From the IMG/VR virus record IMGVR_UViG_3300027994_000010, positions 1 through 39,411 of that record: 39,411 nucleotides of DNA; one strand, 5' to 3'. The translations under genes and the position numbers were made by a program. Under the pieces are notes generated by a model, which saw nothing but the letters and a program-made list of their open reading frames with translations, made no database searches and had not been told where the DNA came from. Of the stretch, positions 1 to 39,411 are shown piece by piece (the stretch's first letter is position 1; each line of letters begins with the position of its first letter). The stretch is from a virus (taxonomy: Duplodnaviria > Caudoviricetes).

Positions 1-1476
1 GCTTGTGGTGTTACTCAATGGCTGTCCGCTCAATGTCACCGCTTTCGTCGGAAAAGTTGAAGGCGTGAATGCCGTCCACGTTCCCGTTTGCGTAATGCTT
101 CCGCTATTTGCAGGAATAGCGGTTTCAGCGAACATACTTGCAAATAATGCATTGTAACCATTTTCAATCTTTGCAAGTTCTCTCGCATCGGCACCGCCTC
201 GTATGTGGTCGTTGAACCCCAACATAATTATTGTTTTCAACTTGTTTTTAACCGTACTGTTGAAAGCACCAGTTGTATTTACGTTATTAAAGCCCTTCAA
301 TATTCCACCGCCCGCAAAACCTAAATTCAATTGTTCCACACCCATCCTGTCAGAAGATAAACGCGACCAACCGTAAGCGGATGATGTTGCGCCTGTTCCA
401 ACCGTGTAACTATCTCCCAGATACCTAACGATTGCGCCTGAATTTACCTTGAATAGTCTTGAAGAAGATGATATAGCTAAATCCAACTCATTGATTGCAT
501 CCTGTACGTTTGTGGCAGAAATATTCCCTGCCGGTGTGTTGGGTGTAGTAAGTGCTGTTTGGTCGCCAGAGTTGTTACCCGAAATGGTGCCTCCGTTTAG
601 CGTTCCCGAAACCCCTACATTTACAAAATCTCCAAGCGCGGCCTCAACATCCTGAATGTTTACTAAATTATTCGCGCCTCCATCAAGGTCGGTAGTTAGT
701 GGATTTGTAAGACCGCCGCCAGTAACCAATGACGAAATATCCAGATTTCCTTCGGTATCTGCTGTTACTTTGGTTGCCCCTACCGATGCGGATGCGACTA
801 GTGTTCCGTTTGCATCTGGTAATTGATTTGTTCTTTCGTCGGTTATATTGTCGGATTTAATAAGCGCCTGTATTCCGGTTCCAGATAAAACAATTGAGCC
901 ATCACCCCTGATTTCACCGCTAAATCCGCCACCATTTGATGCGTATATTCTTGCGCCATCTATGCCTGATGCGTTTTCTACACTAATATTTGCATTTACA
1001 CCGCCTGTATTAAATACGCCAATAACTCCAGCTTCATCTATTCCCAAGTTTGTATTTATAGCTAATTGCGATGGCGATATGGTAGCTGTATTTACACCAT
1101 CTGTAACGGTAGTGTTTGTAGGATTTGCATCGTACATCTCTTGTAACGACTGATAACCAGTAAATGAAACCCAATCACTAACCGCGGATTTCCACCACTC
1201 GAATTGATTTGTCGTGGTATTGAATATCAACTCTGAGTTCACCGCGCTTCTTGCATCAGCCTGCCCCTGTGTCAGCCTAGGCAATAACATTCCCGTCCTG
1301 ATAGTGGTAAAATCAAAATCGGAAGCAGGGGCAAGTGTTCCGAATCCCAATCGGTATGAGTATGCGCCAGTTGGGTATGGCATGATTCCTTTCCCGACAT
1401 ATATCCCATTAGGATATGATTGTGAAAATCCAAAAGATGAAATAAATAATAAGGATAATAAAATGTACTTTTTCAT
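1..1476 (-). CDS. Fibre-like protein with N-terminal signal peptide and SGNH/GDSL esterase domain (C-terminus runs off the window; absent from ORF track)
   Basis: Manual translation from ATG 1476: MKKYILLSLLFISSFGFSQ... then GMLLPRLT, a Gly/Thr/Asn-rich shaft, ISATNVQDAINEL, and SGNH blocks LGDSYT, LGFAGG, MLGFND. No stop before position 1. Confidence 0.75.
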   Translation of the reverse strand, partial: MKKYILLSLLFISSFGFSQSYPNGIYVGKGIMPYPTGAYSYRLGFGTLAPASDFDFTTIRTGMLLPRLTQGQADARSAVNSELIFNTTTNQFEWWKSAVSDWVSFTGYQSLQEMYDANPTNTTVTDGVNTATISPSQLAINTNLGIDEAGVIGVFNTGGVNANISVENASGIDGARIYASNGGGFSGEIRGDGSIVLSGTGIQALIKSDNITDERTNQLPDANGTLVASASVGATKVTADTEGNLDISSLVTGGGLTNPLTTDLDGGANNLVNIQDVEAALGDFVNVGVSGTLNGGTISGNNSGDQTALTTPNTPAGNISATNVQDAINELDLAISSSSRLFKVNSGAIVRYLGDSYTVGTGATSSAYGWSRLSSDRMGVEQLNLGFAGGGILKGFNNVNTTGAFNSTVKNKLKTIIMLGFNDHIRGGADARELAKIENGYNALFASMFAETAIPANSGSITQTGTWTAFTPSTFPTKAVTLSGQPLSNTTS

Positions 1477-1479
1477 AAA

Positions 1480-2058
1480 TTATGTTTTGTAATATGTTTC
1501 AATAGTTTCGTAGCCAATTGTTTCGTAGTTTATGGTAACCGACGTGCCGACCTGAGTTACAAGGTTTTTCTTAATCTTAACCCCTTCTATGAATACAAGC
1601 ACGGCTGTTTGTCCTGCCGATAAAGTTACGATGTTTTCAGTAGCGGCAGCTGCGGTGTCTACTTTTGGTTCGTCTGACCATGAAGAACCGCCTCCACCGG
1701 AAATAACCCACTCAAATCCATTGTACTGGTACAACTGCACGGGCTGGTTATCCACGTCAACCATCATATAGAAATCGGCATAACTGAATGATGCTGGAGG
1801 CGTTGTGTTTGGTTCACCCGTTCCAGTGTAAAGCTGTACTCCAGCCGTTGCGTTTGACAACCGCCCAAATATTTCATTGATTGCAGCCACAAGGTTTGAA
1901 TGCGCCGTAGTGGCAAGATCGTCAGGATTGCCCGTTACGTCATTCTGGCGCTCGCGTATTGCCTGCAATACAGGATTAAGCGTCGCTGCGGTAATATCGT
2001 TGTTGCCGTTGGTGTAAACCCATTGGTTTATGAATGCTATAAGCTGCGCGTCTGTCAT
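1480..2058 (-). CDS. Putative tail fibre/fibre-adaptor structural protein
   Basis: LATTAHSNLVAAINE trimeric fibre-type motif; TNGNNDITAATLN N-terminus; lies in the structural operon. Confidence 0.55.
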   Translation of the reverse strand: MTDAQLIAFINQWVYTNGNNDITAATLNPVLQAIRERQNDVTGNPDDLATTAHSNLVAAINEIFGRLSNATAGVQLYTGTGEPNTTPPASFSYADFYMMVDVDNQPVQLYQYNGFEWVISGGGGSSWSDEPKVDTAAAATENIVTLSAGQTAVLVFIEGVKIKKNLVTQVGTSVTINYETIGYETIETYYKT

Positions 2059-2702
2059 GAACCCTCGTTATTAAAATCATCGTTGAAATCATCGTTGAAA
2101 TCCCCCACGACCTCAAATATATTGTCTGCAAAAAGATTATTGAAATCCTCAATCTCGCCACCAATAGTGCCCGAACGGTAAATGAAAGGCAGCTCATCCT
2201 CAAGGCTGTCATCAAGGTTGCTCAGTTTAAGTAACGAGCCGCCTCCTGAGTTCTGTGGATCGTAAGTGTAATCTGTTGTGCTCAGTCCGTACTCGAAACC
2301 GAATATTTCAATCACACCGTCCCCGTATTGCAGTGCCGCGAAATAATCCCCGTAATCCATCTGCTTCTGTATGCACTTGGATTCCTCGGAAACCCCCAGC
2401 AACGCCGCATTTATTACATGAAGGTATTGCGGTATTCCCTGTTCTACCGTCTTTTCCGCGCTGCCGAATATAACCGACGCATTCTCATTGAGCTTGAACA
2501 TAAATCCCGTCCTGCCATCATACAGTTTGAAGAGTACGCGGTGACGGCATTCGTAGGAATCATCAATATTGGTTATTGAGGTAAGTATTGCCTTTACTTC
2601 AACGTCCGATCGGTTGACCAAAACCATCTGCTGCGCGTAACGCTTGGTGAAACTGCCGCATGACATATCAAGCCCGCTCCTTAACTTCTCACAAACGCCC
2701 AT
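2055..2702 (-). CDS. Paralog of the putative tail tube protein, with C-terminal DFNDDFNDDFNN extension
   Basis: Aligns by eye along its length with 4975..5580 (KRYAQQMVLVNRSDV vs RRYFQQAVVINRTDI; GLSTTDYTYD vs GLSTGDYTYD). Confidence 0.6.
   Translation of the reverse strand: MGVCEKLRSGLDMSCGSFTKRYAQQMVLVNRSDVEVKAILTSITNIDDSYECRHRVLFKLYDGRTGFMFKLNENASVIFGSAEKTVEQGIPQYLHVINAALLGVSEESKCIQKQMDYGDYFAALQYGDGVIEIFGFEYGLSTTDYTYDPQNSGGGSLLKLSNLDDSLEDELPFIYRSGTIGGEIEDFNNLFADNIFEVVGDFNDDFNDDFNNEGS
2074..2102. repeat. 12-bp tandem repeat (AAATCATCGTTG x2.4) encoding DFND repeats
   Basis: Seen directly in the sequence. Confidence 0.85.
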
Positions 2703-3408
2703 CTCTGTAATGATAATTGTTAGGAATTTCCTTTTTTACGATGCTGCTTTTCATTCCGTAACCTTTGGCCTTTGTCTTTTCGTCACAGTTTCCACCGCAG
2801 CCGCAGCCCTTGCATTCACGCGAATCAAAATCCGTGAATACGTCCTTGTTCTTGCAAATGAAATTCTGTATTCCCTTGAATGCTGTGTAGCCCATAGTCC
2901 TGTAATTATCTGAACGCATCTGTACTTCTTTCAAAGGAACAGGCAATGAGAATTCGTTCGTTTTTGTAACAAGTCCTGTCGGAGTGTCATTATATCCATT
3001 TATAATTACATATCTTGCATAGGAATAATAAACAAACATTTCCTTAACGCCCAAATGAGTTCGGTTCTTTCCGTTGCACGATTCATATTTACCGCCGCAT
3101 AATAGATTCTTATTGAGTTCGTAGTTTTCTGGTTCGACTGGCTCAAATGGCGGTGTGGTACAATCTGGATCAGCCTCGCATTCTGCCAACTCAACCAGAT
3201 AAACTTGATACAATGCATCGTATTCGTTAACCTCCGCGTTTGCCGTTAGTATATAATCCCAGAATCCGCAGAACAACTCCGTCATGTCGAACTTTTCAGC
3301 CTGATTGATGCCTATGCACAGCTTTGAAAGGTCGCAATGCGTGGCAACCTGACCGATGCAATCGAAGTCTGGTTGGTTAATTATTGGATTTTCGGTGTTG
3401 CAAATCAT
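2689..3408 (-). CDS. Putative head-tail adaptor/connector (DUF6712-like), Cys-rich
   Basis: Follows the portal gene; GVKEMFVYYSYARY...TPTGLVTK resembles Bacteroidota phage adaptors; 14 Cys. Confidence 0.5.
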   Translation of the reverse strand: MICNTENPIINQPDFDCIGQVATHCDLSKLCIGINQAEKFDMTELFCGFWDYILTANAEVNEYDALYQVYLVELAECEADPDCTTPPFEPVEPENYELNKNLLCGGKYESCNGKNRTHLGVKEMFVYYSYARYVIINGYNDTPTGLVTKTNEFSLPVPLKEVQMRSDNYRTMGYTAFKGIQNFICKNKDVFTDFDSRECKGCGCGGNCDEKTKAKGYGMKSSIVKKEIPNNYHYRDGRL

Positions 3409-4586
3409 GGCGTTGGGGTTTGTACCGTTACTTTCCTTACAATAGGCTCTATAATTACGGGAAAGCCTAAGTATGCCAGTGTTTCCTGTAATTTTTCGCG
3501 TTTAGGCTCTGTCTGCTCAGAATAGAACAGCTTATATTGCTCAAACGCGCCTTCCGTTGTGCCGAACATGCCATCGCTGGCATAAATCATAGGTTCCGGT
3601 ATATTGTCAGCTACGCCTAGTATGTGTCGCTTAATCCTTTTGTCGGTATTTACAAACCTATCGTCATCAAGTTGGGGCTTAAGTTGTTGTAAAAATACAA
3701 CTTTTGTCGGGTCTGCCCCTGCTTCGGCATTGAATATCTGAATATTTCCAGCATCTTCTGAGCCTAGCCATTCACCTATATCTGCATTTACATTTTTTTC
3801 CTGTTGCTCATCCAGCCCTGAGGTTACCACAATCACCTTGCCCATGAATCCCTCTCTGGTTTCCTTGTTGGTATAAAGACCCATACGGTATTCAGTATCG
3901 CAATCATTATAAACGCTATCGAAAGGTGACAACGCATATTCGAAACGAGGCGTAAGGTTCAGGTAAAAGACCTGTCCCCTGTATTTTTTAATGGCTTCAG
4001 TAAAATCCTCTAAATCTCCGCTTAATCCAGCGTCTGCTTTAATCTGAGTCTTGACTACGTTCAAATCAGGGCTGTATGGATAGAACCATTTTACCTGACT
4101 TTTCTTTTGCCCGAACTTCGCTTTATCCCGCCAATCCTTGAAGTAAATCTTACCTAAGTTTTTATCGTCGTCCTCTTTTGCTTTTCTAGGTCTGCAATAT
4201 GGAAGCACGTCAATATGTGTTTGCTTCAATAAACCGTCCTCGCCTATGCCCCATCCAACGTGAAACCAGCTACCACCCTGAGTGGATAAATCCTCGGCAC
4301 TCATATTTATGATGTCGGTGATTTTATATGCTTTCTTCTTATTTACGAACGGAAGTTCCTTGTAGGTATAAACTTTATCGGTTTCTTCATTCAAAACACC
4401 CGCGCCTGCAATGAATTTAGCGTTAAGCAATGATGCTCTGTAAGCTGTTGGTGAATTTGAAATAACTCCCTCGATCTCATATGGATAAAGATTGTTTTCA
4501 CCGTTAAGATAAATAAAGTCTGCACCCTCTTTTCCAAGCGGCATAATCCTTCTGTATATCTCAATCAAACTGGCTCTTAATCCCAT
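3405..4586 (-). CDS. Portal protein
   Basis: NGENNLYP...NSPTA...KFIAGAG N-terminal signature of Bacteroidota phage portals; 393 aa; in the head module. Confidence 0.7.
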   Translation of the reverse strand: MGLRASLIEIYRRIMPLGKEGADFIYLNGENNLYPYEIEGVISNSPTAYRASLLNAKFIAGAGVLNEETDKVYTYKELPFVNKKKAYKITDIINMSAEDLSTQGGSWFHVGWGIGEDGLLKQTHIDVLPYCRPRKAKEDDDKNLGKIYFKDWRDKAKFGQKKSQVKWFYPYSPDLNVVKTQIKADAGLSGDLEDFTEAIKKYRGQVFYLNLTPRFEYALSPFDSVYNDCDTEYRMGLYTNKETREGFMGKVIVVTSGLDEQQEKNVNADIGEWLGSEDAGNIQIFNAEAGADPTKVVFLQQLKPQLDDDRFVNTDKRIKRHILGVADNIPEPMIYASDGMFGTTEGAFEQYKLFYSEQTEPKREKLQETLAYLGFPVIIEPIVRKVTVQTPTP

Positions 4587-4975
4587 TATCTTAATTTTTC
4601 TGGCAATACATCAAACTTTTTCCTGCGTTCAGAAATCTGTTCTTCCGTTCCGTAAGTTAGGAAATTTATGGCAAAATCTTCCGTTAATCTGTTGGAATAT
4701 CTAAGGAAAGTTTTCCCGTGCGCCTCGAACCTGAATATTTCCGAACCGCGTGACTTCAATCTGAATGTGACTGGTGTCTGTTTCGGTTGTCTTGCAGCAC
4801 GAGCACTTGACTTTTCACCCCGTACGAATTTATCCCAGTCGCTGTTGAAGGTACATCCTGCACATGCTGGTTTATATCCTAACTGTTCCCTGTACAAATC
4901 AATATAAATAAGCAAAAGGCTAGGAGTATTCCTAACCTTAGTCTTGCCTTTTGATATTAATTCCTGTTTGGTCAT
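4586..4975 (-). CDS. Hypothetical virion-associated protein (129 aa, CxxC); start corrected from track
   Basis: ATG 4975 forms a TAATG overlap with the upstream stop. The track's extension to 5239 overlaps the tube gene. Confidence 0.6.
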   Translation of the reverse strand: MTKQELISKGKTKVRNTPSLLLIYIDLYREQLGYKPACAGCTFNSDWDKFVRGEKSSARAARQPKQTPVTFRLKSRGSEIFRFEAHGKTFLRYSNRLTEDFAINFLTYGTEEQISERRKKFDVLPEKLR

Positions 4976-5580
4976 TACGAACCGCTGTTTGCAAACGCGT
5001 CGTCGAAGTCCTCTGATTCCTGTCCAGGTATTTGTGATACGTAAACCAACGGAAGGTTGTTTTCCGGCGCAGTCTCCAAAGAGGAAAGCACAATCAGTGA
5101 CCCACCGCCACCGCCTTGAATGTCGTAGGTATAATCGCCCGTCGACAATCCGTTTTCCATTCCGTAAATCTCTACCGTACCGTCCTGAAACTGGAAGGCC
5201 ACAACGTATGAGCCTTTGTCCAAAGACGAAAGGACACATTTCGCTTCCTCCGATGCCCCCATCACAATCATGTTTGCATTGTGGGTGTACTGTGGATAAC
5301 CCAAGTCAGAACGTGTCTTGTCGAATGTTCCAGAGTAAGAAGAACCTGCTTCAAGTCCTGCAAACCTGTAGCCCGTCTTACCTACTTTCAATTCAAACTT
5401 AACGCCATACTCGCAGGTAGGTGTTGGGGATTCAAAGTCGGTCAACTGATATTCGACAGTGGACAAATCAATATCCGTCCTGTTGATTACAACCGCCTGT
5501 TGAAAGTATCTACGTTTTACCGTTATACATGTCTGGTCTTGCCCGTTGAGCAATTTACCGCATACTGATTCTACTGCCAT
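4975..5580 (-). CDS. Putative major tail (tube) protein
   Basis: 201 aa, directly after the capsid gene, beta-rich, Cys near the N-terminus, YGMENGL motif. Confidence 0.55.
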   Translation of the reverse strand: MAVESVCGKLLNGQDQTCITVKRRYFQQAVVINRTDIDLSTVEYQLTDFESPTPTCEYGVKFELKVGKTGYRFAGLEAGSSYSGTFDKTRSDLGYPQYTHNANMIVMGASEEAKCVLSSLDKGSYVVAFQFQDGTVEIYGMENGLSTGDYTYDIQGGGGGSLIVLSSLETAPENNLPLVYVSQIPGQESEDFDDAFANSGS

Positions 5581-5598
5581 TTTCTTTTTGTTTTAAAA

Positions 5599-6669
5599 TT
5601 AGCTACCGCCGTTTTCAGCTCCCAAGTAAACGTAGTCGTCAGTTACCAACGATGGCGCAAGGGTAAATCCTGCATCGATATAAATCTGGTTGTCGTCCTG
5701 TGAATACCAAACCCTGAATTGGTTCAGTTGGTCAATCTCTGACGTTCCAAAAAGGATATTGTCCTTGGCCGTGAGCAATGCCCTGTAAGGGAAGCCCAAA
5801 TCCAACTGGTTGATTACCCCGTCAAACTCACGTTTAACAAGTACAGGTATTCCGAACACCTTAAGGTTGTCGATTGAGAATGTTCTTGCTGCCCCGACCT
5901 TAGCCGGATCGATACAATCACAGTTGTACATTGAAAGGTCATTCTTGGTGTTGAGCCACGCAACGAAGATATTACCCATTGCTGCGGTCATTTCAAAAAC
6001 CAATTGTGAAGGGTCAAACCAAGGCGTAATTGCAGCGATATTGTAAGCCTGCTCCAAGTATGCGTAAACCTCATCGCCTGTCAACGTGCCTGCAAGGTTC
6101 TCAGGGATTTCAATCTTTGTTCCGTCTCCTGCTTCTGCCTGCGTGAAAATCCCGTTCATTGAACGCAATAACGCATAATTAGGGTCGGCATTGCTGATTG
6201 ACTTGTCACCGAAGTAAGCCTGTCTCCATTTGGCGGCCTCCATATTTTTAAGGATGATGTCGGTGATGTAGGCGATAAGCCCAGTGTCCAAATCAGCATC
6301 CCCGAATATGCGTTTGTACTGTCCGAAGAATAAAAGGAAATTTTCCTCAAAGCTGTTCCAGCATATTACAATACGGCAAGCATTTGTTCCGATGTCCCAT
6401 GTCATAGGCTCAAAAGGCAAATCCACATCACACGTAGGCAATGTACAGTTTGACGGATCCTTGTATGGGAATGATGCATAATTTGGCGCGTTTGAAATAA
6501 TCGGTATAATATTACCCTGTCTTACACCCGGAATTACCGTGTGTCCTGCAAGCGCATCACCTACCTCGAAGAATCGGGTATAGATTGCGTTCTCCAGCTT
6601 TAGTTTGTCGGCAGTTACTAGGTCGTTGACCAATTCTACCAGTTCGTCAAAATTTGTGGTTACTGCCAT
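5599..6669 (-). CDS. Major capsid protein
   Basis: 356 aa; follows protease/scaffold; AYFGD and MNGIF HK97-like motifs; strong codon bias. Confidence 0.75.
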   Translation of the reverse strand: MAVTTNFDELVELVNDLVTADKLKLENAIYTRFFEVGDALAGHTVIPGVRQGNIIPIISNAPNYASFPYKDPSNCTLPTCDVDLPFEPMTWDIGTNACRIVICWNSFEENFLLFFGQYKRIFGDADLDTGLIAYITDIILKNMEAAKWRQAYFGDKSISNADPNYALLRSMNGIFTQAEAGDGTKIEIPENLAGTLTGDEVYAYLEQAYNIAAITPWFDPSQLVFEMTAAMGNIFVAWLNTKNDLSMYNCDCIDPAKVGAARTFSIDNLKVFGIPVLVKREFDGVINQLDLGFPYRALLTAKDNILFGTSEIDQLNQFRVWYSQDDNQIYIDAGFTLAPSLVTDDYVYLGAENGGS

Positions 6670-6671
6670 TG

Positions 6672-7775
6672 TTATTGTTTATTTTGTGATTTAAAATTGT
6701 CGATTGCTTTTGCGAAACGCGAACCTTTTACGGGTGCTTTAGACGCTGTGTTTGTCGGCCTTGCCGCAGGCGGTGTGTCCACGATTTCAGATTCCAGCTT
6801 GCGGATGTTGCTGATTGTTTTCAGCAATGTTTTGTTTGTGATTGCAGTTTCGTCTACTTTTGCCTTCAATGATTCATTGGACGCTTTTAGGTCGGCAACT
6901 TCTTGCTTCAACGCCTCGATTTCGGTTGCATCGTCATTAGCAGGGTCTTCTCCGGCCGGTCTGATTTCAGTAAGCACACCAGCAGCGAAAACATAGGTTT
7001 CTCCGTTCGCCATCACTACCTCGCCCTCGGCAGGCGCACCGTCGATTGTTGCATTTGCCCCAACCTCGATTGGTTCGTCCTCTAACAGTTCATAAAAGTC
7101 AACTTTCTTCATGTCAGCGGTGTCTACCATTTTGTTTTGGATTCCTGCCGCCTTAAGCAACGCTTCCAGTCCTTTTTTGAAAAGGCTTTTTTTATTATCA
7201 CTCATTTTATCATTGTTTATGTTAATAGTATCGTCGAATCTTTTGAATGCGGCTGGTCTTAGAACCTTTTCAATCTTGGTGGCGAAACGCATTTTCTTCG
7301 CCATCTTTGTCGGTATGAACGTGTCCTGTTCCATCAGTTGCATTGCCTCGTCAAAGGTTAGTTCAGTATGGTCTGAGTAATGTTGTGCAATCCTTGTGTT
7401 GGCTTTATCAAGTTCAATCTTCTGCGCTTGTGTAATTGATTTTGCGTCAGGATAATGAGCTTTGTGAACAAACGGTTGAAGGTCTGAACTCAATTCCCTT
7501 TCGTCTCCTGCCAAGAAAATAACAGTGTATATTGAGTTCAATCTTGATTCTGCGAACGTATGGACTGGTACTTTATTGTTCTTTGCGTAACGCCTGAGCT
7601 CGTAATACATCGCGAATCCCTCGTCAACATCGCCCCCGTTACCGTTAAGCCTTACAAATAAAGGTTCTCCATTTGCTTCCGAAAGTTGGTTCTGCAAATC
7701 AAGAAGCGAAACCTTGTTAGGGGCTGCGTCCGAAACGTGCACTACATCACCGTATATCTTAATCTCGTAAGCCAA
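6672..7775 (-). CDS. ClpP-like prohead maturation protease fused to scaffold-like C-terminus
   Basis: IKIYGDV, LNGNGGDV, NSIYTVIFLAGD (Ser), FVHKA (His), RFATKI; coiled-coil C-terminal half; TTG start. Confidence 0.8.
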   Translation of the reverse strand: MAYEIKIYGDVVHVSDAAPNKVSLLDLQNQLSEANGEPLFVRLNGNGGDVDEGFAMYYELRRYAKNNKVPVHTFAESRLNSIYTVIFLAGDERELSSDLQPFVHKAHYPDAKSITQAQKIELDKANTRIAQHYSDHTELTFDEAMQLMEQDTFIPTKMAKKMRFATKIEKVLRPAAFKRFDDTININNDKMSDNKKSLFKKGLEALLKAAGIQNKMVDTADMKKVDFYELLEDEPIEVGANATIDGAPAEGEVVMANGETYVFAAGVLTEIRPAGEDPANDDATEIEALKQEVADLKASNESLKAKVDETAITNKTLLKTISNIRKLESEIVDTPPAARPTNTASKAPVKGSRFAKAIDNFKSQNKQ

Positions 7776-7787
7776 AGTATATTTTTG

Positions 7788-7818
7788 TTGTAAAAGTAAA
7801 ATAGCTTCACTATATTTG
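7788..7818 (+). promoter_or_regulatory. Bacteroidota sigma-A-type promoter for the antisense moron
   Basis: TTG (7788-7790), 20 nt, TATATTTG (7811-7818). Confidence 0.6.
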
Positions 7819-7837
7819 TTTGGATAAAATCTTCCAA

Positions 7838-8029
7838 ATGTTCTGGAGCAGAAAGCCTAAAATAGAAAACCCGTACATTACTTTGCACAGGCTTAAGATT
7901 CAAAACGATAATAGGTATTTGGATTATTTGAAGTGGTGTGCATCAGTTTGTGAAATACCGATGGATAAGTACGATTTTATAAAGGAGATTACTGAAAAGG
8001 AAAATGAATTAAACGCACTCACGAAATGA
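7838..8029 (+). CDS. Small hypothetical protein (moron gene 1)
   Basis: Downstream of a + strand promoter; ATGA overlap with the next gene; alternative TTG start at 7820. Confidence 0.55.
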   Translation: MFWSRKPKIENPYITLHRLKIQNDNRYLDYLKWCASVCEIPMDKYDFIKEITEKENELNALTK

Positions 8030-8364
8030 AAAAACTAATACTGTTTATAGCAATCGCATTTTCATCATGTGATAACAAAGACGAAGTTCCCTATGCTGTT
8101 CAGCAAGGTTCGGTCAAGATAATTTCGTACGATTTCAATTATATTGAGAACAGGAGGTATAATTTCGAGGCGACCGTAAAAAACGAAACGGATGAATTCC
8201 AATCGGGTAAAGTTAGGTTTTCTATAGCCTCAGGTAACGCAACGGTTTATACTTACATAAATAACGTATCTATTGCCCCGAATGAAACAGATAGTTTCAA
8301 TCAGCTTTCAGATGTGATGTTCGACGAGGTTCCAGAGGTTGATGGGGTTGAATTTATTAAATGA
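8026..8364 (+). CDS. Lipoprotein (moron gene 2), possibly surface-exposed
   Basis: MKKLILFIAIAFSS-C signal peptidase II pattern followed by DNKDE, which resembles the Bacteroidota lipoprotein export signal. Confidence 0.7.
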   Translation: MKKLILFIAIAFSSCDNKDEVPYAVQQGSVKIISYDFNYIENRRYNFEATVKNETDEFQSGKVRFSIASGNATVYTYINNVSIAPNETDSFNQLSDVMFDEVPEVDGVEFIK

Positions 8365-8894
8365 CTCCTGTCCTTTGGACTCTTGTTTGCCCTGTAAAAA
8401 TGAAACATATAAAGCCCTTTAATCAATCCAAGCCGTTTACCTTTCCTCAAAACATCCGAACAAAAGTAATCGTCAAAGTTTGGCGTGTTCTCCCGAAACT
8501 TTACCTGATTCCATAATGATTTCGGAAATAGCATAAACATTCCCGCTATTCTTCTCTTTAAGGTTATGTCCTCTACTTCTGCCCAATGTCCGGTTTGCAA
8601 TTGCTTGGCAATTTCGTAATGGTTCATAATATCCATGTCGTTACTGAACTCGCCCTTGTATCGTTGAATTGGACGCGCAAGTCTGTTGGTCATGCATCCT
8701 AAAAGGGAATATTTTTTGCCATACAGTTTAACTACTTCTGATATTTGCTGTCCCCATTCTGGAGTTAGGAACATTACATCCCCGTCCATCAGGCAAACCC
8801 ACGCATCATCGGGTACGCATTCAATCTGTTCGTTGATTGCCTTTCCGAAATTCTTTTCGGTTGAGTATGGGGTTATGTAGTGTATGTTGCTCAA
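8301..8894 (-). CDS. GT-A fold (GT2-like) glycosyltransferase
   Basis: NFGKAIN, WVCLMDGDVMF (DxD), IAGMFMLF, YMFHFY motifs. Confidence 0.7.
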   Translation of the reverse strand: MSNIHYITPYSTEKNFGKAINEQIECVPDDAWVCLMDGDVMFLTPEWGQQISEVVKLYGKKYSLLGCMTNRLARPIQRYKGEFSNDMDIMNHYEIAKQLQTGHWAEVEDITLKRRIAGMFMLFPKSLWNQVKFRENTPNFDDYFCSDVLRKGKRLGLIKGLYMFHFYRANKSPKDRSHLINSTPSTSGTSSNITSES

Positions 8895-9544
8895 GGATTT
8901 GTTCGCATGTTTTCTGACACACTAAGTTTTGACGCGCTAAAATGGTAAGTTGGCGCGTTGTTATATGTTCCAACCAACCTATACCCTTTCGGCAGCATCT
9001 CCAAAACTTTCTCCATTGGTTCAAAAGTCTCAACAAACAACTCTGGAAAGTCTCGTTCAATAACAGGCATCGCGCCTTTCAAGACCTCAAATTCGAATCC
9101 CTCTACATCAATCTTGATCAAAGCCACACTTGCAGAAATATCCCCGACAATCTCCAATTTTGTTTTGCCCTTGCTTTTGGTTATGCTATTCTTACCGCTG
9201 CCGTTCTTGCTTTCCTTTACTGTACAATAACCTTTCTTTGCCCCAACTGCGCAGTTGAATAACCTAACCACATTGCCCGGATTATTATTTACGTTTTGCT
9301 CAAGTATTGCAAACGTGCTAGGTGTTGGCTCATAAGCCCAAACCTCATCGGCTTGGCAATGGTTTGAAAAGAATATCGTGTGGTTTCCGACGTGAGCTCC
9401 GATGTCAAGCCAAACGCCTTTCCTATACGGAAGTTTCTGGATATTGGTAAGCATCCATTGCTCATAAAAAGGTTCATTGTACAAATCCATTTCCGCTACT
9501 TGCGCAGGATCGGTGAAGATTATGTTGTTTCTTATTAATTCCAT
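8891..9544 (-). CDS. FkbM-family SAM-dependent methyltransferase
   Basis: LDIGAHVGNHT, AYEP, NCAVG, LIKIDVEGFEFEVLKGA motifs. Confidence 0.9.
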   Translation of the reverse strand: MELIRNNIIFTDPAQVAEMDLYNEPFYEQWMLTNIQKLPYRKGVWLDIGAHVGNHTIFFSNHCQADEVWAYEPTPSTFAILEQNVNNNPGNVVRLFNCAVGAKKGYCTVKESKNGSGKNSITKSKGKTKLEIVGDISASVALIKIDVEGFEFEVLKGAMPVIERDFPELFVETFEPMEKVLEMLPKGYRLVGTYNNAPTYHFSASKLSVSENMRTNP

Positions 9545-9723
9545 TATTTTTTAATTTTAGGATTGGCAGACGGAGGCGGTAAGACTTGGCGTCTTTTTAT
9601 ATTAGCATCCGAACCGCAGTTTGTACATTTATAAAATTTTACTCGAATGTTTTTCTTGGCCCCGTTACAGTAGTTAATTTTAGCATTACAACAGTCGCTT
9701 AGCCTTTCTACTTGTGTTTCCAT
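9544..9723 (-). CDS. Small zinc-ribbon-like protein (59 aa; not in track)
   Basis: METQVERLSDCCNAKINYC...YKCTNCGSDA...; TAATG coupling to the FkbM start; fills the gap exactly. Confidence 0.6.
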   Translation of the reverse strand: METQVERLSDCCNAKINYCNGAKKNIRVKFYKCTNCGSDANIKRRQVLPPPSANPKIKK

Positions 9724-11111
9724 ATCGCTTTTTTATTATTCAATTCCTCGTGTTTGAATTTGGTGTTGATTGCTTCACCGTGAACCAAGACATCATTGTA
9801 ATGCTTATGCGCCACATAATTGAATATTGCCATGTCAGTACTGTATCGAAGCCCAACAGTTTTTGTCTTATGAAGCCCCGCCCATATATCAATAAGCGGC
9901 TCTATTACATCCGAGCAACCGCCAACCAATCCGCAGTTAATCAATATTTCGTTCTTGTGACGCAAGATTATTTGACGGTAATCGGGTATATTTGAAATGA
10001 AACGTTCCTGCGTCTTGCGCATCCAACTGTTGTCGGTAATCATTCCGATTTCGTCCCCGCAATACAGTTTGCCTTTTTCAAGTATCTTGAACGGCTCTTT
10101 CAGCAAAACAACATCCGTACTGTCAACCATCCAGCACTTATCAAAATCATTTCGCTGCATCCATTCCTGATATACAATCCATCTGTAGACATTCGGGCTG
10201 TGCGTCTTGCTTGGCAATGATTTTTCAAATTTTATGTATTCGCTGTTCACGCTATCGACAAAACAGTCACTGAAAACAATAAGGTGCTGTTTGTGTTTGA
10301 TGCAGGATTTTATTAACGGCATCAGTTCCTCAATCTGCGCCTGCCAGCGTTTTCCCCGTTGCGGGTCTGCCGTGTAATTGAAGTAACTTGTAAGGATTAC
10401 GTTCTTGTGCTTAATCTTTGGGATTGGTTTGTACGGAATAAATTCCTTGCTTCGTTGCGATTGGTTGTAAAGTTTAATATTCTCGCGAACGTACGTGCTT
10501 CTTAATGCGCCAACGCTTGAAGTTATTGTTGAGTGGTAGTCGTGAGAGTAGAATAAAGAAAGGCTATTCGGCACATCCATAAATTTGCAATCTGTCAATC
10601 CTGCATTGTGAATCCTTACCGAAAGGTCAACGTGTTCATATCCGTAAACCTTATAAAGCGGATTAAATCCACCAACAACTTCAAGACATTTCTTTGTAAA
10701 GAATAACATGCATCCACATGGGTTATTGAATACAGTCAAATACCCCATATCCATAACTATCTTATTCCCATTTTGCCTGCCGTTAGCCAGCCTATCGAAA
10801 GTAAAAGACAAATGATTCGCCTCCGACTCAATATACGGCAGCTCCCAACCATCAACAACCGGGTAACAATCATCATCAAAGAGAAATATATAATCGCAGT
10901 CCTCAAGAAGTTCAAAACACTTGTTCTTGGCTTGCGCAATACCAACGTTGACGTTGAACCTGAAATCGGAACCCTCAAAAGGAATCTTGCTTGCATCATC
11001 TACAACTACAATCTTTGCGTCAGTTGGTGCGTGCTTTCGTATTTGCTCAAGTGTGTGCTTTGCGGTTTCGTTTCGGTTGTGAGTGGTCAAGCCGATTCCC
11101 AAACTAAACAT
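9708..11111 (-). CDS. Two-domain glycosyltransferase (N-terminal GT2, second GT-A-like domain)
   Basis: TTHNR, VVVDDAS, GIAQAKN, FLFDDD, YGYEHVD; second domain DPQR...WMVDSTDV...INCGLVGG. Confidence 0.85.
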   Translation of the reverse strand: MFSLGIGLTTHNRNETAKHTLEQIRKHAPTDAKIVVVDDASKIPFEGSDFRFNVNVGIAQAKNKCFELLEDCDYIFLFDDDCYPVVDGWELPYIESEANHLSFTFDRLANGRQNGNKIVMDMGYLTVFNNPCGCMLFFTKKCLEVVGGFNPLYKVYGYEHVDLSVRIHNAGLTDCKFMDVPNSLSLFYSHDYHSTITSSVGALRSTYVRENIKLYNQSQRSKEFIPYKPIPKIKHKNVILTSYFNYTADPQRGKRWQAQIEELMPLIKSCIKHKQHLIVFSDCFVDSVNSEYIKFEKSLPSKTHSPNVYRWIVYQEWMQRNDFDKCWMVDSTDVVLLKEPFKILEKGKLYCGDEIGMITDNSWMRKTQERFISNIPDYRQIILRHKNEILINCGLVGGCSDVIEPLIDIWAGLHKTKTVGLRYSTDMAIFNYVAHKHYNDVLVHGEAINTKFKHEELNNKKAIWKHK

Positions 11112-11313
11112 TTCTAGGTTTTTTTAAGTTACGAATCAATGCAAGCGTAAGGCATACAAAAATGAAAAATATAAAAATAAATATTGGAATCCATAAAAAG
11201 GATGTTACCCATGTCCACGACCATTCAATTAATGAAAATATTTTTAAAATAGACAATATAAAAGTTGTTATAAATAACCCCCCGATTAGTTTTCCTATTA
11301 TATTAGTTTCCAT
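11104..11313 (-). CDS. Small AT-rich two-TM membrane protein
   Basis: Hydrophobic, LK...IEWSWTWV...LWIP motif common in phage membrane proteins. Confidence 0.65.
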   Translation of the reverse strand: METNIIGKLIGGLFITTFILSILKIFSLIEWSWTWVTSFLWIPIFIFIFFIFVCLTLALIRNLKKPRNV

Positions 11314-11387
11314 AATAAAAAGTAAACCCCCAATGTCACGACAACAAAGGAGGCTATATTAAGTTAGTGTCGTGAACAACAAATATA
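11314..11387 (-). promoter_or_regulatory. Promoter plus kissing-loop/pseudoknot leader, copy 1
   Basis: TATATTTG; loop TCACGACA (11375-11368) complementary to TGTCGTGA in the loop of AGCCTCCTTTG/CATTGGGGGTT; U-tract. Confidence 0.6.
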
Positions 11388-11392
11388 ATAAT

Positions 11393-11620
11393 TTAAATCG
11401 ATTTATTCATATCTTTTATGCAATCCATTACAGTCCAAATGCTCACGCCCATTATTTCTGCAGTCTGCTGGTATTTGTCCATTTTGCTTTTGCAGGTCAA
11501 ACCGTTGAAGTAAATGTATATTTGGAACGATCGGAGTACCGTCATGGGAATATGCCCCGTCTTCTTCAAGACAGTTATAACATTCTTGTTTTCCTCTATG
11601 AACTCGCCTACTGTTGCCAT
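11393..11620 (-). CDS. Small HTH DNA-binding protein
   Basis: QQTAEIMGVSIWTV helix-turn-helix-like C-terminus. Confidence 0.55.
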   Translation of the reverse strand: MATVGEFIEENKNVITVLKKTGHIPMTVLRSFQIYIYFNGLTCKSKMDKYQQTAEIMGVSIWTVMDCIKDMNKSI

Positions 11621-11892
11621 TTGCTACATTTTTTAATATCCTGTCTTGTCTTGTATGATAGTTCGCATCCGCATTTTCCGCATGCCATTTCCGATAGTTC
11701 GGGAACGCGTGTTTCTTCTATCCTTAAAAATGGTATCGGTTCTTTCCTGAAATAACGGCATCCTCCGCAAATTGTTGCTCGCTGCTTTGCCAACTGTTCA
11801 AACTCATCGGTTGGGTTTTCAAAGTTACGCTTTCCCTCGAAATAAGGCTCTGTGCCGTCGGCTATTAATGTCTTTATCTTAGAACTTAGCAT
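11608..11892 (-). CDS. Zinc-binding hypothetical protein (CxxC...CxxCxC...C..W)
   Basis: Cys pattern; ATG 11892 overlaps the TMP end (track start 11925 less likely). Confidence 0.6.
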   Translation of the reverse strand: MLSSKIKTLIADGTEPYFEGKRNFENPTDEFEQLAKQRATICGGCRYFRKEPIPFLRIEETRVPELSEMACGKCGCELSYKTRQDIKKCSKWQQ

Positions 11893-14800
11893 CTGCCATA
11901 ATTTGACGGTTATCCGATAAGTCAACTATTCCTTTTGCTGCGCCCTCTGCAGTTCCTAGTGCCGCACCAGTCCGTACCGCGTTGGCTATTGCCTCTGCCA
12001 TCTGGGAATTGTCGGCACGTTGTGAGATATTGTTCTGTAAAATCTGTGATGTATTGCCATCTATACCGACACCGCCGCCTGCCTGATTAATCTGGCTAAG
12101 CAATTGCGGGAACATCTGGGTAGCGCGTGCGGTTATGATGCTTTCCCCTGCCGAAACGTTTGCATCAAGGCTGTCGGAAGTTCCGCTACCGATTCCTGCA
12201 AGTCTGATAACACCGCTTGCATACTTCGGACGTGGCGCACCGCCCTCAACAGTTGCAGGTTTAACCGCAAGTATCTTCTTGACGTTTGCAAGACCTGCGG
12301 CAACAGCTCCAGCCGCAGCGACTACACCAAGCGCTATACCTACGGGACCCGGTATTGCTTCTGTCATTCCAGTAAACGCCGCCTGTGCGCCTCTGTAAGT
12401 TTCTACTGTTGTTTGAGCAACACCAGCAGCTTTCCCAGCGGCTGACTCCTTGCCTAAGATACTTGCTATTGTTCCAAAGGTAGTTTGTGCTAATTCAAGT
12501 TTATTATCTGTTACCGTGCGCTCAATTAGTTTCTTTTTCTTAGCCTCGTTTTCTTCGAACTTAATCATATCTGCTCCATTAGCTACGGCAATTGCTTTTC
12601 TTTGGTCGTACTCTCGTTGGTATTGCTCCATTTGCAATTGAAGACTGTACTCAAAAGCCTCTGCGTTTAACTCTGATTGTATTGCAACATCAATAGCTTC
12701 TTTTTCTTTCTTTGCATCCTTTCGTTCCTGTTCTGCGGCTTCATTTGCCACGCGTTGGTTTTCATCAATCTGTGCAATGGCTAGGTTGTATTCCTCGATT
12801 CCTATCAAACCAGCGGCGAATCGTTGTGTCTGCAAGTTTGATTCTTCCTCAGCAAGTCGATTGATACGATCCAAATCCTGACGATACAACTCCTCATTAT
12901 AGAATTGGTTCTCCTCAATGCGTCTTTGGTTATGTAAACGGAATAGCTCCAATTCAATCTCACCGTTGGCAATGACGGCTTCGGTCTGTCTTGAAAGGAA
13001 CTCATTTGTAATCTCAATCTTTTCCAATTCAAACTCACGAAGTGTCAGTTTCTTTGCATCGTACTCAGCCTGTGCGATTGCGATTTCCTGCTTCATCACT
13101 TCCTCGCTGAACTTCAATTGCTCCTCAAGTGATTTCTTTTTATCGCCTTGTGATGCGATATAAATATCAAGCTCGGTCTGCATCGCCTTGATTGCAGCCT
13201 CCTGTTGTTTCTTGACCAATGCAATCTGTTCATCTCTAGCTTTCTTCGCTGCGTCCTGACGTTCCTTTTCCAATCCGGATAACACTCGAGAATACTCCAA
13301 ACGTTTCTCCAAACCTTTATCCTCCGCGTCGTCAATCTTTACAAGTAAATCTATCTCTTCCTGCTTGTCTGCATTGGTCAGGTTCTGTATGCCTTTTATC
13401 TGCTGCTGTACTTTAAGTCTTTGCAGCTCAAGTTCCAGTATCTTTGCCTCTGCCTGACCGTTTGCCTCAGCGATTGCGATGTTTTCCTTAGCTGCGGCTG
13501 CACGTTCACGGAAGCTTTTTGAAGTGTCCTTAATGATAAGGTTGTTTTTATCCAATGCATCACCAACTGCAACCTGTGCCGCGTTGAAAGCAAGCTGAGA
13601 GGCTTCCATTTGCTTGGTAATCCGGTCAACTTCCGCCCCTAGTTTGGCCTGTTCGACCAAGAATTTGTTGGCCTCTGCCGCGCCAGCCTGTACCTTGTCG
13701 ATTACATTCTCAACACCTGACGCTGCCTGAGCTGCACCGTTCAATACTTTCTTGAAGTCCAAATCCATTATACCTTCAAGTATTACGCCGAACGCCTTGA
13801 ATCTGTTAATAAGGTTATTCTTTACGAAGTCACCCAAATCGGATAACGCCTTCTTTGGATTCTCGAATGTTTCAATTAGTGTACGCCCAAGATTACTTAA
13901 CAATCCCAATAATCCTTGGAATATTGCCTGCAATGGTCGGGTAATGGCGGTAAGTTTTCCGATACCGTCCTGAGCTGTTGTCAAATAAGCTATAAATGAA
14001 CCTAATACAACTACAATTGCACCTATTCCTGTACTTATCAACGCTACTTTAAATAATTTTAAAGCGGTAGATGAAGCGTTTGTTGCTATAACCCCAGCCT
14101 CAGTTGCTGCTGTCTGGGCATTCTGGGCGGCGGTAGCGGTTGTTGTGGCTGTGGCTGTAGCTATCTCTAGTTCCGCCTGAGTTGCCAATCCTTGATTCAT
14201 TTTAAACCCTATGGCTATTCTTGCCTCTTCCGCAACTTTTGCCTGTTCGGTTGTTTGCGTGGCTATTTTAGTTAATGAATTAAAATCCTCCTGTGCTTTT
14301 CTAGCCTCGGACAATCCAGAGTAAAAATCCTTATATGCATTTTTGACTTCTGAAATGCTTTCATTTACAGATTTAAAGCCTATCGCCGCACGCTGAAAGG
14401 GTGCCGGTAGATTATCCAATACCGAACCGAATAGTTTAGATTCGGTTATTGCCTTTTTAATTGACTCGGTGTAGTTTCCTATATTTAATTTTTGCTTTGC
14501 GGACTCGCTTGAATTGGCTTTTATATAGTCAGTATTCTTATCAATCTGCGCATTAACTAGCTTTAATAGTTCGGCTTCCTCTTTTATGGATGGATTCAAT
14601 TGATTAGAAATCCTGTTCAGTTCAATATTTGCTGCTTTTGCTTGGTTCTTATTGTTTATCTCCCTTCCCAATGCTGCATTCCCTGCCTCAATCAAAGTAG
14701 TCTGCTTTGCTTGGCTGGTCATGTAAGCGTTAAGTTCCTTATTGGTTGCAGTCAACTCAGTACGTACACGAGCCATTGAATTTGCCGTATTCTGCTGGTT

Positions 14801-15070
14801 CTTGTATAGCTGCTGTTCCGATTTGGACAAGTCCTGCAACAGTTTGTCGTTCTCCTTGTATTCGTCAGAAAGTTCCTGACCAGAAGCTGCCAAACGCAAC
14901 TGCTCCTTAACCAATGCCTCGGTTGCCTTCTTCACTTCCTTGCTGTGGTTCACGTATCCTTCCTGCTCCTTGCGAAGTGCAAACATAGTGTCCTGCAATG
15001 AACTAAGGCTAGCCTGCAGCTTGTCAACATCAAACTCGAATGTCGCTATATTTATTACCTCTTCTGCCAT
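11879..15070 (-). CDS. Tail tape measure protein
   Basis: 1063 aa, helical/coiled-coil; NIGNY, ALISTGIGAIVVVLG, and C-terminal YASG..G.GSGTSDS..ANVSAGE motifs. Confidence 0.85.
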   Translation of the reverse strand: MAEEVINIATFEFDVDKLQASLSSLQDTMFALRKEQEGYVNHSKEVKKATEALVKEQLRLAASGQELSDEYKENDKLLQDLSKSEQQLYKNQQNTANSMARVRTELTATNKELNAYMTSQAKQTTLIEAGNAALGREINNKNQAKAANIELNRISNQLNPSIKEEAELLKLVNAQIDKNTDYIKANSSESAKQKLNIGNYTESIKKAITESKLFGSVLDNLPAPFQRAAIGFKSVNESISEVKNAYKDFYSGLSEARKAQEDFNSLTKIATQTTEQAKVAEEARIAIGFKMNQGLATQAELEIATATATTTATAAQNAQTAATEAGVIATNASSTALKLFKVALISTGIGAIVVVLGSFIAYLTTAQDGIGKLTAITRPLQAIFQGLLGLLSNLGRTLIETFENPKKALSDLGDFVKNNLINRFKAFGVILEGIMDLDFKKVLNGAAQAASGVENVIDKVQAGAAEANKFLVEQAKLGAEVDRITKQMEASQLAFNAAQVAVGDALDKNNLIIKDTSKSFRERAAAAKENIAIAEANGQAEAKILELELQRLKVQQQIKGIQNLTNADKQEEIDLLVKIDDAEDKGLEKRLEYSRVLSGLEKERQDAAKKARDEQIALVKKQQEAAIKAMQTELDIYIASQGDKKKSLEEQLKFSEEVMKQEIAIAQAEYDAKKLTLREFELEKIEITNEFLSRQTEAVIANGEIELELFRLHNQRRIEENQFYNEELYRQDLDRINRLAEEESNLQTQRFAAGLIGIEEYNLAIAQIDENQRVANEAAEQERKDAKKEKEAIDVAIQSELNAEAFEYSLQLQMEQYQREYDQRKAIAVANGADMIKFEENEAKKKKLIERTVTDNKLELAQTTFGTIASILGKESAAGKAAGVAQTTVETYRGAQAAFTGMTEAIPGPVGIALGVVAAAGAVAAGLANVKKILAVKPATVEGGAPRPKYASGVIRLAGIGSGTSDSLDANVSAGESIITARATQMFPQLLSQINQAGGGVGIDGNTSQILQNNISQRADNSQMAEAIANAVRTGAALGTAEGAAKGIVDLSDNRQIMADAKF

Positions 15071-15072
15071 GC

Positions 15073-17361
15073 CTATTCTAAATTAGCGGTTAGTGTTTTT
15101 ACCGTGCCCGATCCTTGGTCTGCCGTAGTGAATATTACATCAGGTCCATAATAAATATTCTGCCTTGTCTCGGTTCCGTTGGTGGTTTGTATATCGAAAC
15201 TATTCAATACGGGCTCGGTTTCATAATTCTCGAAAGGAATAACCGCGTAGAACCTTACATATACATCATTGGCAAGTATAGATGATATTTCGCACTCCAC
15301 GCCGTTTATGATTACAGTTGTTCCTTCTGGGATTATGTCATTGTAGCCTGCGACTATCGGAATCCTGAACCTTACCGCATATCCGCTTACCGCATCAACC
15401 TGAATGGCTATGTCTCCCAGAGGAACCTCAGGTATCTTGCCAATCCTCACAAACTCACCTGATGCCAATTGTCCTGACTGGTAGGTTAATTTATTGAGCA
15501 TATAATACTGCGCCTCCTGACTGAAATAAACTGGCTTTGTCAGATCCGCTTGATAGAAATCAAGCAATCCCATTGCCAAATCAATGTCATGTACCTTGAA
15601 ATAATTGATAACGTCCATATACCTTGCATACCTTGCGGGCACAATCTGGTTATAGGTTGTTCCTGTGGTATCCGCATACGGAACCTGCGTTACCGTATCG
15701 CTTCCTGATACAGCCTCAGACATAAGCAGCCATTCGGAAACCTCTGACATCCTGTATTTCATGAAGTAGAAACGCTGGTTAAGCCCCTTATATTCAATGC
15801 CGATATTTCCGTCGCCGTCCTCCTTTGTTTCACGCTCCCAAATCTTGAATTTGTACGTATTGAAGGATTCAACCCCGTCAGAATCGTTAAATGTGGTGCG
15901 TAGCTGCTCAGGCGCAAAGGTTATGGATTCTATCAGTTTCTTTTCGGAAGGCGCATTGGCATCAGAAACAGTCAGGAATCCATTAAGGGACTTATCATCA
16001 GGGTCGTTATACTTATGTGAAAATATATTCTTCTGCGCAAAGCCGCTGTCATATTTCTCACCGTTCCTTTCAACATACATTTCGCTCCAATCCTGTGCAT
16101 CTGAAAAATCAAGTCTCTGCTCTAGCGTCTTGAACGTCATGCTCTTGTTTACCACGTCCAGTATCGGTGTGGTGCTTGTGAACCATAAACATTCCTTGAA
16201 AAAGTCACTTACCTTGAAGTCCTTGAATGCATCGGCAAGGATAATATCTCCCTGATTGGTCTTGTAAATCTTGAATTCGGCTGAATTGTGGTGTATTTCC
16301 CTTATAACTCTTCCGTCCCTGAAATACAGTGCAAGTATCCTTATATCTATTATATCTCCCTGATTGCAAAATATGCTTACCGAGCCTGTTGCTGGATTTA
16401 ACGGGTCAGAATCAAACGCCAGCGCGGGGTTTCCGTTCCTTAATATTTCAATCCTCATTGATTTTGCAACCGGACTGACGTAAGCCCCGAATGAGGTCCT
16501 TATAAAATACTGTCCATAAGTCTCAATCGATAAATCGAACCTGTATGCATAGTCGGCAGGTATTACATATTTCCAGTTTGATACAAGGCTGCCCTGATCC
16601 ACATCGGACGAATCCCAGAAATATTGCGACGAAGGCGATACGAATCCTCCTGCATCAGGTGTTGGATTGTAAAGCGTGTAATTCGCCTTTGTGAGCGTTG
16701 CTATAAGCTCAGATGTCACGTTGTCCGCTGGTGGCTTTGGGTATGTGATGTATAAATCGTCGAGTTCTTCGGTGTTTGTCCTGTCCGATGTAAACCCGAA
16801 TGTTTCTATCACAAGGTCAAGCAGTTTACCCATATTGAAGCACGGCACCAGATAATCAATATTAATTGCCGTATCACCCAATACCGTCCCGAAGTTCTTG
16901 CCGTTGTAATCGGCTATGATGTATTTATAATATTCGTTGTCGAATGATGCTATTACCGTGTCTATTGTCTTCTCATGGTCAAATTGTGTCAGGTTAACAT
17001 CCGTGCCCATAGTCTTGTTCTCAATCGACTTGAAAAAATCAATCATACCGTTGATGATGCTAACCTTGTATTCGGATGTTGTCTCCCTTACCCTTAGCCA
17101 TCCTGATTTTACAACAGGCAGTCCATCATCCTTTAAATCAGAAGGGATTTTGGAATAAGGAACCCTTGACGTATCTCCAGTTATTCCGAGCTGCGAAAGA
17201 ATCTGTGTATTGCCTGGTGTCTTTGGAATGGTGAATGAGTTGGTGTATGAATTGCTCACCGCCGCTATATCAAATATATCGGCAATCTGTCGCGTGTATT
17301 TAATGTCGTTGCCTTTGTCTATAAGTTCCAGTGATTCGCCGTTTGCGGTTAACTCTACCAT
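15073..17361 (-). CDS. Tail tip/baseplate-hub-like minor tail protein
   Basis: YTRQIADIFDI...SYTNSFTIPKTP.N N-terminus typical of Bacteroidota siphophage tail proteins; adjacent to TMP. Confidence 0.6.
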   Translation of the reverse strand: MVELTANGESLELIDKGNDIKYTRQIADIFDIAAVSNSYTNSFTIPKTPGNTQILSQLGITGDTSRVPYSKIPSDLKDDGLPVVKSGWLRVRETTSEYKVSIINGMIDFFKSIENKTMGTDVNLTQFDHEKTIDTVIASFDNEYYKYIIADYNGKNFGTVLGDTAINIDYLVPCFNMGKLLDLVIETFGFTSDRTNTEELDDLYITYPKPPADNVTSELIATLTKANYTLYNPTPDAGGFVSPSSQYFWDSSDVDQGSLVSNWKYVIPADYAYRFDLSIETYGQYFIRTSFGAYVSPVAKSMRIEILRNGNPALAFDSDPLNPATGSVSIFCNQGDIIDIRILALYFRDGRVIREIHHNSAEFKIYKTNQGDIILADAFKDFKVSDFFKECLWFTSTTPILDVVNKSMTFKTLEQRLDFSDAQDWSEMYVERNGEKYDSGFAQKNIFSHKYNDPDDKSLNGFLTVSDANAPSEKKLIESITFAPEQLRTTFNDSDGVESFNTYKFKIWERETKEDGDGNIGIEYKGLNQRFYFMKYRMSEVSEWLLMSEAVSGSDTVTQVPYADTTGTTYNQIVPARYARYMDVINYFKVHDIDLAMGLLDFYQADLTKPVYFSQEAQYYMLNKLTYQSGQLASGEFVRIGKIPEVPLGDIAIQVDAVSGYAVRFRIPIVAGYNDIIPEGTTVIINGVECEISSILANDVYVRFYAVIPFENYETEPVLNSFDIQTTNGTETRQNIYYGPDVIFTTADQGSGTVKTLTANLE

Positions 17362-18581
17362 AGCAAATCTGGTTTAAACCTGAATGAATAATCAACTGTA
17401 AGGCTTACCGAATAGCTTCTTTTAATGTTATCAACCTCAACGCTGTTCTTTGCCACACTCACGCGGACAAAGTCATTCGTGTTTGCCTTGCATTCCCAGA
17501 CATCAGGACTTACAATCAGGTCGTTTATAAGCGAAATATAATCCTTTGGTACCTTGCTGTAAATTTTCAGTTTTGAATCTGCGTCGCTTCCCAGATCCTC
17601 CAATATATTGTTTCGTATGAATGTTCCCTGTGGTGTATTTGTTTCGGCAATCGAATGGCTCTCGAACAGCCAGCTGGAATAACCCCCATACTGATTCATG
17701 AACTTAAGGTAAACCTCATTGCATCCCTTGCTTCTCCTGTAATCCTTCATATCTTCTGGTACGAAAGCAACCAGTGTTTTCCTGATCAGCCCGTCATCAG
17801 CAATGTAATATGATGCGGTAGGATAAATATCCCACACGGGAAGCAGGTAGGTTGGCCTGCATATTGAATTGACTGGCAATGTCTGGTTTGTGTCATTGGT
17901 CCTGTTGCCGCCCCTTATGAATGTCCTGACCAGATCCAAATCCGGATTGCCTGCCGAAGATACAGATATGCTGAACTTATTTGAGTTATCCGTTGGCAGG
18001 TTGTTGGTTACGTATCCCCTTGCGTCTGATGGATACTGGAACATCGACTTCAATACAGGTGAAATGTTAAGCCTTGCCCTGCCTGATGGCGATGGGTATA
18101 TGGTTATAGTCACTGATGATTTCTGCGTTCGGGTATTTGTAAATACCAAATCAAATCTTACAGATGGTGTATTTGATCCTACCTCAATCCATATTTCGTT
18201 GTTTATCAAATACCTGTCAGATTCCAATCCCGAAACTGATATGGTCGGAGTCTGCAACTGTACGTCTGCGAAACTTCCGGTAACGAATGATGTGAACCCT
18301 GAATAATCCCCGTCTGCCATTACAGAAACAGTCACCACATTATTCAGGACCGTTACATTAAAATTATCCCCGTAATCCGTAATGAATGCCGTTGCATAAT
18401 TTAATGCAGTATCATTTATTGTTGAACCGATTGTCACTTCGGCAGACGTGGATCTTAAAGTCTTGAAGGTTTCGTTTATATTGGTTGTTCCGCCACCAAC
18501 AGCATTGCTTACAACAAGCCTGAGCAAATCGTTTTCTACTGGTATATCGTTGAATGTAACCCTTGCTACGGTAGCTGCCAT
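17355..18581 (-). CDS. Minor tail (distal-tail-like) protein
   Basis: LKFMNQYGGYSSWLF and LIVSPDV motifs; synteny. Confidence 0.5.
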   Translation of the reverse strand: MAATVARVTFNDIPVENDLLRLVVSNAVGGGTTNINETFKTLRSTSAEVTIGSTINDTALNYATAFITDYGDNFNVTVLNNVVTVSVMADGDYSGFTSFVTGSFADVQLQTPTISVSGLESDRYLINNEIWIEVGSNTPSVRFDLVFTNTRTQKSSVTITIYPSPSGRARLNISPVLKSMFQYPSDARGYVTNNLPTDNSNKFSISVSSAGNPDLDLVRTFIRGGNRTNDTNQTLPVNSICRPTYLLPVWDIYPTASYYIADDGLIRKTLVAFVPEDMKDYRRSKGCNEVYLKFMNQYGGYSSWLFESHSIAETNTPQGTFIRNNILEDLGSDADSKLKIYSKVPKDYISLINDLIVSPDVWECKANTNDFVRVSVAKNSVEVDNIKRSYSVSLTVDYSFRFKPDLLW

Positions 18582-18583
18582 TG

Positions 18584-19051
18584 TTATGCGGTTATTAATG
18601 TTTGTCTGGTTATGCGCAATATCTCTGACCTCACTTGGCCTGCCATATCATTCTTTATTTCATTGTAAACGTACTGTGTTACCTCTGGGCTTTGCAGTAC
18701 CTCCAATAGATCCGTTCCGCTTGGGTAATAGTTAGTGCCCTCCTTTTCAATCTTGTTGGCTACAGCGAATGCCGCGCTTACCGCCTGCTGTCCAGATAAT
18801 CCGAACTTATGACCTACCCATGCAACGAGTGGGGTTATTGGCGGTCTTTTGCCTGGCGAGCGACCGTTGACCAAGTAGTAAGTATAATCCATCCCCCATA
18901 TCTCGCCACGCGAACCGTTTACCCTAGCCTCCAAGGACGCCAACCACTTACCCGAAGCGTTCATGCCCAATGAAATAAATTTGGGCTTTAGGAATTTTTC
19001 AATGACACCCTGCATGGTTTGTTGGATTATTTCGGGGTTGGGTTGTATCAT
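18584..19051 (-). CDS. Putative neck/tail-completion protein
   Basis: NASGKWLASL...YLVNGRSPGKRPP...AFAVANKIEKEGT pattern of phage virion morphogenesis proteins. Confidence 0.55.
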   Translation of the reverse strand: MIQPNPEIIQQTMQGVIEKFLKPKFISLGMNASGKWLASLEARVNGSRGEIWGMDYTYYLVNGRSPGKRPPITPLVAWVGHKFGLSGQQAVSAAFAVANKIEKEGTNYYPSGTDLLEVLQSPEVTQYVYNEIKNDMAGQVRSEILRITRQTLITA

Positions 19052-19230
19052 TTTAAATCTTCTATTTTATAGTCGATTAGTTTATTGTCTATAATTACTT
19101 CTGTAATTTTAAAACCATCACTTCTGGACTCAATGAGATATATGGGCTTTGATTCAGAAAGTAAATTAATTAGTCTTTTATATTCTTCGCTTTCTTCATT
19201 ATCTGCATTAAATGTTATGTTGTGTGACAT
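19048..19230 (-). CDS. AT-rich small hypothetical protein (moron)
   Basis: 60 aa, fills the gap, ATGA overlap, visibly lower GC than flanks. Confidence 0.55.
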   Translation of the reverse strand: MSHNITFNADNEESEEYKRLINLLSESKPIYLIESRSDGFKITEVIIDNKLIDYKIEDLK

Positions 19231-19234
19231 CTTT

Positions 19235-19741
19235 TTATACCGTTTTTTGAAAGTTAACCGTTAATCTATATCCTGAATAAGCCTTACTTGTGTAATTGAT
19301 AACCTGCTGTGCGCTCCATTGAGTAACGCGGTACTGCATTCCGATAATGTCGCAGAAATCAATGTTCATATCACAGCTTATGCATTCTTCCAGTCGGCTA
19401 AGTATTGTATCCCACTTTGATTCGGTTGTGGGATGGTTCTTTATTTCGTTGAAATTGTTGGTGCCAATATCGCTTGGGAGCAAAAAGAGCAATTGGAATC
19501 CGTGATTGCATACTGCATTTGTTCGTAATGATGTGCGGCTATCGTAAGTATTCGTTGTGCTGAACGGGGTAATCTTGTCCCTTACCAGCAATACCTGAAC
19601 ACAGCACTCTTTACCAATTGTTGGCGTATAGGTTTCGACTGCGCTTTCAATGAGTGGCGCGCCGAACTCCCAACACAATCCGCATTTGTTTTCTGTGTTC
19701 CATTTGGTTACTTGGTCTTGCCAGAAGCTAATTAAATTCAA
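19235..19741 (-). CDS. Putative tail terminator/head-tail joining protein
   Basis: 168 aa with C-terminal SGYRLTVNF strand; synteny; start codon TTG. Confidence 0.4.
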   Translation of the reverse strand: MNLISFWQDQVTKWNTENKCGLCWEFGAPLIESAVETYTPTIGKECCVQVLLVRDKITPFSTTNTYDSRTSLRTNAVCNHGFQLLFLLPSDIGTNNFNEIKNHPTTESKWDTILSRLEECISCDMNIDFCDIIGMQYRVTQWSAQQVINYTSKAYSGYRLTVNFQKTV

Positions 19742-19743
19742 TC

Positions 19744-20289
19744 TTATTTTTGTTTTGGTTTACTTTTCGCCTTAGCGTATTTCTTTTCAATCCTGTTCTC
19801 AATAATGCTCTTTAACTGCTTGTCGAATACCTGATGGTAACGCAACTGCTTAATTGCCTCCCACTTCAATATATCGCCTCCTGCCAATTGGTCAATCGTG
19901 TTCAAGTCCCCAAAAACATTCATCTCATGTATTCCAGCTGCATTCAAATCAGCATCCGGTTCCGAGTTAAGATTGTCGGCTTCCAGTTTATTGATTGCCT
20001 CCAGTTCATCCTTTATCCAGAATATGAAATGCAATATATCATTGGGCTCAATCCTATCCACATCGCATGAGAATATATTTATTCCCCTGTCCCTGAATAT
20101 CTCCAGTACTAATTTTTCAAAGTTACCAATTTTTATCAATTCAGGTAATGTTTCCTTTAAAAATTTCCAACTGCATAATGTAAGGCTCTCGAAATCGTGC
20201 CCGTCAAGCATGCTGGAACGCTTCCCGTTCTTTAAAAGGAACTGGAAACTTTCTTCCGATAATCTTGCGAGTGCAGTGTTGAATCCCAT
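19744..20289 (-). CDS. Hypothetical morphogenesis protein (possible tail assembly chaperone)
   Basis: AAGI...FG...TIDQLAGGDILKW motif; coupled to terL. Confidence 0.45.
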   Translation of the reverse strand: MGFNTALARLSEESFQFLLKNGKRSSMLDGHDFESLTLCSWKFLKETLPELIKIGNFEKLVLEIFRDRGINIFSCDVDRIEPNDILHFIFWIKDELEAINKLEADNLNSEPDADLNAAGIHEMNVFGDLNTIDQLAGGDILKWEAIKQLRYHQVFDKQLKSIIENRIEKKYAKAKSKPKQK

Positions 20290-21581
20290 TATTTGCGGTA
20301 TTGGTCTTTGAATCCTGAGCGTGATGATGAGCGTAATGTTGTGACTGGATTCAGTTCAAAGTACATTCTCATTATGAATGCATCCAGTTTATCAGGCGAA
20401 TGACCAATCAATTCTTTTACCTTAGCTTTTGGCAACAATTGTATTTTACCATCATCGTCCAATTTGTAAGATTGCAAACATTCAAATTCCTTTATGAACT
20501 CCGATTTAGGCAAGTCCAAATCGATCCATATATCACCCTTGTTTATTTTCTCTGCCAACTTATAACCGCATTCGGATTTAAGATTTTTGTATCGCTGGTC
20601 AACCTTTGGCTTGCCTCCGTTGTTGAATGGCTTTGCGCCTTGAAGATACCCCCGAAGGAACGAACCCAGACCATCCGCATCATAAGCGATATTGCCGCGT
20701 TTTACAGAATGTTTTTCTGCTGTGGTCTTTAGTAGCGTTTCAACCTCATTCGCCTCGCATTTGTCAACCTCAATATAATCAATAACCTTCATACCGTCCC
20801 ATACAAGCACGATAAATTTATCAGAACCGTGCAATGCAATATCTGCGGTAATGTATTTGTCTCCAGTTATGGCATGTGTATTTGTCCAAAGGCTCTGTAT
20901 GTTATCGAACGAACACATCTGGTCATCAGTCTCCATTTCCTCGGCAAGATACAGTTGATTGAATACCCGCTTGGGTAAATCCCTTTGCGCCTGCAATATT
21001 TCTTCCTCTGGCAATATTCCCTCACGAACCGCATCCCATGCAGTTATCTTGAAATAAGCGTACTGCGGATCGGTCTTTGCTTTTTCTTTCAGTTGGTGCA
21101 TCCAATTGGCAACTCCGCCAAAGTTTCCTATTAGTTTCATTAACCCTCCTGTGGCGGTTATAGTGGAGCGAAGCGCATAGAATGCCTCAACTTTTGCGCG
21201 TGGTGCTTCATCAAACACCACACTGTAAACATCCTCACCAAAAAGATTGTCTGGATTGTCCGCGCTCTTGAAATGCATTATCGCGCCGTTTGGGCATGTA
21301 ATGGTCATTGAGGATTCATTGATCTTGTAAACGCCCGTCTTTCCAAGTTTAGCCCGAAGCCTGTTGAATGCAATCTTTGCCTGTGAATAAACAGGCGCTA
21401 CCCACCAATGATTAAACCCTGCTTTATTCCAATCCTCATGCGACCTTTCGAATATCCACCAGATATGCGAAAAAGTCTTGCCAATCTTGGTTGATGCCTC
21501 TGTAAACGTGAAACGACTTCCATTGTAAAGAAAGTCGTTTTGATATGAGGTAAGTTTTGGTTTAGTAATAAGTAGCTGCAT
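20289..21581 (-). CDS. terL: Terminase large subunit
   Basis: YQ motif, Walker A-like ASTKIGKT, WWVAP, Walker B VVFDEA, nuclease YITADIA and HSPDKLDA. Confidence 0.9.
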   Translation of the reverse strand: MQLLITKPKLTSYQNDFLYNGSRFTFTEASTKIGKTFSHIWWIFERSHEDWNKAGFNHWWVAPVYSQAKIAFNRLRAKLGKTGVYKINESSMTITCPNGAIMHFKSADNPDNLFGEDVYSVVFDEAPRAKVEAFYALRSTITATGGLMKLIGNFGGVANWMHQLKEKAKTDPQYAYFKITAWDAVREGILPEEEILQAQRDLPKRVFNQLYLAEEMETDDQMCSFDNIQSLWTNTHAITGDKYITADIALHGSDKFIVLVWDGMKVIDYIEVDKCEANEVETLLKTTAEKHSVKRGNIAYDADGLGSFLRGYLQGAKPFNNGGKPKVDQRYKNLKSECGYKLAEKINKGDIWIDLDLPKSEFIKEFECLQSYKLDDDGKIQLLPKAKVKELIGHSPDKLDAFIMRMYFELNPVTTLRSSSRSGFKDQYRK

Positions 21582-21997
21582 CAGTCAACGAATGATATTT
21601 CGATTGGATTATCTTTATCCCCCGAATGGATTATTTTCTCACCGTACTTTTCGGGTTGCATTTTACCAAGCATCCACTTACGAGAATCAATTCTTAATCG
21701 ACTTCTTTGTGCCGATTCTGGATTTACAACCTGATATTCTTCGTCTCCCTTCTTAATAGTCATGTAGTCGTTGGTTGAGTCATCGGCTATATCTAATATT
21801 TCCTCAAATATCTTTTCGGCTCTTTCCGTACATGCGCGCGCGTAACGTTTTCGCTTGTCCTCGTCTTCAATCCATTCGTAAAATGTTTTGGAACTAATAT
21901 GCTCGTCTTTCAAAGACTGCCTTAAAGAGAAACCATTAACAAGTTTATCTTCAATCAAATCGAAAAGCCTTTCTATATCCTCAATACTGTGAGCCAT
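21581..21997 (-). CDS. terS: Terminase small subunit
   Basis: G.SLR...TFYEW...YARA...EILDIADD...RSRLRIDSRKW.LGK..PEKYG signature. Confidence 0.85.
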   Translation of the reverse strand: MAHSIEDIERLFDLIEDKLVNGFSLRQSLKDEHISSKTFYEWIEDEDKRKRYARACTERAEKIFEEILDIADDSTNDYMTIKKGDEEYQVVNPESAQRSRLRIDSRKWMLGKMQPEKYGEKIIHSGDKDNPIEISFVD

Positions 21998-22002
21998 AAC
22001 CA

Positions 22003-22032
22003 CAAAAGTAATAAAAATTATTTAATGTGCAA
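22003..22032 (-). promoter_or_regulatory. Promoter for terS/structural operon
   Basis: TTG, 19 nt, TACTTTTG, ending 5 nt before ATG 21997. Confidence 0.6.
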
Positions 22033-22038
22033 CAATCA

Positions 22039-22410
22039 CTATACAGAAAGTTTCTTAATAACTATGTGGTCAAAATCTTTAGTCTGTTGAATGTAAATCT
22101 TTAATTTCTGTTTTGATTCGTCCGAAGCCCAAATTTCTGAAATAAACGCCACCTCACAAACCATTCCTTTCCGTTGTTCACTCCACGGTTGACTTCTACC
22201 GTCACCGCCTAGAATAAATTCATAAGTGCTATTACGGGTTTTTGATCGTATGAATTTGCCAGCTCCGCTTTCAAAATCCTTTATCAAATCCGATGCGCTT
22301 GCTTCTTGTTTGGTCTTGAGCATTATTATTTCAGTTTTCAGAGACTCTAAATTCAATCTGTCAGATTCAAACCGTTGTTCTTTTTGTTTAATTGTTTCTT
22401 GTAAAGTCAT
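22039..22410 (-). CDS. Hypothetical protein
   Basis: 123-aa ORF, co-oriented, A-rich upstream region. Confidence 0.6.
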   Translation of the reverse strand: MTLQETIKQKEQRFESDRLNLESLKTEIIMLKTKQEASASDLIKDFESGAGKFIRSKTRNSTYEFILGGDGRSQPWSEQRKGMVCEVAFISEIWASDESKQKLKIYIQQTKDFDHIVIKKLSV

Positions 22411-22510
22411 TTTAATCGTTTTTAAGGCATTATTTTTTATTTTTTGTAACTACTATCGTTTTGGTTGTGTTTGTTTGTTAGATGGTAAAATAAATACATC
22501 TCGTAGGGTT

Positions 22511-23158
22511 TTAGAATAGTTTGGTCTGACTAATATGATTCTTTATTCGTTTTATTGCGGCGTTGTAGTAGTCGGTATCGAGTTCGCAGGCGGTTAGATT
22601 AACGCCGTAATCGTGGCAAGAAATAGCGATTGAACCGCTTCCAAGGTGGGTGTCTAAAACTTTTGAATCTTGCTTGGTGTACCTTTCCAAAATCCACCTA
22701 TAAAGTTGGGTTGGTTTTTGAGTTGGGTGTATCTTTCCAAAATCATCTTTATTCAATTCTTGAACTCGTTTTAGATTCATGATCCTGACGTTGTCAAACT
22801 GACTACCCCAAGCCATCTCTGCATCGGCAAAACACCTATCTGGATTTTTTTTATCCCAAATCAGCCAATGCTTTGAGTTTGCAAAAGGAATCGATTCAAT
22901 AAAATGGTTCGCCCCCCAAATAATTTGATTTTTGCTAACTCTCCTCAACTCTATAAAATAACTTTCCTCTGGTGCTGAGTTATCCCAACCATATTCTTTA
23001 TCTTGAAATTGTTTCCTTGATTTTCTATTTGTCCCTTGCTCTGCATTAATTCCATACGGCGGATCTACAATAGCCAAATCAAAATAATTATCAGGGTAAC
23101 GGCTCATAAGAGACATATTGCACTCGTTGGTAATGGTAATTTTATCTGTTATGTTCAT
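22511..23158 (-). CDS. Orphan N6-adenine/N4-cytosine DNA methyltransferase (beta class)
   Basis: IVDPPY, HPTQKP, LDTHLGSGS in beta-class order. Confidence 0.9.
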   Translation of the reverse strand: MNITDKITITNECNMSLMSRYPDNYFDLAIVDPPYGINAEQGTNRKSRKQFQDKEYGWDNSAPEESYFIELRRVSKNQIIWGANHFIESIPFANSKHWLIWDKKNPDRCFADAEMAWGSQFDNVRIMNLKRVQELNKDDFGKIHPTQKPTQLYRWILERYTKQDSKVLDTHLGSGSIAISCHDYGVNLTACELDTDYYNAAIKRIKNHISQTKLF

Positions 23159-23517
23159 AAGTATTCAGGATTATGTAGTTGTTTAGTTGTTTCTGGTGTC
23201 ATTGGTCTGACAAAAATTTGATTTTTAAAAGCCCTTATACATTCCTGCCGCATTCCGAAACTTATCCTATCGCCATACAGTCTAACCTCGTCAACAATAT
23301 TCCTGTCTAAAACTTCCAATCCGTTTTTAATACCCCGTTCGCGTTCTTCTGGAATGGTATCGTCTAACGCGTACAGGTCAGATAAGTATGGAACGAACGG
23401 AACAACGTTAGGCTCGTTTAAATTAATTTCCCTGCATATCGCAATGACCTTGTCGATATTGTTTTTTACGTCGCCTCCAATGGGATGCGCTATGTATGCT
23501 ATTGTCATTTTTTTCAT
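23155..23517 (-). CDS. DUF4406/nucleoside-deoxyribosyltransferase-like protein
   Basis: AYIAHP.GG...DEVRLYGDRISFGMRQE motif. Confidence 0.65.
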   Translation of the reverse strand: MKKMTIAYIAHPIGGDVKNNIDKVIAICREINLNEPNVVPFVPYLSDLYALDDTIPEERERGIKNGLEVLDRNIVDEVRLYGDRISFGMRQECIRAFKNQIFVRPMTPETTKQLHNPEYL

Positions 23518-23520
23518 ATT

Positions 23521-23733
23521 CTATTTTTTAATTGGTTCAACACTAAACGGCATATACAACGCCCTAGCCTCATTATACGGAACATCCTCGAAACTTCCGT
23601 CGTGCAGGTAACGGATGCGGACTGAGTTGGTGGATATGCCTGATACGTAGCAGTCCTTTCCGTTTAGGGTGTGTATTACTGCGTTCGTTGGGACTTCGTA
23701 AATACCGTGCATTCGGGTTCCAGCTTTAGACAT
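23521..23733 (-). CDS. Hypothetical protein (start corrected)
   Basis: ATG 23733 overlaps the upstream stop; the track start is deep within the upstream gene. Confidence 0.45.
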   Translation of the reverse strand: MSKAGTRMHGIYEVPTNAVIHTLNGKDCYVSGISTNSVRIRYLHDGSFEDVPYNEARALYMPFSVEPIKK

Positions 23734-24028
23734 TGTGCGGCATTTTACGTCCGCAACCAATGCAGAATTTATTGTAATAGCAATTCTTTCTTTCGAAATC
23801 TGAACAGTCAACGAATTCTGGGTGTTGCTCTCGGTTCTCGGTGAATTTAATGACGCCAATGGATTCTAGGTGAAGGACGTACATTGCCAAGTATTCCTCA
23901 AGTTCCCCTACAGTTAAAATAACATTTTCACTTTTTATAAAAATAAATGCATTGGATTGCAAATCTTTGTTTGCTTCTGTTTCAACGAACTCCCTCGCCC
24001 GTTGCTTGTCTTTTTCTTGGATTTTCAT
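23726..24028 (-). CDS. Hypothetical protein with C-terminal Cys cluster
   Basis: ATGA coupling; C...C...CIGCG. Confidence 0.55.
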   Translation of the reverse strand: MKIQEKDKQRAREFVETEANKDLQSNAFIFIKSENVILTVGELEEYLAMYVLHLESIGVIKFTENREQHPEFVDCSDFERKNCYYNKFCIGCGRKMPHNV

Positions 24029-24624
24029 AAGTGGTAATTTTTAAGTTGTGATTCAGTTAACTGCATAATCGATAAATCTTTAATGAATTGCACCGTCTTA
24101 GATGCGTGGCTGATTATTATGAACTCAACACCTTTAGCCGAAGTGTGTATAGTTCTTTGCTCTGCTATAAATTTACGGTAATCCTCAATGAACCCGTCGT
24201 AATCTTTAGCTATCCAATATAACCCCCCTGCCGATTCTATTGCCTGTTGGTATTTCTTCTGGTCTGCCGATTGCCTGTCCTTTCCAATTTTGACCTCAAT
24301 CTTTACCGACTTTCCGAATATGGTTGCTGATATGTCCGCACTTCCATTAGTTCCGGTGCCAGGGATATATTTAGTGCTGCCGACCGTCCTAGCCCTGCCG
24401 ATTACGTCAGTGGTTGCCTTTCGGTTGTCAACCTGCCTGCCTGTTGTCGATATACGCTCGGATTGGTGTCCGCAGTAATTTAGGAAGTCTTTGATGCACT
24501 TGGTCAGTCCGTTGGCGGTTGTGTCAGTGTACTTTGGCTCAGGTAAATAAGGAAAAGTTGGATAACGTGTCCTGAGTTCGTCAAGGTGAAGTTTATTCAA
24601 TGTGGCTTTATTCAGTTTAAGCAT
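24025..24624 (-). CDS. VRR-NUC-like PD-(D/E)XK nuclease / Holliday junction resolvase
   Basis: GSADI...KIEVK.GKDRQS..QKKYQ...AGGLY motif. Confidence 0.75.
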   Translation of the reverse strand: MLKLNKATLNKLHLDELRTRYPTFPYLPEPKYTDTTANGLTKCIKDFLNYCGHQSERISTTGRQVDNRKATTDVIGRARTVGSTKYIPGTGTNGSADISATIFGKSVKIEVKIGKDRQSADQKKYQQAIESAGGLYWIAKDYDGFIEDYRKFIAEQRTIHTSAKGVEFIIISHASKTVQFIKDLSIMQLTESQLKNYHL

Positions 24625-24749
24625 ATCGTGAATAATTTAGATCTTTTAATAAATAGTTCCTCCAATTCGAAATACAACTGCATCGTTATGTGTCCGTCGA
24701 TGAATTGTTGGGTGTAATAGTCGTGTTTTCGTTGGAGTAGGTTGTACAT
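24612..24749 (-). CDS. Small hypothetical protein (45 aa; not in track)
   Basis: MYNLLQRKHDYYTQQFIDGHIT... open frame between the origin and the nuclease gene. Confidence 0.45.
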   Translation of the reverse strand: MYNLLQRKHDYYTQQFIDGHITMQLYFELEELFIKRSKLFTICLN

Positions 24750-24936
24750 TTGACACTTTTTATACACTAATTTGACACTTTTTATACACTTTTTGCCTCG
24801 TTAGCCCTTATTAATACTATATATTTTACATATTATACATATAATATAATATAATATATAAAAATAACCCTTTTTTAATTCATTTAAAGAGCTGGTGTCA
24901 AAAGTGTCAAATTATACACTTTTTTATACACTTTTG
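24748..24936. repeat. Putative replication origin: iteron-like repeats flanking an AT-rich core
   Basis: ATTTGACACTTTTTATACACT at 24748 and 24770; inverted GTGTCAAA at 24895 and 24904; TATACACTTTT at about 24913 and 24925; near-pure A/T at 24810-24860. Confidence 0.7.
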
Positions 24937-24970
24937 AATACAAAGTATTGATTTTGTTGTATTTGCGTTT

Positions 24971-26278
24971 TTATTTTTTGTCAAATTCAGACTTCCAATT
25001 ATACAGTGTTGCCCTAGTAACGTCCAATAGGTCGGCTATCTTCTTATAGTTCAACTTGGTTCCGCTATCGTACATCACTTTGAATTTATCCTTTGGCGTA
25101 GATTCTTTGTTTGTGGCGATAATTGATTGTATGGATTTGGTTTCTTTTGCCTCAACTTTTACTTTCTTGGCTTGAGAAATAAAATATTTGCTCAACTCCC
25201 AAGCGTGCAAAACAGTTTGTCTGGTTATTGGTATTGAGGTGTCGATTTTGTCAGGATTATGAAGCAGGTGTATTATTAAGCAGAAACGCGGTATATATGA
25301 TTTTTGCTTTGGAAGAACCGACTTCATATACTCATTTTCTTCATCGGAGTTCTGCATTATCGTAATTTCGTTATATATTTTTTGCCATTCTGCATCAGCT
25401 TCTTTATCCATCTTGAATACGTTCGGCACTATCTCAAAATCATCGCTGTAACTTATCGCATATTTTACGTTACGGGCAAATGATTTTACGAAATCATCAT
25501 ACCAAATAATACCATCGTGATCCATTTCGTTGACATTGTAAAGGTCAATTGATATTTCAGGGCAGCAAAGCAATATACGGTCAAGAAATCCATTTGATTT
25601 GTTTTCCTCTGTACTGAAGCTTTCTAAGATTGCGGGTTGTACACCCCCTAATATCGGAACAAAAGGTTTAGGCAAAAATGAATCCCCGCTTTTTCGGTTC
25701 ATGGAAACAGCCTTGCCGCTCCATGTGGAAAGCCAAAACGGCAAGTCCGAACCGTTGCTGTAACGCGACATGTTCTTTACCCATCCGTCAAGCTCCTCGC
25801 GAAACATTCCAATTGCGTTTTTATTGTTGCTGTGTAGTTGAACCAACGCCTCAATAGTAATGTCGTTTACGATGAATTGTTCAGGTCTTGGTTTTACCAT
25901 CGTTCCTGATTCATCGTTTTTATATGCATCCATTTCTTTACGGTAACGTGAAATCATGTCCGAGTTAATTATTTCAAACGGACGTATCGCCATCGCTATA
26001 CTTGGTGTTTTTCCTACGCCTGCAGAACCTACGCATGCAACCCAAATACTGCAGAACTCCCGCCACCCATTTTTAACCTGTATGGCGCATGAATTACCGA
26101 CCACCGAAGACACGCCCCAAAGAAGCGAAGCGGACATATAATCTATATTACTGTCAAGTGTTTCGTTACATTGCAGTATATAAGTTTGTATCGGTTTTGG
26201 AAATATCTCAATCGGGAACTCTGATTTTTTATTCGATTCCTCTTTTGCAAGTTCAGACATTTGTTGTTTAATACTCAT
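24971..26278 (-). CDS. DUF3987/YfjI-like P-loop ATPase (replicative helicase candidate) with C-terminal HTH
   Basis: FPIEIFP, GSAGVGKT, DITIEAL, REELDG, GGVQP, NGFLDR; C-terminal IADLLDVTRATLYNWK. Confidence 0.8.
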   Translation of the reverse strand: MSIKQQMSELAKEESNKKSEFPIEIFPKPIQTYILQCNETLDSNIDYMSASLLWGVSSVVGNSCAIQVKNGWREFCSIWVACVGSAGVGKTPSIAMAIRPFEIINSDMISRYRKEMDAYKNDESGTMVKPRPEQFIVNDITIEALVQLHSNNKNAIGMFREELDGWVKNMSRYSNGSDLPFWLSTWSGKAVSMNRKSGDSFLPKPFVPILGGVQPAILESFSTEENKSNGFLDRILLCCPEISIDLYNVNEMDHDGIIWYDDFVKSFARNVKYAISYSDDFEIVPNVFKMDKEADAEWQKIYNEITIMQNSDEENEYMKSVLPKQKSYIPRFCLIIHLLHNPDKIDTSIPITRQTVLHAWELSKYFISQAKKVKVEAKETKSIQSIIATNKESTPKDKFKVMYDSGTKLNYKKIADLLDVTRATLYNWKSEFDKK

Positions 26279-27126
26279 AACCTTAAATAATTATCAGCAA
26301 TGTCTTCCCCTAACTCACAATCTGAGTTTTCTAAAAAGTCATTTATTGTTAGATTAAAACCCTGTTCAGTCAATTTTATTGCGGTTGCGTTCCATTCGTG
26401 ATAACACCCTTTGTCGGGAAAACCTATAATTTTACGAAGTTTCAATGGAGCAAGGTATTCGAGTTTGAAACCACTTTTAGACCCGGTAGCCAACCAAAGG
26501 AAATCAGGCTCAAAAACCGACATAAGCACTGCAGTCTTTTCGCTTTCGACCAATGCAATCGTCTTGGTTCGTATTTCTTTCGTAAGGTGCAATCCGAAAA
26601 TACATTGCTTTAAATTAAATTCTGGTATTTTCATTGCAGAATGAATCCAATTTATATGGGCTTTACCATTTGCATCTTTTACCCTTTTTCCTGTTGTCGG
26701 ATTATAAGCCATTATTTTACCTGAGCGCACTCGCTCAAGTTGGTCAATCTGCCAAAATATTGTGTTGCCGTTTCCGTAATCCGAAATAAAGTAATCGGAA
26801 TATGCTTTTGCCAATTGTTCTGCAGTAAATATCGTTGATAGGAATTTAGAAAAATTATCCTGTTTTTTGTTTAGGTAAAAACTCTCCAGTACTTCCAATT
26901 GGATGTAAGATGTTTGCTTTTTATTTGCCTCTGCTTTATCAACTACAACAACCTCGTTAGATTCAGGTTTTCTGAAATAACCGCAGTTTTGTTCACGGTC
27001 GCAGCGTCCAAATTCTTCCGAGTAATATTCTTTTGTTTCTACATCAATGAATTTTACGAAAGTCTTTTTACTGCAGTTCGGGCAGTTGAATTTTTTGCTT
27101 GATTTGTCGAGTTGAAACTTAAGCAT
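26275..27126 (-). CDS. Zn-finger/TOPRIM primase-like protein (DUF6371-like)
   Basis: CPNC...GRCDREQNCGY, FWQID...GKIM.Y, LVESEKTA, WLATG, FPD, DIAD. Confidence 0.75.
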   Translation of the reverse strand: MLKFQLDKSSKKFNCPNCSKKTFVKFIDVETKEYYSEEFGRCDREQNCGYFRKPESNEVVVVDKAEANKKQTSYIQLEVLESFYLNKKQDNFSKFLSTIFTAEQLAKAYSDYFISDYGNGNTIFWQIDQLERVRSGKIMAYNPTTGKRVKDANGKAHINWIHSAMKIPEFNLKQCIFGLHLTKEIRTKTIALVESEKTAVLMSVFEPDFLWLATGSKSGFKLEYLAPLKLRKIIGFPDKGCYHEWNATAIKLTEQGFNLTINDFLENSDCELGEDIADNYLRL

Positions 27127-27407
27127 CAGAAAGGGAGTTTGTGTCCTACAACCGAAACAGAAACATCGTATTCATTATAAAAATCCCATGCGTGAACGAA
27201 AGCCCTGAATGTGTTACCGTTTCCGTCTTCTTCATATATCCTTACAGTAAGTGCGCCTTTATGGTCTTCAACTGAAAGTATGTTTAGTATTTCTAAATTA
27301 CAAAGTCTCAATACAGCCATATTAACTGTGTGAATAAGTCTTTCTTTTCTGCTAGGCTCTGATTGATTATAAATTAATTCAATCGGGTGTTTGATAAATA
27401 TTTCCAT
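27126..27407 (-). CDS. Hypothetical protein
   Basis: 93 aa, DHKG.L.V motif, TGATG coupling. Confidence 0.6.
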   Translation of the reverse strand: MEIFIKHPIELIYNQSEPSRKERLIHTVNMAVLRLCNLEILNILSVEDHKGALTVRIYEEDGNGNTFRAFVHAWDFYNEYDVSVSVVGHKLPF

Positions 27408-27522
27408 AAAAAAAAGGAAGCCTGTACGCGGCTCTCGACTTCCGAATACAGGCTTTTATTCCTTTAAGTTGTTACTTGTCGAGAGTGTAACGAAATTACA
27501 ATAAAAAATTTAATATACCAAA
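27408..27522 (-). promoter_or_regulatory. Promoter plus kissing-loop/pseudoknot leader, copy 2
   Basis: TTTG, 20 nt, TAATTTCG; loop CTCTCGAC (27485-27478) complementary to GTCGAGAG in the loop of AAGCCTGTA/TACAGGCTT; T8 tract. Confidence 0.65.
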
Positions 27523-27528
27523 CTTATT

Positions 27529-27693
27529 TCAACAAATCTCCACCACCCAAAACCCATTTTGCCAAAGCCACATATTAGCAACCATCAACCACCAATCCAA
27601 TTTATTCGAATTAAAAGCGTAGTCCGAAAATTCGCGCCCATTACAAAGTATGTAATAGATTTCTATGGTTTGGATTTTTGATTGGATGTCCAC
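27529..27693 (-). CDS. Small Trp-rich hypothetical protein (54 aa; not in track)
   Basis: GTG directly after the upstream stop; open frame ending at the promoter. Confidence 0.35.
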   Translation of the reverse strand: MDIQSKIQTIEIYYILCNGREFSDYAFNSNKLDWWLMVANMWLWQNGFWVVEIC

Positions 27694-28032
27694 TTAGTCA
27701 AATGGGTTGTAAAAGTTTGGTCGTATTGTTTCGGGCATGCAATGGTTACGATTTCCTGTTCCTCCAAGTCGTTCAATTACTTCGCTTCTTGCTGCAAGCG
27801 ACTGGCTGCGTTGGGTGTTGATGTGCTGAACGGGTTCTTCATTCGGGTCGGTTCGTAATGATTCTGCAATCGCGTAAACCTCGAAACGTTTGTAATGTAT
27901 AAACATACCGATTTGCTCACCGACTATTCCGCGTCTTTTTGCTCGTTTGGTTACGGCGTTATCAGACAACCCGCAAAGTATCGCTACGTCACGGGTTGAT
28001 ATGAATTGGTTGATTCCGAGTTTAAGAGTCAT
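27694..28032 (-). CDS. Putative HTH DNA-binding protein
   Basis: [23 protein letters not shown] excisionase/MerR-like HTH. Confidence 0.5.
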
Positions 28033-28523
28033 ATTTTTATTCCTTTTGATATTAAGTATTGCATGTGTTTTTCTTTGGTGTCTAACAAATCTCCTTCCTT
28101 TGATTTGAATAAACGCAAGTCTGAAACAAAAATTAAAAATTTATGTGATTTTCTGTGTTCTGAAATAGACAAAAGAAAAACATCTTTTAGAAAGTCATTA
28201 TTGTAGTTCCAATGGTGTAATTCAAAACCGTCAGGTATTTTAAAGTTCCTATTAAGGTTTTTAACTACAGATAAATTTTTCCAAGGCCTTTTTAAATCCC
28301 ATTCTTTTTGCCTTTCTTTATAGTTAAGTCTGGTATATTTTTCTCTTTGCCTTTCTCTTTCTTTTTCTAAACCTTCCGGTGTAGAGATAATTTTTAATCT
28401 GGTATTTTCAGAATCTTTTTTTGTGCAAACTTTACACTTATTCAAGTGACCGTCTGCCATTTGTTTGTGCGTATAGTATTCATAAAGTTCTTTTTCTTCA
28501 CCGCATTTAAAACATACCTTCAT
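28029..28523 (-). CDS. Putative HNH (homing) endonuclease
   Basis: CFKC...[11 protein letters not shown]-terminal Zn module; ELHHWNY...EHRKSH; AT-rich. Confidence 0.7.
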
Positions 28524-28585
28524 AGTTTTTATTTTTTTATAAATATATGTTTTTAAAACGGTAACTACAAATTTAATTTACCATT

Positions 28586-28945
28586 TTAAAAAGGTAAATC
28601 TGATTCCTCCGCGTTTCCAGAAGACGGCTCAAATGTCTGCGCTTGTTGTTGCACTGGTGCTTGAGCCGAACCCTGCTCTTTCTCAATCCTCCAACCCTGA
28701 ATCTGATTGAAATACTTCGCCTCGCCTTGTGGGTTAATCCACTCGCGTCCACGTAAATTGATACTTACCTTTACCGAATCCCCAGATTTGTAATTATTCA
28801 GCAAGTCGCACTTGTCCTGCGTAAACTCGATCATGATGTGCTGCGGATACTGCTCATCCGTGGTCACCACCAATTCTCTTTTCTTAAAGCTGGCGCTCAC
28901 TTGTTGCTCAGCATTGATTAATTTGATTACTCCTGATACTTCCAT
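28586..28945 (-). CDS. DUF3127-family ssDNA-binding protein
   Basis: FKKRELVVTTDEQYPQ, INLRGREW, YFN.IQGWRIE, acidic DLPF C-terminus. Confidence 0.85.
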   Translation of the reverse strand: MEVSGVIKLINAEQQVSASFKKRELVVTTDEQYPQHIMIEFTQDKCDLLNNYKSGDSVKVSINLRGREWINPQGEAKYFNQIQGWRIEKEQGSAQAPVQQQAQTFEPSSGNAEESDLPF

Positions 28946-28946
28946 T

Positions 28947-30020
28947 TTATAAATTATTTACTTGGTTAACAGCCCATTTTTTAAAGGCTTCGAATTTTTC
29001 TTTGATTTCTTTAGTAGCGTCGTTGTCTATATTGGTTTCGGGAATAGAGAATGAACCAACCCAAACTACCAACTGTTTTTTAATTGGTGCTTTGGCAAGT
29101 TTCTCGGCTTCTTTACGCTCTGCTTCCGCTTTTAGTTCCGATTCTTTTTTCGACTTTTCCTCTGCGTCCTGTTTTGCTTTTAGTTCGGCTTGCAACTTCT
29201 CTTGTTTTTCACGTTCTGCGGCAAGTTCCAATTCCTTTTTTTTCGCAATCCTATTGGCTTCGTCCTGTGCTTTTTTGCGTTCCTCTGCCAATAGTTTTTC
29301 AGCAGCTTCACGTTCGTATTTTATTACAGCTTCACGTTCGTCGGCTTCTTTTTTCAATTGTTCGTTTTCCAAACGTTGCGCCTCAATGCGTTCCAACTCT
29401 GCTTTACGTTCTGCTTCGACGCGTTCTGCTTCTATCTTATCAGATTCTATCTTAACCTCATAAGCGGCTTTTTTAGTAGCCAAAAACGATTCAAACACAT
29501 CAGCGTCCAAAGAAGCTAAATCGCTAGGTAGCACATCGACAAACGGGCGCAACAATTCTTCACGATCCAAACGTAACGCATGAAGTCGGGCATTTTCCAA
29601 ATTCTCGAAATACTTTTCAGCCTCCAGAAGTTTTGATTCCATTTGCTCGTTCTCCAAAACCTCTTTGTTTTTGATGGCATCAACGAAGCGACCTCCAGCC
29701 AAATAAAAAGCTTTGTTTGTCTTATGCCATTTCTCAATGCCTTGCGTCCGGTTCTTGACAATCTTTAAACGCAACTCTTTAAATGTTGGTAGATTTTCAG
29801 CCGTTACTGGCAATTCAACAACATCGATGTACGCATTCTTTAATGCTTCACGTTCGGCAAAGACGGTTGTTAGTCCGCTTACCATTTCCTGCGCTTTTAC
29901 GGGTTCAATTCCGAACAAATCAGGGGCGATTTCCCCTGATAGTTCAATTGGAATTAACTCTTGGTTCTCGTGCAAATCCCATTCGGTTTGCTGCTCTCTG
30001 TTTTCTCTTGAAATTCCCAT
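28947..30020 (-). CDS. Coiled-coil recombination-module protein
   Basis: E/K/A-rich helical; GGRFVD motif; lies between the AAA ATPase and SSB. Confidence 0.6.
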   Translation of the reverse strand: MGISRENREQQTEWDLHENQELIPIELSGEIAPDLFGIEPVKAQEMVSGLTTVFAEREALKNAYIDVVELPVTAENLPTFKELRLKIVKNRTQGIEKWHKTNKAFYLAGGRFVDAIKNKEVLENEQMESKLLEAEKYFENLENARLHALRLDREELLRPFVDVLPSDLASLDADVFESFLATKKAAYEVKIESDKIEAERVEAERKAELERIEAQRLENEQLKKEADEREAVIKYEREAAEKLLAEERKKAQDEANRIAKKKELELAAEREKQEKLQAELKAKQDAEEKSKKESELKAEAERKEAEKLAKAPIKKQLVVWVGSFSIPETNIDNDATKEIKEKFEAFKKWAVNQVNNL

Positions 30021-30028
30021 TATTTAAT

Positions 30029-30877
30029 TTATTTAGGTTGTTCTTCTGTTATTGGCTCCAATGCTTTCTTGCGCTTATCCTTAGCGGCAACGAATTTTTT
30101 GTCTGTCTGCAGGTTTTTATACTTGCTCCAGATAAATTTAAGGTCGTCCAATGTTGCTACGATTGTCATTTCATTGATTGCAACCTGCAATTCAGAATCC
30201 CCACTTTCGCACCAATTCTTTATTGTCTCGCCTGTTTCCTCTGTAATAAGGAACGGTTGTTTGCCTTCAAAAAGGTTTGTTCGGTCTTTACTTGGTATTG
30301 CCAAATGCGTTTCTCGGTCAATATTCAAAGAAACGGTAAGCTCGTATTCCCAGCCCTCACGTTGAACATCCTTCATTCCAACCTTGTGTACTTTCTTGCC
30401 TTCTCCCATTACGGTTTCCATTTTAGAGCGGGTACAAGTGATTACGTGTGCAGGATGGTGAAGTACTGCGGCAATGAACCTGTCATGTCTTGGCGTTGTT
30501 TTACTCCAGGCACTCCATGTATTGCCTCTGAAAGCCGATTGGGCTAATAGTTCGTTTTCTTCGAGTAGGCATGCCCATTCGTGTGAACTACTGTCAATTA
30601 TTACCGCCTCCATTCCTGCTGCGGTACATGCGGCCAATGCCTCAATATACTTTTCAGGTGTAAACGGCGGTTGCATATCAATAACATTGAACTCGCCTAA
30701 ATCAGAGTAGAGACTTGCAGATCCGTTCTCGGTATCAATGACCGCGATTTTTGACCATTCACCTACTAAACCTTTAGCCATTCTTAAGGCAGAGTATGTT
30801 TTACCTGCCCCGCTTGGTGCGGAAATGTTAAGCCTTAGTTTGACTTGTTTCCTTGTTGCTTTTTTTAATTGTAACAT
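30029..30877 (-). CDS. AAA_24 / Sak4-like recombination ATPase
   Basis: APSGAGKT, VIDTE, IIDS.SHEW, EYE motifs. Confidence 0.8.
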   Translation of the reverse strand: MLQLKKATRKQVKLRLNISAPSGAGKTYSALRMAKGLVGEWSKIAVIDTENGSASLYSDLGEFNVIDMQPPFTPEKYIEALAACTAAGMEAVIIDSSSHEWACLLEENELLAQSAFRGNTWSAWSKTTPRHDRFIAAVLHHPAHVITCTRSKMETVMGEGKKVHKVGMKDVQREGWEYELTVSLNIDRETHLAIPSKDRTNLFEGKQPFLITEETGETIKNWCESGDSELQVAINEMTIVATLDDLKFIWSKYKNLQTDKKFVAAKDKRKKALEPITEEQPK

Positions 30878-31002
30878 AATTATAAAAGTTAAAAGCCGCC
30901 AACGAATGCAGTAGAGCGTGCAAACATTAACGGACTTTTGAAATTTTTCTCACCGGCTCTACTCGGTATTTCAAAAATACAATTTTATTCCCTAACATAC
31001 AA
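30878..31002 (-). promoter_or_regulatory. Promoter plus kissing-loop/pseudoknot leader, copy 3
   Basis: TTG, 20 nt, TATTTTTG; hairpin ACCG-AGTAGAGC-CGGT; complementary GCTCTACT at the apex of a long G-U-rich stem; U-tract. Confidence 0.65.
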
Positions 31003-31497
31003 GCGATTTCCATTCAAAACCACCTCAACGGGATAAGTTGTTGTAATGGTGATTGTGTTGGGTTTAGCTAGCCTAGAAAGCAAACGATCCAATGAACTGC
31101 CTATACTGCATTGCGCTTCCGTAATTAATAATTTAACAGCTTTTTCAGACCTATCGCAAGCTAATATTTGAGCCTCCAATAGTTTCAATGTTCTTTGTAT
31201 TTCAGTTATTTCGACAAGATGCAGTCTGTCATTCACAAACTCGGGTTCGTCGGGTTGGATTTCGCTGAGGAGGATTGACGGCAGTTCTGTATACGACTCA
31301 TTGTCGCAAGCCCAACCGTTGCCTACTCCGAAATAATACCTAAAAGACCCTACTATTCCTCCATTATCATCAGGAAACGCCTTTCTCAAAAACGCCCTCA
31401 ATCCTTCCAAATCTCCGTTGTCATATTCCAGTGCGTGTGATCCGCTGCGAACCGCCTCGATTGCGTGAACCATCAGCCATTTAGTTTCTTTTTCCAT
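30985..31497 (-). CDS. Hypothetical protein
   Basis: 170-aa coupled ORF. Confidence 0.6.
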   Translation of the reverse strand: MEKETKWLMVHAIEAVRSGSHALEYDNGDLEGLRAFLRKAFPDDNGGIVGSFRYYFGVGNGWACDNESYTELPSILLSEIQPDEPEFVNDRLHLVEITEIQRTLKLLEAQILACDRSEKAVKLLITEAQCSIGSSLDRLLSRLAKPNTITITTTYPVEVVLNGNRLYVRE

Positions 31498-31742
31498 TAT
31501 ACCGTTTGTTTTAGTGATTTAAAATCATCAAGTAACTTCCAAGCCTTATTTTTTATATATTCCAATCCAGAAAGTTTATATTTCATCAAAATAGCCATAT
31601 TTATTTGTCTCCACCTAGTATCACGACTATTGTTGCATTCCTTTAGCTCTTCAAAATACAAATCAGCTATTTCGTCTCTATTTAATTCAGATATCGAGTC
31701 TTTCGTTATTCTCATTTCTTTATATTTCGTTAAGTTTATCAA
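31497..31742 (-). CDS. Hypothetical protein
   Basis: W..IN.AI..KY..SGL..IK..AW motif; start uncertain. Confidence 0.55.
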   Translation of the reverse strand: MINLTKYKEMRITKDSISELNRDEIADLYFEELKECNNSRDTRWRQINMAILMKYKLSGLEYIKNKAWKLLDDFKSLKQTV

Positions 31743-31935
31743 TCAATTGCTTATTTAAAGAGTAAAGTTTTGCATAAGAATCGTACATATCTTTTAAAAA
31801 TACGCCTCTTTTTTCTTCTTGTTCTTCGGAGCTATTCATAGGAATTTTGAAAGCTTCTAATTTACAATAAGTGAACTTCTTTTTTAGACTCATTCTTTTC
31901 GCAAACATGATTTCTATTTCGTCATCTATACTCAT
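31720..31935 (-). CDS. Hypothetical protein
   Basis: ATGA-coupled ORF. Confidence 0.5.
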   Translation of the reverse strand: MSIDDEIEIMFAKRMSLKKKFTYCKLEAFKIPMNSSEEQEEKRGVFLKDMYDSYAKLYSLNKQLIDKLNEI

Positions 31936-32210
31936 ACCCTAAATTTTTTAATCAAGTTCAACAATACTAAATTCTCAGAACCAACTCCTGGCAAATGCTC
32001 CAATATTTTGTCTTTCAATCGTCGGTTATGCTCCCTGTCCACATAAGGCTGCTCCATGTAATGCGCCACTTCTTCCCAATCGATATTCGGGTGCTCTGCT
32101 ATTACGTTTGATATTGCGTCCTCTAGGCAAGCGGATTTCATTTCGGGCTGTTCGGGTTCGTATGAGCCTTTGCGTTGGGCTATATCGGACGGTTTTCTAG
32201 TCTCTGACAT
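31932..32210 (-). CDS. Hypothetical protein (start corrected)
   Basis: ATG 32210 follows the upstream stop. Confidence 0.55.
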   Translation of the reverse strand: MSETRKPSDIAQRKGSYEPEQPEMKSACLEDAISNVIAEHPNIDWEEVAHYMEQPYVDREHNRRLKDKILEHLPGVGSENLVLLNLIKKFRV

Positions 32211-32212
32211 AA

Positions 32213-32401
32213 CTATTCTTTTTCTGTTAATTGGTAGTGAAAATCCCTGTGTGCAATATGACATAAATCTTCTATAACTTCCAAAAGATTGTTAATCACT
32301 TCAATTGCTTCGTTTCCGTTTTTGAACACTTCTGCTTGTGTTTCGTCGGCTTTAATTTCTAAAAAAGTTGAGCCGCCTGAAAATCTTGTTGTTAGTTTCA
32401 T
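32213..32401 (-). CDS. Hypothetical protein
   Basis: Co-oriented ORF with A-rich leader. Confidence 0.55.
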   Translation of the reverse strand: MKLTTRFSGGSTFLEIKADETQAEVFKNGNEAIEVINNLLEVIEDLCHIAHRDFHYQLTEKE

Positions 32402-32431
32402 CTTAAATTGTTTTTATCCGAGTTCGGAGGG

Positions 32432-32668
32432 TTAGTAATTCGTTTCAACTTGGCTTAGTGCTTTCGTGAATATAGGGTCATTTTTAAAGTCCAGTAATTC
32501 AACGAATGATTTGGCAATCTTCTTGATGTCGGAAATTGCACTATGCGGTCTTACCTCGTCCAGGAACCGATGGAAAAATTCCCGCTCGGTTAAGGTCATT
32601 GCACTGTATGGGTTGCCGTTTACCGTCCACTTACCGTTGGTCAGCTTGATGTGTAGTTCTGTTATCAT
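32432..32668 (-). CDS. Hypothetical protein
   Basis: NGKWTVNG..Y..MT..E..F motif; ATGA coupling. Confidence 0.6.
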   Translation of the reverse strand: MITELHIKLTNGKWTVNGNPYSAMTLTEREFFHRFLDEVRPHSAISDIKKIAKSFVELLDFKNDPIFTKALSQVETNY

Positions 32669-33027
32669 AGTTCAGAGTATTGAATGTTTTGTATTTCCAA
32701 TAAAAGGTTTTTATCAGCATCCCCAAGTAATTCTGTTTTTATTGATTTCGCCTTCGCCTTCATTTCATCAAGCGTTATTTCCAAATCATATGGGTGTTTT
32801 TCTATATGAAGCATCATATAGTCGAACTCTTCCAATAAGTCTATCAATAATTGTTCTACGCTTAGTTTGTATTTTCCAAACAGTGAAGCCAATATTTTGT
32901 TTAGACGCCCTGCTTTATCTTTAGATATTTCTACATTTATAGCCATGATTTCAAATTGTTTTTTAAAAAAATTAATTAAATTTACCGCGGGATTTTCGTC
33001 CTCTTCTATAACCCAATACATAATCAA
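32665..33027 (-). CDS. Hypothetical protein
   Basis: Co-oriented ORF; start uncertain. Confidence 0.5.
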   Translation of the reverse strand: MIMYWVIEEDENPAVNLINFFKKQFEIMAINVEISKDKAGRLNKILASLFGKYKLSVEQLLIDLLEEFDYMMLHIEKHPYDLEITLDEMKAKAKSIKTELLGDADKNLLLEIQNIQYSEL

Positions 33028-33272
33028 CTCTCTTTAATTTCATTTAACACTTTACTCACCATCTGAAATGCCAACGAATCCGGGTTGTGTACATTCGCGT
33101 CGAAGAACATCTCTGCGATTTGGATTAGTTCTGGCAAGTAATGAGCAGCCTGCTTAAATAATCTTTTGTCTGATTGTTTTTTACTTGAAGATTTTACGTA
33201 TCTATAATTTACGCTTTCTGTACTGTTTTTCGTAATTCCAGACAAATCCGGCCGTGTTTTTTTCGTTTCCAT
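33024..33272 (-). CDS. Hypothetical protein
   Basis: LF.QAAHYLPEL, similar to the phage 'AAPELL' motif. Confidence 0.55.
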   Translation of the reverse strand: METKKTRPDLSGITKNSTESVNYRYVKSSSKKQSDKRLFKQAAHYLPELIQIAEMFFDANVHNPDSLAFQMVSKVLNEIKES

Positions 33273-33341
33273 CTACTTCGCTCCTTTAGGTTTACATTCA
33301 CATGATTCACACGCGCCGTTGCAGTATTTTGGTTTTTTCAT
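33273..33341 (-). CDS. Cys-rich micro-protein (22 aa; not in track)
   Basis: MKKPKYCNGACESCECKPKGAK; stop abuts the next ATG. Confidence 0.4.
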   Translation of the reverse strand: MKKPKYCNGACESCECKPKGAK

Positions 33342-33352
33342 GGTTTTATAGT

Positions 33353-33511
33353 TTATAAATTCTTTAATCGTTTCTTGTAAATTTTCGCTACTGCTTCTTT
33401 TGCGATTTGTGAGCATTCCTTTTCAGGAATAACATCAAATACTTCATACTTAATTCCCATCTTAACCTGTTTGCTAAGTTTTTTAGGGTCGGTTGTTTTT
33501 GTTCTTGCCAT
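33353..33511 (-). CDS. Small basic protein, possible RHH-like regulator (start corrected)
   Basis: MARTKTTDPKK...; TAATG coupling. Confidence 0.5.
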   Translation of the reverse strand: MARTKTTDPKKLSKQVKMGIKYEVFDVIPEKECSQIAKEAVAKIYKKRLKNL

Positions 33512-33702
33512 TATTTTCGATTTAGTTTTACTGAGAATTTTAAACCACATGCGTTAAGTTTTTTGTTCGAAACTTTAATAACGGCGTCGGCTATTTTACG
33601 CTCATAGAATTTAATTATTTCATCGTTAAGAATTGGGTTGTTTTCTGCTTTCAACTGCTTTACTATTTCTTTTGCGTCTTTAACTGTGAATGTAGTTTTC
33701 AT
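33511..33702 (-). CDS. Hypothetical protein, first gene after a strong promoter
   Basis: A-rich leader, MKT start. Confidence 0.55.
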   Translation of the reverse strand: MKTTFTVKDAKEIVKQLKAENNPILNDEIIKFYERKIADAVIKVSNKKLNACGLKFSVKLNRK

Positions 33703-33724
33703 GTTTTGTTCTTGTTTTATTTTT

Positions 33725-33782
33725 CAAAGATAGACTAATTAATTTAATAAACAAGTCTTTTTTAAATTATTTTTTAGTCTAT
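33725..33782 (-). promoter_or_regulatory. Consensus promoter bracketed by a 9-bp inverted repeat (operator candidate)
   Basis: TTG (33754-33752), 19 nt, TATCTTTG (33732-33725); ATAGACTAA 33730-33738 and TTAGTCTAT 33774-33782. Confidence 0.7.
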
Positions 33783-33785
33783 ATT

Positions 33786-33817
33786 AAAAAACCGTCGTCC
33801 TTTTCAAGACAGCGGTT
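33786..33817 (-). terminator. Rho-independent terminator
   Basis: AACCGCTGTC-TTGAAAAG-GACGACGGTT followed by a T-tract. Confidence 0.7.
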
Positions 33818-33906
33818 GTGAAGTGTGGTATTTACTCTAGTTCAGTCTCAAAGAAGTCCACATAGAAATCTTTGTTTTTATACTCGCCTTCATTTGGTAT
33901 TCGGAG

Positions 33907-34062
33907 TTAGTAATAATCGTATTCCTCATTATCTACTTCGTTATAGGTAAAATCATAGTCTACCATTATTTTGCCACTACATGATGGACATATTGTTTTT
34001 CCATTCCATCGGTTTGCTGTGCCAAATATGTTCAAATCTACTTTACAGTGTGGACATTCCAT
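33907..34062 (-). CDS. Small zinc-ribbon protein (51 aa; not in track)
   Basis: MECPHC...ICPSC; acidic/Tyr-rich tail. Confidence 0.55.
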   Translation of the reverse strand: MECPHCKVDLNIFGTANRWNGKTICPSCSGKIMVDYDFTYNEVDNEEYDYY

Positions 34063-34079
34063 AATTAATTATTTAAAGT

Positions 34080-34211
34080 TTACAAATATTTCTCCATCCT
34101 ACTGCTGTAGTATAGTACGTATCGGTTGCCTAGTATAATGAAGATTGGTATGACTAGGATAAGCTCGGTTATTAGTGTGATTAGGTAGAGGATGCGGAGT
34201 AGGGTTTTCAT
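34080..34211 (-). CDS. Small single-TM protein (43 aa; not in track)
   Basis: MKTLLRILYLITLITELILVIPIFIILGNR... Confidence 0.45.
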   Translation of the reverse strand: MKTLLRILYLITLITELILVIPIFIILGNRYVLYYSSRMEKYL

Positions 34212-34215
34212 TTTG

Positions 34216-34422
34216 TCATCTGTAAATAGCAGGTACGTTTGGAAGTTCCATCCAATGGGAAACTACAACCTCTTTTTTCTGAAATATCCACTCTTTATCT
34301 TGACTGTCAAATAAACATACATCCTCAATATAGCACTGTTGTTCGTCATTCATTCTTAAGCATAAATACCTATTGTAGTCAATCGGTAGTCTGTCTGTAA
34401 CTTTTATCCACTCCATAACCAT
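34216..34422 (-). CDS. DUF551-like protein
   Basis: EWIKVTDRLP...VSHWMELP signature. Confidence 0.8.
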   Translation of the reverse strand: MVMEWIKVTDRLPIDYNRYLCLRMNDEQQCYIEDVCLFDSQDKEWIFQKKEVVVSHWMELPNVPAIYR

Positions 34423-34797
34423 CTATTTTATCTGAGTTCCTAAATAAAACCCTCCGATTGCACTAACCCACAACAGCCAGTTTTTCCAAAATTTCTTGCT
34501 TTCCGAAATCTTCTCGTTCAATACGCCCGAATCGTAAGCCAGCTTGTTGCCCTCGTCAACTAACCCACGGTTCTCTGAACGGATCGAAGCGTTTTCTGCA
34601 TTACGGGCATGAATCGAATCCCTTAACACACCAATCTCACGAATAAGTTTATCGAATTCCGTTTCGCATTCCTTGTTACGGTCGCGGTACATTCGACCGA
34701 GTTCAATCTTTTCGTAGTTGAACTTTACCTGCTCGTTGGTTAGGGTAAGTTGTGCCGACATTGATAAAGGCAGTAGGATTAGGAGTAGTGTTTTCAT
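34423..34797 (-). CDS. Secreted coiled-coil protein with C-terminal TM (spanin-like candidate)
   Basis: MKTLLLILLPLSMSA-Q signal; coiled coil; WLLWVSAIGGFYLG tail. Confidence 0.5.
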   Translation of the reverse strand: MKTLLLILLPLSMSAQLTLTNEQVKFNYEKIELGRMYRDRNKECETEFDKLIREIGVLRDSIHARNAENASIRSENRGLVDEGNKLAYDSGVLNEKISESKKFWKNWLLWVSAIGGFYLGTQIK

Positions 34798-35042
34798 AAT
34801 TTTTTACTTAAAGGTTGTTTCAAATCGTTACATTTTGGACATAAAGCAGCGCCATCTCTTTTCAGTTTCCATCCGTCACGCTTAGCCATGTTTCGAGTCG
34901 TATAATATCCGTTTGGCTGATCGTCTGAGTTATATTCAATTGGAAACTTTCTGCAACTATCCCAATCGTAATAACCATGCGGATGATTTTCTTCGTTTTC
35001 ACTGTCGCAATACAAGTGCAATGAATATGCTCCTACAATCAT
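34794..35042 (-). CDS. Small zinc-binding hypothetical protein
   Basis: YSLHLYCD...AKRDGW...LCPKC. Confidence 0.6.
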   Translation of the reverse strand: MIVGAYSLHLYCDSENEENHPHGYYDWDSCRKFPIEYNSDDQPNGYYTTRNMAKRDGWKLKRDGAALCPKCNDLKQPLSKKL

Positions 35043-35395
35043 AACTCCTTTCTATTTAATAATTCATCATACATAACCTCCATTTCAAGCGCCTTTGGTT
35101 TACCGATCGGTCGTGTAATGCGTTTATGCGCTTTCTTGCCTCGATTTTCTACATTCTCCAAGTCTTTCTCGTTGGATGTGTCGTTTGACCCGTTGCGTTG
35201 GGCATTAGCCTCTACACGCGCCTTATTTGACTCCTGCATTTGCTCGTTTGTTTTAATATCCTGCTTGATTTCCGAATTGTCGGGTTTGAATATATCCCGA
35301 AGTGTAACTACTACGAATATACCGAAAATAAGCATCGCCATTATCTTGATGAAATTAAACCAGTCACGTTTGATTAGTTTGTTTTCGTTTTCCAT
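35039..35395 (-). CDS. N-terminally anchored membrane coiled-coil protein (i-spanin-like candidate)
   Basis: Single N-terminal TM followed by a polar helical domain. Confidence 0.5.
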   Translation of the reverse strand: MENENKLIKRDWFNFIKIMAMLIFGIFVVVTLRDIFKPDNSEIKQDIKTNEQMQESNKARVEANAQRNGSNDTSNEKDLENVENRGKKAHKRITRPIGKPKALEMEVMYDELLNRKEL

Positions 35396-35440
35396 ATTTA
35401 ATTGCTTTATCCCAAAAGGGTTGTTATTTGGTTAGGTTTT

Positions 35441-36286
35441 CTATTTCAGGTTATTGTATTTTGAGAGTAAATCGTCGATGAATTCGCTAAAAATATAATA
35501 CGCTGACGAAGTTCCTGCAAAATGTCCCTTCTTGTAATCGTTGTCAATAATTACAGTTGTATCTGCAATTTCCGCTTGCTCTATTAGTGATTTTTTGTAC
35601 GTTTCCAACGCCTCCCCCATTTCCTTTAAAAGCGCATCCTTTTCGTTGGGTTGGGATGAAACATACTCATTTACCAACCTGATGCCGTTTTCAATACTTT
35701 CTGCTGCTTTTCCATTTGTTGCGGGGCTATAAAATATTGTTGTGACTATATCTTTTAAATTATTTGCAGGAACTTCTAATGAATATGTATTATAAATTCC
35801 TTCTAACTTTATTGTTTGCTTCCTGTTACAATGTGGCTCATGCCATTCTGTCTCTGTTTCGCAGTGTTCACAAACTTTTTTATTTGCCGCTTTCCCCACC
35901 TCTTTAATGTTTGATGCGTTGGGGTGTGATTTATTGCCTAAGGTTATAGATTGGTTTCTATTGCAATAAGACTTGTGCCAATCAATATTGTCGGTATCGC
36001 AAAACTCGCATTTCCTTGCCCATACATTGTTTTCGTTATCAAGGGAGGCGGAGGGCTTGCACTTCTGACAAATTCCTTGTACATGCTTTGTGAATTGAAC
36101 GCAGTTGTCGCAATCCTGAATATCGTATTCCTCATCCTCCGCTTCTGCAATATTGGGTTGAGCATTTACTGTAATCCTTTCTCCTAAATGAATTATAGAA
36201 TCGCCACACGATTTACATACTCCATTTACAATGTCCATGTCGGGTACTTTGCAATGACAATCTTTTTTATATTTTGTATTTTCCAT
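35441..36286 (-). CDS. Multi-zinc-finger mosaic hypothetical protein
   Basis: Four Cys/His modules, including two CExC..WH..C-NR.Q.I.L repeats. Confidence 0.6.
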   Translation of the reverse strand: MENTKYKKDCHCKVPDMDIVNGVCKSCGDSIIHLGERITVNAQPNIAEAEDEEYDIQDCDNCVQFTKHVQGICQKCKPSASLDNENNVWARKCEFCDTDNIDWHKSYCNRNQSITLGNKSHPNASNIKEVGKAANKKVCEHCETETEWHEPHCNRKQTIKLEGIYNTYSLEVPANNLKDIVTTIFYSPATNGKAAESIENGIRLVNEYVSSQPNEKDALLKEMGEALETYKKSLIEQAEIADTTVIIDNDYKKGHFAGTSSAYYIFSEFIDDLLSKYNNLK

Positions 36287-36308
36287 ATTCTATTATTTAT
36301 TTTAAGGT

Positions 36309-36797
36309 TTATTTATAGCTCACCAAAACGAGCGGATTTTTAAATGTTTTTTCTTCGGCGGCTTGCCATTGACTAAGCAATACTTTTACCATAGGCTCAA
36401 TTTCGTCGTCTCCTTCCAGTATTTCCGGCTCATTGTAAGGATTCGCCCTTGTAACTCCGTAGCTGTCAAGTAGGGATTGGAAGGAGTCGGAAGCGGTGTT
36501 TAATGAATATAAACTTTTGCCTTTAGGACTGTTTAAATAATCCTTCCAAGAAATCTTAGTCCAATGATAAAAGGCGCACACCCTCCCTTTCTGTTCTTCA
36601 CTCAAAGAATCTAGGAAACCGAAGATTTGCCAGGTGCCTTTATCAATGCTTCTCAAAAAATACGAATCGAAAGCGCGACCGTCTTTAAAATACATTAATC
36701 TGTTTTCGGATGTAAACAACTGTGGATTTTCGGCTCTTTCAGGAAGCGCAGCCAACATTATAGTTGCCTTTGATGTTTCAATTTGTAGTGTTTTCAT
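36309..36797 (-). CDS. Hypothetical protein
   Basis: 162-aa ATGA-coupled ORF. Confidence 0.6.
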   Translation of the reverse strand: MKTLQIETSKATIMLAALPERAENPQLFTSENRLMYFKDGRAFDSYFLRSIDKGTWQIFGFLDSLSEEQKGRVCAFYHWTKISWKDYLNSPKGKSLYSLNTASDSFQSLLDSYGVTRANPYNEPEILEGDDEIEPMVKVLLSQWQAAEEKTFKNPLVLVSYK

Positions 36798-36997
36798 TTT
36801 TGTTGTGGATTGAAATAAATCTGTATTCTCATAAGCATTGTATTCATCGGAACTTGATATTTATTTGCCAACTCCTTTAATCTATTTTCATCAGCTAAAT
36901 CAAAACCACTTGCCATATCTTCTTTTAGAAACCTTTGAGGAATCAAAAGCATGCATGCGAAATAACTGGCTTCTTTTTCAAACTGTAGATTTTTCAT
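36794..36997 (-). CDS. Stand-alone C-terminal part of an ImmA/IrrE-like (DUF955) protein
   Basis: EKEASYFACMLLIP...LANKYQV...MRI; no HExxH. Confidence 0.65.
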   Translation of the reverse strand: MKNLQFEKEASYFACMLLIPQRFLKEDMASGFDLADENRLKELANKYQVPMNTMLMRIQIYFNPQQK

Positions 36998-37027
36998 TTG
37001 CCTTTGATGTTTGTAGGGTTAGGGTTT

Positions 37028-37240
37028 TCAAGGTGTAGTGGTTTTAATTGTTAAAATAAAAAATTCGTCTTGCATGTCGCATCCATCATAAAGACAATAT
37101 AATCCTTGTCCTCCCGCGTCAAATTCAACCACAACATTGTGTCCGTCACTTGAATCTGTTATAGTGCCAACAGAACCTTCATAATCAACAACTCTTAAAT
37201 CAAATCTGCTAATTGGAAGTGTTACTCTTTCCATTCTCAT
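37028..37240 (-). CDS. Hypothetical protein (SH3-like beta motif)
   Basis: RVVDYEG.VGTI...HNVVVEFD.GG.GLYC. Confidence 0.55.
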   Translation of the reverse strand: MRMERVTLPISRFDLRVVDYEGSVGTITDSSDGHNVVVEFDAGGQGLYCLYDGCDMQDEFFILTIKTTTP

Positions 37241-37304
37241 TTATCTTTTACCGCCGTTAAGCGTGGGTTAAATTACCCCGAGTATTTCATCGGGGGTTGG
37301 GTTA

Positions 37305-37553
37305 TTAAACTACTATCCCATTAACAGTTGTAAGCCAGTTATCATCGTTCTGGTATTCGGGCGCTGATTCTTTAGATACTTGTTTCCATGTTCCGTCTTT
37401 CCAAACTACTATTACCGTTTTTTCGGCCTCGTCTGATTTCTTTTGGTAGCCGTCATAAAAACCGTAATTATAATCTTTCTGGTTTTCGTAAGTTTTTGAT
37501 TTTTCAATCATAAATTCTCTAGTGGCATCTGGCCATTTATTTGTATTTTCCAT
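37305..37553 (-). CDS. Hypothetical protein (start corrected)
   Basis: ATG 37553 (MENTNKW); the track's upstream extension crosses a structured intergenic element. Confidence 0.55.
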   Translation of the reverse strand: MENTNKWPDATREFMIEKSKTYENQKDYNYGFYDGYQKKSDEAEKTVIVVWKDGTWKQVSKESAPEYQNDDNWLTTVNGIVV

Positions 37554-37592
37554 AATATAAATTAGACTTATCCTATACAGTCGAGGTTTTAA

Positions 37593-37681
37593 AATAACGG
37601 GCTTTTTGTCCTCCACGGTCGGAATCCTCCTAGATATCGGCAAGTAACACTCTATTTCAAGATACCCTGTTGCCCGTTATT
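37593..37681 (-). ncRNA. Candidate structured RNA element
   Basis: Perfect 10-bp closing stem AATAACGGGC/GCCCGTTATT enclosing GC-richer sub-hairpins. Confidence 0.35.
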
Positions 37682-37777
37682 GTAATTACTTATAAGTTAA
37701 ATACGCTTCAATTTGCGACGCCAACATCTGTTATCGTTATGCCTTGTTTGCTCTGGTAAATGTTCTAGTCCCATAAT

Positions 37778-38060
37778 CTACTTTGTATTTGTTGGTTTAA
37801 GGGCTTCGGAGCAAATATCCCAAATGTGACCTATTAATTGTCCATCAGGATTTGTTACGCGTTTTATCCTCTCCAACGCTTCCTTCATTCGGGGTGTAGT
37901 CGTTGATTTTGGATTGCATCAATTCCACGAACTTTTCTTCTGTGATAGCCATGACAACATCACCCTCAATTCATAATCCTGTAACATCATCAAATTTCCA
38001 AGTGTCGGCATAGCAATCGAAATTGTCTTTAAAAAGTTGTTGTAGTTCTTTCGTTTCCAT
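37778..38060 (-). pseudogene. Interrupted hypothetical gene (in-frame TGA and probable 1-nt frameshift)
   Basis: METKELQQLFKDNFDCYADTWKFDDVTGL*IEGDVVMAITEEKFVEL...; shifting at CCCC (37894-37891) joins RMKEALERI... Confidence 0.4.
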
Positions 38061-38114
38061 TTGTTTTATTTTTTAGTTCCGTTGGCAGGATTCGCCACAA
38101 CGGATTTTGTTTTG

Positions 38115-38405
38115 TTACTTAAGGGGTTGGTTAAGAGATTCGTCAATTTCCTTGAAAATTTCGGACACATTCCTAAGGTAATCATTTGACTTGATTCCGA
38201 TTTTCTTTACGGATGATTCAAAAACATCCTTATCCCTAGCTATAGTAATTAATTGCAGAGTCATTTCATCGTGAAGTCTTATGAACTCTCCGATGTTTTC
38301 CAGTCTTTTTGCATCCGAAGATGATTCGCCAATTCCTCTGATTGGCCCGATTAATTTTGAAACTATTTCATGTATTTCCATATCTCTATTCAAGTTTATC
38401 TCCAA
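38115..38405 (-). CDS. Hypothetical protein
   Basis: EIVSKLIGPI...GE...D.KR.EN motif; start uncertain. Confidence 0.6.
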   Translation of the reverse strand: MEINLNRDMEIHEIVSKLIGPIRGIGESSSDAKRLENIGEFIRLHDEMTLQLITIARDKDVFESSVKKIGIKSNDYLRNVSEIFKEIDESLNQPLK

Positions 38406-38420
38406 TTAATTAAGGAGGTT

Positions 38421-38442
38421 AAAAAATGCCGACTGTAACGGC
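38421..38442 (-). terminator. Terminator-like hairpin
   Basis: GCCG-TTACAGT-CGGC followed by ATTTTTT. Confidence 0.4.
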
Positions 38443-38470
38443 TCAGGCGAGTTTGATTTTCACATTGCAA

Positions 38471-38746
38471 TTAAGCCTCTATATTTGAGGCGGAATCAAC
38501 TTTTTCTTTTAACACTTCAAGCATTGTTGAGAAGTTATTGGCGTATGATATTAGGTTCACAAACGCTGTGGTACTTTTTAATTGCTTAATTTTTGATATT
38601 GTACTTGCGTAATCAATGGCTGGAATTTTGTCGCCAATGTTTAATTTTTCGGGGCGTTTCCCCGTAACAGCGTTAAGTATTTCTTTTACTTCTTCCTGCG
38701 TTGCTTCGATTAAAACGCCTTCATTTGTTGTTGCAATAATTTTCAT
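38471..38746 (-). CDS. Hypothetical protein flanked by 16-bp direct repeats
   Basis: 91-aa ORF; TTAATTAAGGAGGTTA at 38406 and 38770. Confidence 0.6.
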   Translation of the reverse strand: MKIIATTNEGVLIEATQEEVKEILNAVTGKRPEKLNIGDKIPAIDYASTISKIKQLKSTTAFVNLISYANNFSTMLEVLKEKVDSASNIEA

Positions 38747-38782
38747 AATGTTATATTTAAAATTGTTAGTTAATTAAGGAGG

Positions 38783-39133
38783 TTATTTAGATATTAGTTC
38801 AATTAATTTTTCAAGGCATGCTTTATAAGCAGCATGGTAGTTTTCATAAGTCCCACCAACTTCATGATACATTCTTCCCGGATGCTGTATTAACACGCAA
38901 CGCAAATCACAACTAGCGACCGATTCAACTAAATAGAATAGACCATGATTTATAGAAAACCAGTCAAATGCCTGCTGCCAAAGCGGGGCATCTAATATTA
39001 TGTCAGAATCAGGATGCCACATCCAATTTGAATTCTTATCCCAACCTCCGAAAAAAGTTTGTTCATTGTTTTCGAAATATCCCAATGAGTCTAATTTTAC
39101 CGCTAATTCATACGGCACGAATTCTTTCTCCAT
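38783..39133 (-). CDS. Hypothetical protein of a Bacteroidota phage family
   Basis: MEKEFVPYELAVKL..LG...APLWQQAFDWF...ACLEKLIE motif. Confidence 0.7.
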   Translation of the reverse strand: MEKEFVPYELAVKLDSLGYFENNEQTFFGGWDKNSNWMWHPDSDIILDAPLWQQAFDWFSINHGLFYLVESVASCDLRCVLIQHPGRMYHEVGGTYENYHAAYKACLEKLIELISK

Positions 39134-39137
39134 CTCT

Positions 39138-39404
39138 CTACTGTTTATTTATATCACTCGCTGCATCCATTGCGGAGTTGGTTATCCGTTTGCATTCTGC
39201 GGAGGTGGACATCTCCAGCAACACGTCCGATAGTTTTAACCCAACGGTTTCACAGAGTTTTATTGCCTCGCTAAATCCCATATTTGCGCCATTTTCCCAT
39301 TTTGAAATCTGACCTCTTAATATTCCGTGTTTCATATAAAGACCGTTTCCATTAAGCCCCGTCTTCAACTTTATGATTGATATTAATCTTTGAGTATGTG
39401 TCAT
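39138..39404 (-). CDS. XRE/Cro-like HTH transcriptional regulator
   Basis: GILRGQISKWENG...AIKLCETVGLKL. Confidence 0.7.
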   Translation of the reverse strand: MTHTQRLISIIKLKTGLNGNGLYMKHGILRGQISKWENGANMGFSEAIKLCETVGLKLSDVLLEMSTSAECKRITNSAMDAASDINKQ

Positions 39405-39411
39405 GTTGTAG

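Follow-up and report, generated by a model that had tools for sequence, protein, structure and literature searches.

Predicted kissing-loop leader RNAs ahead of three gene modules of an uncultured Bacteroidota phage: candidate ligand-free attenuators

Background

In guanidine-IV (mepA/GGAM-1) and Gd4v RNAs, a loop-loop pseudoknot links two hairpins, of which the one on the 3' side is an intrinsic terminator that precedes a gene (PMC11611296; PMC9788692), and accounts of guanidine-IV suggest that this two-loop pairing prevents assembly of the terminator (PMC11611296; bioRxiv 10.1101/2020.10.21.349134). As far as these accounts go, many nucleotides within the pseudoknot and close to it are at least 97% conserved, binding of the ligand alters termination, and the genes concerned are guanidine exporters, MATE, GNAT/acetyltransferase and transaminase genes. 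The guanidine-IV linker is described there as too short for the kiss and a full terminator together.

The C4 RNA of phage P1 acts as an antisense RNA, and control in I-complex plasmids involves a pseudoknot. The P4 CI RNA, with seqA and seqC, and C4 of phages P1/P7 (RF01695) combine a replication-operon leader, self-complementary segments and premature termination (PMC4825925; PMC2864571). They are processed, stable RNAs of Proteobacteria that act in trans, with two flanking targets, one upstream and one downstream. In the rep leader/RNAI system of I-complex plasmids (ColIb-P9 repZ), an upstream hairpin loop is reported to pair in cis downstream, ahead of the replication gene, with loop letters that vary between relatives (PMC10724649). 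In these plasmids a counter-transcribed antisense RNA covers the upstream hairpin, and translation of a leader peptide opens the pairing partner beside the rep start. Promoters of Bacteroidota, according to the mapped geometry available, carry their -7 box at -12..-5 relative to the start site (PMC9723704).

We describe herein an uncultured Bacteroidota phage with three gene modules, each headed by a predicted folded RNA leader on the minus strand (E1, E2 and E3). The window is the whole stretch of DNA analysed, 39,411 nt. The guanidine-IV architecture, which the initial annotation did not name, is the closest structural relative of these leaders.

Results and discussion

The same minus-strand layout had been proposed for all three regions, and inspection and folding confirmed it, in the fixed order promoter, word, stem, U-tract and ATG (Table 1). 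For each element, the word and its exact complement are found once in the window. Leaders of 57-80 nt, probably transcribed from the adjacent promoter, are predicted, with folding z-scores of -2.4 (E1), -3.4 (E2) and -2.4 (E3). A strand asymmetry that depends on G-U pairs, claimed for copies 1 and 3, was borne out by fold energies of the minus vs the plus strand (-16.1 vs -10.7 kcal/mol in E1, -25.7 vs -16.7 kcal/mol in E3); E2 is no more stable on the minus strand (-25.0 vs -25.9 kcal/mol). The annotated 2x2 UU internal loop is predicted as UU/UU in E1 and E3, but E2 folds with a 1x1 or 1x2 loop. A small hairpin is predicted to display the word in E3; with the -7 box set at -12..-5, the 5' arm of this hairpin in E1 and E2 lies upstream of the +1 of the named promoter, which puts the hairpin partly outside the RNA. 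The weak hairpin flanking the E1 word would exist only in read-through RNA. RNA from the second E2 box, TAAGTTTG, would include the entire E2 small hairpin, which is homologous to the P1 hairpin of phage phi18:3 and of leaders L166, L183, L024 and L032. Protein family matches agree with the glycosylation, replication and recombination modules named before. A search for RNA runs listed none; in two DNA runs from one sample, both E2 and E3 are covered and carry no listed variant, which does not count as independent support.

Table 1. Features of the three leaders and their modules (window positions; folds and start sites are predictions)
Feature	Position	Strand	Remark
E1 -7 box TATATTTG	11380..11387	-	no TTG 19-21 nt upstream; box position per PMC9723704
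E1 predicted +1	11375	-	from -7 box geometry
E1 word TCACGACA	11368..11375	-	predicted 5' end of RNA
E1 long hairpin, UU/UU loop	11325..11355	-	predicted fold
E1 complement TGTCGTGA at hairpin apex	11343-11336	-	exact complement of word
E1 U-rich tail ahead of ATG at 11313	11314..11326	-	sequence
Module behind E1	8301..11313	-	69-aa membrane protein, GT2 glycosyltransferase, 59-aa ORF, FkbM methyltransferase, second glycosyltransferase
E2 second perfect -7 box TAAGTTTG	27519..27526	-	TTG 21 nt upstream; 28 nt ahead of E2 box
E2 -7 box TAATTTCG	27491..27498	-	TTG 20 nt upstream
E2 predicted +1	27486	-	from -7 box geometry
E2 small hairpin GTTAC/GTAAC	27471..27491	-	predicted fold
E2 word CTCTCGAC in small hairpin	27485-27478	-	sequence
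E2 long hairpin (core 27455-27418)	27416..27462	-	predicted fold
E2 complement GTCGAGAG at hairpin apex	27439-27432	-	exact complement of word
E2 U8 tract adjoining ATG at 27407	27408..27415	-	sequence
Module behind E2	24971..27407	-	93-aa ORF, Zn-ribbon/DUF6371 protein, DUF3987 helicase (replication)
E3 -7 box TATTTTTG	30972..30979	-	TTG 20 nt upstream
E3 predicted +1	30967	-	from -7 box geometry
E3 small hairpin ACCG/CGGT, loop = word	30952..30967	-	begins at predicted +1
E3 word AGTAGAGC	30963-30956	-	sequence
E3 long hairpin, UU/UU loop	30894..30935	-	predicted fold
E3 complement GCTCTACT at hairpin apex	30917-30910	-	exact complement of word
E3 U-rich tail ahead of ATG at 30877	30878..30894	-	sequence
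Module behind E3	28029..30877	-	AAA_24/Sak4-like ATPase, 357-aa ORF, DUF3127 single-strand DNA-binding protein, endonuclease VII-like protein (recombination)

A layout detector matched exactly E1-E3 among 58 promoter-box sites in the window, and 3 of 4015 sites in 60 block-shuffled windows (at most one per window). Because it was tuned on the window, twice, until all three were recovered (earlier versions found 2 and 1), the window count is somewhat flattered. The homologs are independent of this tuning, as is a shuffle of the 5' part only, in which a match of at least 8 bp arose in 3, 2 and 10 of 1000 trials for E1, E2 and E3. When pairing was not required, 32 of 80 promoter-proximal hairpins had a match of at least 7 bp (2.5 expected). 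The three elements are real, far beyond chance. Detector tuning and AT-rich intergenic DNA are what could be said for chance inverted repeats near ordinary terminators, or for single-stranded DNA hairpins; the shuffle tests, the pairing-free hairpin count, the strand asymmetry of E1 and E3 and the fixed order of parts make this extremely improbable, and the covariation described below largely refutes it.

Related phages yielded a family of 47 curated leaders in 33 address groups, and six cultured Flavobacterium/Cellulophaga phages also carry leaders. Covariation of the word pairing in homologs had been set beforehand as a check, and compensatory changes were found in MAFFT alignments, which are sequence-only and not fitted to structure. 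In the E2 subfamily, which includes phi18:3, every one of the 48 kissing-helix cells is paired, with two-sided changes at 5 of 8 pairs; the corresponding figures are 35/35 cells and 2 of 7 pairs in a second alignment (A5), and 90.7% of cells and 5 of 8 pairs in a third (A6). A complement beginning with S-U occurs in 27 of 38 clusters and such a word in 22 of 38 (shuffle means 11.2 and 9.1), and U at complement position 2 (27/38 clusters; mean U share 24%) is the best-kept position. The alignments indicate selection on the pairing, with almost no constraint on its letters beyond the S-U start that both strands keep. The earlier proposal of a cis-regulatory leader behind a Bacteroidota sigma-A-type box is supported, as is a real RNA family with covarying pairing.

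The leaders stand ahead of diverse genes: 30 downstream proteins scanned comprise helicases, primases, HNH/GIY-YIG nucleases, an RNA ligase, initiator-like proteins, a methylase or proteins of no family. The Sak4-like orthologue alone has 11 leaders ahead of it, with 9 addresses, and the near-identical leaders of phages lillamy9-1, morran9-1 and mumin6-1 carry three natural addresses. The small first genes of phi18:3, lillamy9-1, morran9-1 and phi10:1 are mutually related and unlike those of the window, and neither a shared first gene nor a shared reader protein was found across element loci. Queries with the glycosyltransferase and with the 75-aa ORF upstream found no orthologue of the E1 locus; an address search gave 37 stretches, one of which, L048, shows the complete layout and precedes an RNA ligase.

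The initial annotation had recognised no named family. An Rfam scan with a limit of E 5, whose models (Rfam 15) may not include guanidine-IV, gave no hit to the elements, whether in the window or among 10 related loci. Atlas searches returned no usable family, and a literature search no description of these leaders. A covariance model of five leaders, run without a positive control, had no match in 151 Bacteroidota genomes, an uninformative outcome. No element was found at 38 boxed starts around Sak4-like matches in genomes, at 92 metagenome DUF6371 loci, in the whole of Fpv5 or in a 20-kb stretch of Gundel_1. The suggested C4/CI-like anatomy was not supported, with no RF01695 match on the elements and no second target copy. 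Common to both kinds of RNA are a place ahead of phage replication genes, self-complementary segments and, for the present leaders as a likely feature, premature termination; unlike C4 and P4 CI as described, the leaders have one word pair, with the complement on an intrinsic-type hairpin.

A G+C-rich stem base followed immediately by a U-tract, as in intrinsic terminators, recurs in the family. In 43 of 47 leaders, at least 5 of the first 8 nt past the stem are U, vs 7% at -17..-10 of 1756 ordinary starts, and mean U falls from 5.5 in these 8 nt to 4.0 in the next 8. Across the 47 leaders, the U-tract is fixed at the stem base and not at the ATG, which lies at a median distance of 17 nt; in lillamy9-1, morran9-1, phi10:1 and phi18:3 the annotated start is ~50 nt behind the stem. 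Because the U-tract keeps to the stem base and the start codon can be this far away, intrinsic termination is the likely function of the long hairpin. Of the "attenuator or translation switch" put forward initially, the attenuator is favored and the switch less so. In a translation switch like the rep pseudoknot of I-complex plasmids, the kiss would hold the A/U-rich initiation region clear of the hairpin or of the hairpin's A:U extension. The short median distance and an A-rich linker able to pair with the U-tract speak for this, yet the distant starts of the four cultured phages, the position of the U-tract and the lack of antisense promoter enrichment leave it very unlikely for the family. 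At E2, where stem base and ATG are 8 nt apart and an A-tract can pair over the tail, there may be a translational effect. Like I-complex leaders, those of the phages would pair an upstream loop in cis with a downstream site, and the loop letters vary between relatives; unlike them, they have no enrichment of counter-transcript promoters, a terminator-type U-tract and a start codon up to ~50 nt away. The pairing partner, a hairpin tip, is separated from the start by a stem arm and a further 8-50 nt. An ATG occurs in 30 of the 47 leaders.

In stepwise folding of E1, E2 and E3, no helix outranks word:complement before the lower 3' arm emerges. We see about an even chance that the leader's 5' word, by pairing with the terminator tip, is a ligand-free antiterminator that sets transcription into the module. 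In nascent RNA, a kiss of 7-8 bp would be possible once the complement leaves the polymerase, with the lower 3' arm still absent and internal loops in the stem slowing its zipping. The kiss would join word, linker and 5' arm into a closed ring; since the polymerase holds the 3' end, a stem of more than one turn could then zip only if the linker wound round it. The stem exceeds 11 steps in 41 of 47 leaders, but with ~0.8 turn in E1 this winding argument is weak there. A kiss formed first would give read-through and a stem formed first a short terminated RNA, in a ratio set by kinetics. In what is the weakest step, occupancy of the loop, most plausibly by accumulated short RNA of the same address, would tip the ratio towards termination. 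Several points count against the antiterminator. E1 and E3 have interrupted U-tracts, and between 22000 and 39411 a simple terminator scan listed only a sub-hairpin of E2 (a scan for E. coli-type promoters and short-loop terminators performed at chance level and is unsuited here). The linker is too short for the kiss plus full stem in only 9 of 47 leaders, none of them E1-E3, by a crude straight-helix estimate. Finally, a ligand-independent kiss of -11 to -12 kcal/mol might win almost always, leaving no obvious OFF input.

The same estimate lets the linker reach both kiss and full stem in the other 38, as would suit a kiss that forms after the stem without competing and serves to compact and shield either a stable small RNA or the 5' end of the mRNA. 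Such pairing would hide the 5' end, because the word begins at +1/+2 in E1, E2 and L048. Nevertheless, stepwise folding permits the kiss before the stem is complete, in many members 4-10 nt or more precede the small hairpin, and no conserved sequence remains for a function of the released RNA, so that protection seems rather improbable.

Addresses 1 and 2 (TCACGAC vs TCTCGAC) differ at 1 of 7 letters, with cross-duplexes of -6.5/-7.4 vs -12.1/-14.5 kcal/mol for cognate ones, though the 5' regions overall are not significantly alike (p 0.11). This single mismatch, and the finding of at least 5 shared letters in 0 of 11 same-locus pairs vs 2.9% between loci, a comparison without power, fail to support the idea that addresses are selected as orthogonal; they appear to differ mostly since any pair will do and since leaders travel as cassettes. 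In an address-coded control like that of P4 CI or plasmid incompatibility RNAs, the terminated short RNA would block the kiss of nascent leaders with the same address, for self-silencing, immunity or copy control. The leaders stand mostly ahead of replication, recombination and homing-nuclease genes, there are up to 3 per locus with the same address in none of the 11 pairs, and S-U loop starts resemble those of U-turn recognition loops. Moreover, 4 of 16 address sites separate lillamy9-1 from mumin6-1, which share their hosts, vs 7 of 99 elsewhere (p 0.046, uncorrected, one of 10 pairs), with cross-pairing at -4.4/-4.9 vs -11.4/-11.7. Address evolution is not faster overall, however: five other pairs have 0 differences in 14-16 address sites, though 25-37 of ~96 other sites differ. 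The E1 and E2 addresses differ at a single letter of 7, and the released RNA could kiss itself in 38 of 47 leaders by the reach estimate. Second target copies of at least 6 nt were not evident downstream (word 4/47, complement 4/47; 1.6 and 1.4 expected) or upstream (1 vs 3.4 expected), nor was the antisense -7 box, of the sigma-A type, enriched inside the leader (5/47 vs 2.2-3.4 expected) or downstream (8/47 vs 109/456). Overall, trans control is unlikely, if worth considering, and released address-bearing small RNAs are possible. Such control would be compatible with the antiterminator, as its input.

Compared with guanidine-IV, the phage leaders share, in predicted folds and covariation, a P1 loop that pairs with the terminator-hairpin loop, a pairing proposed to prevent completion of the terminator, and an A-U plus a G-C pair at the terminator loop's 5' end. 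In contrast to what is described for guanidine-IV and Gd4v, they lack the conserved nucleotides and the pocket, precede replication, recombination, nuclease and glycosylation genes, and usually have a long enough linker. P1 of at least 4 bp is predicted in 39 of 47 promoter-born RNAs; some leaders have none. The shared architecture, and the retained A-U and S-S pairs, which lie at the end where guanidine-IV has A29-U72 and C30-G71, would suit a small molecule, or a Rop-like protein of phage or host that recognises shape, that stabilises the kiss and co-activates the three modules; reading of shape would also explain the free addresses. Against this stand the absence of an invariant nucleotide set for a pocket, downstream genes unrelated to any metabolite, and a comparison of 41 window proteins with 153 viral loci in which none tracks element loci beyond neighbouring replication genes. 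We judge such a reader highly improbable. tRNA-anticodon mimicry or T-box-like sensing was rejected, as most P1 loops have no Y-U start, and so was a packaging-RNA-like ring, packaging genes not being linked.

Conclusions

If the antiterminator reading is right, these leaders would represent a widespread, uncatalogued phage transcription switch with guanidine-IV architecture and no ligand pocket, in which a kissing loop alone gates a terminator, and they would explain the dosing of replication and nuclease genes in Bacteroidota phages. More speculatively, and improbably as yet, each could be a portable, protein-free feedback cassette, in which the leader's own 5' word would disarm the terminator and short RNA with the same address, once accumulated, would arm it again; this would provide per-module timers and private, non-interfering channels for related phages, a same-strand equivalent of plasmid incompatibility. 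The leaders of lillamy9-1, morran9-1 and mumin6-1 would be a ready-made natural address-swap system, and the natural library of address pairs a stock from which programmable attenuators for Flavobacterium and Bacteroides could be built.

Three leaders in one phage genome

The window carries three minus-strand leader elements (E1, E2 and E3), and the layouts, words and complements described in the initial annotation are present in each: behind a Bacteroidota sigma-A-type -7 promoter box (TAnnTTTG) lies a word of about 8 nucleotides, displayed by a small 5' hairpin (P1), and its complement forms the tip of a long hairpin. Pairing of word and complement is termed the kiss, and their letters the address. 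Of 58 box sites, exactly three, E1-E3, satisfied a detector that required a box, a word, a long hairpin tipped by the complement, and an ATG; this detector had been adjusted twice to recover all three elements. Shuffled leaders gave 0 matches in 300 for each element, and 60 block-shuffled windows gave 3 matches in 4015 sites; with only the 5' part shuffled, 8-bp matches arose in 3, 2 and 10 of 1000 trials for the three elements. Minus-strand folding is better than plus-strand folding in E1 and E3, not in E2.

The window is an entire 39.4-kb virus record with almost all genes on the minus strand. These encode a portal, a Clp-type head protease, a tape measure, terminases, a DNA methylase, a DUF3987 helicase, a DUF6371 protein, a DUF3127 single-strand binding protein and a Sak4-like ATPase; no integrase was seen. 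Since relatives of the single-strand binding protein are nearly confined to phages of Flavobacterium, Polaribacter, Cellulophaga, Nonlabens and Tenacibaculum (115 of 118 records), the host is likely of Flavobacteriaceae type.

Coordinates of the leaders and of other features observed in the window and in related loci
Feature	Location	Strand	Observation
E1	11314-11387	-	Leader element
E2	27408-27522	-	Leader element
E3	30878-31002	-	Leader element
Fluoride riboswitch match (Rfam)	2547-2601	-	Weak, inside coding sequence (20.8 bits, gathering 34, E 0.16); likely chance
112-aa ORF	8026-8364	+	Signal-peptide-like start; strand opposite to all other genes; in gap between glycosylation module and head protease; no Pfam/PHROG match
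Glycosylation cluster	8301-11111	-	GT2, FkbM methyltransferase and second glycosyltransferase, flanked by tail and head genes; over its length the GT2 shares ~37% identity with mycobacteriophage glycosyltransferases
75-aa ORF	11393-11620	-	Ends just upstream of E1 box; look-alikes (Atlas) are phage proteins without names; among named clusters the nearest are Mor-type activators, score 0.79-0.80 (lead only)
A+T-rich intergenic stretch	24768-24970		Behind DUF3987 helicase; AAAAGTGTATAAAAA(A)GTG units recur, with TGACAC/GTGTCA copies in inverted orientation; resembles a replication origin carrying iterons
Contig junction	28945-29074		Places joined in other phages' contigs, same sample (128-base skip; short side 41 letters); probably relatives with different gene order
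67-aa IrrE/M78 peptidase-like piece and Cro/C1-like HTH	36794-36997 and 39138-39404	-	HTH at contig end; both may be remnants, or the margin, of a lysogeny module
GGTAATCTT(A/T)AAACC block, lillamy9-1	L277 14220-14245		Conserved between U-tract and start codon, ahead of related 70-aa genes; missing from mumin6-1
Same block, phi18:3	L370 18240-18270		As above
Same block, morran9-1 and phi10:1	L373, L375		As above
Pistol ribozyme match	L080 7822-7886	+	Sub-threshold (29.1 bits, gathering 34.5, E 0.2)

Members and gene neighbours of the family

In all, 277 loci were collected: those surrounding relatives of the Sak4-like gene or the DUF6371 gene, those surrounding the E1 address, and two cultured genomes. 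With an ATG-anchored detector, 62 distinct matches were obtained; 4 were discarded because they looked false on inspection, as were 11 of the 13 with at least two box mismatches, leaving 47 leaders (window included) in 38 clusters and 33 address groups. P1 of at least 4 bp lies within the predicted RNA in 39 of the 47. When long hairpins flanked by a perfect box and an ATG were examined blind to pairing, 32 of 80 had an upstream match of at least 7 bp (2.5 expected), up to four of the 32, the window's own and that of one related locus (L048), being non-independent. A relaxed scan of five cultured-phage records or stretches found elements in lillamy9-1, phi18:3 and 11b; Fpv5 and the Gundel_1 stretch had none. 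Homology added morran9-1, mumin6-1 and phi10:1. In 1.2 Mb of host chromosomes from four Bacteroidota genomes, 0 of 118 boxed starts carried the element, versus 23 of 435 in viral loci selected around replication genes (p 0.007). One element lay within a 332-kb cellular contig (L187).

Eleven leaders, with nine addresses, precede a Sak4-like orthologue (E3 and 10 of 68 viral loci), the remaining viral loci of the 68 having no such leader immediately ahead of that gene. Downstream genes mainly encode helicases, primases, HNH/NUMOD4/GIY-YIG nucleases, an initiator-like domain, RNA ligase and methylases, and 14 of 30 scanned proteins have no Pfam family. Because identical addresses (CTGGAAC, CCGCCAAG) precede unrelated genes, the leaders likely move as cassettes.

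Covariation and the meaning of the address

In alignments built from sequence only, the pairing of word and complement covaries in three sets of homologs. For E2, phi18:3 and four contigs, the kissing helix is paired in 48 of 48 cells, with both-sided change in 5 of 8 pairs. Eight leaders, including four cultured phages, are 90.4% paired, with both-sided change in 5 of 8 kiss pairs and one row misaligned. The third set comprises five leaders (L076, L078, L079, L080 and L119) with 96.4% of 140 cells paired and both-sided change in 18 of 28 pairs (kiss, 2 of 7). Slid controls drop to 29-47%. In the five-leader set a GAA/AGUA internal loop in the terminator's stem, which we take to be sarcin-ricin-like, replaces UU/UU. 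Among stem interruptions, 2x2 internal loops are commonest (19 counted) and mostly UU/UU, so that the UU loop first seen in the window is a family trait, though not universal.

What is conserved is a shape, not the address. Words are G+C-rich (57% versus 39%), and position 2 of the complement is U in 27 of 38 clusters. S-U starts occur in 27 of 38 complements (shuffle mean 11.2) and 22 of 38 words (shuffle mean 9.1), values reached in 0 of 5000 shuffles.

Evidence that the letters serve as true, non-cross-reacting addresses is mixed. Between lillamy9-1 and mumin6-1, 4 of 16 address sites are different, with full compensation, compared with 7 of the 99 remaining sites (uncorrected p 0.046; one of 10 pairs). 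However, five other pairs keep their address despite 25-37 differences at about 96 other sites, and E1 and E2, differing at 1 of 7 positions, cross-pair with roughly half of the cognate energy. Neutral drift with compensation, together with cassette exchange, accounts for the address data as well; the same-locus pairs (n = 11) are too few to reveal avoidance.

Predicted transcription starts

A start-site map of Flavobacterium psychrophilum places TAnnTTTG at -12 to -5 (PMC9723704). By that geometry, the E1 word would begin at +1 and the E2 word at +2, while the E3 small hairpin would start exactly at +1. Because of these placements, a small hairpin in promoter-born RNA, as originally envisaged, is predicted to be whole in E3 alone; that of E1 would be present in read-through RNA alone. 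For E2, another perfect box lies 28 nt farther upstream, at 27526; the RNA predicted from it would contain the E2 small hairpin, a homolog of P1 in relatives. TTG occurs 20 nt upstream of the E2 and E3 boxes and not upstream of that of E1; because the E1 box has no -33 element, activator dependence is conceivable.

A putative terminator and its control

At least five U residues follow the stem within 8 nt in 43 of 47 leaders, against 7% at matching distance ahead of 1756 ordinary starts, and four cultured phages have their annotated start some 50 nt beyond the stem. We read the long hairpin as a putative terminator. The U-tracts of E1 and E3 are interrupted, and these terminators are likely leaky.

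In stepwise folding of the E1-E3 RNAs, under a model without pseudoknots, word:complement is the best helix from the complement's appearance until synthesis of the lower 3' arm, after which the terminator is best. A kiss made first would close a ring through which the polymerase-held 3' arm could not thread; the stem exceeds one turn in 41 of 47 leaders, and zipping after the kiss would require the linker to wind round it (a weak argument for E1, at about 0.8 turn). In released RNA the stem could form first and the kiss afterwards, with no winding cost. From this ring and winding argument we therefore adopt kiss-first as read-through, at an even chance of being right.

An equivalent pairing in guanidine-IV blocks the terminator through a shortened linker (PMC11611296; bioRxiv 2020.10.21.349134). 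Only 9 of 47 leaders have a linker too short for kiss plus terminator, which counters a plain copy of that mechanism. Regarding the OFF input, no ligand pocket, enrichment of antisense promoters, second target copy or co-occurring reader protein was found; the simplest candidate is the short RNA that would be released.

Relation to known systems

Although the leaders would work like guanidine-IV, they are not members, differing in pocket, gene context and linker. The suggested analogy with P1 C4 and P4 CI extends to context, whereas the leaders have neither the two-target anatomy nor the match to Rfam. I-complex plasmids share the rep-leader pseudoknot idea, but the leaders have no counter-transcript signal. 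The analysis also drew on PMC9788692, PMC7366714, PMC2864571, PMC10724649 and PMC4825925. The elements have no match in Rfam, and no description was found in the literature searched, although supplementary motif catalogues of ncRNA screens could hold the motif. Such catalogues reportedly accompany the large screen of Weinberg in 2010 and later ones by Weinberg and Fremin.

The observation of three elements is confirmed and its first interpretation partly supported: they represent a real phage leader family, apparently uncatalogued. What the window adds is three forms in one genome: a long form (E3), a tandem-promoter form (E2) and, with its word at the predicted +1, a minimal form (E1), which precedes glycosylation genes and not a module for DNA metabolism.
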